In this document: positions 1 to 64,000 of the stretch, piece by piece
Numbering within the stretch: position 1 is the stretch's first letter
Layout: each line of letters starts with the position of its first letter
NCBI GenBank assembly: GCA_008632985.1
Contig: QPGO01000033.1
Location: 124,001 to 188,000 of the forward strand
Direction: 5' to 3'
Source: Psammoneis japonica
Lineage: Eukaryota
DNA length: 64,000 bases
The notes under the pieces: generated by a model
What the model saw: the letters and a program-made list of their open reading frames with translations, nothing else
Database searches by the model: none
Told to the model about the DNA's origin: nothing
Made by a program: the position numbers and the translations under genes

Positions 1-439
1 AAGCCGAAACCGCAAGCAAGAAAAAGCCTCCCACAAGTCCACTTTGATACAGGGCAAACGGCAAGGACAAGACACCCGCACCAAGCGTCGCAGAACACAA
101 ATTGGCAATGGAACCAAAGAATATACTCCATGGAGGCGAATCATCGTCTGGTTGTTTTGCTTTTGTTTTTTTCTCTCGTAGTTTCTGTAAATGTTGCTCA
201 ATCGCCGCCTCTACATGCTGTAAATCGGGTGCAACTTGTCCGAGACCCTTATTTTGTAGTGGAAGCTGCTCGGTTGTATTAAATGTGGCCGAATCGGATG
301 CCATTAAGGGAGAAAAAGACGCGTCGTGGTTGTCATGTACATGCGTTTCGTCGCCTTGCACTTCCGAAGAAGTACGTGTAGAATCAATGTGCGCTGCATC
401 TTCCTCCTCGGAAGCCGCGTTTGAACCTAGCTCGTGCAT
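1..439 (-). CDS. Amino-acid transporter, AAAP/SLC38-like (5' part; runs off window start)
   Basis: Manual translation from ATG at 439: MHELGS...IFFGSIANLCSATLGAGVLSLPFALYQSGLVGG, the TM1 motif of Aa_trans permeases. Absent from the ORF track because it is open at the window edge. Confidence 0.85.
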   Translation of the reverse strand, partial: MHELGSNAASEEEDAAHIDSTRTSSEVQGDETHVHDNHDASFSPLMASDSATFNTTEQLPLQNKGLGQVAPDLQHVEAAIEQHLQKLREKKTKAKQPDDDSPPWSIFFGSIANLCSATLGAGVLSLPFALYQSGLVGGFFLLAVSA

Positions 440-1172
440 ATTGTCTTTTACTACTTGAAAGCAACTGGAGTACAGTCAATTCGACTTGGGATGAGCTTTG
501 ATAACTCGCTCCGACAGCTTGGCACTTTGACTCTTGCGTTGCGGCGTTGGATGCAGACTACTTCTGCGCTCGTTCCGCGACAGAGAAATCAGATTCCGCG
601 TATCGTAGAATTGTTCGAGACCCAGTACCAGGCGATGATGGCGCCGATGATTGATTCCACCTCGAACCTTGCTCCCACTTTCAACTTGACTTCTGATAGT
701 AGACCTACATACTGTACTTCTAATAGAGACTAATAATAAGGGTCACTGCAGTCTCGTTCTTGAACAAGCAAGGCTGTAAAGGATCTAGCAAGTTCGCTAC
801 TAGAGTCTTTCTGTAGAGTTCAATTTTGATCCTCGAGAGATAACATTATCGCAATCGAAGCGCTTCTCAGCTCACCAAATGCTACCGCCTCTTGCGGTGC
901 GGAAGCTCTTTGCTTGAACGGCTCTACTCCTACGATATTATGCTCAGGTGCGACTTCATGGACGAAACAAATCCTCCCCAAAAGTGCAGTGTAAAATGCG
1001 CAAAAATCATATTCAAATCTGAATTGAGAATGCACCCTTAATGCCGGTAAAACGCCCCCCACCATGATTTCTAGTATTTGATAGCAACACTAAAATTCAG
1101 TCAACCTCCACAATTGTTGAAGATGTACCGACGAAACACCGCTCCCCATCCCGATTTCTTGACCTGTATCCA

Positions 1173-1394
1173 CTAACCACCTCCTTCATAGTTGTTGTAA
1201 ATGTAGTAGCAGAGATAAAATGCCCCTCCCAAAAATACTATAACAAACATGAATATACAGTAATCCAGCGTGTGACAAAGGCAGCACTTTAACGAGTATT
1301 TCGGACGCTCTGGATCGCCGTCGCCCTTCATCAAGACATGAGTGCCAGTTCCGTGATGATACTCGTACTCAACAGGCTCCAAAAACGAAGACAT
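1173..1394 (-). CDS. Small single-TM hypothetical protein
   Basis: 73-aa ORF with a hydrophobic stretch (YCIFMFVIVFLGGAFYLCYYIY); no recognisable family. Confidence 0.3.
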   Translation of the reverse strand: MSSFLEPVEYEYHHGTGTHVLMKGDGDPERPKYSLKCCLCHTLDYCIFMFVIVFLGGAFYLCYYIYNNYEGGG

Positions 1395-2089
1395 GCTCAA
1401 GGCCACGACTGATGGGAAAATCTAATGGCTTCGAGAAAAGTCAAAGAGGATAATACAACTCCGATCGGGTGTGGCGCTTTGTCGAAAGCTGCAGCTGATG
1501 GTTCTCGTATTTTCGGGTTTCTGTAGGTGGCTGCGCAATCTCCACTTTCAATTTCCGAATAGAAAACGGGGACACTACCATCCAGTATTTTTCCAGACTG
1601 TCACCTGAAGCTTTTGGCAATCGTCTTTGGGTCAGGAACTGGTCAGAGGAAAGGCAGAAGTGCAGCGGCTCTTGCTCTTGTCAGTAGTCGTTGGCATCCA
1701 TCGTGGATCCTGGGCTGTCGGCGGTCGGCGTTGCGTCGGCGTGAGCGTGAGCGTGAGGCGAAGTTGCGAGCTCCATCGCCGGACGGAGGACGGTCGAAAA
1801 ACTCAACGCTCGTGGGTCGCGCGAAAATTTGACTTGAGTCACGTTTACGTACTATAGCTATTGACAGCTACGTTGGTATGTTTATGTAGAAAAGACGTTT
1901 TAGTCGTAGGTCATTAATCGGTCGGAGTCTCACTCGAAGTGATCTTCGTAATCATCTTCGCCAACAACTTCGGAACAAAACGATAGATACCATCTGCTCG
2001 TTGCATTTGCAGAACAAAACTCTGGCAAAGTCCGCGGCAGTGCTCTACGACTAGAGAGCAACTACTGAACGTATCAATCGCCACAAACA

Positions 2090-3444
2090 ATGCGCACCAT
2101 GAAGCGGCAACGGCAATTATTCTTGACTACGGTGTATTGTCTCCTTGTTCACCCTGAACATTCTCATGCATTAGTTCCGACAGATGCTCTGGTTGATTTT
2201 TCTCTCGGTGCGGCGGTACGTTGAATCTTGCGCACGCAGTGATGGTAATGGCTGGCCATCAGAATACAATTTGTCCCTCTGTTCGAGCTTTCTAATTGTT
2301 TTCGTGTGTTTCTGTTAGGCTGGCGCGACCGGTGCTTTTGTTTCATACCCAGCTGATTATGTGACTTGTCAAATGCAAACCGAGACGGGGAAACGAAAAT
2401 ACAAGCATGGTTGGGACTGCTTTGTAAGAACAATTAGCGAAGATGGTCCACTCCAATTGTTTCGCGGTGTCTCTGTTCAAATGACGGGTACGGTGCCCGA
2501 GAAGGCTGTAAAACTCGGGGTCAATGACATGGCAAAGTGCTGGTTGAGTGGAGGCGGCATTCATGGACTCTCCTTACTTGATGAAATTCTAGCTGGGTCA
2601 ATCGCTGGAGTGTGCCAGGTAAGAGCTTCGACGAGAGCAAGTGCGTACATGCCAAATCGCTGATAAAACAAACTCTATCTCAATCCGTTATCTATCCGAC
2701 AGGTTGTCGCTACATGCCCCTTGGAAGTTCTCAAGGTGGGCCTGCAGACCAGTAACTGCACCATTGGTGATATTCTATCAGACATCGGGGGCTTACCTGG
2801 ATTGTTTCGGGGAGCTGAGGCATGCATCCTGAGAGATGTTATGCTCAGTGCCTCACTCTTTCCAATCTATACACATGCACACGCATTTCTGCCAGGTGAG
2901 TGACAAAAATTAGAATCTCTTCACCTCTACTGCGTTGCCTACTGTCTTCTTACTATGTTTCTGTTTGCACAAAACAGCTCTCATGGCCGGAGCGCTTGCA
3001 GGCATGGCTGCAGGCATCGTCGGTGCTCCAGGAGACTTTATCAAGACTCGTATCCTCGCTCGAGATCAAGACGACAATGACGACCACCGCCACTTCTCAT
3101 CCAAAGGCTACAGAAACCAAGAGCACTCATCAAGACGCTTACCTCAGCATGCATTTGTTTCGACCCATCCCACATTTCTGTTCGAGTACCGTAGCGATGA
3201 TAGTATACAAGGATTATTGGATGAGTTTGTGTATAAAAAGACTCCGGAAAAGAAACAAGAAACCAACCCTTTTGTGGTTGCCCGTGACATTATGGAGAAG
3301 GAAGGGTGGAGAGTTTTGTTTACTGGCGTTACCGAACGGTGTATCGCCTCTGTTCCTCGGTATGGAGTCACGCTCTCTCTTTACGACTTTCTCAAGGCGT
3401 TTGCACTCACTCATGGCTGGCTTGACGTGCCACCGGTGGTGTAA
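2090..3444 (+). CDS. SLC25 carrier, AGC1/citrin-like without EF-hands, with signal peptide (copy 1)
   Basis: Exons 2090-2215, 2319-2618, 2703-2895, 2978-3444 with GT-AG introns. Motifs YPADYVTCQ, PEKAVKL, PLEVLK, LRDV, PGDFIKTR, PRYGVTL. Hydrophobic leader ending SHA-LVP. Confidence 0.9.
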
Positions 3445-4053
3445 AAGAGAAGCGTACCAAGAAGCAACACAGACAACAGACAAGCTATTCCGGAAAACAC
3501 AGACTGCACCGAACAAAAAAGACATAGAAGAATTTTGTTGTAGAGACATTTAGAGACCAGATATGTAGTATTTTTGTATTCATACTTCGTCAGGTATCTC
3601 TTCGTGGAGTAGAGCGCATGTACCGGAAGATCTTTCAAGTTGACTCTATCGCCGATTATTTGAGCGACCTGCAGCTAACCGAGATGAAATAACGAACGAG
3701 GTAATGCTACTGCATCTCAGGTCCATACGGTACCATAGGATTGGCTTTTAGAGAACAGTGGCTCCTAATAATGGACAATAAGTCAGATAAACTCTACTCT
3801 TGCTACTAGTAGAGAGCTCTACTATTCCACTCTACCTATTCCTTCTAAACTTTCCCGACTAGCAACCTTCTCGTGATTGATAACCGTTATGCTAGACGTG
3901 GCAGAGCCCATCGGAATTGAGCTGACGTTGACTTCCACGCAGCTCTTCGTACTGATCCACGACAATCTACGTCGGATCTTTCACTCAGCTGTTCCTGCTT
4001 CGGAATTCTAATCGGCATTTTGCTCTTGGTTGAAGGAAGGTGCAGAGAGAAAA

Positions 4054-5301
4054 ATGGCGTTGCTGAAGAGGATAATAATACCCACATTGCTGCTATTGGG
4101 CAACACAAAATCGTATGTTTCCGCTTTTGCCTTTACAGAAGCTCTTGTTGATTTTTCGATTGGAGGTGTGGTACGTGTTGGCGGGAAAAGACGTTTTCTC
4201 ATACGTTCTGATCGCTGTTGCTTATGCCCCGCCGTTTTGCTATTTCTGCTGCAATAGGCCGGAGCCACAGGCGCGTTTGTGGCGTATCCGCTTGATTATG
4301 TAAAATGCCAGATGCAAAGTGAATCGGGTAAGGCCAAGTACAAGAACGGGCTCGATTGCTTTACTAAAGTCATAAGAGACGAAGACGGTCCGTTGCAGCT
4401 GTTTCGTGGAGTCGGTGTTCAAGTAGCAGGATTGCACCTGAAAAAAGCATAAAGTTGGGGGTCAATGATATTGTAAAGGGGGCGATCGCTACCCAGATGG
4501 GTGGTACCCTGCCATTATGGGGTGAAGTTGTCGCAGCGTCCATGTCGGGAGCTGGTCAGGTACGGATTTCATAGGCAGAAGGACTGCCTGGGGCTCCTTG
4601 ATTTCATCTCATTCTCTTTACATTACTTCTCTATAAAGGTTATTGTCACTAGTCCTTTGGAAGTGCTGAAGGTGGGATTGCAGACTAGTGATAAGTCTAT
4701 GGGTGAGCTCTTTCACGATATTGGTGGTGTCAAGGGTTGTTTCGTGGCGCAGAGGCTTGCATCCTGCGAGACGTGATATTCTCCGCGACGCTCTTTCCAA
4801 TCTATCTTCATTTGCAAGGAATATGCCCACGTAAGCTTGGTGTTTTGTTTTTCTTTCTCTCCACGAAAGTTACTCTCGAATCTAACAACAAGGCCCTACT
4901 GTTTCTCTTTTCCGTTCAGATTTTGTAGCTGGAGCTGTTGCTGGCGTTGTTGCTTCTTTTGTCGGTACACCGCCTGATTTCATAAAGACACGTATTCTTG
5001 CACAAGATCAAAGGAGCGTGAACCGGCTATTCCCGTACAAAAGCCTTTGCAGGCACAACCATTTGTTGTCGAGTACAAGAGCGAAGGCGCTAGTAATGGA
5101 ATGCTCTTAAAGTCAAGCAGTAACAACGGTTCCACAAACCCATTTGTGGTTGCGTATGAGATATCGAAACGAGAGGGTTGGCAAGTCATGTTTACGGGAG
5201 TTACAGAACGTTGTATCGGATCGATACCGAGGTTTGGTGTGACGTTATCCTTGTATGACTTACTCAAGGTTTACGCTGTTGGGCATGGTTGGATGTCATA
5301 G
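4054..5301 (+). CDS. SLC25 AGC-like carrier with signal peptide (copy 2; two apparent 1-bp deletions near 4430 and 4735)
   Basis: MALLKRIIIPTLLLL...VSA-FAF, YPLDYVKCQ, KYKNGLDCF, PLEVLK, PPDFIKTR, PRFGVTL; same three intron positions as copy 1. Confidence 0.88.
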
Positions 5302-5754
5302 TTTTGAATTGATGCTGCTACATTTTTCCCTCACAGAACTGCATTGAGATCGCCAAGAATCCTTATATGACTCCCTAAAGGTCCATGCTGTTTGTCATAG
5401 TTGGGTGTCATCGCTTTTGAATTGACGCTGCTACATTTCTTCGTTGAGCACAGCACATTAACTGAGAGCGCCAAAAACGACATTTGCACTAAATAATAGA
5501 GGCTCTCGATTTCTGCTGTCTGTATCACGTGTTTGTCTATCGAATCTTCTGGAAATTGAGTGTCTGATACTCTGTAATTCTTGACGTGCGGCAATTGTGG
5601 TTCTTACCGTTCACCACGAAGCAGGTGAAGCGTGAGCATTGCGGCTTTATGTCGCGTGTCTCGGAAAGAGGCGCAATGTACTTCGGGAGGTCGCCAGGAG
5701 AGCGAGAAATCACCGTATAGCCTGAAGCTGCGAAACGGTGTTTTCAGAAGAGCT

Positions 5755-7021
5755 TTAATGAACTGCGATCCAATGATGGGCAATGGCATAGGCCTTGAGA
5801 AAGTCGTACATGGAAAGCGTGACACCAAACCTCGGTATCGATGCAAAACACCGTTCTCCAACACCCGTAAACATCACTTCCCATCCTTCTTTTTTACAAT
5901 GTCATATCCACCACGATTGGATTTGTTGATATGGAGGAATAGAGGTTGTTTGACATTTGTTCAATAGTACCTCAGGCCCATGTTCGTGTTTGTACTGCAG
6001 TACAAACGGGCTGTTACCGCTCGTTGCGGAGCTTTGTCCAGCATCATTCTGTCAGGTGGCGCTGGAGAACCGTTTACAGCAAGGATTCGGGTTTTGATGA
6101 AGTCTGGTGGGGTACCAATAATAGCAGCTGCAACCCCTGCCATAGCCCCGGCGACAAATGCTGATGACAAAACGAAATCATGACACAGCAGAGGCATCGG
6201 GCTCACAATCAGTTCCACGACACATCATGACTTACGAGACCGAAAGTATCACTTACGAGGAAGACGTCGAGTCCATGATGATAGATGGGAAAGAGAATGG
6301 CAGAAAAGATAATGTCTCGAAAACGCAGGCTTCCGTTCCGCGAAAAGTCCCTTGATCCCTCCCATCTTCTCAAACAATTCTTCATCGAAAAGTCGCTCGT
6401 TTGTAGGGCTACTTTCATACTCTCCAAGGGGCTTGTAACAATGACCTATAGACAGGAACAGTGAGGATGGAGCAATGTTGGCTTCGAGTCTTGACGATAT
6501 CAACCAATATAACAATCGCCGACGCTACGAACCTGACAAATGCCCGCCAAGGAGGCTGCAACAAGTTCACCCCATAGTGGTAAGGCTCCGGTTTGAGTAA
6601 TGGTTGTTGTCTTGACAAGATCGTTTACTCCAAGCTTAATACTTTGTTCTGGAGTAATCCCCAACAGCTGCACACCGACCCCACGAAATAATTGAAGTGG
6701 TCCTTCCTCTGAGACTGTTCTAACAAAGCAGTCGAGTCCATTCTTATACTTTGCCTTGCCCGACTCGGTCTGCATTGACATTTTACATAATCGATTGGAT
6801 ACGCCACAAAGCGCCACACCCGCCAGCCTGTTGCGTAGAAGAAAGTAGTTAGATTCATTGAGATTCGTCATCACTTTTTCCTTCATTTTTTCTCGCAAAC
6901 ATACCGCAGCTCCGATTGAAAAATCCACAAGAGTATCTGAAACAGCGAAAGCTGAAGCAACCCCCAACGTGTGGCCTATAAAAAGGAATAAATACACTAT
7001 AATTCCATTGCGAGACGCCAT
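5755..7021 (-). CDS. SLC25 AGC-like carrier with ASAFA presequence (copy 3, inverted; several 1-bp deletions)
   Basis: MASRNGIIVYLFLFIGHTLGVASA-FAV, YPIDYVKCQ, PEQSIKL, PPDFIKTR; ends IPRFGVTLSMYDFLKAYAIAHHWIAVH* (stop at 5755-5757). Confidence 0.88.
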
Positions 7022-7534
7022 TGCCAATAGGTTCCTCCTTTTTAGCTAACGGCCCAAGTCGGCGACCAAAAGTGTCACAGGAGTGTCAACCTTTTTGTGA
7101 GGCAGAAAATGCAAAACGAGCAGTTTCGTAGGCGCCACGTGAAATCAGTATGACGTATCTCCTACGGTGCATCTCAGTATGCTTGCAAAGACGATCGGAA
7201 ACTGACGACAGAGCTAATTTTTCGCGACACCGATGGAAAGTAAGGATTTCTCACGCGACCGTCTGTCCCGTGTCTTGCAGGGCCGGCGCGCTTTGACACC
7301 GTGAGCGAAAGCGCGATGAGGTGAGTGAAACCCGCGACCATTCAACACATTCAACAAGAAACAGATGCCGACACAAGCAAAGTCACGCAAGCCTTACAAG
7401 TGACTCCTGATCGTATTGCATAACTCTCTTCTTTCATTTTTTGTTGGTTTGCTACAGTAGAGAGTAAATCTTCAAAAGTACAGCTCTAGAAGATCACCTT
7501 CTGGAATTTTCCTGACGACGTAAAACGATACACA

Positions 7535-8783
7535 ATGACGTCGCTTTACAAGTTAATTTTGACGTCTTTATTATTGCTGGGCAACATGCCAACATCTTTT
7601 GGATTGGCCAACGCTCTGGTTGATTTCTCTCTTGCGGCTGTCGTAAGTTCTTCGATCGAACTGGCATCGCCGTCTTTCTAAGCTTTCTCGATTGCTCACA
7701 AAATTTCTTTATGTGTTTTCTTTTCTCTGCGGAAAAAGGCCGGGAGCGCCGGAGCCTTTGTGTCTTATCCAATCGATTACGTCAAGTGCCAAATGCAAAC
7801 CGAATCAGGCAAGCAAAAGTACAAGAATGGCCTCGATTGCTTTGTCAGAACAGTCTCTGACGAAGGTCCTCTACAATTGTTCCGTGGTGTTGGCGTGCAA
7901 GTCGCAGGGGTCACACCGGAGCAAAGCATCAAGTTATCAGTGAATGATATCGTAAAGAGAGTCATCATGACTCAAATGGGAGTTTTGCATATGTGGGGAC
8001 AGCTTTTGGCGGCTTCTGCGGCTGGTATTTGTCAGGTGCGAGTGTGGTCGTGATATCTCTCTGTGCTGCTGAAAGTTGTGTTTCTCATTGTAACTTGCAT
8101 TCGTCTTCTCTGATCTTAGGTCGTAGTTACGTCTCCATTGGAAGTGCTCAAGGTTGGAATGCAAACCAGTGACAAGACTTTCAAGGAATTGTTGAAAGAC
8201 AGCGGTGTCAAGGGATTATTTCGTGGTGCAGAAGCATGTATACTTCGTGATATCGTGTTCTCCGTCGCGCTCTTTCCAATCTACCTTGTTTTACTCAAAG
8301 TTCTCCCTCGTAAGTCAATCTCTCTGACGAATTCAACGCACTGACTTTGTTCCGCTATCGTGGTTGATTCTTGATTTCCAACTTCTTCGATTTCCCGTAG
8401 CCTTTGTAGCTGGAGGCCTTGCGGGTGTTGTCGCCGCATTCTTTGCCACGCCACCCGATTTTATCAAGACTCGAATCATGACCGAGAATAAGGCCGCCAT
8501 GGACTCAATTGCAACGTCAGAATCATCCTCCGACATCCATAGGCGACCCTTTGTTGTGCAATACACAAGCAAACGGCGTGGTGGAGCATTGCTAGGCGAT
8601 TGTCAGAGAAAATCAACCAATCCATTCGTTGTAGGTCGACAAATTGCTAGAAGAGAGGGTTGGAAGGTCATGTTTACCGGCGTCTTTGAACGGTGCATTG
8701 GATCTATACCCAGGTTCGGTGTGACCTTGTCCTTGTACGACTTGTTAAAGAGATTGGCGATTGCTCATGGATGGATGGTCTAA
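7535..8783 (+). CDS. SLC25 AGC-like carrier with signal peptide (copy 4)
   Basis: MTSLYKLILTSLLLLGNMPTSFG-LAN, YPIDYVKCQ, PLEVLK, PPDFIKTR, PRFGVTL; three introns. Confidence 0.9.
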
Positions 8784-9150
8784 TCATTGTTGCTTCATCT
8801 CCAGTGTACTTGAACAAAAAGATGCTACTCTCTACTCATAGCTACAGAACATTGCAAATAACCGCTAACTAAGAGCATGCTAATGCCGAAGGGCTAGCCT
8901 AACTCAACAACAAACAACAACCGAGCGACGTCGGTAAGACTACCATTCGACAGAGATTTTGATTCATCCAATTATTATAAGCTTCAGTGTCGTATGTAAT
9001 TTATCTTCTAGTACCGAGCGCGATGATGTCACATTTTGAATTCTTCTCATTTTTTCGTTCCGCTTTGAACGAATCTTCCTTGCTTGAGCACAAGAACAAA
9101 TCGCCCTGATGGCGACGGCTGCAAAAATACATTGAAAAACAATAGGAAAC

Positions 9151-10386
9151 ATGATATCGCTCCTTCGAATGATTCTGCTGTGCTGATAGTGCTTGTCAAC
9201 ACGATATCATCGGTTTCAGGTTTGGCATTTACGGATGCAGTCGTTGATTTTTCAATCGGAGCAGTGGTATGATTTCCTTTGGCATGTGTGGTGCGCAGGA
9301 ATCATGAAGATGAGATCATGTCTAACAGTGGTTTGTGACGGTTTGATGAACAGGCAGGTAGTGCGGGGGCATTCGTGGCGTATCCAATCGACTATGTAAA
9401 GTGTCAAATGCAAACCGAAACAGGCAAGATTAAGTACAAGAACGGGTTTGACTGCTTCACCAGAACAGTAACAGAAGACGGTCCTATGCAACTATTTCGT
9501 GGAGTGGGTGTTCAAGTAGCCGGAATCGCACCAGAAAAGAGTATAAAGCTAGGCGTAAACGACATTGTAAAGCGCATTATTCTCAACAACATGGGGATTA
9601 TGCCTCTATGGGGCGAGCTACTTGCAGCTTCAATGTCCGGATTATGTCAGGTACGATTGTATCGGCAATGCCATTGTGTGAGAATGAACCCGGCCGACCT
9701 TCTCTTCTCATTTCCTTTTCACAGGTTATAGTTACGAGTCCGTTAGAAATTCTCAAAGTATCTTTGCAGACAAGTGACAAGACGTTCAAGGAACTTATGG
9801 CGGACATTGGTGGTGTCAAAGGATTGTATGTTGGAGCTGAAGCCTGCATCCTCCGAGATGTCCTCTTTTCTGTTGCGCTCTTTCCCCTCTATCATCACCT
9901 GCAGAGGTTCGTTTCCCGTGAGTTCCGTTCTGTCGCGTTTACGCAACGAGCTTTGCAAATATTTCAACCCACTGACTAACTCTGCATGAAATGTGACACT
10001 CTGTCAAAACCATAGCGTTCGTCGCTGGCTCGGTTGCTGGTAGTGTTGCCGCATTCGTTGCCACGCCTCCTGACTTCATCAAAACTCGGTTAATGACTCA
10101 AGACACATCATCCATGGACGGCGAAGGCGAAAGATCCCAATTCAAAGCAGAACAAGGCGGCATTGTTGTAGATCAAAGTGGCACAGTGTCCGTGAGACGA
10201 GAAGCCAAAATATCATCATCAAAATCAAGCAATCCATTTGTTGCCGCCAAGGAAATTGCGAGACAGGAAGGATGGCAGGTGATGTTTACAGGGGTCGTAG
10301 AACGGTGTATTGGGTCGATACCCAGATTCGGTGTGACCTTGTCTCTGTACGATTTTTTGAAAGCCTTGATTGTGGCCCGTGGGTAA
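9151..10386 (+). CDS. SLC25 AGC-like carrier with signal peptide (copy 5; apparent 1-bp deletion near 9173)
   Basis: MISLLRMI/SAVLIVLVNTISSVSG-LAF, YPIDYVKCQ, PEKSIKL, PLEILK, PPDFIKTR, PRFGVTL. Confidence 0.88.
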
Positions 10387-10495
10387 GATACATGATCCTT
10401 TTCATATGCACAGAATCAAGACGATCCTAGGGTAGACTGGTGAAAGCAAAAATTGTTTACGGATTCATCAGGGTCTGATCAAGTCAGTAAAAACA

Positions 10496-11389
10496 TTAGA
10501 GCGGATCCAAATCAGCTAGAATTCTGTAGATCTCGTCATCGGAAAGAGGAGGTCCCGCAGGTCCCGCCTCGACTGCTATCGATTCTTCATCGACACCCAT
10601 TATGCTTTCGCCTTTAATTGCCTTTTCGCCTTGCTCGTCGTACCATTCAATCACTTCTACAGGATCGACGCGGTTGCCCTCCTTGTCTCGCGGATGAGGA
10701 GGATTCAACCAATACCACCCTGGAGTAGCTACATCATCCAGATACATGCCGTAAAATCCATCTTCCACCACAGCATCTGCCAAGGCGTCGCTGTAATCAA
10801 ACGAAATTACTCTCATTCCAGCCATTCGCGCAGCGTGACTCACATGCTCCGAACGAGTTTCTTCCGTGTCTTTGCAAAACACAACAACGTGTTGGGGCAA
10901 TGGGTTTCGTTTGAACTGATCAGCCTGCTTTCGTCCAAAACCAGAAGAACCACCGAATCCACGCGGTTGAATTTCGACTGAATGAATCGCTTCCCAAAGA
11001 TAACGAGGATTGGGTGGTTTGGATGTTTTGTCGGCCGTATTATACACAACAAGGTCTTGCATACCGTTTGGTAGATCTGCTGTATTCTCCATGTCGGCAA
11101 TCAAAATAGCAGCTGTCTCGACTTGACGACATTCCTCCAACAACTGTAGTACTCCATCCTGAGGTGTGCCGTCCTCCTGAAACATTATTTCCTTTCCATA
11201 AAACAAAAGTGCTTCTGGCAAATCAATGTTTCGAACCATGGGACGTTGAGTCGTCTTGCTGCGAGTCCGGCTCGAAACTGTAGCTGTCCGCATCACAAAC
11301 CCAAAAACTGCCGTGTGAAAGCAGCTCATTGTGAGCAACAAGGCAACATGGAAAGCGGGGGAGTAGCGGCGGCGGTCTCTGAGCGTCAT
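10496..11389 (-). CDS. Probable plastid-targeted HAD-like hypothetical protein
   Basis: 297-aa ORF; signal peptide (AVFG-F) plus S/T/R-rich transit; KPPNP and AARMAGMRVI resemble HAD motifs. Confidence 0.65.
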   Translation of the reverse strand: MTLRDRRRYSPAFHVALLLTMSCFHTAVFGFVMRTATVSSRTRSKTTQRPMVRNIDLPEALLFYGKEIMFQEDGTPQDGVLQLLEECRQVETAAILIADMENTADLPNGMQDLVVYNTADKTSKPPNPRYLWEAIHSVEIQPRGFGGSSGFGRKQADQFKRNPLPQHVVVFCKDTEETRSEHVSHAARMAGMRVISFDYSDALADAVVEDGFYGMYLDDVATPGWYWLNPPHPRDKEGNRVDPVEVIEWYDEQGEKAIKGESIMGVDEESIAVEAGPAGPPLSDDEIYRILADLDPL

Positions 11390-11600
11390 GGTAGGCAGGG
11401 CCCTACCGATATTCGTTTATTCGTTGTCGTGAAATTAAAAAAAATGAGTGAATTAAAAAGTACGACCACCTAAAACTATTAAAAAAGAATATTGCCCTGA
11501 TGACGTCGACAGTGACGTGGTGAGATTAGTGGAGGGAGTTTTTGGGTGTTTCAAAAATCCTTCGCCATTATGAAGCTACAGTAATACAACTCTTGGCAAG

Positions 11601-12545
11601 ATGAGGTTCTTTCTATCTCATTTTGTGCTGTGCATGTCGATAAGTAGTGTCCTTAGTCTTGTACCAACACAGGCTTTTCAACCTATAGTCACTACCCGGA
11701 ATTCGCCATTGGCATTTCAGCAGATTCAGAAAAGTCGTTTCACTCGAGAGTTGTCACTGGCATCTCAAGATGAAAAGTACAGCACACAAGTTCGATTACG
11801 AGAAGAAGCCGAGAGTCCTTTTCGCAAGGTTCGGTTCTTTCTCTACATTACTATTGCTGGCGCTGCCATGACATCCCTTTTGATTTCCGTGGCACGTGTT
11901 GCGGCTGGCTTGGGTGGCATCAACACAGATTTAATGACGGAATCCATGGTCAATGCCGGCGTCGACACAGCGGGTCTCGTGGTTATTTACTCCTTGTGGC
12001 AACGCGACGCCAAGGCGGAAGAATCCAGATTAAAACGTGCAACCAAGGGTGCACAATTGGCAAAACTCAACATTCGAGGATCCACCAATATCTTGGGCAG
12101 CAATGATGCTAGTGGCGCGACCACGACGGTTCGTTCCCTTTCCGATTTACGCCGTGGTCGTGGTATAGAGAAGCGAGTTGTGATTTGTATAGGTGGAGAA
12201 TCGAGAATTAATGATGTTCTGGAGGATTCTGAGAATTTGAAATATTCACTCGAGATGAATGATCTCGTTATTGTGCCGGTTTTGCTCCCTCGCGGCGACC
12301 CACCGTCTCTTAACGACATGCCAGACTGTGTAGCCTTGCCGGTGGGCGCCGGTTGGCAAAATTTAGTGAATGATGAAGCCGAGGAAGCGCAGCAGCAGGG
12401 GGTAGATGTATCCGAAGAGGGGATTTCTGTCGTTTTGAAAAAGAATGGACGGGTAGGGCAGAGAACGCGCGGTATCTTTTTGGGACGAATGGTGGGCGAA
12501 GTCGAAGAAAGGCGCGAGGCGGGAATGGATGTATCCAACATTTAG
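11601..12545 (+). CDS. LPA1: LPA1-like PSII assembly factor (DUF3493 type), plastid-targeted
   Basis: LREEAESPFRKVRFFLY followed by two TM helices; C-terminal LKKNGRV; bipartite presequence. Confidence 0.75.
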   Translation: MRFFLSHFVLCMSISSVLSLVPTQAFQPIVTTRNSPLAFQQIQKSRFTRELSLASQDEKYSTQVRLREEAESPFRKVRFFLYITIAGAAMTSLLISVARVAAGLGGINTDLMTESMVNAGVDTAGLVVIYSLWQRDAKAEESRLKRATKGAQLAKLNIRGSTNILGSNDASGATTTVRSLSDLRRGRGIEKRVVICIGGESRINDVLEDSENLKYSLEMNDLVIVPVLLPRGDPPSLNDMPDCVALPVGAGWQNLVNDEAEEAQQQGVDVSEEGISVVLKKNGRVGQRTRGIFLGRMVGEVEERREAGMDVSNI

Positions 12546-12693
12546 TCCGTGGAAAGAGAATTTCCTTACTGAGCCATTATGGAGTTGTCTCTGCCTTCCA
12601 GACGGGTCCTATGCGTCGTGTATGCAACTGTTTGCGGCTGTTCAAAAAGAGGAATCAATTCTCGCCAGCGTACAAAATCGAATCATTTGTTGT

Positions 12694-13500
12694 TCACGAA
12701 CATGTTTCTGAATATTTTGCATCAACGTTAAGTGTCCTTTTTCTCGTCATTGTTGCCAGTGGGTTAGAGCTGACATTGTCGCCGTAGGATTTGCCTTGAT
12801 GTTCCCCTGGTGGATAGCGCAGTTTATCGAATTTGAACGATCCTCCTTCGTCAAGCACTTCTAGCTGCTCTTGATGCTTGATGCGATGCTGCTCACAAAC
12901 TGGAATGCGTGCCGGTCGAGCAAGCATTGTCTTCTCCACAAGTGCTTGCGTAAATTCTGCAGACTTTATTTCGTATTCGAGTGTGCGTTCCTCGATACGA
13001 TAATTGCTGCTGTGCGTGTGTGATGATCCGTCCCGCCGCAGTGTTAAAGTAACTTTACATGACACAGAAAGAATGAAAGACTGGGCAAGAGGCAAGGCCA
13101 CTTCCCATGAAGCCAACACACAAAAATGCTAGTTGATCTGTGTGAAAAGAAGTAGACTGAAACCTGAGCGAGTCGGAGGGCAAAGCGAATGCATGCCTTT
13201 ATGAAGCTTCGAAGTACAACATGAGCATTCTTAGTGCCTGTCCCCGCCATCAGAGACCATGCCATCATGACGGTCATAAGCGCAAGAAGTGAAGTGATTG
13301 TTCCAAGGCAGAGAAACAGACCTGCCCAAAATGCAACACTTTGCCAATCCTTTTCTCCCAATGCAATGCGCACATTGTCGATTGGTTCTGATGGCGAGAA
13401 CAATGCGACGAGCCGTGAACCAATCATGAGCGTACACATGGTTGTGAGGGATGCAAAGCATTGTGTAAGAAGCCTTTAGAGCTTTTGTGCATCTCACTTG
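12694..13500 (-). pseudogene. Disrupted multi-TM hypothetical host gene at the edge of the hypermutated block
   Basis: Overlapping ORFs 13044-13439 (FWAGLFLCLGTITSLLALMTV) and 12694-13119; TpA content falls progressively towards 13.5 kb. Confidence 0.45.
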
Positions 13501-13725
13501 CCCCAGCTCAAATGCTGGTGCCAAGAGTCAGACTGATCAACGTGCACTGAAAGATCCATCACTTGTTTGGCCATGGGAAACAAATGAGCACACCGATGCC
13601 GCACTTTTCCGGTGTTGTTCTCACTTTGTTGATGCATTTTTGGTTCACACCTTTCATGCAGCTTCTCATGTGGCTAAGTGTTCCAGGTTGGTGGGAGTTT
13701 GAAGCTGACATGCCAATGACATCTG

Positions 13726-14400
13726 ATGTTTGACATCGAGACGGACGAAGATGCCAGGAATGTCACGGGCTTGCTGGAAGCATTGCCCGAGACAGCTCGT
13801 GTTGTTGCAGGTGGTTTCACTTTGTTGCACTGTGCTTGTTGCAACCACTTCTTGAGCCTGGAGATGATTCAATTTTTGGTGAATCTCTTTCCACATGCAC
13901 TGCAATGTAAAAATGGAAGCAAGGCGCCCCCTTTGCTTTTGGCATTCAACAACAGCTCAATCTCCCTGGATGTTGTTCAGTTCATGGTTGAGAAATGCCC
14001 ACAGGCACTGCTGTAGAAGAAAAGGCTGGAGGTTCCGGCAAATCCATTGAAAGTGCTGAATTTTGCCATGCACTTGGTGAATCAGCACCCAAATGCACTG
14101 AGTCATGGAGACAACCTGGGGTTGACTTGCCGTTGCATTGTGTTTGTGGAGATGAATCCACTTCCCTGCAGGTCATCGCCATTTGTTGGATTGGCACCCC
14201 AGTGTGTTGAAACAGAAAAATGACCACACAGGATGCTGCCTTGTCATCCTCTTTGTGTTCAGTCCTGGAAGGACATTGAGCACCATGCAAACATCCTCTG
14301 CCACCTCCTCCATCCATCCCTTTCTAGGTTTTTCCAACTGTGCAGTCTTTGGAGCCCAAAAACAGTCCATGAGACTGACCATGGGAGCTTGCATGATGCA
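13726..14400 (+). pseudogene. Decayed ankyrin-like (LPLH-repeat) gene
   Basis: TLLHCACCNH.LSLEMIQFLVNLFPHAL, SLDVVQFMVEKCPQAL, DLPLHCVC..SLQVI; contains stops and frameshifts. Confidence 0.6.
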
Positions 14401-17400
14401 CCCCTGGTCCCAAACTTTCTGTGCCCCATCTGTCATGCATTGAATTTCAAAGGTTGATCCTTGAATCCATTGTCATCTGCAGTGTTGCAGAAGCACCCCT
14501 TCTTTGAACATGGGTGCACCGTCACATGCCACTGGCCACTGCTTGGGAGAGAGCCAAAGCCAAAAAGAAGTGAGGGCCCTTGTCGCAGCCCTGCCAAAAG
14601 CTGTTGAGCACTTGGGCCAGGGTTTCAGAGCCAAGATTGCATCAAGCGGCAAGGAAGAAAGAGGAGGCTGATCATGCAACCCCTGAAGATGCCCACTTGC
14701 ATCCCTGCACTGTCAACAACAGAGCCGGCACAAGGCTTCAACCCAGGCCCCGCTGTTCTCCTGATGCAGGTGGTGGCAAAATGATTGTGCAGTCCGTCAA
14801 CACACCACACCAATTGAGAGCAAGGGTGCACAGGAGCCATGGTGCCCACATTGATGCAATCTGCTTGTCATGCAACCTGAGGGGGTGGGCAGCCCAGGCC
14901 ACCATCACCAATGGCCACATCAGACACAATCAACAAAAGATCAATCCAACAAGAGCAGGGAAGGCACCATTGCTGAGCAGGCAACCACACAGCTGTTGCC
15001 AATGAAAGAACCCAAGACAAGCTGGTGCTGGAGCTCAATGCATGTCACCAGGAGTTGCACGTTTCAGCACCTGCTTCCAAAGAAGTTGCCTGGGTGACAA
15101 GAAACACCTCCACAGGGACAGTCAGAATGTTGAGAAAGACAAGGGGAGCTGTGTGCCCCACCCAACCTGTCCACAGCCTTGTCAACCAGTCCATTAGAGG
15201 AGAAATGCAATGGAAACCCCATGCCAGCACCAAAACCTCATCTGGGGCAAAACTGTTGTGTGAAGAAGTGCAAGCCACAGGGGATTGGTGGGTGTGTTGG
15301 GAATGCCACAGGATGGAACAAGCTTCCCAGGTGCAACAGGTCCTCCTCCAAAGAAGACTTGGGTTGCCAGAGCTGTCAGGAGATGAAGCAGGATCTGGCC
15401 CTCTCTCATGTCATTTCTTGTTCTCCAGGGGCTTCAACTGTTTTGTAACATCCTTGAGAGTTCATTGTGCAACTGTTGATCTCAACATGTTCTGAGTGGT
15501 CCCCACAAGCCTGAGCAGACTTTGCTTCCATGCTGGCACATTCTCTGCCTTCTCTGCAAGAGCCCCAACCATTCCTTGGAGCTCCATCACTGCCTCAAAG
15601 CCTGAGCTTGTTGCCCTGAGCTTGATGCACTTAAAGGAGCCACAGAGGGGGGGGGGGGGGGGGGGGGGNAACCCCAATGCTGTGCGCTGCTTGGCATCAC
15701 ATCCTGGGTTTTGAAGACTGGTGCCCACAAAACATGTGACTGTGCATGCTTGATCTGGGTTGCCTCCCACTGTGGAAGTGAACACACCCAACTGAACTTT
15801 CTCAGGGTCTTCAAAGATCCCATGAACCAACCTGGCAGTGATGGACCAGGCTTGCTTTTCCAAGAACTTGCCAAGCTTTGTGAGTGCAACATCAGCAAGG
15901 ATTTTGATCTCAGCACTTGCAGTCCTCCCATCTGAGATGGCAGTGCTTCTTGGCGCCAGCATTGTCAGAGGTCCAATGGGACTGTTCATGGGTGGGCACC
16001 TTGTCCAAATGGGATGGGTGGAGCCCAAATGCCTGTGCAGACTTGGTTGAGCCCAAGTCTGGAAGCTGGGACATTCTGTGCTGAAAGCCCGCCAAGATCC
16101 TGGCATTTTTGTCATTTGCTTCACCCAGCCAGAAAGAAAATGATGGAGGGCTGAACAAAGCTTGGCTCCCATGATGCCATCTGAGAGCAGGTTGACATCA
16201 GCAAGGCAACTGCAGGTGCAAGGGACAAGAAGTGCTGTGCCATCCGCGATGCCTTGCGCTCACCTGAGCAAGACCCCACTGCCCCCAAAACCTTGATCAA
16301 CAACTTGTCAGATTTAGCTTGAAGCTCACTTTTGTGCTGTGGTCCAGTGGTGTGAGGCAAGCATCAACTGAATGAGAGTGCAAAGGAGCTGATCCCAGTG
16401 CTGCTGCCTGCACATCAACACTAGATTCTCACACTTCAAGAGACAGCACCTTGTTGGGCAGTTGACTGTTGACTGCTCTCACAAAGCACTCCACTCTTGA
16501 GGGAGTCCATGTCTGACAAGTGAGAGGCAGCAGCACTCTGTCTTTAACCCTTGCCAGGAGGGTCTCACACACAGCTGCTTCCTTGCATTCCATCAAGGAA
16601 GCTCTGAACTCATCCTCTTGGTGGGGCAGCCCTCTCCTTGCTGTTTTTTTTTCAGGACTGGGAATTTCTGGCACCACCCCAATCTACCAGAATTTCAGCA
16701 GTGGACTCTCACTTGACTGCAACACACATTGACAGAAAACCACCATCCAGAGTTGGTTGACAGAGAAGCCCACATCCAGTGTTTTGAGGATGGCCACCAA
16801 CCACTGTTCAAAAGGTTGGAGTCCCCCACCCCCGCCCTTGTGCTTCACAGTGCACACTCACCTGCCTTCTTGACACAAAATGCAGCATGCCACATTGGCC
16901 CCTTCTGGCCAAACGATGTGACAACAAGGCAGAGGAGATGAAGGAGACACACCTTCCTCCTCCTGCCTGGCTGCAGCCCCCCCCCCCCCCCAAATGCTCC
17001 TGCTCCACCAGATCCAAAAAATGTGTCCCACACATGCAGGGTGGTCTTGGCCATGCTGGCCACATGATGACTGACACACCACTGCAAGTTCACCAATGGC
17101 TGGTTGCAAACAAGTGACCATGCCCTGTTTCACCTGCTTGATGTCTGCTGGGAGATCACCAAAGCCAGAAAGACTGCCACCAACACTTGAGCCCTGAACC
17201 CAGGGTGTTTCTGCTGTGACAACCCCCTGAAGATCCATCCTGGGAGGGTGGAGGAGAGGAAGATGGTGAGGAACCCAATGAGAGCAGCAGAGAAACCACA
17301 TTGGACCCAAGTTGATGAGCACATCATTGTTGAGACCAGAAGTGAAGCAATGAGACACAATGACAAGAGAAGCAAAAAAAGAGGTCCTTTTCCAAAAAGC

Positions 17401-17633
17401 TTCAGTGTGATCCAGTCACAGTGAACAGTGTTGTTCCTGTTCCAGCAAAGCTGAAAAAGTGAGAAGAGAAAAATTGAACCATGTTTTGACAGGTCACAGA
17501 AGACTGAAGACCCTGACGGGTCAGCTTGATTTGTGTTTGGATGTTGAGGTTGCTGCTGTGGTGATGTGAGGGGTGGGGTTGAGGCAAGGCAGTCATGCGC
17601 TCTGGAGAGCAGCATGCATTGCACCCACTCCTC

Positions 17634-17825
17634 TGTTTGAGTCTGTCCATCATTGGATGGATGCAGTGGCTGACGCGTTTTTTGGTTTGCTTTCCAGAAA
17701 CTAAGAGACTTTGGAATGATGTCTGTGACATTCTGAAGATGTCAGTGGAAGACCAAGAGATCTGCTTGAGGATCCTCTCACAATCTGAATGGATCACATT
17801 TTGTTGTTTTGTTTTGTTCTTGTCA
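17634..17825 (+). repeat. 5' LTR (internally deleted relative to the 3' LTR; 3' end approximate)
   Basis: Aligns with 24607-24865; begins TG and ends CA. Confidence 0.85.
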
Positions 17826-17842
17826 AGTCACTTTTGGCACTT

Positions 17843-17852
17843 CATCAGAGCC
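17843..17852 (+). promoter_or_regulatory. Primer-binding-site remnant (tRNA-iMet type)
   Basis: CATCAGAGCC just downstream of the 5' LTR; canonical (TGG)TATCAGAGCC with a TA->CA change. Confidence 0.55.
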
Positions 17853-17873
17853 ATCCTCCAGCTGTCTGAGACT

Positions 17874-20800
17874 GTGGCATTCACTGCAGCACAAACCACC
17901 TCTTTTTTGAGGACAACAACCAGATGGGTTTGCCCTGTGCAACACGTGAGCAGTTGGCAGTTGAAGGATTGGAACAGGTGAACAACCTCGCCGATTTCAA
18001 CAAAGATGGTCTCAACCAAGTCTCACAGAACCCCAAGCATCTGGGAGGCACTGTTCCAGATCCCAACCCTGGTGCAGCTGCTGGAGCTGTCATTTTGACA
18101 CCAGCATTTGTCACAGGTGCCAAGAGCATGATGCATCTCAAGGTCACCAGGCAAGCAGTGCAATTCTACGAGAGTGTTGGTTGTGAACTGTTGGCTGCTG
18201 ACATGCACTGGAGCCCAGTCCTCAGGAACTTTCAAGAAGCTTGGAAGGCACCGAAGGGCAGGAAGGACAAGGATGACCCCAAAGTTCCAAGGATCTCCAA
18301 GTCACTTCCTGTTGTGAAGTGGACCAAGGCTTTTTGTGACCACCTGCAGCATGCAATCGGAACTTGGGTTGTTTGACTTTCATGCGTCACTTGGGAGATG
18401 GTTGATGTTGATGCGGCAGCTCCTGCACCGGACACAAGTAAACCCCACTTGGATGAACATGGTTCACTCAAAGACAAGCTTGTGGCTTGAGCCAGTCATG
18501 CTCATCCTTCATTTTGAGAGGACAATTCTGCACGGTGGACTGTTCTTTTTGGAGGAAGCAACCTCTGGAACCTCACACACAGCTTCAATCAAGCCATTCC
18601 AGTGTGGGAAGGATGGAAGGGGTGCATGGATTGCACTGACATCACAGTGTGCTGGAGAGGACAAATGGGTGGCTGAACTCAAGAAACAGGAGGAGTTCAT
18701 CCACAATCGGAAGTGGAAAGCTCAGTCCAATTTTTCCCTTGATCGATTTGTTTCTCAGCATTGCAACAACTTCATCTCCATGCAACAGTGTGCTGAATGT
18801 GTCACCTTCCAACTGCCCAATGAATGCACAAGGGTCACACACCTGTTGGATGCAATCAAGACCTCCGATGCTCCACTGCAGGCTGCCATGGCCCTGGTTT
18901 GCAACAACATGGGACAGAATGGCAAATGAAGTGATTTTGAAGCTGCTGTGGCCCACATCTCACCATGCAATCCTGTGGCAAAGAAGCAAGCTGCAAAATG
19001 TCCACACACTGAGGTGTCTGGCATTGACTCCAGCAACATCAAGTCAGGTGTTGGAAGACTGGTGTGGAGCTTTGACACCACACCCATGCCAAGTGTTGCA
19101 AGTTAGAGGCTGAACAGAAAGCTGAACTGAAGGAGTGGCAATCAGCACGGAGGGATCTTCTGCTGCAAAGAAAAGGGATGGAAAACCTGAGTCACCTGCC
19201 AATGGTTCACAGAAGAAGATCAAGAAGATGATGTTGGAAGCTGTGGCCTCCAAGCCAGCTTTCAGGAAAAGGCTGAAATTGAGTCCAAAGATGTCAAAGC
19301 AGGTGCCCACTTGCTCTCCCTTGTTCAGGCGGCATCGTGCACACAGACTCCAGCTCCTCCTCTTCCCTGCCCCCATCCACCACCACCTGTGGCTACAACG
19401 GCTCCAGCTCAGGCCACGTCAGTTCAGTTCAAGCCACCCTTGGTTTTGTTGCAGTCAATCTTGCGGCATGCCAGGACCAAGAAATGAAACGTTGGGATGG
19501 TGCTGCATTTCAATGTCTCTCCACTTGAGGGGAGAAAATGTGCCATCTGTGTCATGGAATTGCAGTTGTTGATTCCCAATTGTTCTGTTCTTAGATTTGT
19601 TGATCACCATGCAATCTCTGATGTCACTTCAGAAACAATCAAAGAGACTCAAGACAAAAGTGGGCATGCACCAAATTGGACTCCCACGCCAACATGGTTG
19701 TTGTTGGAAGAAGCTTGCACACGTCCCAAATGACACCGGTCGCACCACTCAAGTCAGTCCCTTCAATCCTGAGTGTGAACTGATGAAGGACATCAGAGTT
19801 GTTGATGCCCTGCTGGCGTGTGGCTGCCTGTGCTCTCTGAAAACACATTTGCTGGTCTTGCACAACACTCTTCATGTTCCAGCAATGGACCACAACCTGC
19901 TTCCACCCTTTGTGCTGCACCAGGCAGGGGCAATTGTCAACAATGTTCCCAAGATGCAGACAAGGGGGAGGGAGCCTGTGGAAGATGACCATGCTCTTGC
20001 ATTCCCAGAGACAAAGACAAGGATCCCATTGTCACTCTGGGGTGTGTTTTTGCACTTTCCAACCAGATGTCCTGCGATTTAGGAGATGCAAGATGCTGAT
20101 GACGTCCTGGCTCTCACTCTGTCAGGACACTCCTGGAACCCTCACTCAGATTCCCATGCTTGCAATGAAGAGAGCATGTTGGGTTGGGCAGGAAACATGT
20201 TGGACAAACAAGACTGAATCAGGATTTTGGTCAAAGACCCACCTGATGAAGATGAGGGTCTCCAACTGTCCTCTGTGGTGTCAAGTGTTGAGTGATCATC
20301 GACTCCAAATTGCTCCTTGTTGATCACTTTGAGGCTCGTGACGACTTGAGTGGATGCACAGGTGTCATCCGGGAAGCTGACAATTCCCGTGCGGTCATGT
20401 GTGACATTTTGGCCACTCTTGACCCTGTCTCACTTGCTGAAGACTTGCAAGATCAATGTGACATTGGGGTTTTTGCAGCCTTGGCAGGATCTACAAGGAT
20501 GTTGATTTTGACATTTTTGAGGATGTTCAACTTGAAGACATTGTTGAAGATCTCATGGAGCATTTTGAATCTAGTCCTGAGATCCAAGTTGGGGGAACGA
20601 CTGCACCCAGATTGAAAGGTGCATCTCCAGAACACTTGTCCAAGATCTGGAGGATCAGCACCAAGGATGCAAAACTGACCATTGGCAACACCACCCAACT
20701 TCTTCGATGCTCTCACAATCCTGCTCTCTCAAGGAACTGTTCCACGAATGACAGAATGCTGCAGTGCCGTCAAACTGCCCAGCAGTTCTTTGTGGATGCG

Positions 20801-23800
20801 TTCTCTGCAAGCAAGAAGGCTGGCAAGTCAACCAGAGGGTGTTTCTGCATGCAACTGTTTGTCGCTGACAAAGGATTCATGCATGTGGTGCCAATGCGTG
20901 CCCGCTCTGAGATTCCACAGGCACTCAAGATGTCTGCCAAGGAAGTGGGTGCACCGGATGCGCTCATCTGTGACAGAGATTTGGCACAGAAGTCTGATGA
21001 GATTTGCCAATTTCTTTGTTCTATTGGTGCTGATCTTTGGTTGCTGGAAGAAGGCACACCATGGTCAAATTGTGCTGAACTCTACATTGGCTTGCTCTAG
21101 GAAGCAGTGCGGAAGGACATGAAAGAGTCCTCATGACCTTTGCCATTTTGGGATTGCTGCTTTGAACGATGGGCCCACATCAACAACTTGACAGCTCGAA
21201 ACCTGTTTCAACTTGAGGGGAGGAATCCACATTTCTCTGTGACAGGGGAGGAGGGTGACATCTCTGACCTTGCCCAGTTTGGATGGCATGAATGGTGTCA
21301 TTTTTGAGATCACACCAACCCTTTTCCATTTGATCATGAGGCCCCAGGACGTGTGCCAGGTCCTGCGAAAGGTGAAGGAAATTAAATGGCTCAATGGGTG
21401 CTGAAAGGGAACAGCAATGTTGTCCCACAACATCCAGTGCAACCTCTGTCCATTGCCAAGTTAAACAGCATCACAGAGAAAAGCAAGCGCAAGATTTTTG
21501 ACCAATGCATTGAATCGCACTGGGGCTCTGCTGCTTGCCAGGTGTCCTCCACCGGCAAACAATTCATTCCGCATGAAGACAAAGATGAAAAGCCAAGAGA
21601 CCTCCCTGATTTTGATGACCCAGCCAATGCCTCTGGGAATGCCATTGACCCAACACCACTGTGCGACAAGCCAGTTCACTCTGAAGTCGCCTTGCCCGAA
21701 GGTGACAAGATGCAACAAGCTGAAGTTGTTGGTCATGTTGTGGATCCTGATGGTCAGTTGGTCGGCACATGCAATGACAAGCTGATCAAGAATGCCTTGG
21801 TCTGTGAAGTCGAGTTTCCTGACAGGGAGGTGAAAGAATGCGCTGCCAATGTCACCGCGGAGAACTTGCTCTCTGAAGTTGACTCTGAAGGCCACACTCT
21901 CAACATTTTTGACAGCACACTTGATTTTGCCAAAGACCACACTGTGGTGACCAAGGACAACATGTGTGCCAAAGTTGGCAAACACAAACAACTGGGCAAG
22001 ATGACATGCGGTTGGAAATTCCTCATGTTGTGGAAGGATGGGACCGAGTCTTGGGTTTCACTCAAGGACATGAAGGAATCACATCCAGTGGAGACTGCAG
22101 AATTTGCAAAGGCCAGAGATGTTGATGATGAACCAGCTTTCCAATGGTGGATGCCATGCACTCTTCACAAGCAAGGTGTCATTGTGTTGGCAGCCAAGGC
22201 ACGTGTGAGACGTGTGACACACAAATGTGGTGTCAAACTCCCCAACACTGTGGAGGAGGCACTTGAACTTGATTGTCAGAATGGCAACAAACTGTGGGCA
22301 CTGGCAATTGAGAAGGAGATGCATGATGCGGGTGTGGCATTTGAGATCTTGGGCAATGACGCTGCAACTCCTGTCAGCTGGTCCAAGCAATCAGGTCACT
22401 TGGCATTTGATGTCAAGATGACCTTGGCCAGGAAGGCTCGATGGGTCCCAGATGGACACAAGACTTCCAAACCTGAAGGCTTGAGACGCTCGCTGGAGTT
22501 GTGTCAAGGGAAAGTGTGCAAGTCACTCTGACTTGCGCTGCTTTGAATGACATTGACATCATGGCAGCTGACATTCAGAATGCATGCTTGCAGGCTCCTT
22601 CATCCCAGAAGCACTGCGTCACATGTGGCCCAGAATTTGGACTCAAAAATGTGGGCAAACATGCTCTTGTTTGCCGTGCTCTGCATGGTGGCAAGTCAGT
22701 GGGACAAGACTTTTGGAACCACCTGCATGCTTGCATGTCTCACCTTGGGTTCAAACCTTGCAAGGCTGATCCTGATGTGTGGATGCGTGAGGCGCTCAAG
22801 GCTGATGGCACTGAGCACTGGGAGAGCATGTGTTCTTCTTCACACAGATGATGTGCTGTGCATTTCAAACAATGCTGAAGAGATTCCACAGAAGGAAATT
22901 GGCACAAGTGCTTCCCATTGAAGGAACCATCAATCAGACCACCAAGTCTGCACCTTGGCAGACACCTGCAAAAGGTGGAGCTTGAGAATGGTGCCAAGGC
23001 ATGGGCACCCAGCTCCTCGCAGCACACCCAAGCATTGGTTGAGAATGTCGAAACCCATCTGGATTCAAAGGGCGTGAAACTCCCAACCTGGGCCCCCGCT
23101 CCACTTGGCAACTCTTGTCATCCAGAGCTTGACATGAGCAGAGAACTGTCCTTGACTGATGCTGCTCATTGTCAGTCACTTGTTGGTGTGTTGCATTGGA
23201 TGGTTGAGCTGGGGCGTGTCGACATTTGTCTGGAGGTGTCCATGATGTCATCGCGTTTGGCTTTGCCATGAGAGGGACATCTTGATCAGGCACACCATGT
23301 CTTTGCACACCTCAAGAAGCACCACAACACCAAGATGGTGTTTGATCCCACCTGCCCCACCATCAATGAAGCGCTGTTTGCATGACAAGACTGGATGACT
23401 TCTGAGTTCAGTCTTGCAACCACGGAGGAGATGTCTGCCGACATGCCTCAAGCTTGAGGTCTGGGTGTGATCCTTTGTGCCTTTGTCAATGTGGGCCATG
23501 CAGGTGACTCAATTGCTTGTCAGTCTCACACTGGCTTTCTCATTTGCCTGAATTCTGTGCCTGCTTGTTGGTTGTTCAAGAGGCAGACGAGAGCATTGAG
23601 ACAAGCTCAGTTGGGTCAGAGTTCACCAGCATGAAGCAGTGCACAGAGCACATTCATTGGCTTTGCTGCAAGTTGCAAATGATGGGGATCCCAGTCAATG
23701 GGCCAGCACATGTCTTTGGTGACAGCCAGTTGGTGCTGGCGAGCACCTCCATCCCTGACTCAACGTTGAAGAAGAAATGTCACAGCCTGGCTCACCACTT

Positions 23801-23900
23801 CGTGCACGAAGGTGCGGCTCGAGACAAGTGGTGAACGGCACATGTCAACACACATTTGAACCCCAGCAATCTTCTCACCAAGGTGCTCCCATCAGGGGAG
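17874..23900 (+). pseudogene. Decayed gag-pol of the copia element
   Basis: Fragments 17924-18929 (gag), 19597-20082 (PR), 20555-21100 (IN), 21386-23271 (linker/RT), 23517-23834 (RH); many TGA stops and frameshifts. Confidence 0.9.
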
Positions 23901-24127
23901 AAGCGCAATCGGTTTGTTTGAATGACCCTGCACTGTCTTGGAGGGAAGGTGGAGCAGGCCATCTTGTTGAACCAGCCACCTGCCTGCGCGGAGGGTTTTG
24001 TTTGGAGCTCCCTGTCGACGGAGTGGGTTTTTGTCTGGAGTTCCCCACTTGATGGGTGTTTGTCAGAAATTTGCCATTGCATGATGACGACTTGTCCCTT
24101 TGCATGCAATCTAGCTTGTTGACTTGT

Positions 24128-24575
24128 GCAGCATGCATGCAGACAAAAGGTCATTTTTGTCACGCCCTTTGTGACATTTAAAGGCTGTGACACGTCGCCG
24201 TGATGCATTGGCTCTCATTGGCAGCTGCACATTGCACTCCTCCCCATGTGTCACGCGTCCATGCGGCTCTTTGCCAACGTGTGCTGACACTGCACGGTTT
24301 TGGCGGAACAGTGTGGGTACGTGCGAAGGAACACACAGAACTGCACAGAGTTTTGCGCGTTCGACAGTGATCAACGTTGCTGCAGACAACTCCCACTCAG
24401 GGTTTCGAACCCCTGGCCTCCTGCCTGATGGTTGCGATGAACCACTCCGCTGTGAATTCACAACGCAGCATGCATGCAGACAAAAGGTCATTTTTGTCAC
24501 GCCCTTTGTGACATTTAAAGGCTGCAACACGTCGCCGTGATGCATTGACTCTCATCAGCAGCTGTGCATTGCACT
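24128..24575. repeat. Two 111-bp direct repeats (24128-24238 and 24465-24575) flanking a ~225-bp core
   Basis: Near-identical copies starting GCAGCATGCATGCAGACAAAAGG; four differing sites, three of them TG<->CA. Confidence 0.92.
24391..24460 (-). ncRNA. tRNA-derived Pol III head (SINE-like or tRNA pseudogene)
   Basis: Minus strand: A box CAGCGGAGTGG (24452-24442; consensus TRGCNNAGYGG with T->C) and perfect B box GGTTCGAAACC (24411-24401) inside a CAGGG/CCCTG stem; 30-nt spacer. Confidence 0.65.
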
Positions 24576-24598
24576 TGACCAATTCTCTAGAGCAGATT

Positions 24599-24606
24599 GA
24601 GGGGAG
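24599..24606 (+). promoter_or_regulatory. Polypurine tract
   Basis: GAGGGGAG immediately before the TG of the 3' LTR. Confidence 0.8.
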
Positions 24607-24865
24607 TGTTTGAGTCTGTCCGTTGTCGGATGGACACACAGTGGCTGACGTGTTTTTTGGCTCGCTTTCATTCCAGCAGAAAACTGCTGTGTGTGCTCCA
24701 GAGAGCAGCAGCAGAGTCTGCCGTCACTTGCCAATGCTGTAAATAAGACTTTGGAATGATGTCTACGACACTCTGAAGACATTGGCAGAAGACCAAGAGA
24801 TCCACTCCAGGATCCTCTCACAATCTGAACAGATCACGCTTTGTCATTGTTTTGCTCTTTTAGCA
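24607..24865 (+). repeat. 3' LTR (3' end approximate)
   Basis: Follows the PPT; aligns with the 5' LTR. Confidence 0.85.
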
Positions 24866-25060
24866 CCTCCAAACAAAGATTCTGTGGGTCCATGCTCATT
24901 GGGCGGTCTTGCTTCAAGCAAACCGGTGAGAAAGCAAAGCGAGCAAAGACAACATCACATTTTACTCTTTTTGCTTGATCTCCTGCCGGCACCCATCGCA
25001 ACTCAATGAGCCATCTGAAACGCTGCTCGCAGACCAGTCTGCTGAAAACTGGGGCCTGCA

Positions 25061-26468
25061 ATGGGGAAGAAAAAGAAGGGAAGCGCCAAGAAGAAAACGG
25101 ACACAAGCACTCAAGACCCCGCAGTCGCACTGGACCCAAGCTCCTTGGAATTGTGCAACAAAGCGTGTGGACACATGCAAAAGACACGTCAACACTGGGA
25201 TGCGATTGAAACCCAGGTGAACAAAATTGAAAGACAAGCGCTTCATTTCATGCTTCGAAAAATCATGGCTGCAGCGAATTTTTTCGAAGAGAACACATTT
25301 GGCCAACAAATCAAAGGTGTTCATTTGTGCACATTTCATGATCTGCTGGAGGCGATTGACGTTGATGGAGAGTCGTTGTTTGACGCCTTTCGGGCACGTG
25401 CCGCATGCTTGGCTGGACTTCGCACTGTTTTAGACGCAGAACAAAAACAGGACATAAGCTGGATCAAGGAGGAGGTGAAAATGAGTCGAGAATTTGTCAA
25501 GGTGCTGGCGAGAGAGGAAGAAGTTGCTGGAGGCCTTCACGAACTGTTTGAACAAAATGGAGACACCAGCGCACAAGTTGTTGTGCTCTCAATCTTTTCC
25601 ATCGTCACTGAGACAACAATGGCTTTTGTGGAACCACAAGAATCTCGACCTGCGAACAACAAGCTGGACCGTGCCCTGCTCGAGAAAACTGCTCAGCAGC
25701 AATGTCCCGACGACTTTTGCAAAAACAAACTCGATGCCACCAGAAAGCACAATGCAGCATCCGAACAGTGGGCTCAAATTGACTGGAAAACTCCAGGCTC
25801 AGTCAACATGTGGCACACCTGCGAAGCCCACATGTGCAACCCTCATGTGCCTGTCTCCTCGCGGAACGGACCCACCCACTGTTGTCGTTGGATGTTGCGC
25901 AAGTCGCTTGTCAAGGATCTGGAACCATGGCCGAAGCACTCCGAGCAGCTCCCGACCTCCATCATAATTGGTCTTCAGACTTGGCGGCATCGCGATTGGA
26001 GGCAATGCTTGATTCCCCGTGCACCACCGAAGACTGCAGTTTCCACAGCACGATCATGCACCTTGGAGAGTGCGCCAAACAGCAGGGCAACACTGCGTTT
26101 CGAAAAGGTGACATTTCAACCGCACTTGAATGCTGTGCTCGTGCCGCTGGATTAGTCCACTGGATTGGACACCAAACAAAGCCATCTACTTGAGCAAAGC
26201 TGCCCAGTGCTTGCTCAAACTTGAACAATGCGAAGCAGCTGTCCGTGCCTGCACTTCTGCCATCCAGATAGATTCGAACAATTTCAAGTCGTGGCTACGG
26301 CGCAGCATTCAACGCGCCATGTCTACTTCCGCAGGACTTCAGCTGAGCGCTGAAGAAAAGCAAAAGAATGAAGCACGTCTCATGCAATTACGCAAGCGAA
26401 TGTCGCCGGATAGTGCCTGCGACGCCTTGGCCCGTGTCTACAATTACTTGGCAACGATGGCGAGTTAG
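25061..26468 (+). pseudogene. TPR-containing host gene, TpA-hypermutated and frameshifted
   Basis: MGKKKKGSAKKK start; 364 aa with no Tyr; TPR segments KQQGNTAFRKGDISTALECCARA and AIYLSKAAQCLLKLEQCEAAVRACTSAIQID. Confidence 0.7.
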
Positions 26469-27979
26469 CATTGGCGCAAGGGATGTCACTCATCAAGGCA
26501 TTGGCACAGCAGTTCAATGGAAGTCATGATCAAGATCGTCGTTCTTGTCTGGCGTTGACTTAGCTACTGCTCTCAAAATGTACTCGACTACTCTAGCTCG
26601 ACGCGCTTTTCCTGGCTTGGAAAACAACGAAAACTTGCTTTGCCTGTCCAGCTTTCAGTACGAGGCAGCCGTGGCCATATTGGAGAATATCAAGACTTTG
26701 CTTTTTCACTCCGGATGATGTCGAAGCTCTGATCTTGCGATCCAAGTAGCGTTTCAAGTGGGAGAACTGGATATTTGCCAGAACGATATTCTCGCCCTCA
26801 AGGATCGTAGCAATGGCCATGACCCGACGATTGCGGGATGGAGGCAAAGCTCAAGGACCGCTCCAAGAAAATCAACCAAGATTTAAGTGCAACGCCCTAT
26901 TGCGCCACCGATCTCAAGGACTCCAACAAGGTGCACGAAGTCATGGTGGTAAATATCGGCATGGTCTCAAGACAAAAAATATCCAAAAATCCGTTAGCAG
27001 AGTTATGGGCATACCCAACGGTGGCGACGAAATGTTTCGCGACGCCCGGCAAGTGCAAGAAGAAATGATTGAATGTCACATGATTCCTACCTTTCGCGAC
27101 TATTTCTGGTGTAGCGCCAATTCGATTCGAATTCTGAAGGAAAAATGGAACCGTCTAATACGGACCAGCAGATCTGTATTACGAGCTTGATCGACCCCTC
27201 TTCTTTGGATGCATCGTAAAACGTCTGGCTCCCTTTGGTGACAGTCGGTATGACAACAGAGGACCATTTGCGGCATCGCAAGCCCGCGTGACAGAGAATC
27301 GCTATTGACGTCCAGTATTTGCATGAAATATGGGCCCGTGCCATGGCAGGTGATTCTAGTTTGTCGTTTGCGTCAGCAGTCGAAAGATCGACTGCTCCTG
27401 AAATTGTTCCTCGACTTGCAAAAGGCCGAGCTTGCATCCCGCTCTCCCAAGTGAGCATACTGGGCCAGCTCTTGCTTGTGGTCTTGAATCGTGGGCCATC
27501 AATGATTCCTAGCGCATCGTGGAGGTTGGACAGGTGTTTAGAGCGCTCGTGCCCCCTGTGGTTACCGTGGCAATCGTTGGAAGTGGTTGATTCTGCTGGA
27601 GGTGTGTTGGCGGCTAGCGTTTTGGCGCAGTGTAGCCAGTGCAAGCAGCAGCTGCGCATTCATTCCTATTCTCGTGTAGTGCTTAGAATGGCCATGACGA
27701 GAAGGGGAGTTTGGTTTGTCGAGATTGCGAAAGTGGAATCCGACATTTCCGTGGCATGTATCATCTCTCGAGGAAAGATTTGCATGAAAAAGCAGCTTCG
27801 GCCGCCATGGCGGCTTTATTTTCCGACCCGGAACCCCATAAGCAGATCTTGACGATTGCTATGCAGCAGACGCATATTCTGATGAGCCGATTGGACTGGA
27901 TGACGGCAGCATTTGATCTTATCGAGGATCGCCTCATGGGCGATGCTGCGCCTCAGTCATTGGAGGCGATCGTCGACCT

Positions 27980-28705
27980 TTGAACGCCACATCGAATGCC
28001 ATGTTGGCCGAGGAAGAGGAAGAAGATGATGAGATGCAATGCAGTGGACAGCAAGAAAACGAGGATGTCGACGAGCATTTGAGATTGTTGAAGGAATGTT
28101 CCGTCAATGCCATGCTCTCGCTGAACTTATTCGGATCTCTTGATGATGTTGGCGATTTGGATGCGAATGCCAAAGTATGTGCAAATTGTGGGAAAGATGA
28201 TGCCCCTCAGAAATGCGCGGGGTGCCGTGCTCTGTGCTTTTGTTCCCAAGATTGTTTTACGAATCAATGGAAAGCATCACACAAGAAATGTTGTCTGCGG
28301 GCGGAAACTGTAGCCTACATTTTTGATCGCTTGGTGAACACTAACCAGAATCTGACACTCGTCGAGTCCAAGACTCTGGCCAGCATGATTTCGGGCCCTT
28401 TGATGGAATCAGAACGGCACCGGCGCAAGCTTGGCAAAGCTCACCCCCAAGGAGCTGCCCAAATTGCATCCCTTTTTGAAACTGTGGAAAAGAGCGAGGG
28501 TAACTTGGACTATCTTGAACACCTCTCAATGATTTTGCTCGCCATCTGCAGTCGCAGAGCTGGTCGCAGAGGTATGGACACTGACGGTCTGTTCGGTCTA
28601 CAAAGAGCTCTCATGGATGGTGATTTCTCTTCGCCTCATAACATTATGTTGGCCAAAGTCTTCAGATTGATGGGTCGATCCAGCACTCGCACACGCTCGC
28701 CGTGA
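27980..28705 (+). CDS. MYND zinc-finger protein (start uncertain; possibly the 3' part of the TPR gene)
   Basis: CANC...KCAGC...FCSQDC...W...HKKCC. Confidence 0.75.
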   Translation: MNATSNAMLAEEEEEDDEMQCSGQQENEDVDEHLRLLKECSVNAMLSLNLFGSLDDVGDLDANAKVCANCGKDDAPQKCAGCRALCFCSQDCFTNQWKASHKKCCLRAETVAYIFDRLVNTNQNLTLVESKTLASMISGPLMESERHRRKLGKAHPQGAAQIASLFETVEKSEGNLDYLEHLSMILLAICSRRAGRRGMDTDGLFGLQRALMDGDFSSPHNIMLAKVFRLMGRSSTRTRSP

Positions 28706-29154
28706 GAGAATAGGAAGGAAGAACCAAGCAGTTTCTGCTGTTGCATATTTTAGATACTCGGATATCATTTCTTGGACTGTTTTTGTTGTTGGCGTGGGTT
28801 CAGCAGATAGAGGTCGCTCTATGAGCTTGCCTTCTTTCTCCTTTCAGAAACGCAAGACTCTAGAATAGATCGAAGCTAGTTAGCGTAGGAGTCGACCTAC
28901 TTCTTCTCGAACGACTGGCTGCAAAATATCCTTCATTTCACAGGATAATGAGCCACTTGTTCCAAACACAACACACGTCACCCATCAGCCGCGACATATA
29001 CCATAACAATTCACTGTATGTTGGATGTCCTGTATGAGACTAGCAAGACTACTGTACTGAAACCTGAAATGGTGGCTTTTCTCTCTAGAATCTATTTCAG
29101 TAACAAAGTTTAGGTAAATCAAGCGACCTTCCGGTTGCGTTTGGAATCGTCCAC

Positions 29155-29236
29155 CTCTCTCGATCTTACAAAAGGTACGTAGACAAGAAGACAATCTCTC
29201 TCGATCTTACAAAAGGTACATACACAAGAAGACAAT
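29155..29236. repeat. 41-bp tandem duplication
   Basis: CTCTCTCGATCTTACAAAAGGTAC(G/A)TA(G/C)ACAAGAAGACAAT present twice. Confidence 0.9.
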
Positions 29237-32200
29237 CAGGCCGAAAGAAGCGTGCCAAGCAAGCTGACGAACACACATTTGCGCATCAGACGTCGGTACG
29301 TTCGTCGGAGACTGATTGGGGTAGCTGTTTGAGGTGATGAAGGTTGGCTTGATGGAGAAAGACCTGAAATAATGCTGGGAGGCGCAGTTGATGCGAATGG
29401 GTCCTCAACGCCAGCTTTGTATTTGATATTCCCATTGAAGACTCGACCCGGATACGACCTTCCAAATTTATACTCGACGCCTCGTCCGACCAAGACGCTA
29501 ACTATACCGTCGCTGACAAAGACATCCCCTTCTTTGATCCCGGATGTTTGATCTGAATACCTTAGTTCGGGTGTTTTCACGGGAAGCGAAACGTAGAAGG
29601 CCTGTTTCCGTCCACTCTTTATCCTCACAGGTTTGAAGAACTTTGGTAGCTCCGTTAACTCGTCTTCACCCTTTCCAATCACAGGGACTGACTGCACTAT
29701 TGTCCACAAACCATCGGCATTGTTCTTCACGTATTTGCCGGAACGGGTCCAAACAGTTACGACAACATTGGAAGTGAGGCGAATAAGAATGTCAAACCCA
29801 ACTATATCCACATCTGTTGCAACAGTGAGTTCGAACATGCATCCTGTATGGCACGACGCAAAGATAAAATGTAAGGACAACCACGCAAAACGAGCTTCCT
29901 CGTCACACGAAGCGGTGAAACGTACCTGCTTGTCCATTTCCCGCAGCATCAGTGGTAAAGAGAGTTGCCATCGCACCGGACTGAACTGGAGTAGAAGTGG
30001 TAGGGGGGGTAGGTAAAAGAGTCGGTAAAAGAGTGTTCACCGGTGGTGTTGGTCCAGCAGGGATACCAGTGCCAATCTTGTACTTTAGTTTGCCGTTCCA
30101 TATTCGGTCGGGGTACGTCGTTAGGAAAGGGTACTCCACGCCTCTGCCTATTTTCAGCGAAACAGTCCCATCTGAGACAAACCGTTTCCCCTCACTACCT
30201 TTCTCGGCATCAGTATATCGAAGGTCATTGGAATCCACAGGCAGCGTGATGTAAAACGCCTGTGTTGCACCTTCCGAGACCTTGACGGGGTTCGAAAGAT
30301 GTGGAAGCTTTGTGAGCTCAAATTCACCTTTTCCCTTTACGGTAGCAATTTGGACGATCGTCCATAACCCATCGTTATCGTTTGTGACGTAATGGCCTGG
30401 ACGAGTGAAGATAACAACGTCGACATCTGATGTGAGGCGAGTGTGAATGTCAAAGCCTACAATTTCAACATCTTCCTTTACGTCAATATCGAACATGTTG
30501 CCTAAAGTGCCAAGCAAAATGAAATTGGTAAGACTTTAAAAAGCAAAGCAGCAGCTGAATCGCAACGACAGCCTTGTCACACACCTGACTGTCCGTTTCC
30601 CGCAGCATCTGTGGTGAAAAGCGTTTCAATCGCTATGGGTGGCGGAAGTGTTGGTTGCGGTGGCGGAGTTGGTTTTGGTGCTTCTGTGTTCACACAGGTG
30701 TTGGAGTGCGAACATTGACCGGTGAAAGAGTTGCAGGTATCAACTGTACATGAGTCGTTGTCGTTACAATCGGAATTCTTTTCACACTCCACGGCTGTTC
30801 TAAAACTCGCGACTTTTGCTACCACATCATTAATGCGACGTGCACAGTCATTGTACTCGTCACCCAATGGTGCAGAGTTTACTCCATCATACTTGAACTG
30901 AGGAAACCAGATCGCACGAAACCGCGAAACCATGAGTCTAACGGCAGTGGCATTACCGTGACGTTCGACTGCGCCGCACTACACTGACTTACCTTTCTTA
31001 GTGGAGTTGAGAACCTCTGGATTCGGGGACACCCACCTCCTTTATTGTTGTCACATTGATCAGTAATACAATGGTAAGCTAGTATGGTACGAAACCGGGC
31101 TTTGGGATCTCTCCATCCAAAGTTGTACTTATTTTTGTCCACGCAGTTTTCGCTTTGCCCTCGATCATGCTGGCAACCTATCCAAAGAGCAATGTGGGGA
31201 AAAGCTGCGTTAGTTGCAAAACGGTCGTGGAAGACTCGCGTTCACACAAGGACTGGCTCACCCATGTTGTGTCCTAAGCGCGTCATAAGATAGTTAAAGA
31301 GAATAGAAGACAAGCAAGTCAGTTTCGCACATGACTTTAATATGAGGACCGCAGGAGAAAAGCGAAAAACGACTTACCAATCTCATGCCCAAAGCTGAAG
31401 ACACCAGTAGAACATTTCCAGTTGGTGACAGAGAACATCTTTTTTTAATCATCACCGCCGCACCAGTGAACAATAGAGAACAGCGTGACACTGGTCAAAT
31501 GAGTGCAGCAAGAGGCATCAACATTTCAGCAACTGAGAGTCACATTTTGACTTACAAAACTATCTGATGGCCCAACCCATGCGGTTCCACAAATTCCTCC
31601 ATCAGATCTACCCGCCACAATCAGAGCAACAAGATCGGCTCCGTATTCATCACGTTTTTCATGAACGTCATCCATCTTCCCGTCGTCACTGTAGGTGATA
31701 TCAGCAAGCGCAGTGGTGGCTTGCCTGTATTTTGTTGTAGGTTCAACGTAGGTCTCGTCTCTGTAGGCATGAACAAGACGCAGTTGCGTATGAATTCCAC
31801 TTTCGGTGTATGCAATGTTGGTCTCTTCGATCGCTAGTTCTATCAGCCCTATCATTCCTTCGGTCGTAGCTTGGTTGATTCGACAGTCCACAGGCTTAGA
31901 TATTCGCGCACACTCTGTAGTATTTGATGAGTCGAGGCAAAGATTGGGGTGGGTTAAAAGCAATGTACTCCTGTAGTCAAAGGCATTCGCGATTAAGTTC
32001 CAACCAAATAATGCACATCCAACATACAGTACCTGCATCTCTTGTCCACACAACCATTACGTCAATAGTTTCACCATTATCACTAACAAGCTTTCGTCGA
32101 TTACCATTCTCGTCGAAATCAAATCGTGGCTTTGACTTTACAACCTTGGAGAGTTTTCTCTTCACATTCTTTAGCTTTCTATTTGGAACCATACCTTCCT

Positions 32201-32660
32201 TGGGAGGAACGACAGGATCGGTTTCAGGCGGGACATCAGCCCATGGAGTTACAGTCACTCGAGTGATTCCAAACTCGTCCGGTCCAAACTGGTAGACATT
32301 GTTTTCGTCCGAGATGGAGCCAAAATACAAGGTTGTGTTTGGTCCAGGGCCACGTGTTTCCAGCTCTCGAGTGACAACGTCCATCGACGCCAGCCCGGAT
32401 TCCCCATGAAACATGTCGCTTCGACTTGGTCTTGTTTGTTTAAATGTTCTAGTGATCCCATGCCCAAGCTCGATTTCGATATCCTCGATATCCATCAGGA
32501 CCCCTCCCCTCAAGTCCGATATATCGAATTGACAATTGTTGTTGCCCGAACAGCCTTGAATCTTTTTCAGTCTCTTCTTGATGGTTTTCGTGCTTGTCGC
32601 GTTTGAGGAAGCGGCAACAGCCAGAATCATCAAAAAGGAAATTTGTAAATCGGCTCTCAT
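29236..32660 (-). CDS. Secreted reprolysin-like (M12B-like) zinc metalloprotease with two C-terminal ~130-aa repeat domains; multi-exon; 3' end approximate
   Basis: Signal peptide, TIDVMVVWT, RDEYGADLVAL, spliced HEIGHNMGCQHD, FRTILAY, Cys-rich segment, Pro-rich linkers, duplicated G.MF...IVGFDI...QAFY..L...NG..KY domain. Confidence 0.85.
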
Positions 32661-33058
32661 TGCGCACGATTGTAAGGGGGGGTTAATCTCTTCTTAGTTC
32701 ATTAGGTTGAAACTTGTGCCGGTGCGAGAAGAGGTTTGGCCAAAAGATGATGAGAGTACGTGTCCCTGCGGCTTCGCTCTGCTGTGGTGGACAAAAAAAG
32801 TGAGATCGGCAAACTCAAAAAGAAGAATTGACGAAGATCAGTACGAGGCATCGTAGGTTTCTACGTAATAATTGTTTGAAGTTTGAGTCGTGGCTAGTTT
32901 TGCGGTGAAAAAGAGCTCGAGCGTCCGAAAGCGCAAGTGTCAACGTGACATCATGATGACGAGAGGCAGCTGTTGGATCTTCTTTTTTCCATCGTTTTGT
33001 GTTTTGCGTCCGAAATGGTAATAAAACGCAAGGCCGTACCAGCTGCTACCACCTCACC

Positions 33059-34121
33059 ATGAGACAAGAACGCCCAAGCCCAACCTCTATGGAGGGTATG
33101 ATCTGGAATGGTAAGTGAACGATGCAGCGGCGGAGTGCTTGAGAGATCTGAGTGGGAGACGAGAGGCGCCGTCATGCAACTGCCTTCCATCCCCAAAAAC
33201 CGTGACTCACGCATCCGCCCCCGCTTTTGCTGACAGCCAACCACATTCTCGAAAAGGCCTGAATCCTGTAAGTGAGATCTAATAAAATCTGTGACTGATT
33301 GATGGTTGTCATGAAAAACTAAATCCGGTAATTTTCTTACGTCGACATCGGCTGCTTCCATCTTATCGCATAATCCGAACTCTGATACTTAGAACATCAA
33401 TGGACTCCCCAAGTCTCTCTTTGACAAGTGCGTTGGCGTCGTAATTCTCAACGCCGTCCAAGCCGGACTTATATTCTCGGGAACCGTTGGCAGTGGTATT
33501 GCCATGAAGAAAACGGCGACCGGGTGGTCTCCTCCCTGCGCTGTCGGGCTCGGTGGCTTTGGCTTTGGACTTGTGGGTGGCGTTTCTGCTACTGATCTTG
33601 TCTTTTTCATCATGGACGACGAAACCATGAAGTCGATTGTCGCTGATCATGGCTTTAGCTTTGGTGCTGATCTTCAGCTTGCCATTGGGCCGTTCGGCAG
33701 ATCCGCAGAGGTCTCTGACATTATTGGAAACGGCGAGCTCGGCGCAGCCTTTGCCATTGCCTACTCCAAGGGTCTCTTTGGAAGTTTTCAAGCCAAGGGT
33801 GCCAAGCTTGGTGTTCGTTCGTTTGTCAACAACAAGTTCTACAACAGCACCGCTTCTGGAACAGACATTTGCTTCACTCCTGGAAGTGTCAAAGTCCCTG
33901 AAGGCAAGGTTACCATGCTCCAAGAGGTGTATGACAAGCTCAACAAGTGTGCTGCCGGACTTACCGCCGAACCCGATGCCGCTGAAGAATCCAAAAAGGA
34001 AGCCGCCAAGGAAGCGGCTGAAAAGGAAAATTCGGTCATCAAGAGCGCGCCTGAAGCCGAGGTCGTTGAGGTGCAAGATGCTGTGGATTCCGAGGCCGCC
34101 AAGGAAGCCGCTCATGCTTAA
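33059..34121 (+). CDS. SYLF/Ysc84-domain protein (copy A; 1-bp deletion in exon 2 creates TGA)
   Basis: Exons 33059-33110, 33237-33267, 33393-34121; GLIFSGTVGSG, WSPPCAVG, DLVFFIM, GPFGRSAE, YSKGLF. Confidence 0.85.
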
Positions 34122-37100
34122 TGCATTGCATGAGAAGCATTTTTTTTATTCATATGAAAGTAAATTTAATATGTTGTGGTGATTGAATGTTGAAGAATGA
34201 TTGGCAAAAGGATGCATCAAGTGGGATCGTCTAGTGACTTTAGGATTCTACCTGTACGTCTTTACTAAAACCTGTGTTTTAATACACCTTCAAGGACATG
34301 TTATTTTTGCAACAGGAATCACCAAACCAAAATGGTCATAATCCAAAGTACAGCAAAATCATTTTTTCGATTTTCTCAATAACCAATCTAAAGGGAAAAA
34401 ATGTTCTCTTGCTTATGGGCTTACTACCGTGCCACACCATCCTCGAGTTGGTGGTGCTGCAGCCTCCGCTGGCACAGTGTGTGTCAAGCAAGAGGACCCC
34501 ATCGTGGCCAGAGCTTGATTGTTGGGTTTGGGATGCTCCACACCACATGTCGGAGCATTTGCAACATGGAAAAAAATGGCCACTGCATGACAGCAGCTGG
34601 CAATCGGAACACCATCACCAGCAGCACAAGAAATTGGCAGCAACTGAAAAAAGTGGCCATTTGCCAGAGAAATGAGCTGTCTGGACAAACATCACTTCTT
34701 GAAAAGGCGATTGCACGTGCTTGAAATGCAAACAGGATTTTTTGCTGATGAGCAGAGGAAGAGACAGAGATGTGACTAAGGAGACATTTAAATTGTGAGA
34801 CTGCTGGTGAGTGATTTGGCTTGATGTGTGGGGCTGCAATTCTTTTGCCGACAGCCCCCACCTTGGGCCCCTGAAGGCACCCCAGCAAGAAAGTTGTCAC
34901 CCTCTCCAGCAATGCAATGAAGTGCACTGCCAAACCTGCCACCACTGGAAACCACACAATTTCCCCTGCCCTGACCCGCCCCTGTGCCACTTGCTCAGGG
35001 CCTCCAAAAAAGACTTCAAAATGGCATCACTGTGCTCATCATCAACAGCCATCAGAAGACTGCAGGAGATCAGATCAGTTCTTTTGCAGATGCCCAGCAA
35101 CAAGAAGATTGTTGAAGAGAGTCGGATTTCTCTGGGAGGCAGTCAGATGTGTTGGTGGTCAGTCCATGACACAGCAGGCACAAATGTCTTCAAAGTTCAC
35201 ACTGCAAACAACACTTGCCAGCTGGTCTGGTTGTGTCAGCCAGTCAATCACAGAGACTGATTGTTGTGGTTGCAGCCTGGACCTGCAGCATGATGAGTGC
35301 TTTGCAGCCTGGAACAACCATGAAAAAATTTTGGACTGTCAAATGGCACATCCAAGCAAACAAGAGCAGGATCCATGGTTTGTTGACAGAAGAACAGCAT
35401 TTCAAGTTGGTCTTAAAATTTCTCCTGGAAAAGCCATTCTTGAGACATGGAGACCAGCTTGAAAATGTGATGGATGAACCAATTGAGAAGATTGCAGCAA
35501 TGGTGGCATCTGAGCATCACGTGCTGTCCTGCATCCTGGTGCCAATGAAGGGTGTTGCACAGAAGTTTCACTTGATGGCAATGGCAAAGGTGGTCAAGCA
35601 ATGGGCAGCAGAGCAATTGGCAGCAAAACAATGGGATGAGGAGGGGAATGGAAAGTGGCAGTTTCAGTGGAAGTGTCAACAGCATGACCGTTCCACCTCT
35701 TCACAGATGTGTGCATGTGAAATCTGGCAGACAAAACCACTTTTTCCTGTTGTTGGAGAACAAATGACAACACCCCCACTGCAACATGTTTGCAACTGAA
35801 AACAGCAATTAAAATGTCTTCAACTCAAGTGGAAGATCAGGATCAGTGGGAGCCAAATGCCAGCTCTCATGCTTCTTCCTCATCACTTCTTTCTTGGCCA
35901 AGGGGGGGGGGGGGGTCACTGCAACAGATCCACTTTCTGACAGCTGTCTCTGCCTTTTTCAGGTCTTTGCATTTTTCAGTCCACCATGCCTTTTTCCAAA
36001 GAGAGCTTGTCTAGATTCTGATGCACTTTTTCTGCCTTTGCTTTGGTGAACATCTGTGCAACAGCTGGAGTGCAACAAGTGCCAGAGCTTTCCAATCTGG
36101 CCAGACATTTGACCCCAGTTCTGGATGTTGTTGTCAGTGTCATCCTGCTCATTGAAGCCAATTTTAAATGCCTGGGTCAAAAGACTCCTGTCACACATGA
36201 GTGGGAAAAGCACAGTTGTTGTTTTTTGAAAATCTTTCTTCCATTTGACCAAAGACCTCGGGATCATCTTCCAGGCATGCCCACTGAAAACAGAGGTCAC
36301 ATGCAGTGAGAGTTGCACATGTCCAGAATTGGGAGAATGACAATGCAGCCGCCTCTGAAATCTTGAAATCCATGGCCAGAAATGATTTAGAAGTGGGGCC
36401 TCAGTGACTTCTTTGACTTTAAGCACACTGCAATGAATTTGCCAAAACATTCCATGTGTCCAGCTGGAAGCCAGCCAACTTTGGATTGAGCTGGGATTTT
36501 CTCAACCATTTTTTGGTGGCAGATCAACAAGGCTTTGATCAAGACAAAGAGAGACATTGGTGGCTGGCAGACCCCAAATGCACAGGGCCAATGCAAGGAC
36601 AAACACCTTCCAATGATTTTCAAGGCCTGTCTCACCACCATTGCTGCAAATCACTTGGCAAGTGGGCTCCTCAATCTCTCCATGGCTTACAAGCAAGCAA
36701 TTGCACCATCAGATCCTGCTCTGGAGACAAGTTGCAGACCCAACAAGTTGCAGCTGACTGACTGGGTTGGCAACGATGTCAAAGAACTTGATGTCAGCAG
36801 TGTCTCACAGAAGAAAACCATTGGTCATTTGTGTTTGTTTGTTTTGATGATGGTGCAATGCCCACGACTAAAAAGCACACTGGGAAAATGAGGCGCTGTG
36901 GTTGGTGGTCAGAAAATTCCATTTTTGTCTCTAAAAGATCAAATGGATCAGTTTTCAGTTGAACTGTGAGCGCAGCTGTGCTCAATTTGGGCTCCAAGCC
37001 AAGAGAGCTGCCATCACATTGACAATCTTTGGATGCTGTTTGCTTGCACCATGTCATCTCCGTTTGCACCATTGGAAACAAGAGGCCAAGAGCATGCTGA

Positions 37101-37544
37101 CAATGCAACAACAACTGCATTAAATGAGCAGGGCCACAGCCACATGGACCCAGTCTTCACCCAAGGCAGACATGTCTTGTTTTGTTTTCAATGCTTTGTG
37201 GGTCTGATCAACATTGACAGCAAACACAAGAACTCCCAACAGTGACAAGGTGGTGGCATCTTTGTGTCTTGCTTGCTGAACTCTAATTTGTCCCCCCATG
37301 CACTGGGCATCTAGAGTGGGGTTCTGAAGAAAGAATGTTGCAGGTGGCAAGAACGTGTCAACTGTGCTGGACCATCTAGATTGCTGTCATTCCAAGCATT
37401 TGAAGCATTGGTCATTGGCTGACAATCACTCCTCGACTTGTCCATGTTTGTCACAGTGGCAGTCGCCAAGGTTGCACACAATTTTCATGCACCAAAAACT
37501 GCGTGGACGGTGACCTGAACTGACCTTCACACATCAACAGATGA

Positions 37545-38065
37545 CAGCAATTGGGTGATCGCCACTCTGTTCTGTCACCCAAGTGCTGTGCCACATGATG
37601 GGACTCATGGTGGCAAACCACATCTTCTGGGATTTGTGTGGACTTGATGCAAGCCCTGACCTGATGGAATGGTGCAAAGGCAACTCCAGTGGGGCACTCT
37701 TGTGTCCTGCATGAGCGGGACTCATGACACACCCAACATCATTTTAAGCTGCAGTTTGCAACAGTTGCGTGCAAACCACAGCACGAAGAACTGAGTGCTT
37801 GGCACCGTGGGATGATGGGTGATGGGGTGCAAGCATTGGATGATCTGGCCTTTGTCCAGTGGTTGGTGCTGCAGCAATTGGGTGGTTGCCGCTGTGTTCT
37901 GACACCCAAGTGATTGATGCTGCACCACACAATGGGGCTCATGGTGGCAAGCCACATCTCCTGAGATTTGTGCAGGTTTGATGCAAGCCCTGATCTGACA
38001 GAATGGTGCAAAGGAAATTCCAGTGGGGCATCCTTGGATCCCACATGCATGAGCGGGACTCATGA
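37545..38065. repeat. Two diverged ~185-195-bp direct repeats (37545-37727 and 37872-38065)
   Basis: Both run CAGCAATTGGGTG...GAATGGTGCAAAGG...TGCATGAGCGGGACTCATGA. Confidence 0.85.
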
Positions 38066-39588
38066 GATGCCCATTTGACTGTCAGGCCACCTTGAAAGTG
38101 GGGGGCAAGGACAGACCACTTCTCCGGAGCCTCGCGCACACATTTCTTGGGCCAACCAACGACCTTGGAGATGCAAGCCTCAGAAGACCCAACTGCATTC
38201 TCTGAGGCCATCCCCTCAGAGCTCATCAGTGTGGCCACCCAAGGGCTCACAGGAGCAAGGCAGCATTCTTTTGCTGAGCACTGGTGCTGGTGGCTTGTGT
38301 GGCAGCTTTGGAGATCCCTCTGCTTGCACTGTGGCAATGGTGCTGAGGGCTGAGTGCTGCCAGCAGCCATGGTGCATTCAACTGTTTTCTTCCATTGAAG
38401 AGAAAAGTTCCCACACTGTCCTTTGGATGTGAGTTTGAGATCTGTCAGTGCCAGACTTGGCATTGCATTGATGGGTTTAGTGGGCTGTGTCTTTTTGCCA
38501 CTTTGTGTCAGGAGGTTGTGCATTGCACAGCAAGTTTTCTGGTGATTTGGTGGGAGCAGGGTGTTGGAATTTGCATGGAGGAGCTGCATTGATGTGCAAG
38601 GTGCTGGTTTTGTTGATGTGTTTGACTTGGGTGTTGTCTGCTGTTTGAGGCAGAACATGAGCAGATGGTCTGAGACAGGTGTGCCATGGTCTGGGTGTGT
38701 GATGGCACACACTGGCGGTGGCCACATTTGGCTGGTCACATTTCAAGGAGAGATCATTGTTTGCAAGGTGGCCCACTTGGGGGGGGGGGGGGCATGCATG
38801 CCTTTTTTGATTCTGACATGCACCCAGCCATTTTGTGGGCAAGTTTGCATGACAGTTTCTTTGATCAATCCATGTGCAAGTGAGGGTTCAGTCAACTTTG
38901 GATTTTGGAACAGATTTGACAGCATCCTCTGTGCCTTTGATGTGGTTGCTGACACCTTGGGATGCACTGCAAATTTTCTCAGCAGAGAACCCTGCTTTTG
39001 GGTTTGGCGAGTGGTTCATCACAATTTGTGGATGCTCAAGTGCTGGGGTCAACAACAGCTCCTGCCCACGGTGAGTCAGAGACAGTGTGTTGTGTTGTTG
39101 ACTCAACTCAACACAACGATTGCTGGTTGGCACCAGTGCCCTTTACAGACTTTGGCCCCTGATGGACCCAACCGGCTGGGGTGCAGAACTCCTTGGAGAA
39201 AAGTTCCAGACCGGCATCTAAGAAACAGAAATGGAAAAAGAATGTTTTGCGATCGTGCTCAACCCGAAGTTGAGGAGCAACACCGTCAGTTGTCCAGTTC
39301 GTCGGATGACAACAGGTCCCTGGCACAGGTTGCTTCATTGTCGCCGGTGAAGCCGTCGGTTTTCCAGTCATGTCAAGCAGGTCCCCGGCACAGCTGATGA
39401 AAAAAGAGAGAGTCGCCAATCTACCACGATTGTCAGGAGTCAGAATGCTCCTGTGCTTGTGCCTCAACCTCCTGGTCCTGAGATGCACAACGACGTTTGG
39501 TTGGAGGTCTTACATTGTCGTCGTGATTGTTTGTCAGATCGAATTCCCGAATTCTGGGTTGACTGCATGCCCATCTGCGCAGCGCCGC

Positions 39589-42500
39589 TCATTCGTCCTG
39601 GAGTTGCACACCAACCCCAAGCTTGCGAGACAGACGTTCTTGGGCTGCCACGATGTTTGCCAGCCAAGAGCGTTTGAAAGAGGTTGACTTCGAGAGCAGC
39701 GAGACAACGTGACTGCAGAAATGACAAGCGAGTTCCCCTGGGAGACCTTCTTGGCCCCGCTGAAAATGGTGGCGAATCCACGAGTCTAGCTCGTCTCTGG
39801 CTTGCTCGCTGATTTGAGGGTGGGCGGCGGCGTTCCCATGTTCCCACAGCCGATGCGTTGTCCCGACAAGCTGGTGAACCCATCTTCTGACCCATTTGGA
39901 TCCCGATTTTCTAGAGCCTTGGAGCCAGAAATGCTCCTGTTGCAGCAGAGCCCACTCCTTCACTGCACAGCCCTCCAGAAGTCTGTCCCAGCCGATGACA
40001 CATTGCGACTCAACCGCCTGACGAAGGATTGGGCTTGCGCAAGGGTCGATGCGGACATTGACATTTTGCTGGCTACACCAGGCAGTGAGGTGTTCCTGAA
40101 TGGTGCTCGCTAAGCCAAACGCCGCATCGTTGCGATCCACCCAGCGGATGTGTTTGCGCAAGAGCGACCTCCACTTGTCCGTGGCCTCTGGGCAAGCAGT
40201 GACGTGCGTAGTGTCTTCATTGTCGGCGTCGCACCGGGGGCATCGCGAATGATCCTGAGCCTTCCAGCGTTTCAGCCATTTGCCTGCTCTGCACATTCCC
40301 ACCGCGTGTTTGGCCATCCACCATCGTTTGCCGATGCCAAGACTCCTGGCGACAGTCTGAATGACATCCCAATCGATCCTGTGAAAGCCCTCGTCCGTGA
40401 AGCGTCTTTTTTGTTCGATCCAGCATTTTGCCAGCCGTGTGCCGTGAACGTGGTGATGCAGTCGATCAGAAAGCTTTGTCAAGATCTTGTGTCCTCCAAC
40501 GAAGACACCCCACATTTCGTCTTTGATGTCAAACTGTCATGGCTGCCTTTCCTGGGGGTCTAGTCTGGCCTCATGTTGCCATCGAGCTTTAGCTGGGTTG
40601 TCCATCTCAATGTTCAGTCTTGCCCATCTGTCGAGTCTTCTGCATCGTAGAGTGTCTTGATGTCCTTTGACCCACCGGAATTTCCACCGCAGTGGGCTCT
40701 TGGTGATTTTAGCCTTGACAGCACTTAAAATGTCGAAGTCGTTGGACCGAGCTGTGACGGGAAGAGTGGGGTCCGACAATTTTCGTAGAGCTTGTTTGCC
40801 GTCACAGGCAATTTCAATTGCTCCTTGATGAACGTCATGATGCAGACAAATGTCTTCAACTGTGCAAACAATGCCGTGGAGACCCGCTGTCTCCGCTCGG
40901 TGGGAATTCGCATCACCAGGGTGACCTGGCACAACGTTGGCACCCGTCACTGGGTGGGTGTCTCATTTGCCTTGGACAGTGAATGCCGATGTTGCAAGAT
41001 TGTCTTTAGCCAACCCGTCACTGACAGCAATGGCTGCTCCTGATTTGATGGCGTTGGCAACATGCAATCCGTCGTCGTCGACCGAGACTTTGTTGTTTGC
41101 CCATTGTCTGGCTGGAGGTCGTTGGCGGAGCCGTTGGAGAAGATTGATTGGGGCTGGGGCGTCTTGACTGAGTCTCGTGCCGGTGGACCCCGAGCGACAC
41201 ATTCCCCATCTGTCCTTGCCTTTGCGGTGAACACGGGTGCGTTGACTGTCGTCGGGCATTGCAGCCGGTCCAGCCGGAATAAATCTGTGATGATGGTTTC
41301 TCATTTGCCTGCTGCTCAACAACCTGAATGAAGTCCATTGGTTGTTCTGACCTCTTTGACACAGTCGTTGTTCAGATGGAGAGTGGAGCCAATGCCAGCA
41401 GGAATCATTGTCTCTAGTGTCGGGAAGCCAGGCGCCCAAGGGACGGCGCAGTTGCCTTGAATGGACATTGGTGGCCTGTGCAAAGCAGTGCCTTAGAGCC
41501 TTGCGCCACATCGTCCAATCGGCAGCCTTCAGGCATTGCTGCGGGGGCCAATTGCGCTGGGACCGAAAGAAGACATCCTTCTTTCCATTCCACATGTCAC
41601 ACAGAATGTCGCATCCATCACCAGTTGAGATGTCAGCAAGTGTCACGACATTCAGGAAGACACGGCAACGATTGAGGGCCTGCAGCTTAGCTCCGACAAA
41701 GCCGTCATCTGCAAATCTTTCCATGAGAAAGGCGTCATTCTCACGTGAGAGTCTCAGCAACGGTGCATCTTCGTTGACTCTGATGTCGTGGCTCGACAAG
41801 AATTTCCAAAGATGTTTGACCCATGATTGGGTGGCCAGGCGCTGCCGATTCCAACTTCCAGCTTGTGTTTCTCCACAAGTGCTTGGAGAAGTTGACCCGT
41901 GATCATGTCAGCTTTGCCGTGTTTGACAAAGGCCTCGACATGTTTCCTGTGCATGGTGGAAGCAATCGATTCAAATCCGAGGCCCTGCAGTTGGATGGGA
42001 CCATGCACAACTGCGCGGGGAAAGGACTTGCACAAACCTGATCTCGGAAGGCCTTGCTTGAGCAGCGGTGCTTCGATGCATTTGCATTCTTTTGACGACA
42101 GGGTCAGGGCGAGAAGAGGACAGTCGAGGGCCTTGCGGACTCATTGAGTCAGAGCCAGCCACGCATCAGCCTTGGAAAGATGACCTGATCGAGCCCAATC
42201 TGCCCAACCTTCAGCATGCTTCCGGAGTTCTTCCACTGCCTTCCTGCAGTTTCCGTCAGGGGCCAGCCACACTCCTGGAGTTTTCTTGGTGATGGAGGGC
42301 GAGAGCCGTTCGATCGGATGTCTAGTTCCTTCTGCATCCTCTGCGCACATCTGTGGGTCATCCTGGTTGTCAGGATCACTGTCTTCGTGAACGCACTCCC
42401 ATCTGCCATTCACCATTTAAATTCGATCAGGTGCCACCAACATTTGTCCGGACGAGTGTCGCCTCCCGCAACTCTCATGCCGCCTGCAAAACGGTCCAGT

Positions 42501-45330
42501 CCTCTCTGGGCTTCTTGGACAACTTCCCACCCCGGTTGCAGCGGATCTGTGGCTGTGTGAATGATGTCACTGTCATCGACGAATGCAAACCCCACTGTTT
42601 GAAGTTCCTTGTTCGAGATGGCCAGACGGAAGGCTGCCCCGTGACCCGCAGTCCTCATCATTTCAAGAACGGGAGCACTGACTGCCGCCCAAATCTGGGG
42701 GGCATTGCCGTCACCTTGACCGAGTCCTTGTGGAGGCTTGCAATCTGATTCAAAGTTGTCGGGGTCAAATGCGATTGCAAAGAGGTCGCCACCGAATGAT
42801 TGCTCGGATTGACCATAAATTGTTTTTACAGTGTGCTCCATCTGCTGAAGAGCAGTGAATTCGCAGACAATTGGTGGTTCTGGAGCTCCTTTGCTTTGCA
42901 TTGCCAGTGTGGCGCACGAGTGGACGACAAGGTCGTAGCACGAACGCAAGTCCACAGCGGTGTCCACAGCGTTGATTCTGTCCACTCGAATGAGGTCAAA
43001 AATCAGTTGTTTGTTCAGAGCTTGTTCTTCCGCTGAGTGACCCTTCCTGCTGCCGCACTGCTCCCGGGCGATCCATTGCCTGGGTTCAGCTTTCCTCATC
43101 ATTTGTTGTCCAAGGATTTTGTTGTTGTTGTTTGCATCCACTTCAAAGCACAGAATGGGCCGCAGAGCATCCACGCATTCTTGTCCTGTTTTCTTTGGGA
43201 TCAGAAGGTCCATGCCTTGTTGCCATCGCTTTGGAGAGCAGCCTGAGATGTGGGGAAAGTTTGCCTGGAGGCATCAAGTTGGGTGAGGGTGTCGTCAAAA
43301 CGAGCAGCTTTGAAATGGGCGGTGTACAACCCCGAGGGACCAGCGCAGATTTTTTCCTTCGCTCTCTTCCAAGACTCCGTGTGTTCTTCTGTGGAGATCC
43401 ACGGTTTTGCATCCACAGAGCTGTCAGGCGGGTGCCGCAGATGCAGAAGGTGTTCTCGTGCATGTTGAGTCGCACCCGGTGGGAATTCATACGACCCGTC
43501 TAGAATGGCATCTGCATGGGGCCCAACTCCGAGAAATTGGACGTCGTTGATGAGCGGCTCCTGCATGAGGGCGGTCCGGTGAGTTTGATGCAGTCTTAAC
43601 TCACAGTCTTGGAGGGCGAGAGTTTCCATTTCCTCTTTGTCCGTGACCTCTCGATCGGAGCCGTCTGCTTGTTTCTCGAGGAGACGTGTGAGTGGAGATC
43701 GGAGAGGTTTGCCGGAGATCCGATTGACTCTGCAATTCTGCTCCCTGCTCTCTTCGCGGTTGATGAGCACCCGCAGTTGTGTTTTGGCGTTGGAGTTGTT
43801 GGCTTTGGCCAGCTGTTCCGCTTGCTTCTCTAGAAACTTACGTCAATGATCAGGAGCATCTTTGGCGATTGCTCGACACTCTTTGCAGCGCAGCGATGAA
43901 CCTGCCTCCAACTGTTCGAGAGTGAGGGTGTGCACGTTGAAGTCTTTTGCTTTCCTTTCCAGACGACGTATTTTCCCAGAGCTGATCGTGAGGCGTTTCC
44001 GTCGGCGAATCAGGGCTTGATGCAACTCGATTCGCTTGGACGCTCGTTTGAGCTTGGGGGACCAGGATTTGCCTCCCATGCGAAGCTTTCTGCATTTTTT
44101 GTCGGCGAGCCATGTGCCTTGAACTCGCAATTCATCAATTCTTTCCCATTCATCAGTGAGGTTGGGATGCGGGGGGCAAGCAGCTTGCTTTTCGTTTTGA
44201 ACACTCCTGTTGGGAAGATTGTGTGTCAGTGCACGGCGTTTACGAATTTTGTTGAATCTGCCAACAGTGACTGGATTGTCAAGTTTAAGTCTCCAAGTGG
44301 GGTGCCTTTCGAGTTCAGGGGGAAGCGCACCAAAAGCGGTCTGAAACGAGACATCGATCCAAGCCATTCGGTGGTCGGATCCTGTGATTCTATCTCCAAA
44401 AGGCAAGAACCCGCCCTGTTCGATTGTCGTGCCTGCAGTGGCCCAGATGCCGTCAAATGGAAGGGAGCCAGGGTTCCGTGTTGCTGGAAGTGAGTCTTCT
44501 CCGCAGCGCTCTGTCAGCAAATTTCTGAGTTGCACAGCTGAGAAGGCGTCTTTGATCTCGGCAGACCGAATGTCTTTGTTCACGTCACCTGACAGAATGA
44601 TTTGATCTCCGTCCGCAAGCCACTTGATGACCTCCTCAGTCAGGTCCTCGATCCAGGCTGCTCGGGGACATCTGTCGTCGTCATGTTCATTGAGATGCCT
44701 TTTGTGCTGGGAGCAAACTGTCCTGGCGCCTTTGCAACTTGCACAGGGCCGGTGCGCTGTGACAATGTGAAGAGTCGCGCCTGCTTTGCCATGGAATCGG
44801 AGCCAAGACCACCTTCCCAAACCAGACGAATCTGTGCCTCTTGCAATCACTCTGTGTCCCGCTTGATTGATTGCCATCAGCATTGTGCCACCTGGCTGGC
44901 AGAAAGAGGAATGTAAGTCGTGAACGTTGCAGGCGGCCAAGATGGACAGAGGATGTTCCCAGTGCCCTCGGAATCTTTCCCTCGGTCGCTCGGAATGTGG
45001 GACGGTTTTCCAACACCTTCCAGTTTCGTTCATGCATGACACATTGATGCATTTTTCTTGGACTGTGCGGTGCACACTTTGGTTTTTTTGATCTTTGTCA
45101 TCCAAGGGAAGGCCGCTGATGTTCTGAAATGCAATCCGCAGGGTGGTCTCAGGTTTTTCATTGGTGCAAGCAGCATCATGTGTCTTGTTGTTTGATGGTT
45201 GTGTGGTGGACTCGTTGCTCGTGCTCTCTTGTTCGACATCGAGTTTTCTTTTTCTATTTCTGTTGCGGCGGCTGCCTCTCTTCGTCAAAGGACCACGTGG
45301 CCGCCCACCGTGATCCTTCTCTTCATGCAC
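39589..45330 (-). pseudogene. LINE ORF2 (endonuclease - reverse transcriptase - RNase H), frameshifted
   Basis: Pieces 43843-45330, 43201-43770, 42410-43213, 40963-41799, 40537-40950, 39589-40515. Confidence 0.9.
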
Positions 45331-48300
45331 TGCTCGGACTCACCGGCTTGGTCCCACACCAAGCCGGCTTGAACAATCTGAGTGTCGCCCTGGAAGGGAT
45401 CCGACTCCCCTCCCCGCATCGCTGCAGTGGCTTCACTGGAGACGCTTTGCGAGGTCTCCATGTCATCGTTGTGTCCGTCGCTCTGTTCACCAAGAACAGA
45501 TCCTGTGTCGACAGATTGGGCAATCTTCTCCTTTCCTTTGAGGAGGGCAGATTTGACCAGCCCAACAATGTCCGCTGGAGTCATGTTTTTTGCATCGACA
45601 TTGTCGGGGAGATGGACTGCCAGGTCCTGAATCTCACCAGTGATGTTGGCCATTTTCTGTTTTGCAGTCTCCGTGGTTCCCGAGGTCTCGTTAGATTGGT
45701 GGGATCCATCGTCGGAAGATTTCTTGTCTGTCAGTGGTTGCTTGGTTGGATCGACATGAGCATTTTTTCCTTTCCCAGCTTCTCGAGCCGAGGCCAGTGT
45801 GTCTTCGTCAAGGCCACCTCGTCCGAGCATTGCTGGGTCGACAGGTTCTGGAGCGGGAGGGGTGTTTTCAATTGGTGAGTTGTCACGCGTTACCTCAACT
45901 TGGATGTCTTCCAGATTCTCAAAGTCATGGTCGTCATTGTCCAGCTCCTCCGCCAAAGCTTGGGTGCGTGGGTGAGTGGTTGCATGCTTTTCTTCGTCCC
46001 ATCCAGCTCCTTCCACATCCTGCACATGGGAGGCAGTAAAGAACCTTTCAACACCATGTCCGCATCGATGCTGCAGGTGCAGAAGCAGGGAGTGAGCCAT
46101 GGGAATGGCCTCGGACTCCACCTGTGGATGACACATCACCGCAGCGGTTCCTCCTTTGCACTGAGGAAGCGCTCCTACCTCCATGAACTGAGCAGATTTC
46201 GGTTTGTTTGGTCTTTTGATCATTGCGATCATCTGCCGAAGAGTGAGTTTTGCAGCTGGATCAGGTGCGTTGAGAGCTTGAACATTGTGGAGAGGAGCAA
46301 TTTTTGCGTGTTTCAGGTGGGCTTGCTGCCGGATGACTGCCGTGTCCACAAGATCAGTCTCGGTTGGGCTGATGCAAAAGGAGCATTCGGGAACAAGCTT
46401 GGCGATGGTTCCGAGCGGTTTGTTGGGGTTCAATTTGGAGAACATTGCTTGGAGAGGACCTCTGGCATTGTCTGCATCTCGTTCGTTCATGATGATGTGT
46501 AGAGCCTTGGGTTGTGGGTGTGCGGCCATTGCGTCTGACGGTTTAGAGACTTTCCAAGCACGAAGCTCAACTGGCACCTTAAGACGAGAGCTGGTTTCCT
46601 TTTCGAGCTGAGTCGGGTCGAGATCGGCGTGAGCCCACATGAGGATGAAGCCTCCTTTGGTTCTTTCTGCCTTTTGAAGGACCTTGGGTTTGAGGAAGAC
46701 TTTGAATGCGTCATTGAGTGTGTTTTTAAGGATCTCCTGATTCTCATTGGGGTGTTGGTCCATTCCGAGTCGGAGGTCGATCCAATTGTCTTTCTCCAGA
46801 TTGAGACGAACACGTTGGAGATGCTGGCACATCTGTCCGAATGGGAGCTTGGAGAACTGCTTCCGAAAGGTTCCGCCCTTGAGAGCAATGGCCTTGTTGC
46901 CGCAGTCTCCCGACCACGTTGCCACTGCAACATTGTTGCCGGTGAGATTGCACGCTCTGTCCATGACCTTGCCAAAAAAATTTTCCAATTGAGACTTCTG
47001 GATTTTCATCCTTTGGGAGATTGGATTGTGCAGGGAGTTTGAGAGTGCAGCGACATCAAAATTTTCGGATGGTTTTGTTTGATTTTGAGTTGATTGGGTT
47101 GAAGAAGGCCAATGCTTTGATGACTTCATTTGGTTCTTCTGCAGGTGCCGTCTCCATTGATTGCAATTCATTGTGGAGGTCGTTGTTTTCTGGTCCTTTC
47201 TTGACTCGTTTGTTGGGTTTCTGAGTTGTTTTGGTTTTCCCTTTGTTGTCGGGAGTGATTTGCTTGGTCGGTTGTCCTGAGCCGGCCTCATTCGCAGAAG
47301 TGGAGATGGCCTTGGCCGTTTTCGTGGCTGCCGCGTCAGGGGCTCGAAGGGTGTTTTTTTTGTTCTTGTCAGTCGTCTGAGTTTGTTTCTGGTTGGGTTT
47401 GGTGCCTTCCGAAGTGACCTTGGATTGTGCCACCTTGAGGCTTGACAACAGTGTGGTCGATTTCTGTTTGTTTTCAGCTGTTTTTTTCTTGGTCGAGAGC
47501 GTCGTTCCTGTGAGTTGACGAGAAGTCTTTGAGGGGATTGTGGTTTTTGGATCGGTTGTTTTTGGCGTGATTTCTTCATCGGAGCTGGAGGTCTCGTCGT
47601 CAGATGATCCTGTGGTTTTGAAAGGCTTGGGAACCGGCGGCACAACACCAAGAACCACCACGTTGTCATCAGAGTCCTGGGGTGGATCGGAATGATGAAG
47701 GAACTCTCCGTCCTGTGGGGTTTCGCCACTGCTGACCAAACTAGAGTCAGAGGACAAGGAGGAGGATGATGAGGAGGATGAGGAATTTGTTCCTTCTTTC
47801 GAAAAGGAGGAGACACTCTCGCTGTCCTTGATCTTGGCCTGGAGTGCAGCGTGCCTGCGTGCTTCCTTTTTTCAATGCTTTGCAACACGCGCCTTTCATT
47901 GCTCTGATTGGAGAGATCATCTTGAAGGTCTTCATCAACTGGAGTGTTCTTGGTGAAATTGTTGACAAAATCCTCTTCAGAGTTGAGCGCAAAGTCGACT
48001 AGAGAGTCTTCGTCGCCGCCGCTTTGGAGAGGTTCATGCCTGTTTTTGTTGTGTTGATTGATCGAACGAGGGGAGTCAGTGGGAGCCGAGATCTCTTTGT
48101 TGGAATCGTTCATCGACACTTCCAGTTTCTCATTTTTTGCAGTGTTCTTGGGGGTCTTGCAGCCACTGTTGTCTTCTTTGAAATCCATCTGTTTCTGACC
48201 GATTTCAGCCGTTGCGCCAGGAGAACCGTTGGTCTCAAGAAATTTTTTGATTCCTTGCTGTTTCGGATGCATCCTTTTTTGCTTGCGCTTGTCGGGAGAA

Positions 48301-48380
48301 CTCACATCAGTTTGAGAGGTTACTTTCTTGCTGGGTGAGGAGGCACCCTTGTGTTTGGTGCCGTTTTGCTTGTTGGCCAT
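45285..48380 (-). pseudogene. LINE ORF1
   Basis: 1031-aa ORF upstream of the APE; low-complexity N-terminus; probable compensating frameshifts at ~47.05 and ~47.8 kb; contains no Tyr. Confidence 0.75.
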
Positions 48381-50204
48381 GGTTGATTTTTGTTGCTGGT
48401 TTGCGCAGGTGCCAGCACTGAGTTTGTGTGGACTTTCCGGGTTGCTTTAGACGCTGATGCATGCTGGAAAAGTGCATGTTGTGTTGTTGTTTAAAAAAAA
48501 ACAAGGTCAAGAGCCAAACTCTTTGTTGGTTGGCATTGTTTGCAAGCAGTTGGTGTGCAACAGCATGATTGGCTCTGGGCTTGCTGCACCAGCAGGAGCA
48601 TTTTAACTGCTGGCATTGTCAAGCAGATTTTTTCATGCTCCACCCTCAGAAGTGCAGCATTGAAAATTTTGGACAATTGTTTGATGGCACTCAGCAAAAG
48701 GGGTCTTCAGAGTTGGGCATTTTAGTTCATCAACCAGTTTGTGTTTGCTGCACATGCTGTGGCTGCTGCATTGCTTCAAGAGAAAGTCATGTCAGCTTTG
48801 TGAAAAAAAAATGACAGTGCCAGCAATTTGTTCTTTGTGTGCTTTTGGAATGAATGCTTTGTGGCATGGAAAGCTCCAGGGTCATGGGTCCCCAGTGCAC
48901 TGGTGCCTTTGATCCCATGATGTGGGGCCCATGTTCCTTGTTGTGTCAGCTGTTCTCATGGTCTGTGCACACCATTTGGTTCCCCGGCGGGGTGAGCGGC
49001 ACTTTGTTGCAGTTGCACAGGGGACAGAGCTGGGTGTGTGCTGACAATGCTGGAATGAGCCTGGAGCTTCTGATTGTGTTGAAAGTTTGTGCTGCTGGGG
49101 ATGTCAGGCAGTGGTGCAAAAGGTGCAGTGTGGGAAATTTTTGTTCGCAGAGCAAAGGCCAGCAACGAAGTGGTTGGCTTTTTGAGCGTTTGGACAGCTC
49201 ATCCTGTGGCACTGCATGGTGGAACAAGCTGGCACACAGCCTTGCTGTCAGTCAGGTGTTCTTCCTTGCTTGAGCTTTTTTCAGGGTGCTTCATTGTCAA
49301 GGCAGCAATGCAAAGTCATCTTGGCTTTTGAGTCCCTGGGTTTGTTTTGCAGAAAAGTGGCTGCAGCAGAGTGCTGTGCTTGGAACATTTTGCCACATGT
49401 GTGATTTTGATTGACTCAACTGGGATGGCATTGCTGCAACAATTGCCAATGACAAGAAGATGTTTGCAGCCTCAGCTGGATTGGGCAGGGAAGTGTCTGG
49501 TTGAGCATTGAGGGCAGCGCATTGAGGGCAGCGCAATGGATTCGATCATCGGCACAGTGTGGCCGTCATTGCAACAATCAACAATGTTGGGACAGAAATC
49601 ATGGCACCATCTTTGGGGTCTTGGTTTGGGTGGAAGTCTTTGGAGTCAATTGCAGTGGTGCACACATGCTCTGGAGGTTCTTCCACCATTTGTCTGGACA
49701 TGTGCTGACCATGTTTGACAAAATCATTGTGCACCCTCTGACACACACCACACAAAAAAATTGTTGCGCACCTTCAGACATGGGGGAGTTCTTTTGACCT
49801 TGCAGCAAATCTCTCTAAGCTGAGCAAGCTGCACCCTCTGGTTCTTGCAGTGCATGTGTGGGGCTTGTGGACAGTGAGAAAAGAGAGCAGTCAAAGGCAC
49901 AAACCTCTCAAGGTCGATGAGCACAAAAGGGTGTTTTTCCCAGTGCCTGCACTGGCGCTGCCACACTGCACAAGCAAAATCACTCCTGGCTGGATGTGGA
50001 GCTTGTTCTGCAGCACCACCTGGTGTGAGTTCAACCACTTCACTGCCATCTAGTAGCTAGAGTCCATGATCCTCTTGTTCTCCAGAGCAAACTGGGGGAC
50101 AAAATTGCTGCGCTGATCCTTGCTTGTTACAAAAGGCCGACAAACTGACACAGACAGCTGCCGCCGATACAAGAAAAAATATATGTAGCATTTATCCCTG
50201 CTTA

Positions 50205-50513
50205 TGCACACGAACCACCTGGTGGTCCGTGTGCATTTTGGTGCACACGACCACCTGTGTTCGTGTGCACCTACGCAAAATGCTGCGTAGATTTGTACCG
50301 AATTAAATCTGAATGCCTACATCTGCAGTAGGCTCTACGTGAAAACGCACTCGAAACAGTGTCCACCGAGCCGGCAGTCATGTGCCGGAACGTCGTGAAA
50401 AGTATTTTATGTCTGAGAAAGAGTTCGTCAGGGCCGGCGAACAACACCCTCTACGATGCGACTGGTATAAAATGTACGTAAATGCACAGGAACCAGCATG
50501 TGGTTCGTGTGCA
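50205..50513. repeat. Three copies of a ~30-bp imperfect palindrome plus two short hairpins
   Basis: TGCACA...CGTGTGCA at 50205-50235, 50241-50270, 50483-50513; CTACGCA..TGCGTAG at 50271-50290; GCCTAC..GTAGGC at 50315-50333. Confidence 0.75.
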
Positions 50514-50588
50514 AATTAGAGCTCGTGAAAAATAAGCAGGGTTATCGGCAGTCGCGGCAGAGAACGAGAACGACCGTGCCACCTCACC

Positions 50589-51691
50589 ATGAGAAAAGAT
50601 CGCCCAAGTCCAACCTCCATGGAGGGTATGATCTGGAATGGTAAGTGACGATGTTGTGTTTTGAGATTGAGAAGTCTTGAGCAAGAACTGTAGACGGATA
50701 TTCTTCTTCAAGAATTCATAGCGTCATACCACTAGCGCTCTTGCACTTTGCCAACCACCAATCGAATGGCTCACGACTTACCTCGCCTTTTTTTTTAATC
50801 GCAGCCAACCACATTCTCGAGAAGGCTTTGAACCCTGTAAGTCAGTTGTTGCATCCATTTGTTGAATAGTCCTAATTGATGAAGAACGAAAGTCTTTAAC
50901 TCAAACTTGTTATATCTCTGTCTCCTTTACTTCTCCGGAAATCTAAAATACGATAAATCCAGAACATCAACGGCCTCCCAAAGTCTCTCTTTGAAAAGTG
51001 CGTTGGTGTCGTGATTCTCGATGCGCTTCAGGGAGGTTTCATTTTTTCGGGAACTGTTGGAAGTGGTATTGCTTTCAAGAGGACCGCGACTGGATGGTCT
51101 CCTCCCTGCGCCGTCGGACTCACCGGCATTGGCTTTGGATTCGTGGCTGGCATGTCGGTGAGCGACCTTGTCTTTTTCATCATGGACGACGAGACCATGA
51201 AATCGATTATTGCCGACCATGGCTTTAGCTTTGGAGCCGATCTTCAGCTTGCCATTGGGCCGTTTGGTAGGTCTGCGGAGGTCTCTGACATTATTGGAAA
51301 CGGCGAGCTCGGCGCAGCCTTTGCCATTGCCTACTCCAAGGGTATCTTTGGTAGTTTCCAAGCCAAGGGTGCCAAGCTTGGTGTTCGTTCCTTTGTCAAC
51401 AACAAGTTTTACAACGCCACAACCTCTGGAACCGACATTTGCTTCACTCCTGGAAGTGTCAAGGTCCCAGACGGCAAGGTGACCATGCTTGAAGAGGTGT
51501 ATGACAAGCTCAACAAGTGTTCCGCTGGAGTCACCGCCGAACCCGATGCCGCGGAGGAATCCAAAAAGAAATCCGCCAAGGAAGCGGCTGATAAGGAAAA
51601 TTCGGTTGTCAAGGACGACCCGGAAGCTGACGTCGTCGAGGCCCAAGAAGCTGTGGATGCCGAAGCCGCCAAGGAAGCTGCTCATTCGTAA
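50589..51691 (+). CDS. SYLF/Ysc84-domain protein (copy B, intact)
   Basis: Exons 50589-50640, 50805-50836, 50963-51691; paralog of 33059-34121. Confidence 0.9.
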
Positions 51692-52137
51692 ACATGATAT
51701 GGTATCATGGAACGTCAGTTGAATATGTGTAGATTGAGTGCCAAAGAAGGAGATGAAAAGTCAGCATCTTATGTGTGATCGTTTAGTAGCTTTAAGATTC
51801 AATGTCTTTGAGGGTTTGTCATTGTTCCTTATGATACCTTTCCTTCTTAGCTCATTGCGGTCCCTAGAGTTTTCTTTGTCTTATTGTATATGTTTTTGCA
51901 ACGCCACTCTCTCGAAAGGACTGAACGTCGTGCAATCATTGAGAAGGCATATTGGATATGTGCTGAGTGTTTGTAGCATAGCTTTGTGCGATTCCGTCAA
52001 TATGATGCAATTGTGTTTTGCTTCTTTCTGTCTGGGTTCATTGGAAAGGGCGGCTATACGCACATGATGTTTTGGCAGAAAGAGAAGGTTGAAACCAATG
52101 CATCAAGTGCGACACTGTTAGTGTGTACTTTAATTTT

Positions 52138-53745
52138 TTAAGATTCCATGTCCTTTAAACGTTCATCAATGTCTCGAAGTTTCTCCTTCATCCTTTCCTT
52201 GTATTCCTTGAGTGTTTCTTGTGTGGGTAGCTCCGTGCTTGTCTTTTGTGTGGCTCTCGTTGGCGATGTCATTTCCGCTGCTTGTTGTACTTGTTTCATT
52301 TGCTCAGGTCCCAGCTCGGTTGTCCACTTGCCGTATTCTCCCTCGTCGAGAATATATCCCAATGGCTCGTTGAGTGGCTTGAGATTGTGTTTTCGTCCCG
52401 CTTCTTCAATGGCATAGACACAATCCCCCAGATTGCCACCCTTTTCCAAGGCTTCCACGAGCGCTTCATAACACACTTTGTAATGCTTCAAGAGCAAGAC
52501 GGCTTGCAACGCTCCCCATCGTGCTTGATTCCGAATCGAATCGTCATTCCACGGTGGCAGGGCTCCATTGTCGGCGTTTCGTCTCCCGTTATTCAATTGA
52601 CTCAAAAATGCCACAAGCGCCGCCTCATCTCCCGCTCCACCATCGGCTCCACCAAAATAAATCGCTTCGGCAGCAATACCACCCATCACAATTATGGAGT
52701 ATCGATCAATACTCGATCTCGTTACGACAGAAGTATTGATTTGTTGACTCAGAATTGGATCAAAGAATGACGTCCCCGCCGACACTCCGGTCCGTCGTCC
52801 ACCAAAACGAGCATCCTGCAACGCTTGCCACGCATCCAAGACACACCCCTCCACGGGACAACCCAAGAGATAGGCTGCTAAAAAATGTCCCGCCTCGTGT
52901 CGTAAAATCTTGTTGGAAATACCGGGAGAAAAGATTTTGAGAATGGATTCAAAGACGGCACCATTGATCAAGAGTCGATCAAAAAAGGCCAAGGCAAGGG
53001 TCGACAAGACCAACAAGTTAATGTTAATGTCGAGTGCCACACTGGCCATGCCTTCTAAAACCGCAAAGGCAATTCCCGCAAAGAGTAACGTATTGGTTGG
53101 TTTGGGTGTCAACGATTTCATACTGAGGTCAGTAACTTGTTCCAATAAAGTCGGAGTTACAATATGCGATCCCGACGCGGGTGCTCCACCCGTCGGTACA
53201 GCTCCAAACAATTTCAAGTGATCCAAGTCTTTTAGAGTAGTGTACATTTCCGTCATGGCATTGCGTGACGGTGACACGGGTGGATAATTATTATCCGTCA
53301 AGGCACGCGTGTTGACGGTGTTTTCTTCGGCACGGGCCGTTTCTTCTTCAATCGCATCAAAGACCTTGGACCAGCGTTGACGTGATAATTCCATGGTGGG
53401 ATTTTGTTGTAAATGAACAATGGCTTGTTTGAATTTTTCGCCATCTTCCAACAAGTCGTCCATGATTTTTTCGGCGTGGCGAGTGTCCTTGTTTGGATCA
53501 TTTATTTTTGTTTGTGTTTCTTCTGGTTGTTGTTTTTGTCTAGCAAACGGACTCTTCCAATACCGAGCAGTTGACAGTCGAATAGATGGAGTAGTGTTTA
53601 TGGATCGACTCGTTCTTGTCGTTGAGGTTAATGGGGCCACAAAGGCATTTACAGAAGATATACTGTTGGAGGTTGTGGCAAGCAGAATTAGAATTGCTGT
53701 GCTTGTCGTGCAGAGCGCTCGCGGTTTTGTCATTGTGGATTTCAT
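52138..53745 (-). CDS. Plastid-targeted M41-like zinc peptidase-domain protein lacking AAA domain (VIR3/FtsH-protease-domain-like)
   Basis: VNA-F presequence, two TMs, RHEAGHFLAAYLLG, MGGIAAE...GGAGD. Confidence 0.8.
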   Translation of the reverse strand: MKSTMTKPRALCTTSTAILILLATTSNSISSVNAFVAPLTSTTRTSRSINTTPSIRLSTARYWKSPFARQKQQPEETQTKINDPNKDTRHAEKIMDDLLEDGEKFKQAIVHLQQNPTMELSRQRWSKVFDAIEEETARAEENTVNTRALTDNNYPPVSPSRNAMTEMYTTLKDLDHLKLFGAVPTGGAPASGSHIVTPTLLEQVTDLSMKSLTPKPTNTLLFAGIAFAVLEGMASVALDININLLVLSTLALAFFDRLLINGAVFESILKIFSPGISNKILRHEAGHFLAAYLLGCPVEGCVLDAWQALQDARFGGRRTGVSAGTSFFDPILSQQINTSVVTRSSIDRYSIIVMGGIAAEAIYFGGADGGAGDEAALVAFLSQLNNGRRNADNGALPPWNDDSIRNQARWGALQAVLLLKHYKVCYEALVEALEKGGNLGDCVYAIEEAGRKHNLKPLNEPLGYILDEGEYGKWTTELGPEQMKQVQQAAEMTSPTRATQKTSTELPTQETLKEYKERMKEKLRDIDERLKDMES

Positions 53746-54218
53746 TCTTCTTCGATGGTTCTTTCAAGTTATCGATTTTCGACTCTGTACGATAATGTCG
53801 TGTTGTGAGAAGCGAGTGATACACCTTCTTTTCGAATTAGACAATACGCACAAGATAGAATCAGCAAAGCAAGCCGACGCGATGATTCTGTTGTCCATGG
53901 CGGACTTTTTGTTTCTTCTGCGCCAATCTTGAGCTTGCAAGATCGTGAGTGACTCAGCCGACTCTTGACGTCACGAATGTTTAACGGTCGTTAACCGTAA
54001 TAAAAATTTGACGCGACTTGCGCACGTCCAACCATCCGTTTTGACTTCCGTTGAGATCAATCTGCGAAAAATTGAAAAAACAATGCCAGGCGACCATCAT
54101 CTCGTCGTGCTAGTAACTCTTCAAGCTCCCACTCTTTTGCTGGGCCTGTTATCACGACTAGTACATCATTCGAGTGCAACCGGAGAGTAGCTGAAGACAA
54201 GTCAGTACAGAGCACACC

Positions 54219-56749
54219 ATGTCATCCATCATGACAGTCCTCGGTCTGTCTTGTTTGACGAGTTGGTTTTCGGCTCTGTTACCGACGGATTCGGACGACG
54301 ATCCAGAGTACTATGCCGTGTTGGGATTGGAACGCAACGCTTCTTTGGAAGATATTCGTAAAGCCTACAAACAGAAATCACTCGAACTCCATCCCGACAA
54401 GGTGGCACAACGGGGTGGGAATGCCGAACAAGCCGCAGCACAATACGTGCATGTACAAGAAGCCAATGCCGTCTTGAGTCATGCCAAGAAACGCAAACTC
54501 TACCATGCCGTCGGTTGTTCTCCCGCCAAGTACAAGTTTATTTCCACGGGAGCATGGCACAATCCACGGCACTCCATGACAATCTCAGTCATGCCTCCAT
54601 GGCGGCCAAGAGTCGAATTGTATTCGTCATGGCACTCTTGCTCGTGTTGCTCTTGTTACAACCTCTTTTGATTGTTGTCAAGATTAATCAAATTCTGAGT
54701 CAAGACGGAGGTGCGCTTCAAGACACACCATGGATTGTCATTTTGATTCCGTGGTGGGTGACGCATGGATTGTATGTAGCCTTGTGGCTTGTCATGTTTG
54801 TCGCATCCCTCAAGTCTGAAAATGATCATAGTCACACTATTTTTGTAACGCTCTTGGAACAAATTTCGTGGTTAACGTGGGAAGTCTTGTTGGCCCTGCG
54901 TTGGGATCGAACCATCAATTGGGATTATGTTTACATTTTTGTTCCATTCTATCTCGTTCTTGCGTTACGGTGCTATCACGCACTCGTCACCATGCTCCGG
55001 ATTCGCAATGAATGTACCAAAATGGTGTCGCTCGAATACATCAATGGGACTGTCTTGCAGGATGGCAAACACTACGATGACTTGTCACCACAAGAACGAC
55101 AAGATTTGCACAAGAATTTTATTCTTGTCCATCACGATGACGACATTGAACCATTGTTGGTTGGCCTGCAGGATGAGGAGGATTTGGAAGAAGCCAAGGT
55201 ACACGCCAGTGTCGAATTTAGGAACAAAATGGAAACGTACTATCATGCGCTTTCCAAATTCATCCATACCGTCTTTTATTGGACACCCTTTTGTATTCTG
55301 ACGGTACTCAAATTGGATGATCACATTTCCGTCAGTTGGTGGGTTGTCTTTATTCCATTACTCGTCTTTTTGGGATACAATGTCGTGAGCAATTGCCTTG
55401 TGTGTTGCTGTGGAACCGTGGCGGGTGACGAAATTGTCATTGCTAGTCGTGATAACGAGGAAGAAGAAGAAGAGACCGAGGAGGAACATGGAGAGGAGGA
55501 ACAGGATGTAAAAGAGGAACCTCGCAACAACGTCAATGCCAGCATGACGGCATTTGCTCCGGCAGACGGAGACATGGATCAGTTTAGTGTATCGGTGCAC
55601 TCGGAAGCAGACTCGGTGGAGCTGCAAGCCTTGGAGGAACCCTCCCATGCTATTCCCGACTCTGTCAAGCTGACGGCTCCAGGCGATGACGAAGATACGG
55701 ATGACGATGAAGAGGATACCTTGTTGGAACCACTGCCCCCGGCGGAAGAAACGAACAAGGCGGCCGGCAGCACTACGGAAGAAACGAACAAGGCGGTCGA
55801 CAGCACCACGGATACAACAGATGAAAAGACTGAAACACCGACCGATCCAACAGCCATTACGGAACAAGACGATATGGAAGAAGAGCCAAAGGAATCGGAT
55901 CAAGGTGATACGCCAGCTGAAGATCCAATGAGCATTACCGAAGAAGACGATATGCAGGAGGAAGATGAAGCAGCTGTCGAGGATGCAACACCAAATGGCG
56001 AGTCAGGGGCCAATGTAGAGGAGAATGATAAGCCAGACCCCCATGTGGAGGGCAATGACAAGCCAGACGCCACTGTAGAGGGTGATGACAAGCCTGACAC
56101 CAATGTCGAGGAGAATGACAAGCCAGACGCCGCCGATGCCAATGGACAACAAAACGGCGAGCTGCAAGATGTTGTAAACTTGTATTCACCAAAGAACGAT
56201 AGTCCAAAAGCAAGAGAGTTTCCAAATGGAGAGCACCCAAGCGACGAGGATGAGGAGAATGGTGACGACGACGATGTTGGAATTGATCCGGAAACGTTTG
56301 AAGCGTGGCAGTCAGCCTACCAAGAGGCGGAATCGAGTGCATCCGAAGAACAAATCAAGGCACAAGGAAGTTGCTGTTGGGCATCCTTGCAACTCATGAT
56401 TTTGTGTCTCTTTGTTGGAAAGCTGGATCAATCCTACGAAGCGAGCGTTGACAATGGCGATGATGTTGGATACAATGCGGTATGGATCATTTTTCCAATT
56501 TTGCTCTTGGCGGGTCTTGCTCTGCTTTGCTGTGCATGTGTCGTGTATGGCTCGAGACCCAAGGAAGAGGATGCGCGACTAATGATGAAGACAAGAACCA
56601 CAAGTTCCTGTAGTGTCGTCTGGCGCTGAGAAAAACATGAAGAAACAACGGCACAACGACGACAACGCCGCCAACCGAAAAGAAGACCAAACTAAACCCG
56701 ACGAAGAGGAAGCAGCCGCGGTGGTTACGATGCCGATGACATTGACTGA
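54219..56749 (+). CDS. DnaJ-domain multi-pass membrane protein with TMEM185-like helices and a long acidic loop (apparent 1-bp indels near 54560, 56575, 56720)
   Basis: J domain YYAVLG...IRKAY...LHPDK; repeated W..(I/V)FIP helices; ends DADDID*. Confidence 0.8.
56010..56130 (+). repeat. 30-bp coding tandem repeat x4 (xVE[E/G][N/D]DKPD)
   Basis: CCAATGTAGAGGAGAATGATAAGCCAGAC-like units. Confidence 0.85.
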
Positions 56750-56974
56750 GCACCGTCGGCCAGTTGGGTACCGATGCGGAACGTTCACTGAGCAGCATCG
56801 GCCAACCATGAAATCCTTATTATATAAAACTTATTAGAATATCTAAAACTGACAATACTCAATAGCTCATGCATTCCTCACGGGACAGCTTCACAACTAC
56901 GAATCGATTCTACTGCAAGCCGGCAAATTAATGGCCAAGCAGACCCCTTACCAAATCTCAGGAGGGATGACTCA

Positions 56975-58340
56975 TTATTTCTTCATTGGAATCGCCATGG
57001 CAAGAGACAAGAGAATCCACCCCGCGGTGAAAAGTGGTTGTCCATACGAGTAGACAATGGGATTTGGATTTGGCTTTTGGTTGTGTTTCATAAAGAAATC
57101 TCCACGCTTGCGGTTTTCAAACACTAACTTTTGTCCAACCATGATGAGAATGGCGCCTGGTATCGACATTGCCAACGCAATGCCACCATACAAGCCAATA
57201 TTGATGGCCAGCATCATAAAGAGCAGCACATATGGTATGCTCCACATTCTCGCTCTAAACTGATCACCTTCGTATAGGGCCGTCTGAATCAATATCCCCG
57301 CATCAAAGCCTTGCAACGCGCAATTTGCCAAAATGATCCATTGACGAAGCTTGACCGCTTTGATATTGCCCAGAGGCATTATAGCAGAGGCTCCAAAGAA
57401 ATACCAGCCATCAAGAAGGGAATCGGACTCTCAAAGAAGGCTCCAAAGAAACGACCATCGGTACCAAATCCAATGTACTGAGCACCCTCATCGTGAGCAT
57501 AGTCCAACATTAGAGAGATTGGAACCATCCCACAGCCAGAGGCCACGGCAAAAAGCGTACGCTTATTGTAGTAAATGGGAAGTCCGTCCCAATTGTTGCC
57601 CTTAGGTGTTGTTCCACAAGTTCCTAGCCAAAACAAGAACCATCCAAACACCAAAAGCGGACCACCTATATTAAAAACAATGGGATTCGGGTTGGTTCCC
57701 CGTCTTTTCCCATGAATCACCCATTTTGCGATACTTTGACAAAATCTTCGTGGACGCAAGAACGCACATCATGCCGACTGGACAGTAAAAGTACGACACT
57801 TGCTTGTTTCCCAAGACTGTTGATACAGTCAAACCAACCCATAAAAGCACGTATATTATGGTAAGTTTCATCTTTGCACGGCGTCACGATCCCGAATGGC
57901 ATTGTCCATGGGTACCGAAGCAATCAGCGACAGGGCAACCGACGCAATTGCAGAAATAATACTCGGCGTTGTAACGACAAGATCAAACGATCCATTCATG
58001 GCCCACAGATTGCTGTAGCATAGAGACCCCATCCAACTAAAAAGGCCACTGGAAACACAAAGGCCTTGTTTAATTCTCTCGGAGGAATCGCAACGTGCGA
58101 CTTATTTTTCGACTCCTTGTAGGCACGTTCGTACGCTTTGGAGCCTTTTTCATCCCACCTGCGATCGACGTGCCACATGCCCGCCATTAGAATCACAATT
58201 CCAACAAGAGAAAGACATGATCGAGCACCGTAGGGTACCACCAAGTCAGGCACAGCGGCTTTTACAGCGGCAGCAACAACAGGGCGGCCCATAGCATCAG
58301 TCCGGGGAAGCGGTATCGTTGTTTTTACTCCCAAGGGCAT
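56975..58340 (-). CDS. Multi-TM hypothetical protein with internal duplication (frameshifted in this assembly)
   Basis: Fragments share the repeated motif RK.GD.....PNPNPIV[F/Y]..G.PL...GW. Confidence 0.65.
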
Positions 58341-58602
58341 GTCGCTGATCGCTGAAAATAAAGTGTGATGGTCCAAAAATTCTTCCCTCCAAGAAAATGT
58401 GCGACTGACGTCATACTCTCTTCAATAGCCTACGAAATTTTGTACCAAGCTTCTACGTGGTGAAATTTTCATTGAAGATACAGTCACGAGGATTGAAAGA
58501 AAGCTTATTCGAGGTCTTGATAAGGATTTTTATCGAGCTCGCATTTGAATTTCCAAAAAATCAAAAAAATAGAAAAATCCGGGAACGGCATTCGATTCGA
58601 CC

Positions 58603-59803
58603 ATGATGAACGGCAATGGTTCAGACATTGAAGCACCTCCGCTTCTTGCACTGGAGTCTACTCCCTTGTTGAATGAAAGCACACGTTCCATTCAATTGCT
58701 TCCTGGAATGAAAATACGAGCACAGCAAATCAAATCAAATGGCACTTTACAAAATGTTCCTGCAAAAGAAGCTCTCTCCCGAGGCAGAACCAACAAGGGC
58801 AATTACTGGATTGATGTCGATGCCGATGAACGAGATCAACAAGAGCTATTGGAATGGCTCAAGCAATTAAAATTATCACCCTTTCTCACATCCCGTCTCG
58901 CCGAACCGCCCGACTCGTGGGCGTCTCAAGTGATTGCCTTTCCCAAAACGGTGCTTGCCATGATTCGAATCCTGCCTCAACAGAACGATTCTGACGATAT
59001 TCCTCATTTAGCAGCATTGCTGGTTGGAGGTTTGATTCTAACGTTTTCATCGTGTCCACGGTCGGAAACGGAAAATTTCTATGCCAAGGAAATTGCCTTC
59101 ATGGCCGCACAAGAAACGCTACCCGACGCATCGATTAGTGGTTTGTTGTTGACGTGGTTGTCCTATCATGTGCAACGCACCTCCAAGAGTGTACGCGATT
59201 TGCGTTTTCACGTATTAAAGTTGGATGAAAGCATGGACCGCGACATTCAATCCGTCGAATACATGGAACTGATTGAAATCAAGGATCAATTGCTTCGTTT
59301 GTTGTCGGTTGCCGAAGAACAAATGGAATGTTTGGAGTCTCTGCAGGGCGCGGAAAAGATGGCAAATGACGTTTTAAACTTTTCAAAGCTTCACGGATCC
59401 ATCTCGGTCTTGTTGGCCACGGCAAGTGCGACGGAACGCATGGCGCTGCGGCTGGAAAAGCACATTGGGGACTTGAGAAATCGGCACGAATCCCATCAAC
59501 AGGAAAGCATGAATCGACGGCTCGCCATTTTGACCGTCCTGTCGGCGGTCTTTTTGCCTCTCACGTTAATTACAGGCATTTGGGGAATGAATTTTCAATT
59601 AATGCCGGGTAAGAAGAAGAAAAAGCTGCATGTGGTTTGTAGTGCGATTCACACACGTGCATCTTATTCATTCGCTGCGTTATCTTTCTTGTTGCACTAC
59701 AGAGCTCCAATACCACTATGCATATCCTGTAGCCTTGCTATGTATGCTAGGTATTGCAGTATCCATGGTCTGCTACTTTCAAAGGACAGGATGGCTAGAT
59801 TAA
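58603..59803 (+). CDS. corA: CorA-family Mg2+/Co2+ transporter
   Basis: LTVLSAVFLPLTLITGIWGMNF..MP; intron 59609-59702 restores MPEL and the last TM helix (ends GWLD*). Confidence 0.9.
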
Positions 59804-60264
59804 AAACTAAAAACTACAACTGCTACTAGCTAGAGGAAGCACTGCCAGGCCTTTTGCTTTGTTTGCTCCCGCAAATACTCGATACGATTCGACCGGTACA
59901 ATGCAATGTCGCACCGCCTAAATATGAGAGTAAAAGCATGGCTACTGGCAGTGTACAAGAATAATACAGTAAGAGAGGAGAGAACGTTCAATGTTGAATC
60001 GGAAGGACCCACAATATTCTCACAACAGAATGTTTCCGGGTCCTTACAACTTGTATCTTTCGCGACACACAAGTCGTAGTACCAAATCCCAGTAGATTCT
60101 ACGTGAGATTGGCATCAATCCGCAATCCGCGCATGCTGTTCACAATCCCGTTTGACGTTTGACGCGGTTGTTATGACATTGTTGCTGCTGCTCTTGTTGA
60201 TGTAGCGCTGCTTAAGCTTTTCTTCTGCTTACAGTCCTTATTGTAAAGTAAATCAAGTGAAAAA

Positions 60265-61975
60265 ATGTTACACGATGAGGAGCATCTCGACTTTGATTCT
60301 CCGTCCCAGAAACGAAATAGCGCTCCAGTAGAATCATCCACGGCTGCTTCGTCTCCCCCACAGCCCAAGCGGTTGAGTGATCCTCGTGCTCCGTCGAAGG
60401 GTCTCCAGGAATTGAATGTTCGTCAAAAGACTGATTTGGCGAATTCGGTAAAGCCCATGGGTGGACGACCGCTCGGATTTGATGTTGTGGCTCGTGTCAA
60501 GCGATTGGAACGTCGCGAGCGGTCCATGAGACGCATATCTCGTGAAGAGGACAATAACAACAACGACAATGACACGGCTCCCCGATCGGGTGGGTCGGGA
60601 ACCTTTGGTTTCTTACGGAGTACGTCCTTTAAGAAAACGAGGCCTCCATCCACCTACATGACAACGGAAGCATCTCCGCTCGTTGCCAATAATAAAAAGA
60701 AACTAGGCGAAGGTAGGTGGTGACGATGATGTGTTTCATGAATCCTTTATGGAAATGATGCCTCCTTCCAAATTAACGACAAAACAAGTCTTGATGCAAA
60801 TGATCTTTGGTCGATACGTGTGTCTCTTGTTATTATTCATGCCCTTTGCATGGTTATCTCATCATCAACAGTGGTCCCCGGCTCTGGTGTTTTGGTGTAA
60901 TTTCCTCACCATGGTACCGCTGGCATCGATTCTGGGAGACTTTACCGAAGAAGTTGCCGCACACACCAATCAAGTCATTGGTGGACTCGTCAATGCGACC
61001 TTTGGAAACATGGTGGAAGTCGTCGTGGCCATTCAAGCCCTGTTGGCAAATGAAATTCGAGTTGTACAGGCCAGCATGATTGGAAGCATCTTTTCCAATC
61101 TATTGTTGGTGTTGGGTTGTTGTTTTTTCTTTGGTGGACTCTACTACAAGGAACAAAATTTCAACAGCACGGCCGCGTCGGCCAATATGGCACTCTTGGC
61201 CTTGTCCAGTATTGCGCTCGTCTTGCCCACGCCCTTTGCCGAGTACTATGACATTCAAGACGAACACGTCTTGGCCGTGTCGAGATTTGCGGCCGTCTTT
61301 TTGATTTTCATGTATTTGCAACTTTTAATCTTTCAACTCAAGACTCATGCGCACGTCTTTGAAGACGAGGACGAAGAAGAACCCGAACTACCCATGTCGG
61401 TGGCGCTCTTGGGATTGTTGGGTGTAACGTTGATTCTTGCCATCTTTTCCGATTATCTAGTGGGAAGCATTGACGGATATTGCGAGCATTCTGTAGTCAG
61501 TCGAACCTTTGTTGGTCTCATTATTTTACCAATCGTGGGGAATGCCGTGGAGCACTTGACGGCCGTGTCGGTGGCCATGAAGGACAAGATGGATTTGGCC
61601 ATGGGAGGTAAGGCGGTGGCGATATGTATGGGTGCTATGGTGATGTCCTTACAGTATGCGACTGTTGCCGCTTATGTCCTTCTCACTCTACTGTTCCTTT
61701 CCATCTCCACCATATATGATGTAGTTTCCATTGGATCGTGTACACAAATTTCACTCTTTGTCGTGCCACTCACGGTTCTTGTTGGATGGGCGTGCAACCG
61801 AAACATGACACTCAACTTTCCACACTTTGAAATCATCTTGTACGTCATGTCGGTGGTTACCGTGTCCATTTGTATTGCCAATCCAAAGGGAAATTGGTTG
61901 GAAGGGTCCCTGCTCATTACAACCTACCTCATGATTGCGGTTGGGTTTTGGTTTGAAAAGGTAGTTGACTTTTAG
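60265..61975 (+). CDS. CAX: Ca2+/H+ exchanger (CAX/VCX1 family); apparent indel near 60715, intron ~61608-61723
   Basis: Alpha repeats NATFGNMVE and LPIVGNAVEH; GSIFSNLLLVLG; NWLEG. Confidence 0.92.
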
Positions 61976-62134
61976 CATTCAACGAGAGCGAAAGGATCGT
62001 ATGGAAGATACAGCGAGCATTTAAAATGATGTAACGTTGATCTAATGCTAGTAGTTTAGAACTGTAATACCTGGGGGAGTTATGAAAGTTGTGTAATGTA
62101 TTAATATATTATTTGTTCATTGGAGATTTGAAAG

Positions 62135-64000
62135 CTAGCGTCGTCCTGTCCAATCAATGTTGCCAACTCCCATGGGTCCAACCGAATGACGGCCCACGTC
62201 GTGCACAGATGGCGCCACAGGAGGAGCGGGACGGCGTGTGATAATGTCCACCAACAAGTCAGGTTCCGCCTTCAAGTCCTGTCGTGTTGCGCAAAAAAAA
62301 AGCCACAGTGATAATGGTATGTTAGCATGCGGCATCACATTATTTTACACGAAGCAACAAGCAACGATAGGTTCTTTCACAGCGAGTCAACAAGTACCTG
62401 TAAGCCATCAGTAATCGCTTGATCATTCAAATTTTGAAGAATAAACTCAAGAGCAATATCCTTGAGACCTGCCGCATTGTGACGATGACTAGCCACAAGA
62501 ATTCCAATCACATTGTCGACATTGACATCGCGTCGAATAATGTCTTCGCAGAGAGCCTTTAGTCGATCAAGCTGAAACATTTCACTCATAATGAGGAGGT
62601 TGACACCAACATCCAAAGACACGTTTTGCACAGTGTCCGTATACAAGTATTCGAGAACCTTGAGAAAGACAGGATACGACACATCCTTGAGCTCAATCGG
62701 AACTCGGCCACCAGCCGACACTCCAGAAGCTACACCGTCTCCGGCGGCAGCCGACGCCTGAATACTCTCCTTCATTCCTCCGCTCACCAGCATGACTCGA
62801 AAGTATTCACTCCGTACGGCCAAAATCGCACGATTCGCGTACACCTCTTTTCCTTCCACCAAAAAGGTGACATCCGACAATTCAGGCTGGTTAATGAGCC
62901 GCTGCAAATCAGACACCAAAGCCGGGGGCGGAACGCTGACGGGCTTGAGTCGGAATTTGTAAAAGTCGTTCAATACAGTGATGCCATTGTACCTGAAAAG
63001 GAAGAGTATTATGGACCCATAAGTACTGGAGCTTTACCAATACGAAAACAAGAAATCATTTGAAAGACTCACCCGCCAAACACATAGAGACAATTCTCGT
63101 GCACCTGAGCCACGAGCGAAGACCGTCCACTCGGGGCATCGCCATGGGTGCAGTCCACCTCGGTCCAGTGATTTGTCTCAAAGTCGTACGCATACATATC
63201 AGCCAAGCGTTCATTCCCAGAATAGCCTCCATAGAGATACATTTTGTTTTCATAGAGACAACACGAGTGAAAGTAGCGGGGAGATGGCGGTCTCCCGAGG
63301 CACGGCATTTCCGTCCACGTATACGTGGCCAAGTCGCAGGCGAAAAAATCCGCCTTGCGTTCCACCCCATCGTAGCCACCCTGAATGTAAACGTGCGTGT
63401 CATCCTTGGCCCATGCAGGACAGGAGCGGACCGTGGGCAAATCTCCACGAGCCATAATTTGAGTCCACGTATTGGTTCGACAACAAAATTCATACATGTC
63501 ATTGAGCCATCGCGTTCCATCAAATCCACCAAAGAGCACAAATTTGTGATTGTGTACGACAGAGACATATCCAAATCGGCGCGACGGAACGTGCCCACGA
63601 ACCGCGGCTGAAGGTCCTCCCGCGTGTGGAGCAAGCACTTGATCTCCCAGAGCCGAGTTGGTCGCATCCGGTTCTCCCTGTGGATCGGACGAATCCTGAA
63701 TACAGGTCCAACGTTTGGATTCGATATCAAACATCCACAAATCGTTGAGCCACGCATTTCCGTTGTAACCTCCAAACAAGTAGACGCGACTCTCGTCGCC
63801 AATCACTACTCCGTTGTTCTCGCGACAGCCTGGCTTTTCTTCACTCAACACTTGAACCTCCTCCCAGACGCCAGTATCAAAACTATAAGAATAGAAATCA
63901 TCAAGGCGACCAGTGCCTCCGCCGTAGCCCTACGGAGTTGGTAGAAAGGAGTAACATACCGCACAAGTGAGAAAGTTGTGGATTGATAGATGTTGGATGC
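62135..64000 (-). CDS. Kelch-repeat + BTB protein (LZTR1-like), 5' end outside window
   Basis: Repeated YLFGGY..ND kelch blades; BTB SDVTFLVEG...ANRAILAVRSEYF...FLKVLEYLYTD; introns. Confidence 0.9.

Follow-up and report, generated by a model that had tools for sequence, protein, structure and literature searches.

Why should two blocks of DNA lose nearly all of their TpA steps while the genes beside them keep theirs? The question is posed by a 64-kb stretch of DNA (hereafter the window), which a sequence-only reading had described as carrying transposon blocks nearly devoid of TA between genes with normal TA. Dinucleotide counts confirm both halves of that description. The 28,292 nt pooled from positions 13,480–26,150 (block 1) and 34,430–50,050 (block 2) contain 108 TA where base composition predicts 1,707, an observed/expected ratio (O/E) of 0.06, while the rest of the window has 1,421 TA against 2,482 expected (O/E 0.57); the 34 TA that we count in 13,500–24,900 agree with the roughly 35 reported earlier. 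Given the 973 TA expected at the flank O/E, the Poisson probability of finding 108 or fewer is about 1e-274. Scanning TpA and CpG O/E along the window, a check that the original description proposed for the whole genome, recovers the same blocks, with TA O/E of 0.00–0.17 in 27 one-kb windows (starts 14001–25001 and 35001–49001) and 0.42–0.83 in one-kb windows lying wholly in the flanks. The edges of block 2 are sharp: on the left, dense TA ends at 34,425 and the next TA is at 34,777, and on the right the final inner TA, at 49,816, is followed by 17 TA in 50,051–50,336. TA is also mildly under-represented throughout the window. The whole analysis covers this one window and reads the end state of mutation, not mutation events.

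The loss is specific. In the blocks only TA and CG are depleted (CG O/E 0.41, compared with 0.99 in the flanks) and only TG and CA are inflated (CA 1.67 and TG 1.59, compared with 1.18 and 1.19), with the remaining 12 dinucleotides flank-like at O/E 0.85–1.22. G+C is 0.508 in the blocks and 0.471 in the flanks, but a general GC-biased pressure can be rejected, as AT and AA/TT are essentially unchanged (AA/TT O/E 1.17 in the blocks, 1.18 in the flanks). By arithmetic from the dinucleotide counts, block 1 is missing about 405 TA and 572 CG and has about 841 TG plus CA in excess; because CpG is strongly depleted in most of the blocks, CpG decay accounts for part of this excess.

The features of the window are collected in the table below. 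The blocks are islands of dead retrotransposons, comprising a Copia-type LTR element, a 9-kb LINE and older repeats, in what is most likely a diatom nuclear genome; the assignment of the host comes from a single flank gene, whose nearest named relatives are diatoms. Pfam matched one of the 14 block ORFs of at least 200 aa (RVT_1) and, among 125 further block ORFs of 90–199 aa, gave two matches, Ank and a weak RVT_2. A search for homologues of the 369-aa ORF at 25,046–26,155 returned none at E 0.001 or better, and blastn between sub-blocks found no similarity between blocks 2a and 2c, between the left part of block 1 and its remainder, or between blocks 1 and 2. Over the window, Rfam gave 0 matches and ARAGORN 0 tRNAs. 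With the Copia and LINE elements inside, edges at 34,425 and 50,051 and a flank O/E of 0.57, the confinement to transposon blocks that had been claimed is borne out.

Table. Features of the window (positions are those of the whole 64-kb stretch)
Feature	Position	Strand	Observations
TA-depleted block 1, 12.7 kb	13480..26150		TA O/E 0.05, CG 0.28, CA 1.65, TG 1.78
Short ORF with ankyrin-repeat match, inside TA-depleted zone	13720..14013	+	PF00023, E 9.1e-05
LTR-like direct repeat, upstream copy	17634..17821	+	Partner at 24,607-24,859
Degenerate Copia-type gag-pol coding region, several frames	19637..24020	+	Tyr at 0/18 conserved-Tyr columns
LTR-like direct repeat, downstream copy	24607..24859	+	Pairs with 17634..17821
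TA-poor, CpG-normal tail of block 1	24860..26150		Window 25001-26000: TA O/E 0.05, CG 0.76
Ysc84-domain gene, left paralogue beside block 2	33049..34121	+	Normal TA; control for unaffected duplicated DNA
Block 2a, old repeat DNA of no assigned family	34430..39000		TA O/E 0.06, CG O/E 0.13
Block 2b, near full-length non-LTR (LINE) element, endonuclease-plus-RT type ORF2	39001..48450	-	TA O/E 0.10, CG O/E 0.74
LINE ORF2-like region, aligned to ~1,950-aa relatives	39490..45426	-	34 TA vs ~271 expected from 34 relatives
LINE ORF1-like region, 1,053-aa stop-free frame, no Tyr	45288..48446	-	Residues ~490-940 match DNA upstream of ORF2 in 12/79 related loci
Block 2c, old repeat DNA of no assigned family	48451..50050		TA O/E 0.04, CG O/E 0.16; sharp right edge at 50,051
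Ysc84-domain gene, right paralogue	50579..51691	+	Normal TA; 78% identical to left over 1,121 nt

The direction of change can be read from tyrosine, whose conserved positions in relatives are now mostly occupied by other residues. At 42 columns where the Copia and LINE relatives conserve Tyr, the window has Tyr at 2, His at 12, Cys at 11, Phe at 10, Ser at 3 and other residues at 4, whereas 820 of 1,098 non-Tyr conserved columns are identical in the window (Fisher p 5e-21 against the Tyr columns), and none of 52 conserved His or Cys columns has turned to Tyr. The relatives themselves are ordinary in this respect: their Tyr content is a normal 1.7–4.8%, all 79 of the metagenomic loci encoding LINE relatives have TA O/E of 0.48–0.89, and none of the 697 one-kb windows in those loci falls below 0.3. 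The directional change from TA to TG or CA that had been deduced from altered motifs therefore holds, with Tyr now His or Cys at 23 of the 42 columns and kept at 2 while relatives are TA-normal; the motifs themselves (NACL, ALHG, HTDD, KCG, HCQS, AHHF, QCGS, AHRP) all lie where expected in the Copia and LINE frames. The loss runs from TA to TG/CA, affects both strands and is limited to the transposon blocks.

That both strands are struck follows from the near-equal frequency of the two replacements, His:Cys being 6:5 in the plus-strand Copia element and 6:6 in the minus-strand LINE, which places the change at the level of DNA and not of RNA editing. The totals (His 12, Cys 11) and the parallel excess of CA and TG (O/E 1.67 and 1.59) agree with the earlier proposal of A-to-G change at TpA on either strand. 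Hypermutation also acted on the elements where they now lie, once they had inserted. Between the two LTR-like copies there are 29 mismatched bases over 175 aligned nt, 21 of them in changes from one YR dinucleotide to another (TG/CA/CG/TA swaps), including 7 TG-versus-CA doubles. Contigs from a second body of reads, run X1 (possibly the same sample as the assembly, platform not on record), differ from the window by substitutions and indels, and read TA at 25,657, 26,059 and 26,072, positions that are CA or TG in the window. These contigs, with a word depth of about 57, cover 12,019 nt of block 1, departing from it at 15 letters, and contain 0.97 of the words sampled from 11,500–21,000; among the differences displayed, none gives TA back within 13.5–25.6 kb. 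A deep independent run thus reproduces the TA-less sequence of block 1. In the gene flank, X1 and the window are separated by 6 gaps in 2,279 nt; since the two conflict outside the block as well, X1 is not simply the source from which the window was polished. Another run, X2, contains spliced joints, covers the flanking genes and has nothing in 13.3–24 kb, and bears neither way on silencing. The sole hint of silencing is the CpG decay in most of the blocks.

This CpG decay is a separate layer. The low CG O/E of blocks 1, 2a and 2c comes with TG/CA gain alongside, conserved Arg columns of the Copia element are kept at only 43% (changes include His 3, Gln 3, Cys 2 and a stop 1), and 8 of 17 differences between the window and X1 that were analysed in block 1 set CG against TG or CA. 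Yet each layer occurs without the other: CG O/E is below 0.6 in 35 of the 79 LINE-relative loci, where TA is normal, and TA is lost without CpG decay in the LINE (CG O/E 0.74) and at 24.9–26.15 kb. Measured against expectation from 34 relative loci, the LINE ORF2 region retains 0.126 of its TA and 1.18 times its CG, so that 5mC deamination alone does not account for the pattern, as had been argued on first inspection. TA loss is faster than, and separable from, the CpG-to-TpG/CpA decay of the older parts of the islands. Decay of the 5mC type is present in the blocks as this second layer (CG O/E 0.13–0.28 in the older parts), but it cannot remove TA, and accompanies the TA loss without causing it.

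The few TA that survive do so in particular contexts. Relative to flank density, retention is 0.43 for CTAG, 0.39 for TTAA and 0.31 for CTAA/TTAG, but 0.09 for both GTAA/TTAC and GTAG/CTAC, 0.02 for GTAC and 0 for ATAT; the order is similar when the LINE relatives serve as the baseline. The surviving TA is thus found in YTAR, and RTAY has been erased. If half-sites are taken to act multiplicatively, the predicted retention at the mixed sites is close to that seen (0.095 predicted against 0.091 observed, and 0.099 against 0.090). The codons that replaced Tyr point the same way: a purine precedes 10 of 12 His codons and 4 of 11 Cys codons (p 0.036; 23 codons in all). Gain of TG is greater in xTGY than in RTGx in all four informative context pairs, although this product analysis is noisy, with ATGT showing no gain despite ATAT having the largest loss. 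The strands act independently, and conversion of A in 5'-T-A-Y-3' runs about 4 to 7 times faster than in T-A-R, which leaves RTAY erased and CTAG and TTAA the last to go. As a pattern in the letters, the context fits independent A-to-G change at T-A-Y on each strand, and T-to-C change at R-T-A would fit double-stranded sequence equally.

The sequence-only reading knew of no description of such a system, but a preprint from April 2026 (Mettrop et al., bioRxiv 10.64898/2026.01.13.699255) reports de novo hypermutation of TpA to TpG/CpA in integrated viral DNA of Bigelowiella natans. There, two viral regions received 231 of the 302 de novo single-nucleotide mutations, these being almost exclusively A>G or T>C and on TpA, with some lines reaching a rate of about 1e-7 per site per generation; elsewhere in the genome, reverse-transcriptase and DDE domains are over-represented in clusters depleted of TpA and enriched in CpA and TpG (Mettrop et al. 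2026). The likeness to our window is close: both show the identical signature, A>G and T>C at TpA alone with TpG and CpA as products, and in both it is local, restricted to DNA that is foreign or mobile, and biased towards GC, counter to the usual bias of the genome. The differences lie in host, a chlorarachniophyte (Rhizaria) as opposed to a likely diatom (stramenopile), and in extent, as the mutating giant-virus and virophage inserts of B. natans keep much TpA (3.3%, 9.2% of dinucleotides), unlike the near-saturated retrotransposons here (O/E 0.06); moreover, the rate was measured directly in B. natans, whereas the end state alone is read here. The main text of the preprint makes no mention of wider sequence context, CpG or diatoms, and the limited body of literature that we searched yielded no account of diatom transposons losing TpA. 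Given the B. natans precedent, the window adds a second, distant lineage to a process already described.

Other hypermutation systems share parts of this picture. In ascomycetes, RIP converts C to T, for the most part at CpA, and thereby gives rise to TpA. The islands resemble its products in that transition-only, dinucleotide-specific hypermutation has ruined transposons in place and spared neighbouring genes, but here TpA is destroyed, CpA enriched and G+C raised from 0.47 to 0.51, the opposite of C>T at CpA, and RIP is rejected, in line with the earlier reading. The only in-window duplicate outside the blocks, a 1.1-kb tandem duplication beside block 2 with 78% identity, is untouched. APOBEC3 is likewise a deaminase-type hypermutator of retroelements that serves in defence; it converts C to U on minus-strand cDNA, giving G>A on one strand only, before integration. 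In the blocks the non-CpG signal is A:T>G:C, strand-symmetric and later than insertion, which excludes cDNA editing of the APOBEC type. TadA/ADAT tRNA adenosine deaminases, fungal ADAT-based mRNA editing, ADAR and laboratory TadA-derived adenine base editors share a preference for U or T directly 5' of the edited A.

Taken as a whole, these observations are probably best explained by post-insertion TpA hypermutation of dead retrotransposons by a DNA adenine deaminase of the TadA/ADAT kind. The transposon DNA has undergone intense, highly specific A:T-to-G:C transitions at TpA on both strands, after insertion and in place, and the conversion of TA to TG or CA has gone on to the point where about 90% of TA is lost. 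The agent, for which an adenine deaminase is our best guess, may turn adenine into inosine by deamination while the DNA of transposon chromatin is transiently single-stranded, may be the same in kind as the activity behind TpA hypermutation in the B. natans mutation-accumulation lines, and could be directed to the islands through chromatin or transcript state. The tRNA target of TadA/ADAT is naturally preceded by U, and the natural bacterial TadA site, U-A-C, resembles T-A-Y. Eukaryotic ADAT2/3 substrates, however, mostly have a purine after A34, opposite to the preference seen here, so that an unmodified tRNA enzyme is no obvious fit. To our knowledge the natural TadA, ADAT and ADAR members all act on RNA, and we know of no natural enzyme established to deaminate adenine in DNA. 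No deaminase of the CDA fold (HxE, PCxxC) was found among the scanned ORFs of the window. DNA editing by amphioxus ADAT2 is cited by Mettrop et al. (2026).

Two further readings also place the change in DNA. The T of 5'-R-T-A-3' might instead be modified by a TET/JBP-type enzyme to 5-hydroxymethyluracil or a J-like base, which mispairs with G or is misrepaired to give T>C. The sequence data do not favour A>G at T-A-Y over T>C at R-T-A, the two fitting equally well, and both 5hmU in dinoflagellates and base J in kinetoplastids are enriched where T precedes A. We nevertheless consider thymine modification unlikely: we know of no such enzyme or base in diatoms, it is not established that 5hmU leads efficiently to T>C, and the sole published precedent argues, by analogy only, for adenine deamination (Mettrop et al. 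2026). Quite improbable, in our judgement, is error-prone repair or translesion synthesis in heterochromatin, whether through WA>WG change of the Pol-eta type, a candidate raised in the sequence-only reading, or through over-zealous repair of T:G mismatches towards G:C. Pol eta does produce A>G at WA motifs, very-short-patch repair in E. coli depletes CTAG via T>C, and with CpG decay in the islands T:G repair is expected to be busy there. The motif here is TA alone and not WA, however, since AA/TT is unchanged (1.17 against 1.18), which makes Pol eta a poor fit; CTAG is the context retained best, the reverse of a very-short-patch-like effect; and near-saturation in a LINE that keeps most of its CpG (TA 0.126, CG 1.18) demands a rate far above repair noise.

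The remaining alternatives move the cause away from mutation of integrated DNA. Retrotransposon transcripts could have undergone A-to-I editing by an ADAR- or ADAT-like enzyme, fixed by reverse transcription, so that copies arrived hypermutated; both identified elements are retroelements, and RNA editors prefer U before the edited A (Mettrop et al. 2026). But A>G on the sense strand would turn Tyr into Cys only, and this very unlikely route is contradicted by the strand symmetry, with His as frequent as Cys in both Copia and LINE, as well as by LTR-like copies that differ at the same sites as TG versus CA, by the TA that X1 has at positions reading CA or TG in the window, and by equal depletion of the non-coding and unassigned parts of the blocks. 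We attach very little likelihood to an artefact of sequencing or assembly, in which a modified base causes TA to be miscalled as TG or CA and the true sequence is still TA. Methylation-linked A>G and C>T miscalls do occur in nanopore data, and the small indels relative to X1 in the gene flank are typical of long-read assemblies; the long X1 contigs, with their depth and few differing letters in block 1, are unlike noisy reads, and their disagreement with the window elsewhere shows that they are not a mere polishing source. Intrinsic composition or selection, with element families avoiding TA or responding to a TA-cutting nuclease or TA-targeting transposons, would agree with the mildly low TA of the flanks, but has hardly any probability: TA and Tyr are normal in the relatives, 79 related loci contradict it, Tyr residues conserved in catalytic regions have been destroyed, and dead elements cannot be selected to this extent.

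The likely diatom host gives the window a wider interest. TpA-specific A:T-to-G:C hypermutation of mobile DNA has one earlier report, from a rhizarian alga (Mettrop et al. 2026), and the same signature near saturation in a likely diatom could make of what looked like an oddity a defence that is possibly widespread among SAR lineages. New here are the residual-YTAR, erased-RTAY context and the separability of TA loss from CpG decay, and the window adds an extended target, T-A-Y, whose half-sites are independent. We tentatively entertain the idea that a natural defence based on a DNA adenine deaminase is common to diatoms and chlorarachniophytes; it would act per strand at 5'-T-A-Y-3' in transposon or viral chromatin, independently of cytosine methylation, and would remove TpA from mobile DNA, along with the codons for Tyr and two of the three stops. 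If true, such a pathway would form a eukaryotic counterpart to RIP, its chemistry reversed, and could supply editors of DNA adenine from nature; candidate enzymes could be sought among genes common to both hosts and absent from signature-free diatoms. Laboratory adenine base editors were evolved from TadA, and a natural DNA adenine deaminase would interest genome engineers.

There is also a warning for annotation, as TA-free islands yield long false ORFs and disturb composition-based methods. TAA plus TAG occur at 6.0 per kb in the blocks and 34.4 per kb in the flanks, and the long Tyr-free ORFs to which attention had been drawn are a trivial outcome of TA loss; three of them are 1031, 381 and 364 aa from the first Met, and the fourth, also free of Tyr, is 498 aa from stop to stop.

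Two transposon islands of the window, block 1 and block 2, are depleted of TA dinucleotides, and the loss is real and striking. In a one-kb scan, the ratio of observed TA to that expected from base composition (O/E) was 0.00-0.17 in 27 windows (starts 14001-25001 and 35001-49001), compared with 0.42-0.83 in windows entirely within the flanks. Pooled over both blocks (28,292 nt in total), 108 TA were observed vs 1,707 expected (O/E 0.06), and the flanks held 1,421 vs 2,482 (O/E 0.57); at the flank O/E, 973 TA would be predicted in the blocks, giving a Poisson probability of about 1e-274 for 108 or fewer. CG was also reduced (O/E 0.41 in blocks, 0.99 in flanks), CA and TG were in excess (1.67 and 1.59 in blocks, 1.18 and 1.19 in flanks), and the remaining 12 dinucleotides lay at 0.85-1.22 in the blocks, with similar values in the flanks. 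As CpG is depleted too, the TG/CA excess has two sources. The long ORFs of the blocks, most of which lack a family match, are a trivial by-product, since the loss of TA removes TAA and TAG, whose combined density drops from 34.4 per kb in the flanks to 6.0 per kb in the blocks. Judged by TA positions, the edges are sharp, at ~13,280-13,480 and 26,150 for block 1 and at 34,425/34,777 and 49,816/50,051 for block 2, with CpG thinning at the borders being more gradual than the loss of TA.

Block 1 contains a Copia-type element, whose coding region was located with queries of 1,281-1,865 aa chosen among 150 matches listed, and block 2 contains a LINE, with Pfam reverse transcriptase and endonuclease domains precomputed in two of its nine relatives. 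Because the frame upstream of ORF2 is matched in related loci, the LINE spans about 39.0-48.45 kb. Both this element and the 25-26.15 kb stretch (TA O/E 0.05 but CG 0.76) are TA-poor yet keep most of their CpG, and thus the plateau of TA loss precedes advanced CpG decay. Two TA-normal Ysc84-domain paralogues, 78% identical over 1,121 nt, lie directly to the left and right of block 2, so that the island sits between tandem paralogues. Within block 1, a short segment reached a summed word depth of ~68,000 in the DNA run X1, vs ~57 nearby, and holds several of the residual TAs along with two 111-nt direct repeats; the stretch between these repeats resembles a tRNA T-arm by eye, with no call from ARAGORN or Rfam, and the segment may be a younger insertion. 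A single N at 15,669, with contigs seemingly cut just before it (15,636-15,668), may mark an assembly join.

Features of the two blocks and of the neighboring genes
Feature	Position	Strand	TA O/E	CG O/E	Basis or remark
Mitochondrial-carrier (Mito_carr) gene cluster	2300-10430	both			copies 66-78% identical in DNA
Block 1	13,480-26,150		0.05	0.28	
LTR-like direct repeat	17,634-17,821 and 24,607-24,859				block 1
Copia-type element, coding region	19,637-24,020	+			tblastn with 20 full-length relatives; a few frames
High-depth segment	24,046-24,679				
111-nt direct repeats	24,128-24,238 and 24,465-24,575				94% identical
Ysc84-domain paralogues	33,049-34,121 and 50,579-51,691				bracket block 2
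Block 2	34,430-50,050				
Sub-block 2a	34,430-39,000		0.06	0.13	
LINE	39,001-48,450	-	0.10	0.74	
LINE, alignment of relatives	45,426 down to 39,490	-			nine relatives, about 1,600-2,000 aa
Stop-free frame upstream of LINE ORF2	45,288-48,446	-			1,053 aa; like DNA upstream of ORF2 in 12/79 related loci
Sub-block 2c	48,451-50,050		0.04	0.16	

The direction of change can be read at conserved residues. Relatives of both elements have normal Tyr content (1.7-3.4% in the LINE set and 3.0-4.8% in the Copia set), and we defined conserved columns as those with at least 70% agreement among at least 10 of 20 aligned relatives for Copia, or at least 6 of 9 for the LINE; the window is identical to them at 229/333 and 593/807 columns, respectively. 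None of the 18 conserved Tyr columns of Copia kept Tyr, the window having His in 6, Cys in 5, Ser in 3, Phe in 2, Leu in 1, and Trp in 1. In the LINE, 2 of 24 kept Tyr, with 6 His, 6 Cys, 8 Phe, 1 Arg, and 1 Ala at the others; raising the cut to 80% narrowed these to 16, of which 2 retained Tyr and the rest read His (5), Cys (5), Phe (3), or Ala (1). Overall, Tyr was retained at 2/42 columns, vs 820/1,098 for all other residues (p = 5e-21), and none of 52 conserved His or Cys columns had turned to Tyr in the window. With Tyr lost to His or Cys and never the reverse, the change is TAY to CAY or TGY. At conserved Arg columns of Copia, 43% were kept, with changes including His (3), Gln (3), Cys (2), and a stop (1); these losses are the CpG-decay layer. 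The sequence-only reading had estimated ~35 TA in 13,500-24,900, where we counted 34, and had described ORFs that we confirmed to lack Tyr and motifs that we found, each one, at its place; its claims of a TA to TG/CA direction, of TpA specificity, and of restriction to transposon blocks are likewise supported. Among 164 Copia relatives examined, with a median Tyr content of 3.3%, one 272-aa protein from a public protein library (P0139) has a single Tyr (0.4%) and 5.9% Cys and may represent another TpA-hypermutated copy, from some other assembly.

Sequencing reads make it unlikely that the TG and CA of the blocks are a basecalling artefact. X1, whose platform is not on record and which may derive from the same sample, holds 0.97 of sampled words of 11,500-21,000, and over the 12,019 nt of block 1 that its contigs cover (word depth ~57), 15 letters differ from the window. 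X1 is not simply polishing data, as indels in the flank separate it from the window. We analyzed 17 block 1 differences among those listed, excluding two in a very high-depth repeat: eight are CG vs TG/CA, four make up two TG-versus-CA doubles, and at three sites, 25,657, 26,059, and 26,072 (the latter two from a lower-depth contig end), X1 reads TA and the window CA or TG; the other two are a transversion at a TA and another transition. Transversions account for 7 of the 21 listed differences in the gene flank.

A scan of metagenome contigs identified 79 loci encoding relatives of the block 2 LINE. Whole-locus TA O/E was 0.48-0.89 across these loci, and none of their 697 one-kb windows fell below 0.3 (minimum 0.38), indicating that TA depletion is not a trait of the LINE family. 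In 35 of the 79, CG O/E was below 0.6 with TA at normal levels, so in other hosts this transposon family commonly shows CpG decay and no TA loss. Against a baseline of the 34 loci with matches at least about 3.3 kb long, the ORF2 region of our LINE has 34 TA vs ~271 expected, a retention of 0.126, and CG at 1.18 times expectation. Signs of change in place were also found in the LTR-like copies, which mismatch at 29 of 175 aligned bases: 21 of these bases are swaps among TA, CG, TG, and CA (7 TG-versus-CA doubles, 4 CG/TG, 2 CA/CG, and 1 TA/TG), the pattern predicted if shared TA or CG decayed independently after duplication.

Both strands are affected, and sequence context matters. On the sense strand, a His in place of Tyr reflects T>C and a Cys A>G, and at conserved Tyr columns the His:Cys ratio was 6:5 in Copia (+ strand) and 6:6 in the LINE (- strand); as His is as common as Cys in both elements, editing of sense RNA before reverse transcription is ruled out. 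Retention of residual TA relative to flank density, computed by NTAN context, was highest for CTAG (0.43), TTAA (0.39), and CTAA/TTAG (0.31), falling to 0.09 for both GTAA/TTAC and GTAG/CTAC, 0.03 for both ATAA/TTAT and ATAG/CTAT, 0.02 for GTAC, 0.01 for ATAC/GTAT, and 0 for ATAT, of which ~158 were expected with both strands counted. The order was similar with the LINE relatives as baseline. A model of independent strands, in which mixed sites are predicted from the palindromes, gave 0.095 vs 0.091, 0.099 vs 0.090, and 0.41 vs 0.31 (prediction first), with per-strand retention of 0.65 for TAG, 0.63 for TAA, 0.15 for TAC, and ~0.055 for TAT. Such half-site independence would favor an agent reading one strand at a time over a dimer recognizing the palindrome RTAY. 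A purine precedes 10 of the 12 His and 4 of the 11 Cys (p = 0.036), and relative to the LINE relatives the gain of xTGY exceeded that of RTGx in all four informative context pairs, though this measure is noisy and ATGT showed no gain. Both observations fit A>G at T-A-Y, equivalent to T>C at R-T-A.

The process evident here consists of TpA-specific transitions at the DNA level, after insertion and on both strands, confined to transposon islands, and it outpaces CpG decay, from which it can be separated. RIP was rejected because it makes TpA, whereas the blocks lose it, as were APOBEC editing and RNA editing. A Pol-eta-type process at WA is disfavored by AA/TT being unchanged in the blocks, and a VSP-like repair bias by CTAG being the best-kept site; a thymine-directed modification would be compatible with the sequence alone.

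We tentatively propose, as a possibility we would not yet bet on, that a TadA/ADAT-fold enzyme deaminates adenine to inosine in unpaired DNA of the transposon islands, which might, at a guess, be targeted via chromatin or small RNA. In the tRNA target, U33 precedes A34, matching the obligatory 5' T, and the bacterial TadA site matches T-A-C, but in most substrates of the eukaryotic ADAT2/3 a purine follows A34, which counts against a TadA/ADAT enzyme. The one indication that the islands are silenced is their CpG decay.

The sequence-only reading knew of no description of such a system, a claim overtaken by the single precedent found in our literature search, a preprint on Bigelowiella natans (Mettrop et al., bioRxiv 10.64898/2026.01.13.699255). 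As far as its available text reports, 231 of 302 single-nucleotide mutations in B. natans mutation-accumulation lines fell within integrated giant-virus and virophage regions, where nearly all were A>G or T>C changes on TpA; coding sequences poor in TpA showed an enrichment of reverse-transcriptase and DDE domains, and an ADAT2 homologue was proposed as the candidate enzyme (Mettrop et al.). That text makes no mention of CpG, wider context, or diatoms. The TpA signature is thus common to the B. natans viral regions and our blocks, and we file the window under a very recently described kind of process. Compared with what the available text covers, the window differs in coming from another lineage (a probable diatom), in having retrotransposons hit to near-saturation, in resolving the T-A-Y half-site rule, and in demonstrating independence from CpG decay. 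A second, distant host makes TpA hypermutation general and offers a comparative route to the enzyme.

One of the flank genes carries a plastid-related LPA1/DUF3493 domain. The best named relatives of a CorA ORF are all from diatoms (Synedropsis, Grammatophora, Pseudictyota, Helicotheca, Ditylum, Amphora, Attheya, and Cylindrotheca; 41-62% identity, with the best unnamed match at 76%), and on this one gene we read the window as probable diatom nuclear DNA. With diatoms supplying every nearest named match, B. natans is an unlikely source; the CorA search also gave no match at 100% identity, which points the same way provided that the proteome of B. natans is among those searched. Between 26,500 and 31,000, the window departs from X1 and a second run, X2, by shared substitutions and numerous 1-2-base indels (6 gaps across 2,279 nt, for instance), and the assembly either represents another strain or retains indel errors. 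Spliced joints of 82-83 nt with CT..AC ends in X2 mark short introns of - strand genes in this same region.

Follow-up and report, generated by a model that had tools for sequence, protein, structure and literature searches.

The analysis covers one window, the whole stretch of 64,000 nucleotides (64 kb) in whose numbering all positions are given. Within it lie two TpA-depleted blocks, and both are transposon islands, one holding a copia LTR element and the other a LINE nested in older debris. The 35,586 bp beyond both blocks are referred to as the outside. A CorA-like protein was also observed, the named relatives of which are all diatoms with 41–61% identity. The features of the two blocks are as follows.

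13478..26268, no strand: block 1, TpA-depleted and TpG/CpA-enriched, including 13500–24865
17590..17860, plus strand: putative 5' LTR of a degraded copia element, aligning with 24560–24880
19637..23912, plus strand: remnant of the copia (RVT_2) polyprotein, containing frameshifts and TGA stops, recognised by a weak RVT_2 match and tblastn
22841..22852, plus strand: catalytic reverse transcriptase box of the copia element, HTDD here and YVDD or YTDD in homologues
24560..24865, plus strand: putative 3' LTR of the copia element, placed by LTR–LTR alignment, its end coinciding with the end of 13500–24865
25046..26152, plus strand: gene-like ORF past the 3' LTR, 369 codons, 0 Tyr, TpA-stripped with CpG kept
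26041..26468, plus strand: weak TPR-like ORF pieces straddling the right edge of block 1, a lead only
34426..50050, no strand: block 2, the second TpA-depleted block, replicating the context bias
34426..39200, no strand: left arm of the older part of block 2, depleted of both TpA and CpG
39490..45279, minus strand: LINE-type retrotransposon ORF with endonuclease, RVT_1 and zf-RVT (Pfam)
45288..48446, minus strand: 1053-codon open frame lying upstream of the LINE ORF, within the CpG-keeping sub-block 39200–48400
48400..50050, no strand: right arm of the older part of block 2, depleted of both TpA and CpG

The depletion leaves 40 TpA per 12,791 bp in block 1 and 70 per 15,625 bp in block 2. The O/E values of block 1 are 0.05 for TA, 0.28 for CG, 1.79 for TG, and 1.65 for CA, whereas the outside values are 0.57, 0.99, 1.19, and 1.18, respectively. 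Over both blocks, TA O/E is 0.05–0.08 and TG/CA O/E 1.45–1.79. Depletion is confined to TA and CG and enrichment to TG and CA, while AA, AT, and the other dinucleotides are unchanged; GC content is 0.50–0.51 inside and 0.47 outside. Both blocks have sharp boundaries, resolved to a few bases at the edges of block 2 and to ~26190–26268 at the right edge of block 1. The copia and LINE remnants lie in the blocks and the flanks are normal, the stripped zone overrunning the copia LTR by ~1.4 kb.

The copia span was defined by tblastn with homologues of 1,165–1,422 aa found by HMMER. A Pfam search of the neighbouring ORF at 25046..26152 returned no family, and the TPR_1 matches at 26041..26468 (E 0.019 and 0.044) did not pass the cut-off. 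The LINE span is supported by tblastn with homologues P0157–P0170. Its ORF, nested in the older transposon debris, is stripped of TpA and largely retains CpG. The adjoining frame at 45288..48446, for which the searches gave neither a Pfam family nor a homologue, may be open mainly through erasure of TAA/TAG codons. The left and right arms jointly hold 23 TpA (21 of them YTAR) and 58 CpG.

The surviving TpA are strongly biased in their flanks. The initial annotation held that YTAR persists and RTAY is nearly eliminated at 13500–24865, and this is borne out: the 34 TpA in the 11,366 bp comprise 20 YTAR, 1 RTAY, 6 RTAR, and 7 YTAY. Moreover, every CTAG site that it named is present (14325, 16422, 20572, 21098, 24112, and 24588), and the sole RTAY in the range is the GTAC at 24318. 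Outside both blocks, 1422 TpA divide into 230 YTAR, 433 RTAY, and 759 mixed, which gives an odds ratio of 38 for YTAR:RTAY (Fisher p 1.5e-8) and a three-class chi-square p of 1.7e-10. The YTAR/RTAY/mixed counts are 22/1/17 among the 40 TpA of the whole of block 1 and 45/3/22 among the 70 of block 2, where the bias is repeated (p 1.3e-16); in the oldest part of block 2, 21 of 23 TpA are YTAR and none is RTAY. The survivor bias differs from the contexts of the TG/CA precursors in the blocks (27% YTGR+YCAR, 24% RTGY+RCAY; chi-square p 6e-5 and 1e-11). Flank-class totals are conserved because transitions leave a Y-R step a Y-R step. The TA share is 4/1502 inside versus 433/1968 outside among R-YR-Y steps, and 67/1834 versus 230/2023 among Y-YR-R steps. 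The count of all 16 NTAN tetramers inside versus outside the blocks, as the initial annotation had proposed, was run with the ancestral composition approximated by two proxies, the outside (host) sequence and the conserved Y-R step totals; it rejects uniform survival (deviance 160, df 15, p 2e-26).

TpA loss follows a flank rule. A symmetric two-strand multiplicative model fits the 16 tetramers (deviance 19.1, df 12, p 0.087), and a model of action on a single strand only was rejected (p 5e-15). Per-strand survival is 0.05 for TAT, 0.16 for TAC, 0.59 for TAA, and 0.61 for TAG, where the value of ~0.6 for TAR could partly mirror a composition difference instead of mutation. YTAR is kept and RTAY lost because TpA persists only when immune on both strands. 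The second base also has an effect: TA is practically immune when the next two bases are AA, AG, or GA, and the survivor class is accordingly YYTARR. YYTARR occurs at 0.70 and 1.54 per kb in the blocks and at 1.21 outside, whereas all other TpA amount to 2.4–2.9 per kb inside versus 38.7 outside. Between younger and older block parts, TAR survival stays at 0.54–0.71 and TAY survival falls from 0.24/0.10 to 0.09/0.01. Thus, the flank preference proposed earlier is confirmed as such, and the enzyme specificity read from it keeps the standing of a suggestion.

The products of the process can be read at conserved codons. Tyr-consensus columns, defined as positions at which Tyr (codon TAY) is shared by the unmutated homologues, retain Tyr in 2 of 43 cases over copia and LINE together and now hold His or Cys in 26. 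Tyr is kept in 0/19 columns of the plus-strand copia (His:Cys 7:5) and in 2/24 of the minus-strand LINE (6:8), and Arg columns are kept in 10/25 and 56/79, respectively. After a T, the first codon position has changed from A to G in 11/122 Ile/Met/Thr columns (TAT/TAC context) versus 1/92 Lys/Asn columns (TAA context), a difference with p 0.014 at small numbers. The ratio of His to Cys by preceding base (10:6 vs 3:7) runs in the predicted direction and is not significant (p 0.23). The expectation that the mutator favours TAY over TAA/TAG fits the survivors, the Tyr-column products, and the copia catalytic box. The accompanying claim, that catalytic YxDD motifs would be hit, holds for copia with its HTDD; in the LINE nothing has been lost, since unmutated relatives share its FVDD box. 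Furthermore, among 150 representative copia homologues from public data, 8 contain 0 or 1 Tyr, with His/Cys at Tyr columns in combinations that differ among them.

Repeat pairs place these changes in time. The alignment of the two copia LTRs has 186 columns and 31 mismatches, including 28 transitions and 7 TG<->CA swaps; LTRs are identical at insertion, and their differences therefore arose afterwards. Altogether, three intra-block repeat pairs (488 aligned columns) differ at 67 positions, by a transition at 59, and show 15 TG<->CA swaps, whereas four outside pairs (3132 columns) carry 379 transitions among 806 mismatches and 6 swaps (p 2e-9 for transitions, 2e-11 for swaps). The strands are about equally affected, RTAR and YTAY standing at 8:9 in block 1 and 9:13 in block 2. 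The change spectrum thus consists of transitions at TpA, yielding TpG/CpA. Owing to the transitions and swaps in repeat pairs together with the Tyr columns that are now His/Cys, the process is one at the DNA level, acting after integration and on both strands.

TpA loss is independent of CpG loss. In the CpG-keeping sub-blocks, CpG survival is ~1.0 and TpA survival ~0.1, and the LINE columns point the same way, with Arg kept in 56/79 and Tyr in 2/24. A decay pattern of CpG to TpG/CpA is seen at 13.5–24 kb, 34.4–39.2 kb, and 48.4–50 kb, where the flanks have only a weak influence on which CpG survive (per-strand survival 0.34–0.60). CpG loss appears to run separately and more slowly, the simplest account being that methylated CpG has decayed in the older parts. 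Such decay accounts for the CpG O/E of 0.04–0.3 and the TG/CA gains in the older sub-blocks. However, it is unable to remove TpA, and CpG is intact where ~90% of TpA is gone.

Flank-dependent editing of TpA after integration is probably the best explanation for both transposon blocks. According to this model, the copia and LINE elements would have integrated, and afterwards nearly every TpA would undergo a transition, either to TpG via A to G or to CpA via T to C, an A-to-G change when viewed on the opposite strand. The strands would be hit independently, and the bases 3' of the A would set the chance of conversion of 5'-T-A-3'. Sensitivity would be highest for TAT, followed by TAC, intermediate for TA plus purine plus pyrimidine, and essentially nil for TA plus AA, AG, or GA, so that a doubly immune class, YYTARR (e.g., TCTAGA and TTTAAA), would persist. 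The agent would be a DNA adenine deaminase with sequence selectivity (A to inosine, read as G) or an equivalent directed at the paired T; presumably silenced or foreign chromatin attracts it, and it serves there in genome defence, as has been suggested for Bigelowiella natans. The same process with T as the attacked base, through a modified thymine mispairing with G or through excision and misrepair, is a minority reading of some weight. The preference would then be for purines 5' of the T (ATA > GTA >> YTA), and all flank statistics fit equally well as the data are strand-complement symmetric. The sequence offers nothing against it; adenine deamination is simply the more economical guess, TadA-type enzymes being described as preferring U-A-C and recoding Tyr to Cys (PMC10027721).

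The other readings depart further from editing of integrated TpA. A-to-I editing of the retrotransposon RNA, ADAR-like or fungal TAD-like, before reverse transcription and integration would suit the facts that both main elements are retrotransposons and that A turns to G next to a 5' U/T. Nevertheless, it is very improbable and already contradicted, as TG<->CA swaps between the LTRs of one element are impossible before integration, both strands are equally affected, and the stripping extends beyond the 3' LTR into gene-like DNA at 25046–26190. Additionally, AA is untouched and TAG ranks with the least affected contexts here, whereas ADAR is described as accepting a 5' A too and ADAR2 as favouring G and U equally on the 3' side (PMC11120146), and fungal editing as favouring A/G at +1 (PMC10027721). 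ADAR-type RNA editing was rejected on the diverged LTRs, the involvement of both strands, and these contexts. A context-blind erasure of TpA, with YTAR sites regenerated later or selectively kept, for instance as palindromic binding sites, would gain from the palindromes CTAG and TTAA and the abundant TG and CA precursors. However, regenerated TpA should match those precursors (27% Y..R and 24% R..Y) and the observed shares are 55–64% and 2.5–4%, while YYTARR density inside equals that outside, as immunity predicts. Selection is unlikely on dead elements that carry frameshifts and stops and have lost the catalytic Tyr, and this reading too is highly unlikely. Error-prone repair synthesis is scarcely plausible. 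Its polymerase-eta type, known from the somatic-hypermutation literature, acts at WA motifs, to which TA belongs, and most often yields A to G, but AA is not depleted and 59 of 67 mismatches are transitions. Finally, the blocks might never have been mutated and be intrinsically poor in TpA, as a horizontally acquired segment or TpA-avoiding elements would be. Low TpA is indeed common in genomes, the host O/E itself being 0.57. The Tyr-consensus columns that are now His/Cys, the change of YVDD to HTDD, the TG<->CA swaps in repeat pairs, and a signature common to two unrelated transposon classes and adjacent gene-like DNA render this the least credible of all.

Editing of integrated TpA may be compared with known hypermutation systems. 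Fungal RIP is likewise a post-integration, dinucleotide-targeted transition hypermutation that destroys transposons, in which C-to-T change turns CpA into TpA. The two share action at the DNA level, sharply bounded blocks of skewed composition, and possible leakage into neighbouring sequence. RIP creates TpA, AT-rich DNA, and stops, whereas here TpA is destroyed, GC is raised, TAA/TAG stops are erased, and long spurious frames are opened. RIP was rejected as a candidate, TpA being depleted, CpA enriched, and GC raised. ADAR and APOBEC3 also represent deaminase-driven transition hypermutation of mobile elements as a defence. APOBEC3 targets C and acts on first-strand cDNA before integration, marking one strand. 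Both differ from the present case in acting on RNA or cDNA, before integration and on one strand, instead of after integration and on both. TadA-dependent editing is described as preferring U on the 5' side and a pyrimidine on the 3' side (UAC) and as changing Tyr to Cys, with UACG needed in E. coli (PMC10027721). Here the 5' T is absolute and a 3' pyrimidine is favoured; however, TAT exceeds TAC in sensitivity, G is dispensable at +2, and both chromosomal DNA strands are affected, while TadA/ADAT act on RNA hairpin loops. On DNA, amphioxus ADAT2 favours GAA where it targets A and TCG where it targets C (PMC10354150), not TAY as here; no other DNA-editing ADAT2 is known to have a published motif.

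The only described parallel is the 2026 preprint on B. natans (Mettrop et al., bioRxiv 10.64898/2026.01.13.699255), which reports TpA-restricted hypermutation of integrated viral DNA. According to its main text, de novo TpA to TpG/CpA changes occur in mutation-accumulation lines at rates ~1000-fold over background, are limited to foreign or mobile DNA, and have an ADAT2 homologue as the candidate enzyme. Both cases feature TpA to TpG/CpA change only, on either strand and in foreign or mobile DNA, and the transition bias, TpA restriction, and confinement to mobile DNA were all found in the present window. B. natans, however, is a chlorarachniophyte (Rhizaria), whereas gene homology points to a diatom-like nuclear host genome here. 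Its proven targets, as described, are giant-virus and virophage inserts with thousands of TpA remaining, whereas the retrotransposons here are almost saturated; moreover, the process was watched de novo in B. natans and is deduced from the end state here. The main text of the preprint is without the words 'context', 'flank', 'trinucleotide', and 'CpG' and gives no flank rule or relation to CpG.

The flank rule TAT > TAC >> TAR, with YYTARR immune, is thus a constraint on any candidate enzyme, and the TpA process is distinct from CpG decay and outpaces it. Long Tyr-less open frames fill the blocks because TAA/TAG have been erased. Such frames are already in public protein sets, as among the copia homologues above, which calls for caution in annotation. 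The saturated end state in diatom-like retrotransposons suggests that the process is not peculiar to one species. It is a tentative possibility, of real but less than even weight, that diatoms carry a TpA-editing genome defence as in B. natans. If so, this would be an old system across SAR lineages, functionally parallel to RIP and based on adenine instead of cytosine, with a recognition rule of 5'-T-A plus pyrimidine, or plus purine and then pyrimidine, that leaves YYTARR immune. The rule could then help to find the enzyme, perhaps a natural DNA adenine editor, which would be of interest to base-editor builders.

The bias among the surviving TpA steps is a detail of a larger feature, the near removal of TpA from two stretches, block 1 (13478-26268) and block 2 (34426-50050). 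The observed/expected ratio of TA is 0.05 and 0.08 in the blocks compared with 0.57 outside, and that of TG and CA rises to 1.45-1.79. The remaining A- or T-containing dinucleotides are unchanged, and the block edges are sharp, to tens of bases or less. Host genes found outside the blocks encode, among others, an LPA1/Rep27-type photosystem II assembly protein, a CorA-like transporter, a Na/Ca exchanger, and a TMEM185-like protein. All named relatives of the CorA-like protein are diatoms (Synedropsis, Triceratium, Helicotheca, Ditylum, Attheya, Amphora, and Cylindrotheca; 41-61% identity). For the LPA1-like protein, most of the nearest Atlas clusters belong to Bacillariophyta, and its leader ends in an Ala-Phe junction of the kind known from diatom plastid targeting. 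On this homology, the window is treated as nuclear DNA that comes from a diatom or something closely related.

The blocks contain degraded mobile elements and long open frames, as listed below.

Features of the two blocks and of the overrun past the copia element
about 17590-17860 and 24560-24865: putative LTRs of a degraded copia element, block 1
19637-23912: polyprotein of the copia element
25046-26152: gene-like ORF in the overrun, without Tyr, CpG kept
39490-45279, minus strand: LINE with endonuclease, RVT_1, and zf-RVT domains, nested in older debris, block 2
45288-48446, minus strand: open frame of 1053 codons, no family, no homologue

A Pfam scan of the 173 stop-to-stop frames in the blocks returned weak RVT_2, RVT_1, zf-RVT, and ankyrin matches and nothing else. 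The ankyrin-repeat match (E 9e-5) lies in the leftmost part of block 1 (13720-14013), and its frame may represent either a host gene that was captured or a piece of a mobile element. Additionally, a run of about 22 G at 15647-15669 in block 1 ends at the single N of the window and probably marks a place where pieces were joined in assembly, or else a sequencing fault. A purine/pyrimidine-collapsed self-comparison for transition-masked repeats added none to those detected by BLAST.

The initial annotation held that YTAR persists and RTAY is almost gone, with a single RTAY noticed, a GTAC near 24318. The recount bears this out: the 34 TpA of 13500-24865 comprise 20 YTAR, 6 RTAR, 7 YTAY, and one RTAY, the GTAC at 24318, whereas the 1422 TpA outside both blocks comprise 230 YTAR, 433 RTAY, 377 RTAR, and 382 YTAY. 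The NTAN tally inside versus outside, which the annotation had proposed as a check, gives an odds ratio of 38 (p 1.5e-8) for the contrast of flank classes. Block 2 repeats the bias (YTAR 45/70, RTAY 3/70), which is strongest in the oldest DNA, with YTAR accounting for 21 of 23 TpA. New TpA can arise in one step only from TG or CA, and the contexts of these two dinucleotides do not account for the bias. The analysis covers one window of 64,000 nt, with ancestral composition represented by proxies rather than by ancestral DNA. A normaliser that does not rely on host composition is the total of pyrimidine-purine steps, as transitions leave such steps pyrimidine-purine. On this normaliser the bias persists, TA making up 4 of 1502 R-YR-Y steps inside the blocks compared with 67 of 1834 Y-YR-R steps.

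The flanking preference follows a simple rule. In a Poisson model, each strand contributes one factor, determined by the base that follows its A on the 3' side, and the two factors multiplied give the survival of an NTAN. This two-strand model fits the 16 tetramers (deviance 19.1, df 12, p 0.087); a one-strand model is rejected (p 5e-15), as is uniform survival (p 2e-26), the outcome that would have spoken against the annotated preference. The per-strand survival factors are 0.05 for TAT and 0.16 for TAC versus 0.59 for TAA and 0.61 for TAG, in agreement with the suggestion that TAY is favoured over TAA and TAG. When the model is extended by a second base, the factors, which are rough with 110 survivors, are near 1 for TA followed by AA, AG, or GA, 0.13-0.34 for TA followed by purine-pyrimidine or GG, 0.08-0.20 for TAC-N, and 0.004-0.08 for TAT-N. 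The density of YYTARR is alike inside (0.70 and 1.54 per kb) and outside (1.21 per kb), while other TpA fall from 38.7 per kb outside to 2.4-2.9 inside. The TAR factors are steady between younger (0.59-0.71) and older parts (0.54-0.61), whereas the TAY factors go on dropping. Codons were also compared, with small counts: a first-position A->G change after T was found in 11 of 122 Ile/Met/Thr columns versus 1 of 92 Lys/Asn columns (p 0.014), and retained codons preceded by T number 0 of 70 for Ile/Met/Thr versus 5 of 71 for Lys/Asn (p 0.058). Tyr->His changes were predicted to be in excess when a purine precedes; the trend agrees but is not significant in copia and LINE combined (p 0.23); split by preceding base, His:Cys is 6:1 versus 1:4 in copia (p 0.07) and 4:5 versus 2:3 in the LINE.

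The blocks have been altered by mutation after integration, and on both strands. Three intra-block repeat pairs, including the copia LTR pair, show 67 mismatches in 488 aligned columns, of which 59 are transitions and 30 form 15 adjacent TG-versus-CA swaps. Such a swap is the outcome when one ancestral TA (or CG) is resolved on opposite strands in two copies, and since LTRs are identical at the start, the differences of the LTR pair arose in the chromosome. By comparison, the 3132 columns of four duplicate pairs outside the blocks contain 6 swaps, and transitions make up 47% of the mismatches of these pairs. A clean small case of TpA-only change is the 111-bp direct repeat at 24126-24239 and 24463-24576, located just upstream of the 3' LTR region and within it. 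At 94% identity its copies differ at 7 positions, each by a transition; 3 TG<->CA swaps account for 6 of these, and the CpGs are intact in both copies. The coding frames were compared with 4190 relatives of the copia frame (HMMER) and 14 of the LINE (word search). Of the columns with a Tyr consensus, copia retains Tyr in 0 of 19 and the LINE in 2 of 24; His or Cys now stands in 12/19 and 14/24, respectively. His (sense T->C) and Cys (sense A->G) are balanced in both elements, though these lie on opposite strands. As anticipated for the Tyr of the catalytic YxDD motif, the copia box reads HTDD compared with YVDD or YTDD in its homologues.

CpG is also depleted at 13.5-24, 34.4-39.2, and 48.4-50 kb, but it is essentially intact at 24.2-26.2 and 39.2-48.4 kb despite about 90% TpA loss there; thus, the two losses are separate processes, that of TpA being the quicker. 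Of the Arg-consensus columns, copia retains 10 of 25 and the LINE 56 of 79; where copia has changed, Gln, His, Cys, Trp, or a stop is the usual replacement, which is the pattern expected from CpG decay.

Stripping of TpA is confined to transposon islands, save for an overrun of about 1.4 kb past the copia 3' LTR (24866-26268). Either the process spills over into neighbouring DNA, or its extent is set by a chromatin domain and not by the element. The overrun ends within weak TPR-like ORF pieces (26041-26468), into which the stripping perhaps reaches. Block 2 is bracketed, 0.3-0.5 kb from its edges, by a direct duplication (33049-34121 and 50579-51691; 78% identity) whose TpA content is normal and whose substitutions follow an ordinary pattern; an ORF of about 250 codons without a Pfam family lies in each copy. 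Moreover, a diverged repeat family (65-78% identity, both orientations) at 2.3-3.4, 4.2-5.9, 6.3-6.8, 7.7-8.8, and 9.2-10.4 kb has normal TpA, and hypermutation therefore spares some repeated DNA of the window.

The process is thus chromosomal, two-stranded, TpA-specific, and transition-only, with a 3' flank rule. The probable agent is a sequence-selective adenine deaminase that attacks DNA and may be recruited to silenced chromatin; attack on T instead of A would leave the same trace in the sequence and is the less economical alternative. The comparison with TadA, ADAR, and Pol-eta signatures, also proposed in the annotation, places TadA nearest, as extracts from PMC10027721 give U-A-C as its specificity, the closest known, although TAT is preferred in the window. 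Amphioxus ADAT2 acting on DNA differs as well, preferring GAA in the portion of PMC10354150 that describes it. RNA editing of the ADAR or fungal type is contradicted by the post-integration evidence and by its preference for G or A at +1, as reported in passages of PMC11120146 and PMC10027721. Polymerase-eta-type synthesis does not fit either, as AA is unchanged and transversions are few. A joint TCG/TA preference of a single ADAT2-like enzyme is rejected, as the 5' effect among CpG survivors is weak and CpG persists intact in stretches already stripped of TpA.

The phenomenon is already known in kind. The main text of a preprint by Mettrop et al. (bioRxiv 10.64898/2026.01.13.699255) describes de novo TpA -> TpG/CpA change in integrated giant-virus and virophage DNA of Bigelowiella natans, with 124 TpA-depleted clusters genome-wide and an ADAT2 homologue as candidate enzyme; flanking context and CpG are not mentioned there. 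The de novo TpA mutations, 231 in number, are tabulated in its Table S2. A literature search, with most subscription journals outside its coverage, turned up no further report of hypermutation aimed at TpA, in diatoms or elsewhere. Among 150 representative copia-frame homologues from public protein sets (median Tyr 4.4%), 8 have 0 or 1 Tyr, with Cys and His raised (P0032, P0069, P0054, P0108, P0098, P0138, P0020, and P0078). Their His/Cys combinations at Tyr-consensus columns are unlike those of the window and of one another, and several retain Arg columns; these are independent hypermutated copies elsewhere. TAA and TAG are erased from all six frames of both blocks, leaving TGA as the only stop, and long open frames consequently abound on both strands; these are likely prone to false gene calls. 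The 1053-codon frame found no match in a word-based homology search. To what was known, this case adds a second host lineage distant from the first, retrotransposons as targets that have reached saturation, the flank rule, and the finding that TpA loss is separate from CpG decay.

Follow-up and report, generated by a model that had tools for sequence, protein, structure and literature searches.

In fungi, RIP changes C to T mostly at CpA, which raises TpA and lowers CpA and TpG; this is the basis of the RIP indices. Diatoms have DNMT4, which is related to RID (PMC9998398). A process directed at TpA itself has been described in mutation-accumulation lines of Bigelowiella natans, where the de novo spectrum is TpA to TpG or CpA. 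[quoted passage not shown] Our literature searches gave no report of TpA hypermutation in diatoms, and this 2026 preprint is so far the sole description of the process.

The locus analysed here lies in a stretch of 64,000 nt (the window), and its features are listed in Table 1. The genes of the host resemble those of diatoms. To judge from its sequence, the interval 17634-24865 is a degenerate and apparently dead Ty1/copia LTR retrotransposon. The 5′ LTR, with 1 TA, 2 CG, 27 TG and 12 CA, is the more decayed copy; the 3′ LTR has about 65 additional bases in mid-repeat. The 5-nt flanks of the element, TCCTC and CCTCC, differ by transitions alone, and the CCTC match suggests, weakly, that the two LTRs are sisters. 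The stretch TGGCACTTCATCAGAGCC may resemble the primer site for initiator tRNA-Met found in copia elements; ARAGORN found no tRNA genes in the window.

Table 1. Coordinates of the features discussed in the text.
Feature	Position	Strand	Basis or remark
5′ LTR	17634..17825	+	TG start, CA end; aligns to 3′ LTR
3′ LTR	24607..24865	+	less decayed copy; 4 TA, 7 CG
Candidate target-site duplication CCTC	17630..17633 and 24866-24869		weak: 4 nt, pyrimidines only
Primer-binding-site-like stretch TGGCACTTCATCAGAGCC	17835..17852	+	9 nt 3′ of 5′ LTR
Degenerate copia polyprotein region	19618..23963	+	tblastn, 52 full-length homologues
Reverse transcriptase core ORF, RVT_2 type	22477..22851	+	Pfam RVT_2 E=0.006, below curated cut-off
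Younger nested high-copy insert	24124..24574		terminal direct repeats; skipped by other family copies
Polypurine tract GAGGGGAG	24599..24606	+	abuts 3′ LTR
TA-depleted block 1	13280..26150		1-kb profile and TA/CG positions; includes copia element and flanks
TA-depleted block 2	34430..50050		1-kb profile and TA/CG positions
LINE-type retrotransposon	39490..45279	-	homologues with RVT_1 and Exo_endo_phos domains; second test case

The reading frame of the copia polyprotein region changes twice, so that all three frames are used, and the region contains at least five in-frame TGA stops at former CGA Arg codons. One full-length homologue, P0003, aligns collinearly by tblastn (aa 61-1474 to 19717-23954). 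The reverse transcriptase core ORF is 61-74% identical to 120 RVT_2 proteins among the matches listed (best E 1.8e-49), 118 of which carry PF07727, and it matches 5028 representatives at E ≤ 0.001. In three full-length homologues RVT_2 lies at aa 955-1200, C-terminal to a weak, below-cut-off rve match at about aa 414-534 (E 0.023-0.16). Neither P0003 nor an alignment of 30 proteins, used as queries against viral contigs, yielded relatives, and Rfam gave nothing meaningful at 13-27 kb.

The LTRs were compared in a global, transition-tolerant alignment of 190 aligned columns and 71 gap columns. A preliminary description of this DNA had drawn attention to reciprocal TG and CA strings in the two repeats, and these are present at 17634-17825 and 24607-24865 as described: GAAGA-TG-T-CA-G-TG-GAAG in the 5′ LTR lies opposite GAAGA-CA-T-TG-G-CA-GAAG in the 3′ LTR, GATC-TG opposite GATC-CA, TGAA-TG opposite TGAA-CA, and GTC-TGTG-ACA opposite GTC-TACG-ACA. 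The alignment of the two intervals contains eight such TG/CA swaps, which account for 16 of 30 transitions; 158 columns are identical and there are two transversions. A second scoring scheme gave 31 transitions and three transversions. When 30 transitions were placed at random on the 5′ LTR, the mean number of swaps was 0.93 and the maximum 6, and eight or more were obtained in none of 100,000 trials. In-window duplicates of like divergence in TA-normal DNA served as controls. They contained one swap in 1064 nt (33049-34121 against 50579-51691; 117 transitions, 85 transversions), one in 538 nt (4266-4816 against 9362-9903) and two in 537 nt (7734-8283 against 9349-9891), that is 0.1-0.4 per 100 nt compared with 4.2 in the LTR pair. 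Other sites record single decays: TG or CA in the 5′ LTR faces CG in the 3′ LTR at five sites, the reverse holds at one, and one site is CG in both. There is one site with TG in the 5′ LTR and TA in the 3′ LTR, and one with TA in the 5′ and CA in the 3′ LTR, the latter within a badly aligned stretch. Reduced to purines and pyrimidines, the LTR core has an identity of 99.0% over 104 nt, against a four-letter identity of 81%.

Both LTRs and their unique flanks were reproduced by contigs of run X1, with one differing letter each; this run is possibly the assembly's own sample and hence not independent. Exact LTR 19-mers found only chance matches of 19-36 nt, lacking flanking similarity, in metagenome (2 loci), viral (16) and genome (13) contigs.

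The two LTRs might instead derive from different loci, the element being a recombinant of two diverged family members and the differences reflecting divergence between copies. The target-site duplication is only a 4-nt match and an indel of about 65 nt separates the repeats; partners would be plentiful in so abundant a family (1703 contigs at ≥80% likeness). Against such an origin, family members at 80-90% likeness differ by transversions at about 29% of variant places (378 of 1298), and the LTRs have only 2-3 transversions in 190 nt. We therefore regard a recombinant as unlikely, and if it were correct the swaps would again have arisen by mutation of chromosomal TA or CG, at two loci, so that the dating argument alone would change. 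For a sister pair, the proposal that LTR-divergence dating overestimates age is borne out by a raw divergence of 17-18% against 1.1-1.6% transversions; the overestimate would be about 5-7 fold.

To establish ancestral polarity, 52 intact homologues of the copia polyprotein were used as an outgroup (711 conserved columns, 532 identical). The 35 columns with conserved Tyr now hold 17 Cys, 14 His, 1 Tyr and 3 other residues; 31 of the 35 TAY codons have thus become Cys or His, through TA to TG in 17 cases and TA to CA in 14. At the 49 conserved Arg columns, 29 codons have decayed, 11 CGN are kept, 8 are AGR and 1 is Gly. The decayed codons, in which CGN became TGN or CAN, comprise 10 His, 9 Gln, 5 TGA stops, 3 Cys and 2 Trp. 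These outcomes for Tyr and Arg codons indicate that both TA and CG changed to TG and CA, and on both strands. Overall, 179 columns differ, 154 of which are explained by a single base change and 25 of which need at least two. The single-step changes include 47 at TA (29 to TG, 18 to CA) and 62 at CG (42 to CA, 20 to TG), together with 25 other transitions, 15 transversions and 5 ambiguous cases. Losses reached 97% for TA versus 72% for CG, where 29 of 40 conserved CGN Arg codons decayed. Native avoidance of TA by the element was rejected, since the homologues have Tyr where this copy has Cys or His. A 5′-to-3′ gradient of CG decay along the element might have accounted for the stronger decay of the 5′ LTR, but none was seen in the Arg codons.

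Sister LTRs begin to differ only once they are integrated. As the LTRs differ, and Tyr has gone to both Cys and His, the earlier proposal that the changes were made after insertion, in chromosomal DNA, is supported. Editing before integration, whether ADAR-like hyperediting of RNA (A-to-I after U) or APOBEC-like editing of cDNA, would by contrast have been copied mostly to both LTRs, and editing of one strand would yield one outcome instead of 17 Cys and 14 His; the frequency of both replacements rules out sense-RNA editing alone. The TA-depleted block also continues outside the element on either side and takes in a nested insert of later date. To our knowledge ADARs are confined to animals. 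Such editing would be in keeping with the preference of ADAR for a U preceding the edited A, noted in the B. natans preprint (bioRxiv 10.64898/2026.01.13.699255), and with the reported APOBEC editing of vertebrate LTR retrotransposons (PMC4866542). On balance, an origin of these changes before integration is extremely improbable.

The element lies within the first of two sharply bounded TA-depleted blocks, which contain copia, LINE and high-copy insert sequences. There are 110 TA in 28,292 nt of the blocks, compared with 1413 in 35,302 nt outside. The ratio of observed to expected TA is 0.00-0.16 from 14 to 26 kb in block 1, and 0.00-0.17 over windows 14001-26000 and 35001-50000 together, where TG and CA are mostly at 1.3-2.3; in genic flanks TA is at 0.42-0.84. 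Both blocks qualify as TpA clusters under the B. natans definition, with TG and CA scored separately rather than as a combined Rho. The depletion of CG is less uniform. Genic DNA in the window has CpG near 1.0 observed/expected. In block 1 the CG ratio is 0.04-0.33 at 14-24 kb, rising to 0.63-0.76 at 24-26 kb, and in block 2 CG is retained in the LINE part (0.67-0.85 at 39-48 kb), the older stretches, 35-39 kb and 49-50 kb, having lost CG too. A Pfam search of 18 ORFs, taken from the leader, the flanking duplicates and the flanks of the blocks, gave one sub-threshold chance match, and no identity for 13.3-17.6, 24.9-26.2 or 34.4-39.5 kb.

The LINE provided a second codon comparison, a noisy one with 38 single-step transversions and homologues just 35-71% identical. 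Its 20 conserved Tyr have become 6 Cys, 5 His, 5 Phe, 2 Tyr and 2 other residues, and at 61 conserved Arg, CGN is kept in 26 cases and has decayed to TGN or CAN in 8. Among the tested sites about 85% of TA and about 24% of CG were lost. The nested insert also shows TA-type changes. It is bounded by terminal direct repeats (24126-24239 and 24463-24576) and flanked by TTGAC at 24119-24123 and 24575-24579; joints that skip it in other family copies run from 24083-24123 to 24594-24597, and its summed read depth is 66,000-106,000 compared with 60-750 elsewhere. The two terminal repeats differ by three swaps, with four CG retained in both and one CG facing TG. In all six well-supported variant rows of the insert this copy reads TG or CA against TA elsewhere, and one 226-nt contig of run X2 has TA at all six. 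Because the LINE lost TA far more than CG, and the nested insert has undergone TA-type changes with its CGs intact, the TA and CG processes are uncoupled. Among the best-supported 40 of the 1298 variant rows of the copia family, two of which fall in the LTRs, TG or CA here faces TA elsewhere in nine and CG elsewhere in five; four have CG here and TG or CA in other copies, and the remaining 22 lie outside such dinucleotides. Differences between the LTRs and between the insert repeats establish post-insertion timing, and not a de novo rate.

With TA-normal DNA of the window standing in for the ancestral transposon composition, retention of TA in the blocks was 1.6% for TAT, 5.4% for TAC, 17.5% for TAA and 18.2% for TAG. 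The context YTAR accounts for 67 of the 110 surviving TAs in the blocks versus 228 of 1413 outside, and some of the survivors may have been newly created rather than spared. T-A-pyrimidine is the context in which adenine deaminases of the TadA/ADAT2 type act on the tRNA loop. Two of the eight LTR swaps are in R-TA-Y, the most depleted context. Tyr changes went to His in 4 of 13 cases after a pyrimidine and 10 of 18 after a purine, which is a trend only. Applied strictly, an R-TA-Y rule would assign more of the swaps to CG; it does not hold strictly, however, since 4 of the 13 Tyr changes after a pyrimidine still gave His, and it was rejected as a means of sorting swaps site by site.

Each swap takes two transitions from one repeat to the other, and an ancestral palindrome, TA or CG, hit on opposite strands is its simplest source. 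This explanation, already offered in the preliminary description, agrees with the decay of both dinucleotides in the element. Decay of CpG alone could in principle give all eight swaps and nearly all LTR differences, those at TA being noise. CpG decay is strong in the element (29 of 40 CGN codons), six single-step CG sites occur in the LTR pair, six of the eight swaps lie outside R-TA-Y, and CG methylation of diatom transposons is known (PMC9998398). However, CpG decay alone would require that the 190 nt once held 15 or more CpGs, or about 23 when the expected hidden same-direction hits are counted, corresponding to an ancestral LTR CpG observed/expected of 1.7-2.6, where the window maximum is 1.25. 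It also fails to account for the 31 of 35 Tyr codons that became Cys or His, for TA ratios of 0.00-0.16 across 13 kb, and for the swaps of the nested insert, where CG is intact and six rows show TA against TG or CA. We consider it very improbable as the whole explanation, and a CG-only origin of the eight swaps is unlikely. The arguments from density and decay suggest that the swaps are of mixed origin, most of them from TA, and we estimate that 2-3 derive from CG and 5-6 from TA, a split reckoned overall and not read per site; the visible CG sites of the LTRs (one CG/CG, five and one single decays) are compatible with a larger CG share.

Very probably, then, this is a dead Ty1/copia element whose chromosomal DNA was altered after integration by two separate strand-symmetric transition processes, both leading to TG and CA. 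The first would be fast and regionally targeted, turning TpA into TpG or CpA with an apparent preference for T-A-pyrimidine, and would have left hardly any TA in two transposon blocks with sharp edges. The second, slower, would turn CpG into TpG or CpA, most simply by deamination of 5-methylcytosine in transposons presumed to be methylated. As TA and CG are palindromic, a hit on one strand would give TG and on the other CA, and independent hits in each LTR would produce reciprocal swaps. The direction, sequence context, strand symmetry and post-insertion timing of the changes can be seen in the DNA itself; the underlying chemistry might be adenine deamination in DNA or a route through modification of T, and a role in defence is presumed.

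We put at even chances the broader proposition that diatoms, and thus at least two branches of SAR, have an active TpA-specific hypermutation directed against mobile DNA, independent of methylation, faster than CpG decay and preferring T-A-pyrimidine: a RIP-like defence of opposite chemistry under which retrotransposons end up with no TA at all. Copia fragments devoid of Tyr occur in other public assemblies (P0030, P0042, P0052 and P0124), and these suggest that the process may be widespread in marine stramenopiles. If so, complete loss of TA would remove all Tyr codons and all TAA and TAG stops from retrotransposons, and TpA hypermutation would be readable straight from LTR pairs. TA-free DNA without TAA or TAG stops would consequently hold long false ORFs in six frames, which would pollute gene catalogues. 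In such genomes the dating of LTRs, landscapes of transposon age and the detection of repeats would be strongly biased, and comparison with purines and pyrimidines collapsed recovers the repeats. The TpA process would be extended from one preprint on a rhizarian alga to diatoms, which are major and genetically tractable phytoplankton, and the question of the responsible enzyme would become testable there. At this locus it is seen on retrotransposons, to saturation, beside CpG decay and separable from it.

Of the known systems, APOBEC3 (on cDNA) and ADAR (on dsRNA) likewise leave clustered deaminase-type transitions in retroelements, but act before integration and on one strand, whereas the changes here are post-integration and strand-symmetric. 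Fungal RIP also makes bounded, both-strand transitions in repeats and transposons and inflates LTR divergence. Here, by contrast, TpA is erased and CpA and TpG rise to 1.5-2.3, and RIP of the fungal type was rejected on this opposite dinucleotide signature. Decay of CpG through 5-methylcytosine resembles the present case in changing CG to TG or CA on both strands and in transposon DNA only; it leaves TA untouched, however, and CG loss here is slower than TA loss. The closest match is B. natans. In both cases TpA is hit with a strand-dependent outcome of TpG or CpA, in chromosomal DNA and in delimited regions of foreign or mobile origin, host genes being spared. The host differs, a diatom-like stramenopile here and a rhizarian there, as do the targets (LTR, LINE and a short high-copy retroelement against giant-virus and virophage insertions) and the evidence (a fossil record against de novo mutations). 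The consulted text does not mention CpG, LTR or retrotransposon, whereas CpG decay is superimposed here; nor does it contain the words trinucleotide, context or flanking, so that the wider context seems unreported there, compared with a 3′-pyrimidine preference here. Depletion is near saturation in our blocks (TA observed/expected 0.00-0.16), as against a Rho of 0.45 in the B. natans NCLDV region. Finally, the B. natans spectrum is almost exclusively AT to GC, and the copia element has 62 changes of CG to TG or CA beside its 47 at TA, which we attribute to another process, distinct from the first; in the LINE and the nested insert the spectrum is close to pure TA.

The two LTRs of the copia element were aligned, as proposed in the preliminary description. 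Over 190 columns there were 158 identities, 30 transitions and 2 transversions, and a second scoring scheme gave 31 transitions and 3 transversions. Every string quoted in that description was found in the LTRs. The reciprocal differences that it reported, in which TG in one LTR faces CA in the other (swaps), numbered eight and made up 16 of the transitions. Random placement of the 30 transitions gave a mean of 0.93 swaps, and eight were reached in none of 100,000 trials. In three control pairs of duplicates with similar divergence, from TA-normal DNA, where Ti:Tv was close to 1, the swaps numbered one (in 1064 nt), one (in 538 nt) and two (in 537 nt). The LTR core was 99% identical once bases were collapsed to purines and pyrimidines. 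CG was found at seven other aligned sites, as TG/CA in the 5′ LTR and CG in the 3′ LTR at five, the reverse at one, and CG in both at one. TA was present at two sites, once facing TG (TGTG/TACG) and once in a doubtful TA/CA pair. At the LTR terminus TTGTCA lies opposite TTAGCA, and read contigs showed ...TTAACA in another copy.

The element, the only copia element in the window, is a degenerate Ty1/copia retrotransposon flanked on both sides by CCTC. Its interior is collinear with amino acids 61-1474 of RVT_2 (Pfam) proteins of ~1450 aa, and three full-length homologues of this kind show a weak integrase match upstream of the reverse transcriptase (RT). The Pfam score of the RT ORF is marginal (E=0.006, below the curated cut-off). 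The motif after the 5′ LTR may be a primer site like those of copia elements. The family is abundant: 1703 contigs from sequencing run X1 match the element at a likeness of at least 80%. The leader segment preceding the first polyprotein homology gave no protein match and is covered by other family copies in read contigs; it represents either a leader of unusual length or an extra ORF that escaped recognition.

Features of the window
Feature	Position	Strand	Remarks
5′ LTR	17634-17825	+	direct repeat, TG start, CA end
Primer-site-like TGGCA...ATCAGAGCC			downstream of 5′ LTR
Leader segment	17826-19617		~1.8 kb, from 5′ LTR to first polyprotein homology
Copia RT ORF	22477-22851		61-74% identity to 120 listed homologues
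Nested high-copy insert	24124-24574		~451 nt, TTGAC on both flanks, before copia polypurine tract
Insert terminal direct repeats	24126-24239, 24463-24576		114 nt
Polypurine tract GAGGGGAG			adjoins 3′ LTR
3′ LTR	24607-24865	+	direct repeat, TG start, CA end
Right-flank ORF	25046-26155		369 aa
LINE	39490-45279	-	homologues with RVT_1 and Exo_endo_phos; in second TA-depleted block
Tyr-free open frame	45285-48446	-	1053 aa
1.1-kb direct duplication	33049-34121, 50579-51691		on both sides of second block
Repeat family	2300-10400		examples 4266-4816, 7734-8283, 9349-9903; 6276-6815 inverted
G run and C run	15635-15669, 16977-17001		inverted arms around N at 15669

The direction of change in the copia interior was determined with intact homologues as the outgroup, over 711 conserved columns, of which 532 were identical. 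A single base change accounted for 154 of the 179 differing columns, while 25 required two or more. The single-step changes were TA>TG (29), TA>CA (18), CG>CA (42), CG>TG (20), other transitions (25), transversions (15) and ambiguous cases (5); about three quarters of the classifiable changes were at TA or CG. At 35 columns with conserved Tyr the element encodes 17 Cys (TGY), 14 His (CAY), 1 Tyr and 3 other residues. Conserved Arg (n=49) was retained as CGN in 11 columns and had decayed in 29, giving 10 His, 9 Gln, 5 TGA stops, 3 Cys and 2 Trp; the remainder were 8 AGR and 1 Gly. These sequence comparisons indicate that ancestral TA and CG both decay in copia, and on both strands. Such a pattern excludes native avoidance of TA by the element, which is incompatible with polarised TA decay relative to homologues, and editing of sense RNA alone, as both strands are affected. 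The preliminary description, which had proposed TA or CG ancestors mutated on both strands, is thus supported in its reading of the LTR differences.

TA is depleted in two blocks of the window. The first, at ~13.3-26.15 kb, has sharp edges and contains the copia element; between 14 and 26 kb it holds 0-10 TA per kb (obs/exp 0.00-0.16), with TG and CA raised to 1.3-2.0. The second extends over ~34.4-50.05 kb. DNA outside the blocks has TA obs/exp of 0.42-0.84 and CG of ~1.0. CG obs/exp is 0.04-0.33 at 14-24 kb and 0.63-0.85 at 24-26 and 39-48 kb, with TA in the latter two stretches remaining at ~0.1. The depletion extends beyond both LTRs, into flanks at 13280-17633 and 24866-26150. The left flank has lost both TA and CG, unlike the right flank, where an ORF with no Pfam match is almost TA-free with near-normal CG. 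The inverted G and C runs in the first block may mark an assembly gap or problem region. The 1.1-kb duplication around the second block is TA-normal and 78% identical between copies (Ti:Tv 117:85), each with an ORF of 260-277 aa that gave no Pfam match. A family of ~150-590-nt repeats, in both orientations and 67-78% identical, also lies in TA-normal DNA, so some repeats in the window escape TA depletion.

The balance of TG and CA products also varies by region (35001-39000 and 45001-50000 versus 14001-22000). CA obs/exp reaches 2.0-2.3 versus 1.4-1.7 for TG at 38-39 and 48-50 kb; at 14-22 kb the balance favours TG, and 27 TG and 12 CA were counted in the 5′ LTR. This shift suggests that one or both decay processes have a strand bias that is local and stems from replication or transcription.

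Surviving TAs were in a Y-TA-R context (CTAG, TTAA, CTAA/TTAG) in 67 of 110 cases within the blocks, compared with 228 of 1413 outside; R-TA-Y accounted for 4 of the 110 block survivors and 431 of those outside. Retention in the blocks relative to outside was 1.6% for TAT, 5.4% for TAC, 17.5% for TAA and 18.2% for TAG. Outside TA, the A was likewise followed on its 3′ side by a pyrimidine in 15 of the 19 A>G or T>C changes with known polarity. These results point to a preference for T-A-pyrimidine, as a tendency rather than a rule; some surviving TAs may be new.

The LINE in the second block separates the two kinds of loss. Conserved Tyr (n=20) reads as 6 Cys, 5 His, 5 Phe, 2 Tyr and 2 other residues, and CGN was kept at 26 and decayed at 8 of 61 conserved Arg columns. 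Roughly 85% of the tested TA was lost from the LINE versus 24% of the tested CG, the copia values being 97% versus 72%. TA decay and CG decay are two processes, not one. Directly upstream of the LINE homology, on the same strand, the 1053-aa frame contains no Tyr and gave no Pfam match; it represents a first ORF that went unrecognised or else a different element, open since TA loss makes no stops.

Joints in read contigs showed that other copia copies lack the nested insert, so the insertion of the copia element predates that of the insert. The 114-nt repeats of the insert differ by 10 transitions, including 3 swaps, and no transversions, and 4 CGs are intact in both. Among the best 40 of 1298 read-variant rows, all six well-supported variants in the insert have TG/CA here and TA elsewhere, and one contig from sequencing run X2 carries TA at all six sites. 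The same 40 rows comprised 9 with TG/CA here versus TA in others, 5 with TG/CA here versus CG in others, 4 with CG here versus TG/CA in others, and 22 not at such dinucleotides. Summed contig depth was 66,000-106,000 over the insert versus 60-750 over the rest of copia. The insert may belong to the SINEs or to the miniature terminal-repeat retroelements. A tRNA-like GGTTCGAAACC box is present on its minus strand; ARAGORN and Rfam made no call in the insert.

For the LTR swaps, an origin from CG only would require at least 15 ancestral CpGs per 190 nt, or ~23 including hidden same-direction changes. Expressed as CpG obs/exp this means 1.7-2.6, whereas the highest value in the window is 1.25; an origin from TA only requires a TA obs/exp of 0.69-1.25. 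An independent-decay model based on the visible LTR CG sites predicts ~5 doubly decayed CGs, and hence ~2.5 swaps of CG origin. Decays in the copia interior stand at 47:62 (TA:CG), with TA closer to saturation. The R-TA-Y context occurs at only 2 of the 8 swaps, which counts against a TA majority. From these indirect arguments we estimate, with wide error, a mixture of ~5-6 TA-derived and 2-3 CG-derived swaps. LTR transversions (2-3 per 190 nt, 1.1-1.6%) and the Ti:Tv of ~1.0-1.4 in TA-normal duplicates give an expected background divergence of ~2.5-3.8%, compared with the raw 17-18% observed. Conventional LTR dating would therefore overestimate the age ~5-7 fold, as the preliminary description had warned for dating by LTR divergence.

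In TA-free DNA (13000-26000), which lacks TAA and TAG, TGA is the sole stop, and 53 stop-to-stop ORFs of at least 100 aa in six frames overlap 15-28 kb. Many false gene calls are to be expected in such blocks, in all six frames.

The long open genes of the window encode a CorA transporter, a Na/Ca exchanger, a Kelch protein and a PSII-assembly DUF3493 protein, and the DNA is that of a eukaryotic, photosynthetic organism. Diatoms supply all of the closest named relatives of the CorA ORF (Synedropsis, Helicotheca, Ditylum, Attheya, Amphora and Cylindrotheca, 41-62% identity); its top match overall is 76% identical. On this basis the host is taken to be a diatom or closely related to diatoms, and it is not Bigelowiella. 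Among 283 retroelement homologues, four copia fragments of other assemblies show the TA-loss signature. Conserved Tyr columns read 7 Cys, 2 His and 1 Phe in P0030 (Arg kept at 8 of 11); 4 Cys, 4 His, 4 Tyr and 1 Phe in P0042 (Arg kept at 10 of 14, the other 4 Lys, none decayed); His at 6 of 9 in P0052; and 4 Cys and 1 His of 6 in P0124. Three control copia fragments kept Tyr at 11/11, 10/11 and 12/12.

According to the available part of PMC9998398, CG methylation of diatom transposons goes through DNMT5a, so the CG half of the signal is ordinary. TpA hypermutation in diatoms was not found in the literature searched, which, apart from one directly relevant study, of Bigelowiella natans, yielded only work on fungal RIP, APOBEC and ADAR. 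The accessible text of that study, on mutation-accumulation lines (bioRxiv 10.64898/2026.01.13.699255), reports 231 mutations in two regions of integrated viral DNA; 230 of them were A->G or T->C changes, every one at TpA, at a rate ~1000x background and in some lines only. It also describes 124 genomic clusters of TpA-poor, CpA+TpG-rich 1-kb windows and an enrichment of TpA-poor genes for reverse-transcriptase domains, and its authors suggest a DNA adenine deaminase of the ADAT2 type as the cause. That accessible text nowhere uses the words CpG, LTR, retrotransposon, diatom, trinucleotide or context. The TA part of the decay is the same kind of process as in the rhizarian B. natans; here, in contrast, it is observed at saturation, in retrotransposons of a diatom-like host.

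Follow-up and report, generated by a model that had tools for sequence, protein, structure and literature searches.

The locus described here raises the question of whether a mutational process that strips TpA from a retrotransposon halts at the end of the element or runs on into the host gene beside it. The window, a stretch of 64,000 nucleotides from Psammoneis japonica, contains two TpA-free tracts (13478–26152 and 34426–50050), both with step edges and both holding retroelements, the first of which also spans host DNA. TpA is erased over ~27 kb of transposon DNA within the window: the observed/expected ratio (o/e) is 0.05–0.09 in all transposon blocks, TG and CA are elevated, and in the older elements CpG is lost as well (o/e 0.08–0.30). 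Under the genetic code neither TA>TG nor TA>CA can generate an in-frame stop, and TGA makes up 617/673 and 667/775 of the stop triplets in the TpA-free blocks. If the explanation favoured below holds, the frame stays open and TpA-free DNA should therefore be rich in long spurious ORFs, with mutated genes passing as intact in gene prediction.

The element adjoining the host gene is a degenerate copia-like LTR retrotransposon on the plus strand (17634–24865; TpA o/e 0.05, CpG o/e 0.30), delimited by its aligned LTR pair. The 5′ LTR lies at approximately 17634–17826 (+) and the 3′ LTR at 24608–24865 (+), the latter ending in CA at 24865. TG...CA ends are present, a purine-rich tract lies just 5′ of the 3′ LTR and a 4-bp CCTC target-site duplication stands outside both LTRs. 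Among the 22 plus-strand ORFs of the element, Pfam gave one weak match to RVT_2 (22477–22848, E = 0.0061, 16.6 bits against a cut-off of 31.6) and none to integrase or gag. The LTRs differ at 32 of 189 aligned positions, and these mismatches include seven TG-versus-CA dinucleotides (14 positions), six of CG against TG or CA and one of TA against TG. The two LTRs of one element are identical at insertion, so that TG/CA discordances between them now mean hits on both strands, in place and post-insertion. A TpA-directed process in this element, as the first-pass annotation had proposed, is thereby borne out. At 24084–24593 the element carries a very abundant short-repeat insertion of 510 bp with no strand assigned, which other copies of the element lack (joints 24083>24594); the summed read-contig depth in the two bins at 23817–24618 reaches 20,672 and 89,890. 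The insert keeps CpG and some TpA and is therefore younger. Inside it is a 111-bp repeat pair (94% identity) with its CpGs kept, in which TG/CA discordances account for three of four difference sites and six of seven mismatch positions. The insert may look tRNA-like, but neither tRNA nor Rfam searches, run on the window and on 23700–24900 at E values up to 1, gave a hit.

Upstream of the element lies a further TpA-free block (13478–17633, no strand assigned) with a CpG o/e of 0.08 from 13900 on and, at 17000–17400, a depth of 59.7, which is the single-copy level. Ankyrin (13720–14013) is the lone Pfam match among its 15 ORFs, and Pfam matched two of the 64 ORFs of the TpA-free blocks, namely Ankyrin and the weak RVT_2. 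The second tract contains a LINE-like element on the minus strand (39000–48400; RVT_1, E = 1.8e-7) in which TpA is gone (o/e 0.09) and CpG kept (o/e 0.74); its five long ORFs have two tyrosines in about 2,260 residues. A search for terminal repeats at 13.4–17.7 kb, and at 34.3–35.6 against 48.4–50.2 kb, gave best local scores of 29–36 against a shuffled maximum of 32.5 and defined no structural ends for these blocks.

The TpA-free condition does not stop at the 3′ LTR. In the 1,287 bp directly 3′ of it (24866–26152, +), which comprise a 195-bp upstream region and the 1,092 nt with which the coding sequence begins, there are four TpA (24963, 25431, 25455 and 25965) against 51 expected (Poisson P = 1.5e-17), the expectation being a baseline of 0.040 TpA/bp taken from the window's own host DNA. 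The 637 host windows of the same 1,287 bp have a median of 52 TpA and never fewer than 26. The o/e is 0.05, compared with 0.54–0.62 in host DNA of the window, and ~92% of the expected TpA is gone. TG (o/e 1.67) and CA (o/e 1.36) are both above the host medians (1.18 and 1.19), and AT, AA and TT are close to unaltered. The context of surviving TpA is mostly YTAR, with RTAY nearly absent. TG exceeds CA in the tract, yet codons for Cys and His are even (16 TGY, 15 CAY); in the LINE-like ORFs His exceeds Cys, and in the normal downstream part of the same gene TG (1.29) is already above CA (1.13). The scarcity of TA and tyrosine past the LTR that the first-pass annotation had pointed out is thus real, and the same signature does reach beyond the LTR into a host gene, over 1,287 bp rather than the ~1.4 kb it had given. 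Its remark that CpG is kept holds in the main: 62 CpG remain (o/e 0.75), a mild reduction that nevertheless puts the tract below every one of the 637 host windows, whose median is 0.99 and whose lowest value is 0.78.

The tract ends abruptly. A change-point fit places the return of TpA at 26153 (maximum likelihood; 2-lnL support 26084–26269), inside the TPR region of the gene, as one step. The distance-dependent gradient anticipated earlier is absent, although the tyrosine landmarks cited for the return are correct, with TA at 26187 (AIYL) and at 26439 and 26445 (RVYNYL). TpA changes just as sharply at the three remaining edges of the TpA-free blocks, and where the second block ends on the right (50050) it recovers together with CpG and with no visible overshoot.

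The gene into which the tract extends starts 195 bp 3′ of the 3′ LTR and runs for ~3.6 kb (25061–28705, +), with an N-terminal region, TPR repeats, a long middle part and, at the C terminus, a MYND-like finger. Its outline rests on colinearity with P0001, a protein of 1211 aa that was the sole match in an exhaustive protein search: residues 20–1205 of P0001 align in order with 25175–28657 of the window at 29–73% identity per segment, the colinear match being followed to 28624. P0001 matches TPR_2 (E = 1.1e-8), and zf-MYND is found at 28001–28702 below the cut-off (E = 0.00068). Pfam assigned the 364-aa ORF 25061–26155 to no family and found no transposon domain in it, and a word-based protein search with this ORF retrieved no relative. 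The same kind of search with P0001 returned P0001 itself only among near lengths and nothing among shorter ones, and metagenomes scanned with P0001 and the C-terminal ORF of 234 aa yielded no relative. The earlier description as a host TPR gene stands insofar as it is a host gene with a TPR region; it is not a small gene and, given its colinearity with P0001, it continues to 28705 instead of ending at 26468. Across the step the homology is uninterrupted (P0001 residues 356/357 correspond to 26163), with 55.6% identity before it (25921–26163) and 55.6% after it (26175–26309). Summed read-contig depth is 60–75 at 25020–26222 and 51–72 at 26223–29000, against 160–710 in the LTR element. The affected DNA is therefore host DNA, single-copy and continuous with the unaffected remainder of the gene. 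As separate observations, the genes in the window are without introns, and the Atlas clusters closest to a neighbouring gene belong to Bacillariophyta, which is a tentative pointer to a diatom.

Within the protein the loss is most visible at tyrosine. The ORF 25061–26155 has, as the first-pass annotation had noticed, no tyrosine in 364 aa. In the homologue-supported frames the depleted part has 0 Tyr in 367 codons, with 16 Cys and 15 His, while the first 356 residues of P0001 contain 12 Tyr, 9 Cys and 8 His; Cys and His together thus number 31 against 17. At the 11 sites of the depleted part where P0001 has tyrosine, the window has four C, two H, two F and one each of E, K and S, whereas at the 12 such sites of the normal part it has six Y, three F, one C, one Q and one K. 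The contrast is significant for Cys/His (6/11 versus 1/12) and for Tyr (0/11 versus 6/12), the two Fisher P values being 0.027 and 0.014; the comparison covers 23 sites and one homologue, which is 29–56% identical over the depleted part. The six Cys/His sites lie at 25748, 25820, 25829, 25852, 26131 and 26134. Every tyrosine codon in the affected part is changed to Cys or His or otherwise lost, and no stop codon is created. The earlier expectation that a relative would have tyrosine at the Cys/His positions agrees with P0001, and neither observation that was to tell against the idea was made: depth is at the single-copy level, which does not fit cargo present in many copies, and the relative has Tyr there and not the same Cys/His.

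The tract was also compared with contigs from a sequencing run. The three runs listed come from one sample and one study and include none of RNA, and the sample may be the same as the source of the window's assembly, so that independence is uncertain. A 1,270-bp run contig (record 6, depth 60.6) spans the junction of LTR and flank (24546–25815) and matches the TpA-free sequence of the window save for three differences; being at full depth, it gives no sign of a second, unmutated allele in that sample. Among the differences listed between run contigs and window, 34 of which were classified while a further 1,195 lie beyond the listing, the contigs read TA in place of the window's CA or TG at 25657, 26059 and 26072, and the proportion of TpA sites that differ between window and run is 3/7 in the target against 2/88 in 26153–29000 (P = 0.0024). 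A contig at 26059–26072 that has TA where the window has CA/TG is at half depth (34.5 against about 60–75). These differences, within the same set, are an indirect hint that TpA mutation may be continuing at present. In the one sample available, no contig among the matches listed spans the element in the manner of an empty site. The differences listed between window and run are also seen to bunch within 100 bp of the step.

The explanation that we favour, and regard as likely, is that a TpA-directed mutator at work in the retrotransposon overran into the adjoining host gene and ended stepwise within its TPR region. It would be a local process at the DNA level that converts TpA to TpG or CpA, by T:A to C:G transitions on either strand of the palindromic step, and it would have run 1,287 bp past the LTR, through the upstream region of the gene and its first 1,092 coding bases. 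Adenine deamination in DNA and a modified, mispairing thymine are candidate chemistries. The source of the overshoot may be the older upstream block and not this LTR element, because TpA and CpG are missing 5′ of the insertion site as well, whether lost beforehand or in addition. Spread with chromatin, proposed earlier, would be one way for the process to reach the gene, but a spreading process should decay with distance and the change is a step; the putative target would be a silenced domain whose edge, rather than the transposon end, fixes the stop point. The sharpness of the edge could instead be secondary: an unmutated allele may have restored the part 3′ of 26153 through gene conversion or mitotic recombination, or the assembly may switch haplotype there. 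A return of TpA without gradient, the half-depth contig with TA just 5′ of the step and a frame change at 26163 that coincides with the step are all in keeping with such an event, but identity to P0001 is equal on both sides, the full-depth contig at 24546–25815 shows no unmutated second allele in that sample and the other three edges are equally sharp, and we consider this origin of the edge unlikely. Rather improbable, in our view, is a tract set by transcription, in which read-through from the 3′ LTR, or its promoter, leaves ~1.3 kb of DNA single-stranded or provides a guide RNA for it, and the step marks the transcript end. The exact start of the tract at the LTR, its discrete end and the excess of TG over CA on the plus strand are as this would have it; the balance of Cys and His codons, the TG excess already present in the normal part of the gene and the LTR differences on both strands are not. 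It is a variant of the favoured explanation and compatible with it.

Two further alternatives dispense with the overshoot altogether. That 24866–26152 is not host DNA, but a transposon, viral insert or captured cargo abutting a host gene, draws on the LINE-like element at 39.0–48.4 kb, which is in the same state (TpA gone, CpG kept), and on the failure of the 364-aa ORF to match any Pfam family or any relative in the word-based search; with P0001 colinear through the step and over a further 2.5 kb, single-copy depth and no transposon domain, it is highly improbable. Scarcer still are the grounds for dispensing with a mutator, by ascribing the lack of TpA to selection or codon usage, or to modified bases misread in sequencing. 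Most genomes are poor in TpA, host DNA here included, but the depletion is ~10× stronger than in the host and is seen in non-coding DNA and on both strands, every tyrosine is gone where the homologue has tyrosine, and read contigs repeat the TpA-free sequence with three differences in 1,270 bp; we regard this possibility as practically negligible.

The mutator that we favour would be of the same kind as that described in the chlorarachniophyte Bigelowiella natans, where TpA becomes TpG or CpA on either strand in particular tracts (Mettrop et al., 2026; bioRxiv 10.64898/2026.01.13.699255). In mutation-accumulation lines of that alga, two viral inserts gained 231 mutations, of which 230 were A>G or T>C changes, each at a TpA, at ~1000× background; TpA is lost over the long term with a gain of CpA and TpG, reverse transcriptase and transposase domains are over-represented among coding sequences poor in TpA, and a putative ADAT2-like adenine deaminase is proposed as the enzyme (bioRxiv 10.64898/2026.01.13.699255). 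Its main text uses none of the words retrotransposon, CpG, flank and spread. Our literature search found no other relevant report on TpA hypermutation; the SPLASH paper (PMC9258296) mentions diatoms and hypermutation in unrelated senses. The P. japonica locus shares with B. natans the change itself, on either strand, and its confinement to discrete tracts with foreign or mobile DNA. It differs in that LTR and LINE-like retrotransposons take the place of the two viral inserts, host TpA is 4.0% of steps instead of the 6.0% given there, the loss is near saturation (o/e 0.05, against 0.45 in the NCLDV insert), TpA loss is joined by CpG loss in older elements, and the mutated tract demonstrably covers part of a host gene. 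What is new relative to B. natans is thus probably the appearance of the process in a genome that is probably that of a diatom, on retrotransposon targets and with overshoot into a host gene.

Other systems resemble the locus in part. In ascomycetes, leakage of repeat-induced point mutation (RIP) is the overshoot of a repeat-aimed mutator by hundreds of bases to kilobases into unique genes, with altered proteins; RIP itself changes C to T mainly at CpA, creates TpA and stop codons, and requires duplicated DNA and a sexual phase. The likeness lies in a genome-defence mutator that overshoots from repeats into a neighbouring unique gene, but the chemistry is the opposite: here TpA is destroyed, GC content goes up, stops are impossible and the flank is single-copy, none of which fits RIP. 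Decay of 5-methylcytosine at CpG likewise turns a palindromic dinucleotide into TG or CA on either strand, and the older elements in the window show it too. The target and the LINE-like element, however, keep CpG (0.75 and 0.74) while losing TpA (0.05 and 0.09), and TpA loss is therefore separate from, and faster than, CpG decay. APOBEC3 (C to U, in cDNA) and ADAR (A to I, in double-stranded RNA, with a preference for U before the edited A) also produce deaminase-type transition hypermutation of retroelements. Both act before integration and would mark the two LTRs alike and on one strand, whereas here the LTRs are hit independently, both strands are affected and so is host DNA that was never retrotransposed. 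RNA editing with retro-copying of the flank was rejected, since the flank and the remainder of the gene are in register and the hits fall on both strands.

If the favoured explanation is true, TpA hypermutation, known once from a rhizarian alga, occurs also in a distant, ecologically dominant group and on retrotransposons, which would argue that this eukaryotic genome defence is old or has evolved more than once. It would have a collateral effect on host genes as RIP has in fungi, with proteins trading Tyr for Cys/His in an open frame, and would amount to a natural, stop-free, residue-specific mutagenesis of transposon-adjacent genes. The locus would then be a natural experiment, one gene half mutated and half not, whose step edge can be compared with chromatin marks, small RNAs and transcripts. 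More tentatively, and with rather more doubt than confidence, we suggest that diatom-like algae may run a TpA-directed mutator for transposon control whose territory is a sharply bounded domain with a frontier still moving, which would have its own YTAR/RTAY sequence preference and would recode neighbours wholesale (Tyr to Cys/His, Ile to Met/Thr), with stops removed and never made.

The state of the host gene itself does not bear out the suggestion of the first-pass annotation that the mutator destroys or diversifies its neighbour. An intact frame is absent from the window sequence, but most of the 12 frame changes fall where TpA is normal, and they may be errors of assembly. Gaps between run contigs and window number three in 26883–27289, five in 27569–29000 and none in 24546–25815; inspection of the 12 sites for homopolymers showed no clear association. 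One switch falls near 25840, so that the 364-aa ORF is outside the homologous frame for its final ~100 residues, and the ALECCARA motif, previously counted as part of that protein, sits in another frame. A possible 13-bp duplication at 25828–25853 (10/13 alike by eye) is a candidate cause of one frame change, and a 7-bp direct repeat at 26147–26166 of another.

In host-like DNA of the window the observed/expected ratio (o/e) is 0.54–0.62 for TpA and about 1.0 for CpG. Dinucleotide composition sets apart two tracts (13478–26152 and 34426–50050) in which TpA o/e is 0.05–0.09 and TG and CA are raised. The CpG state inside the tracts differs element by element, with o/e values of 0.08 (13.9–17.6 kb), 0.30 (LTR element, 17634–24865), 0.12 (34.8–39.0 kb), 0.74 (LINE-like element, 39.0–48.4 kb) and 0.75 (24866–26152, the stretch that follows the 3′ LTR). 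This last stretch contains 4 TpA vs 51 expected (Poisson P = 1.5e-17), bearing out the first-pass annotation, which had remarked on its lack of TpA and Tyr. No host window of equal length (n = 637) has fewer than 26 TpA, and the CpG o/e of the stretch is slightly below that of all host windows (minimum 0.78). TpA returns in one step, with the best change point at 26153 (change-point fit, support 26084–26269), and its density is normal right past the step (o/e 0.51 in 26153–27500); the distance-dependent gradient that had been expected is absent.

The LINE-like element (39000–48400, minus strand, RVT_1 match with E = 1.8e-7) has a TpA o/e of 0.09, and its five long ORFs contain two Tyr in ~2,260 residues, one ORF of 1,031 residues having none. 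It is nested in an older block that has lost TpA as well as CpG (34.8–39.0 and 48.4–50.04 kb), so that TpA loss seems to reach saturation well ahead of CpG loss. In this second tract, 15.6 kb of transposon sequence sits between two tandem host gene copies (33049–34121 and 50579–51691) that are 78% identical over ~1.1 kb and have the same orientation.

The neighbouring retrotransposon has LTRs at ~17634–17826 and 24608–24865, each bounded by TG at the start and CA at the end. It carries a purine-rich tract ahead of the 3′ LTR, and the 4-bp sequence CCTC is found at both outer flanks. The element is tentatively placed in copia solely on the basis of one ORF out of 22 scanned, which matches RVT_2 weakly (E = 0.0061, below the cut-off). 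Contigs from the reads of one sequencing sample (run contigs) have a summed depth of 160–710 inside the element vs 50–75 outside, which identifies it as a member of a multi-copy family. A 510-bp insertion within it (24084–24593), built around two 111-bp repeats, is missing from other element copies (joints 24083>24594) and retains CpG and five TpA. Summed contig depth reaches 20,672 and 89,890 in two bins of 23817–24618, vs ~60 for single-copy DNA. Part of the insertion resembles a tRNA T-arm by eye; ARAGORN and Rfam give no match.

LTRs of an element start out identical at insertion. In this pair 32 of 189 aligned positions are mismatched, 14 of them forming seven TG-vs-CA dinucleotides; six more sites are CG vs TG or CA, one is TA vs TG and eleven positions show other changes. 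TG opposite CA cannot arise by a single change, which implies a palindromic ancestral step hit on opposite strands in the two copies. In the younger 111-bp repeat pair six of the seven differing positions are TG/CA discordances and the CpGs are kept, which indicates that the ancestral step there was TpA and shows that TpA loss outpaces CpG loss. RNA editing prior to integration cannot yield the TG/CA pattern of the LTRs and the repeat pair; the mutations arose in place, after the element had inserted.

The TpA-free flank belongs to a host gene (25061–28705). Depth is 60–75 over 25020–26222, matching 51–72 over 26223–29000, and a 1,270-bp run contig (depth 60.6) spans the junction of LTR and flank with three differences and no gaps. 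A word-based protein search gives no hit; an exhaustive search finds one relative, P0001 (1211 residues, E = 5e-11), and no further members of its family are present in the collections searched. P0001 aligns colinearly with 25175–28657, in the order N-terminal region, TPR repeats (TPR_2 in P0001, E = 1.1e-8), long middle part and C-terminal MYND-like finger (window ORF 28001–28702, E = 0.00068, below the cut-off). The gene is therefore ~3.6 kb long, not 1.4 kb as in the first-pass annotation. Residues 356/357 of P0001 map to 26163 in the TPR region, which places the TpA step inside the gene, and identity to P0001 is 55.6% on either side of it. Colinearity across the step excludes the TpA-free piece as a separate insert or transposon cargo. 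The suggested leak past the 3′ LTR into a host gene is thus supported by single-copy depth and colinearity, with a length of 1,287 bp.

The Tyr residues of P0001 point the same way. At 11 such sites in the depleted part the window has four Cys, two His, two Phe, Glu, Lys and Ser, and no Tyr is kept; at 12 sites in the normal part it has six Tyr, three Phe, one Cys, Gln and Lys (Fisher, depleted vs normal part: P = 0.027 for Cys/His, P = 0.014 for Tyr kept). The lone Cys of the normal part is at 26229, 77 bp beyond the step. Tyr was expected to reappear in relatives where the window has Cys or His, and it does so at six of the 11 depleted sites, as judged from one distant homolog and 23 sites. 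In the homology-supported frames, the 367 codons of the depleted part include 0 Tyr, 16 Cys and 15 His, against 12 Tyr, 9 Cys and 8 His in the first 356 residues of P0001; the surplus of Cys and His (14) is close to the Tyr deficit (12). We consider it probable that the 1,287 bp of host DNA next to the LTR were also hit by a DNA-level, TpA-directed mutator, which would target the transposon-bearing domain.

The remaining three tract edges are steps too, and structural ends of elements were looked for at these edges and not found. At 13478 and 34426 there is a zone of 300–450 bp without TpA in which much CpG is retained. At the left edge of the first tract TpA stops at 13477 and CpG is near normal up to ~13800. 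An ORF at 13720–14013 (plus strand) matches Ankyrin repeats (E = 9.1e-5) and contains LHCAC, where ankyrin repeats usually carry Tyr; 13478–14013 may belong to a second host gene into which the mutator has run. One N lies within the TpA-free block upstream of the LTR element, at 15669. Just upstream of the insertion site, 17000–17633 has no TpA and no CpG and is at single-copy depth (59.7 over 17000–17400), whereas CpG is retained directly downstream of the element, which thus sits exactly at a boundary of CpG state, either pre-existing or formed later. LTR-driven transcription is a candidate both for aiming the mutator and for setting its sharp edge, and a later recombination or haplotype switch is a candidate for the sharpness. 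The preferred candidate is the edge of a chromatin domain, which would aim the mutator and sharpen its boundary.

Under the genetic code, changes from TA to TG or CA never make an in-frame stop and destroy TAA and TAG. As a result TGA dominates the stop triplets of the two tracts (617 of 673 and 667 of 775, vs about half in host DNA). Long ORFs are plentiful on both strands of the tracts, and an open frame in TpA-free DNA is accordingly no sign of function. The 100 TpA that survive in 27 kb (13900–26152 and 34800–50040) have a non-random context: CTAG, TTAA and CTAA/TTAG are 3.2–4.2 times over-represented, ATAT is absent (0 of 100) and ATAC/GTAT and GTAC are at 0.13 each. TpA thus tends to survive in YTAR and not in RTAY, which suggests a mutator favouring RTAY. 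No convincing strand bias is seen in TG vs CA, in Cys vs His codons or in the LINE-like ORFs. Adenine deamination and a mispairing modified thymine are candidates for the chemistry.

RIP in fungi leaks into flanking DNA and offers the nearest parallel to the overshoot; in chemistry and outcome it runs opposite to the TpA process. A literature search for the signature gave one relevant report (bioRxiv 10.64898/2026.01.13.699255). It describes mutation-accumulation lines of Bigelowiella natans in which two viral regions integrated into the genome have a mutation rate ~1000 times that of the remainder. Nearly all of the changes are A>G or T>C, and they fall at TpA throughout. Reverse transcriptase and transposase domains are over-represented in coding sequences poor in TpA, and the enzyme proposed is an ADAT2-like adenine deaminase; the main text has no mention of the terms retrotransposon, CpG, flank and spread (bioRxiv 10.64898/2026.01.13.699255). 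The window is probably not B. natans DNA: its genes have no introns, and TpA makes up 4.0% of steps in its host DNA vs 6.0% in B. natans. In addition, the neighbouring LPA1-like gene has its nearest Atlas clusters among diatoms, which is a lead only. The TpA-directed process would be a new form of a very recently described kind of genome defence, probably in a different lineage and with retrotransposons as targets, and a half-mutated host gene with a clean step offers an experimental handle on the mutator.

Some observations suggest recent or continuing mutation. Run contigs were compared with the window for the best-supported differences listed, and the 34 outside the high-depth repeat were classified; the run may be the sample behind the window assembly and is weak as independent support. 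Among the differences listed, five lie within 24866–26152: at three of them (25657, 26059 and 26072) the run carries TA and the window CA or TG, and at one (25273) the run carries CG and the window CA. Differing TpA sites are 3 of 7 in this stretch vs 2 of 88 in 26153–29000 (P = 0.0024, among the differences listed). Two of the three run-TA sites are ≤94 bp from the step, on a contig with roughly half the usual depth, and the mutation frontier could differ between alleles. At 17322–17323 the run contig has TG and the window CA.

Twelve frame changes occur in the window sequence along 25061–28705, eight of them in the same direction and ten in the TpA-normal part, with no clear association with homopolymers at the 12 sites. 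Run contigs and window differ by three gaps in 26883–27289 (410 bp) and five in 27569–29000 (1,432 bp), and by none in 24546–25815, where the frame is continuous; the frame changes are either assembly indel errors or gene decay. Beyond the gene, 29236–30633 holds two adjoining similar ORFs (minus strand, 29.2–30.5 kb), and the host DNA at 2300–10400 contains families of segments, either tandem repeats that have diverged or paralogous ORFs, with 65–78% identity among them.

Follow-up and report, generated by a model that had tools for sequence, protein, structure and literature searches.

Probable TpA hypermutation of long transposon-like insertions at a locus of the diatom Psammoneis japonica, separate from CpG decay

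Integrated NCLDV and virophage DNA in the alga Bigelowiella natans undergoes de novo hypermutation that converts TpA, and only TpA, to TpG or CpA (Mettrop et al., bioRxiv 10.64898/2026.01.13.699255). The TpA-poor coding sequences of B. natans are enriched for RT, EN-RT and DDE domains, and the authors draw a parallel with RIP and suggest that an adenine deaminase like ADAT2 is responsible; their Discussion also cites the preference of ADAR and ADAT for a U before the A. Their main text makes no mention of context, trinucleotide, flanking or diatom. A literature search found no report of TpA hypermutation in a diatom. The phenomenon appears to have been reported so far only in this one 2026 preprint and in an unrelated alga; here, its signature is found in a diatom and in retrotransposons.

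The DNA that we analyzed (the window) is a 64-kb stretch of P. japonica, and all inference below comes from this one window. We consider it probable that the long mobile-element insertions at this locus underwent targeted, near-saturating hypermutation of TpA to TpG or CpA on either strand, a process that would have rewritten nearly all TA steps of every long transposon in the window to TG or CA. Dinucleotide counts gave observed/expected ratios (o/e) of 0.57 for TpA and 0.99 for CpG in the host DNA of the window, which is itself mildly TpA-poor. Six transposable element (TE) segments (27.8 kb) have TpA ratios of 0.04–0.10 versus the 0.57 of the host, with TpG and CpA raised to 1.3–2.2 and ApT and ApA unchanged. 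Host genes, two old paralogues and one short repeat are spared.

The element at 39101–48476 (minus strand) is a LINE (non-LTR retrotransposon) that lies within an older element. It is flanked by an exact 13-bp target-site duplication (39088–39100 and 48477–48489), whose two copies have no other match in the window (chance expectation, 0.01), and its 3′ end (at 39101) has two TTGAG units at the terminus and no poly(A). The reverse-transcriptase ORF (287 aa; 42410–43273, minus strand) matches Pfam RVT_1 (E 2.4e-7) and has 3173 relatives at E ≤ 1e-3. A large-ORF remnant on the same strand (39619–45141), delineated by tblastn of 81 relatives, comprises an N-terminus judged by eye to be endonuclease-like, the RT and a long C-terminal part. 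Relatives of 1600–1900 aa align to this remnant across three frame changes (~43264, ~42400 and ~41850), and it contains in-frame TGA stops. Upstream of the RT ORF lies a long, ORF1-like open frame of 1053 aa (45285–48446, minus strand), for which a family search returned no match.

The first-pass annotation had described this LINE as rich in CpG yet poor in TpA, inserted in DNA that lacks both dinucleotides, with the CpG switch at the element ends, and the counts bear this description out. The LINE has a CpG ratio of 0.74 (477 CG) and a TpA ratio of 0.10, with 49 TA versus the 291 expected at the host ratio (Poisson P ~5e-69). The interrupted older TE-like element (TpA 0.04–0.07, CpG 0.13–0.15) has a left half at 34450–39087 (TpA 0.06 and CpG 0.13, the same values being obtained over 34450–39100) and a right half at 48490–50040 (0.04 and 0.15, as over 48478–50040). 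CpG density is 50.9 per kb within the LINE versus 8.2 per kb in the flanks (Fisher P 4e-56). Per 100-bp bin, CpG rises from 0–2 to 5–8 at ~39.1–39.2 kb and drops from 3 to 0 at ~48.5 kb, in agreement with the ends marked by the exact duplication. Host-level TpA is regained within ~100–200 bp past each end of the 34.4–50.0 kb block.

The pattern extends more widely than first described. A second block (13.7–26.1 kb), with less sharp ends, has the same TpA loss at CpG ratios from 0.10 to 0.75. It comprises older TE-like DNA (13700–17633; TpA 0.04, CpG 0.10), a Copia-like LTR retrotransposon remnant on the plus strand (17634–24859; TpA 0.05, CpG 0.30) and a TpA-depleted, CpG-rich stretch on the plus strand (24860–26150; TpA 0.07, CpG 0.75) with a Tyr-free open frame of 369 aa (25046–26152) followed by TPR-like frames. 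The Copia-like remnant has LTR-like ends (17634–17821 and 24607–24859), a weak RVT_2 match below the Pfam cut-off (22477–22848, E 0.006) and a plus-strand tandem pair at 24128–24575 (24128–24238 and 24465–24575, 94% identical). Pfam gave no TE identity for the outer element and two other segments. A short MITE-like repeat (50100–50560; inverted arms 50205–50245 and 50473–50513) is not TpA-depleted (TpA 0.79, CpG 1.11), and the contigs of sequencing run X1 cover it at a depth of ~950–2000 versus ~59 next door.

Could the scarcity of TpA be native, with families that avoid the step to escape TA- or UA-specific nucleases or by codon habit? The trait is common to all TE-like segments in the window, and TpA is mildly under-represented in the host too, as such an explanation would have it. 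However, all 83 related LINE loci in public contigs have normal TpA ratios (0.48–0.89), and none of their 879 1-kb windows falls below 0.25. The notion of a natively TpA-free family thus failed its test, and the loss in the LINE is best read as mutational. Furthermore, the 83 related loci, which come from other organisms, all lack the signature, so hosts of this LINE clade do not share the process in general. At the protein level, Tyr averages 2.76% in the best 150 protein relatives (<1% in two of them), and the 16 Tyr-majority columns have in the LINE two Tyr, six Cys (TGY), four His (CAY), three Phe (TTC) and one Ala (GCT), with ancestral states taken from relatives only 36–60% identical in protein. 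Other conserved columns were kept in 447 of 595 cases versus 2 of 16 for Tyr (Fisher P 3.9e-7). For example, H, C and C in the window stand opposite Y in P0277, the closest relative (60% identity). A retained codon-initial A has a T before it in 3 of 86 cases, and a conserved codon-initial G in 41 of 151. Relative to the related loci L001–L003, the mass balance of ORF2 per kb is TA −34, CG −2, TG +18 and CA +7. Native or selected composition is also at odds with an ORF that carries frameshifts and stops and has Cys or His at conserved Tyr positions, and with sister repeats that differ by doublets (below); we regard it as very improbable. The patch of surviving Tyr noted earlier at ~42.8–43.5 kb does contain SCYD, TIYG and GSYE, but it is no significant cluster, the 49 surviving TpA being spread as in a Poisson process (gap CV 0.95).

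Sister repeats offer a view of mutation after copying. In the Copia-like LTR pair, 32 of the 34 mismatches are transitions, and there are eight TG↔CA doublets; an internal tandem duplication of the outer element (37545–38073, plus strand; copies 37545–37735 and 37872–38073) has 29 mismatches, with 24 transitions and five doublets; and in the tandem pair at 24128–24575 six of the seven mismatches make up three doublets, with CpG intact at 4/4 sites in both copies. The three pairs (488 aligned columns) contain 70 mismatches and 23 cases in which two mismatches are adjacent; 16 of these 23 are TG↔CA, when chance predicts ~10 doubles for all eight transition classes together. The pooled site classes are CG/CG 6, CG/mutated 8, TA/TA 1, TA/mutated 2 and TG/CA 16, and by a hand estimate on these heterogeneous pairs ~1.3 of the 16 doublets would be of CpG origin. 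Such differences show that mutation affected each copy independently, and both strands, once the copies had formed. A repeat search found no such pairs inside the LINE. It is likely that the TpA of the LINE copy was lost in situ and not copied from an already mutated source, although the element may have been copied from such a source.

These pairs bear on the proposal that an ADAR- or ADAT-like enzyme carried out A-to-I editing of TE transcripts at UpA before integration and that retrotransposition fixed the edits, with copies arriving TpA-poor. Both identifiable elements are retroelements (the LINE by RVT_1, the Copia-like remnant by the weak RVT_2 match), ADAR and ADAT typically prefer a U ahead of the A that they edit, in situ mutation of the LINE is only likely, and ORF2 has a modest sense-strand excess (TG +18 versus CA +7 per kb, with the L001–L003 reference). 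Against RNA editing, both strands are mutated (Tyr to Cys six times, to His four times), TG and CA are about equal in the Copia-like and outer elements, and the doublets of the LTR-like and tandem pairs need independent events after copying. A doublet also separates two versions of the same locus, and in B. natans integrated DNA-virus sequence acquires the same signature de novo (bioRxiv 10.64898/2026.01.13.699255). Pre-integration editing is, on balance, improbable.

The locus-level doublet (TG/CA at 38464/38465) distinguishes the window from the same-locus X1 contig. X1 contigs differ from the outer element at 5 of 1915 and 11 of 3300 bases (~99.7% identity), and its left half lies in one contig at single-copy-like depth; the window and X1 versions appear haplotype-like, and X1 may derive from the same sample as the window. 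Among the 40 of 1659 differences listed, 16 fall within 34.4–38.6 kb, the stretch of the outer element that the listing covers; seven of the 16 are CpG-type, and none is at any of the 21 TpA that remain in the two halves of that element. This suggests that hypermutation there is at present inactive or limited to T-A-Y sites. Among the same 40 of 1659, all X1 contigs differ from the window at seven LINE sites, four of which read CpG in X1 but TpG or CpA in the window. Those four could be 5mC miscalls, as would be expected if modified (methylated) repeats had been wrongly assembled or base-called. However, X1 contigs reproduce the TpA- and CpG-poor outer element, albeit possibly from a shared sample, and miscalls do not give codon-level changes of Tyr to Cys or His, or frameshifts; the probability of an artefact is vanishingly small.

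The evidence supports TpA loss and CpG decay as separate processes, as the first-pass annotation had proposed, since the former is A:T to G:C and the latter G:C to A:T, and TpA loss is complete where CpG is near native (TpA 0.10 with CpG 0.74 in the LINE). A single deaminase-type process acting on C and A at YpR steps, with the CpG of the LINE spared by chance or local protection, would explain why both losses yield TG or CA and why the older segments show them together, and ADAT2 enzymes acting on both bases in DNA are cited in the preprint (bioRxiv 10.64898/2026.01.13.699255). It fits poorly with the LINE (9.4 kb) and 24860–26150, where TpA ratios of 0.07–0.10 accompany CpG ratios of 0.74–0.75, with the three doublets and intact CpG of the 94%-identical tandem pair, and with the listed outer-element X1 differences (among 40 of 1659), which include CpG-type changes and none at residual TpA. 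We judge it decidedly improbable.

Also supported is the claim that TpA loss was the faster of the two, by an apparent ~5–10 times per site, on three crude estimates. In conserved LINE codons, Tyr TAY survived in 2 of 12–16 cases versus ~20 of 28 for Arg CGN; a comparison of composition with the three closest relatives gave 5.8 versus 40 TA per kb and 54.7 versus 57 CG per kb; and in the repeat pairs ~97% of TpA and ~40% of CpG were lost per copy. Sequence context matters as well: relative to frequencies expected from host DNA, not from unmutated elements, three separate element sets retain TAT at 0.00–0.03, TAC at 0.01–0.09, TAA at 0.11–0.24 and TAG at 0.14–0.25. T-A-Y is nearly erased, TAT more so than TAC, and T-A-R survives in part. 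The two-stage clock for TE age once suggested for this locus is not supported, because TpA loss levels off at 0.04–0.10, a floor made of resistant T-A-R sites. This floor, together with 0 of 21 residual TpA at the listed X1 differences versus seven CpG-type changes, indicates that the rate of TpA loss is not constant.

The favoured reading is that TpA hypermutation is an A:T to G:C change at the palindromic TA step; TA is lost, TG and CA are gained and conserved Tyr is turned into Cys or His. It acts after copies exist and on each independently, as seen in the two tandem pairs, in the LTR-like pair and in the one doublet between haplotype-like versions. It mutates both strands, is confined within the window to long TE-like blocks and leaves CpG in place. 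The chemistry may be an enzymatic base modification in DNA, most likely deamination of adenine to hypoxanthine by a TadA/ADAT2-like deaminase. U precedes the target A in the natural substrate of TadA/ADAT2, and we favor this enzyme type for that reason. Oxidation of thymine at TpA (to 5hmU or 5fU), giving T to C, would leave an equal signature. The process may be aimed at TE chromatin or TE homology and serve to defend the genome, much as RIP does but with the reverse base change. In the older elements, CpG would be lost through ordinary 5mC deamination, parallel and slower, which could explain why the younger nested LINE is TpA-poor yet CpG-rich.

The process resembles that of B. natans in its TpA target, its TpG and CpA products on both strands and its confinement to integrated foreign or mobile DNA in an otherwise normal genome. 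B. natans is a chlorarachniophyte (rhizarian) with viral targets, whereas the host here is a diatom (stramenopile) and the targets are retrotransposons and TE-like DNA. Depletion is near saturation here (0.04–0.10) and reaches a Rho of 0.45 in the B. natans NCLDV region. Peculiar to the diatom locus are the ranking against co-occurring CpG decay, the preference for T-A-Y over T-A-R and the evidence from LTR and tandem pairs; B. natans provides direct mutation-accumulation evidence, where ours is comparative.

Deamination of 5mC also converts a palindromic YpR step to TpG or CpA, and operates in the same older elements, but it targets CpG, changes G:C to A:T and is slower here, the LINE having largely escaped so far. 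ADAR hyper-editing and APOBEC activity in animals are likewise deaminase-type mutation of mobile elements with a neighbor-base preference (U before A for ADAR); they act on RNA or single-stranded cDNA and on one strand, whereas both strands of resident DNA copies are affected here. To our knowledge, ADAR is not known outside animals. RIP in Neurospora and other ascomycetes shares the dinucleotide-specific transitions in TE or repeat DNA, on both strands and near saturation, and turns elements into pseudogenes; here the mutated block ends sharply on its two best-defined sides. However, RIP changes C:G to T:A at CpA and creates TpA, whereas the change at this locus is A:T to G:C, destroying TpA and creating CpA and TpG.

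The depletion of TpA at this locus is real and striking. Host DNA in the window has observed/expected ratios (o/e) of 0.57 for TpA and 0.99 for CpG. In block 1 (13.7–26.1 kb), TpA o/e falls to 0.04 in the segment at 13700–17633, to 0.05 in a Copia-like segment with LTR-like ends (17634–24859) and to 0.07 in the segment at 24860–26150, with CpG o/e of 0.10, 0.30 and 0.75, respectively. The second block (34.4–50.0 kb) consists of an outer element split by a LINE; TpA and CpG o/e are 0.06 and 0.13 at 34450–39100, 0.10 and 0.74 in the LINE (39101–48477), and 0.04 and 0.15 at 48478–50040. TpG and CpA are raised to an o/e of 1.3–2.2 in all six TE segments, and the dinucleotides other than these four stay near host level. 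The depletion is specific to TpA: ApT is 0.74–0.89 in the TE segments versus a reference range of 0.92–0.99, and ApA is unchanged. A general AT-to-GC drift in heterochromatin was ruled out on the grounds that ApT and ApA are unchanged.

The first-pass annotation had described the LINE as TpA-poor and CpG-rich inside DNA short of both dinucleotides, with the CpG switch at the element ends, and the counts bear this out. The LINE holds 49 TA where ~291 would be expected at the host o/e (Poisson P ~5e-69) and 50.9 CpG per kb versus 8.2 in the DNA that it splits (Fisher P 4e-56). That interrupted DNA has TpA o/e of 0.04–0.06 and CpG o/e of 0.13–0.15, and the CpG step was located at most ~100–200 bp from the LINE ends. 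The proposed patch of tyrosines at ~42.8–43.5 kb dissolved on inspection: the three surviving Tyr are real, the surviving TpA are randomly spaced (gap CV 0.95) and the clustering is not significant.

The LINE lies on the reverse strand and is bounded by an exact 13-bp target-site duplication (39088–39100 and 48477–48489) with no third match in the window. Its reverse transcriptase (RT) matches RVT_1 in Pfam (E 2.4e-7, 31.1 bits versus a cut-off of 29.6), and a search of the representative library with the RT ORF yielded 3173 relatives at E<=1e-3, many of them 1600–1900 aa long. The region 39619–45141 aligns to relatives of 1600–1900 aa and is broken by three frame changes and by in-frame stops. 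Because of these disruptions, together with the RVT_1 match and the alignment of the relatives, we regard the LINE as a dead non-LTR retrotransposon; since it is nested in the outer element, it is the younger of the two. In self-comparison the LINE showed no terminal repeats, direct or inverted, and its 3′ end carries two TTGAG units and no A-run. Pfam gave no match for an APE-type endonuclease in the ORF at 43843–45339 or in three full-length relatives; motifs that look endonuclease-like by eye are present in the element. The closest related protein found, P0277 (60% identity), is the sole homologue of the RT ORF at E<=1e-30 within the range of 157–503 aa, and none of 36 pattern matches in viral contigs was confirmed. 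The clusters looked up for 10 of the LINE's relatives carried no taxon names.

By comparison with its relatives, the TpA poverty of the LINE is acquired rather than native. Tyr averages 2.76% in the best 150 of the 3173 RT relatives and falls below 1% in 2 of those 150. DNA was available for 83 relatives at 35–57% protein identity (79 on metagenome contigs, 4 on MAG contigs); TpA o/e is 0.48–0.89 (median 0.73) in all 83, and none of their 879 1-kb windows lies below 0.25. Several of these relatives are CpG-poor (0.29–0.6) with normal TpA, so CpG decays elsewhere without TpA loss. Four such environmental loci (L061, L037, L076 and L063) have CpG o/e of 0.29–0.45 and TpA o/e of 0.75–0.88; judging from these ratios, their hosts would have methylated, decaying CpG and lack the TpA process.

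The same conclusion is reached codon by codon. Placing 81 relatives with lengths of 1000 aa or more onto the LINE by tblastn yielded 611 conserved columns. At the 16 columns with a Tyr majority, the LINE reads Tyr twice (TAT and TAC), Cys six times (TGY), His four times (CAY), Phe three times and Ala once; it thus keeps 2/16 Tyr columns, versus 447/595 of the other conserved columns (Fisher P 3.9e-7). P0277 has Tyr at positions where the LINE reads His, Cys and Cys. T precedes a retained codon-initial A in 3 of 86 cases and a conserved codon-initial G in 41 of 151, and 7 of the 14 inferred first-position A-to-G changes in the LINE are preceded by T. Because the deficit of T before A extends across codon boundaries and first-position A-to-G changes follow T, TpA loss is independent of codon position. 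Per kb, the large ORF of the LINE contains 5.8 TA, 54.7 CG, 75 TG and 98 CA, versus 40, 57, 58 and 91 in L001–L003, the closest related loci on public contigs. The resulting mass balance (TA −34, TG +18 and CA +7 per kb) therefore indicates that TA turned into TG and CA and that CpG was almost spared.

Trinucleotide frequencies relative to host DNA, computed separately for the LINE, the outer element and block 1, were 0.00–0.03 for TAT, 0.01–0.09 for TAC, 0.11–0.24 for TAA and 0.14–0.25 for TAG. At the tetranucleotide level, R-TA-Y is nearly erased (2 surviving ATAC versus 226 in host DNA, and 0 ATAT versus 99), and Y-TA-R makes up the majority of the surviving TpA. These frequencies indicate that the TpA process prefers T-A-Y, the expectation for each context being that of host DNA and not of unmutated elements.

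Within the 64-kb window, TpA loss is confined to the mobile-type blocks and host genes are spared. On either side of the second block, TpA is back at host level within ~100–200 bp; block 1 is bounded less sharply. Two Ysc84 paralogues with normal TpA (33049–34121 and 50579–51691) are 78% identical over 1.1 kb, which makes them too old to say much as a repeat control. They flank the whole 34.4–50.0 kb block in the same orientation. Contigs of sequencing run X2 at this locus lie over the flanking Ysc84 genes only, none over the TE block, and show a GT..AG joint (50836/50963) in the right-hand copy that looks like a spliced intron. A MITE-like repeat of 460 bp (50100–50560), with 41-nt inverted arms at 50205–50245 and 50473–50513, is also spared (TpA 0.79, CpG 1.11). 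In run X1 its contigs reach a depth of ~950–2000 versus ~59 next door, which is no more than a hint of copy number. Short repeats seem to escape the TpA process. At a likeness of at least 80%, X1 contains one contig of the outer element, at single-copy-like depth, and several of the LINE, depth not being equivalent to copy number.

The timing of the process can be read from three repeat pairs: an LTR-like pair (17634–17821 and 24607–24859; 32 transitions among its mismatches), a tandem pair in the outer element (37545–37735 and 37872–38073; 24 transitions) and a tandem pair that is 94% identical (24128–24238 and 24465–24575; 7 transitions). Pooled over 488 aligned columns, the pairs have 70 mismatches, 63 of which are transitions. 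Adjacent double mismatches number 23, of which 16 exchange TG for CA; independent mismatches would produce ~10 adjacent doubles by chance, all eight transition classes combined. A TG/CA doublet is what results when a single palindromic TA (or CG) is hit twice independently, once on each strand. Pooled over the three pairs, the YpR steps fall into the classes CG/CG 6, CG/(TG or CA) 8, TA/TA 1, TA/(TG or CA) 2 and TG/CA 16. From these counts it follows that ~40% of CpG was lost per copy, which predicts only ~1.3 CpG-derived doublets, and the remaining TG/CA doublets therefore imply that ~97% of TpA was lost per copy. The 94%-identical pair is the clearest example: six of its seven mismatches are in three TG/CA doublets, and 4/4 CpG are intact in both copies. 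A further TG/CA doublet (38464/38465) distinguishes the window from an X1 contig of the same locus that includes the LINE junction. Because doublets occur both within the pairs and against X1, the process acts on existing DNA copies, on each separately and on both strands. Strand use in the LINE is consistent with this (6 Tyr to Cys and 4 Tyr to His).

Editing of sense-strand RNA, made permanent by retrotransposition, is the rival explanation. Independent hits after copying in the repeat pairs argue against it, as do the marks on both strands, in the pairs and in the Tyr-to-Cys and Tyr-to-His changes of the LINE. Self-comparison and a tandem-repeat scan found no repeat pair of useful size for the doublet test within the LINE. 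Its 1659 differences from other copies (A>G 339, G>A 404, C>T 319, T>C 263 and 333 transversions) are of kinds compatible with per-copy mutation or a mutated source alike, and in-situ mutation of the LINE copy itself is likely rather than proven.

Mutation of resident DNA at TpA outpaced CpG decay by three crude measures, each a ratio of −ln(survival). In the conserved codons of the LINE, Tyr TAY was kept in 2/12 (counting Tyr, Cys and His outcomes only) or 2/16 cases and Arg CGN in ~20/28, a ratio of ~5. Composition relative to L001–L003 (TpA o/e 0.10 versus ~0.65; CpG o/e 0.74 versus ~0.9) gives ~9, and the losses per copy in the repeat pairs (~97% of TpA and ~40% of CpG) give ~7. No CpG-poor segment with normal TpA was found in the window, and two segments, the LINE and 24860–26150, are TpA-poor with near-native CpG. 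Decay driven by 5mC accounts for the low CpG of the older segments; it leaves the TpA loss unexplained, given the LINE's CpG o/e of 0.74 and TpA o/e of 0.10. Thus, the first-pass annotation was right that TpA loss is separate and, by these measures, faster; its two-stage clock for TE age is not supported, as the TpA process does not run at a constant rate.

The rate argument comes from X1. Over 34442–38575, the window and the same-locus X1 contigs have 16 listed differences (~0.3%), mainly transitions; the X1 contigs look like a second haplotype or strain with the same nested insertion. The listing comprises 40 of 1659 differences and, for the outer element, covers the stretch 34.4–38.6 kb. 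CpG versus TpG or CpA accounts for 7/16 of the listed differences in that stretch and for 4/7 of the listed LINE sites at which every X1 contig differs from the window, so CpG decay is still going on. None of the 21 residual TpA in the two halves of the outer element lies at a difference listed for 34.4–38.6 kb, and the TpA process is for this reason not a constant-rate clock: either a floor of resistant T-A-R sites has been reached or the process was an early burst. A two-stage clock is an idea whose CpG stage would hinge on methylation as well.

The window is eukaryotic, and its ordinary host genes encode mitochondrial carriers, an LPA1/Rep27 photosystem-II factor, a CorA-like transporter, a Na/Ca exchanger and a DnaJ-domain protein, in addition to the two Ysc84 paralogues and to BTB-domain and Kelch-repeat frames. 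The best named relatives of the protein at 52138–53763 (−) are diatom sequences (an MMETSP "Asteri..." transcript, 65% identity; Seminavis robusta, 55%; Cylindrotheca, 53%; Chaetoceros tenuissimus, 50%), and its nearest Atlas clusters are Bacillariophyta; on this basis the host is taken to be a diatom. The Atlas clusters for a CAX transporter, Ascomycota and Streptophyta, gave no guidance. Among 129 stop-to-stop ORFs of at least 75 aa, including those of the outer element and 13.7–17.6 kb, Pfam found no TE domain beyond a weak RVT_2 match in the Copia-like part; a weak ankyrin match lies at 13720–14013. A 22-G run (15647–15668) and the window's single N (~15.9 kb), both in the oldest TE-like segment, may mark an assembly join. 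At the edge of block 1, the segment 24860–26150 contains a Tyr-free open frame of 369 aa (25046–26152), followed by TPR-like sequence in other frames that continues into normal host DNA. The frame has no Pfam match, and among proteins of 202–646 aa no homologue at E<=1e-5. The segment could be a further mobile element or a host gene onto which the hypermutation spilled over, comparable to RIP leakage.

Stop codons are affected as well. Both strands of the LINE together contain 385 TGA versus 71 TAA and TAG; with TAA and TAG nearly erased, TGA is almost the sole stop and dead elements therefore have very long frames. Several reading frames are open in these elements, one of them for 1053 aa (45285–48446), and gene callers would take such false ORFs for genes. 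Furthermore, overall divergence would overestimate TE ages in genomes of this kind.

The comparisons described here show the direction of the change, its action on each copy separately once the copies existed, its use of both strands, its confinement to long TE-like blocks, its independence from CpG loss and its preference for T-A-Y. We infer that an enzyme alters one of the bases of TpA in the resident DNA, and its targets could be chosen through chromatin, small RNA, homology or length. The leading candidate is a TadA/ADAT2-type deaminase, which would convert adenine to hypoxanthine, because in the natural tRNA substrate of these enzymes a U precedes the edited A. Oxidation of thymine at TpA, giving T-to-C changes, is the alternative, and its signature in sequence would be identical to that of adenine deamination. 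The process may be a widespread defence against TEs and viruses in SAR phytoplankton and suggests a possible source of natural DNA adenine-modifying enzymes. Its specifics (T-A-Y preference, action on resident copies, CpG independence and sparing of a short repeat) are open to testing.

RIP changes C:G to T:A, which enriches TpA and depletes CpA and TpG, and requires a duplicated sequence of a minimum length. The process described here is analogous in function and makes the opposite base change, removing TpA and adding CpA and TpG. We tentatively suggest, as a possibility that we do not yet favor, that diatoms or this lineage have a RIP-like defence with reversed chemistry: an enzyme would edit adenine (or thymine) in double-stranded DNA at T-A-Y in new, long mobile elements, erasing >90% of TpA and nearly all TAA/TAG stops and Tyr codons while methylated CpG loses about one quarter. 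If true, this would be the first case of natural immunity by DNA adenine editing known from a major phytoplankton group.

The closest known system is that of Bigelowiella natans. The main text of the preprint on its mutation-accumulation lines places 231 of 302 new nuclear single-nucleotide mutations in integrated NCLDV and virophage DNA; all but one are A-to-G or T-to-C, and every change towards GC is at a TpA (Mettrop et al., bioRxiv 10.64898/2026.01.13.699255). Hypermutation arose de novo, at ~1000 times background and in some lines only; RT, endonuclease-RT and DDE domains were enriched in TpA-poor CDS, and an ADAT2-like deaminase was suggested (Mettrop et al., bioRxiv 10.64898/2026.01.13.699255). 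As far as that text describes it, the B. natans process resembles ours in its loss at TpA only, its TpG and CpA products and its targeting of integrated or mobile DNA with host genes spared (here, in one window). It differs in that our host is a diatom, the targets are retrotransposons and the loss is near saturation. The context preference and the ranking against CpG decay were found here and did not come up in a term search of the main text on Bigelowiella, whose supplements may hold flanking-base data. Natural A:T-to-G:C hypermutation of DNA appeared, in the literature searched, in this 2026 chlorarachniophyte preprint only, and TpA hypermutation in diatoms was not found there, including in the portions covered of PMC2806351, PMC9998398, PMC4504042 and bioRxiv 10.1101/2025.10.24.684338. 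The same signature in diatom retrotransposons means that the process is not peculiar to one alga or to viral inserts; if the proposed defence is true, TpA editing would, together with Bigelowiella, be an old defence common to SAR algae. What is new here is best filed as the host lineage and the target class, for a process described once, in 2026.
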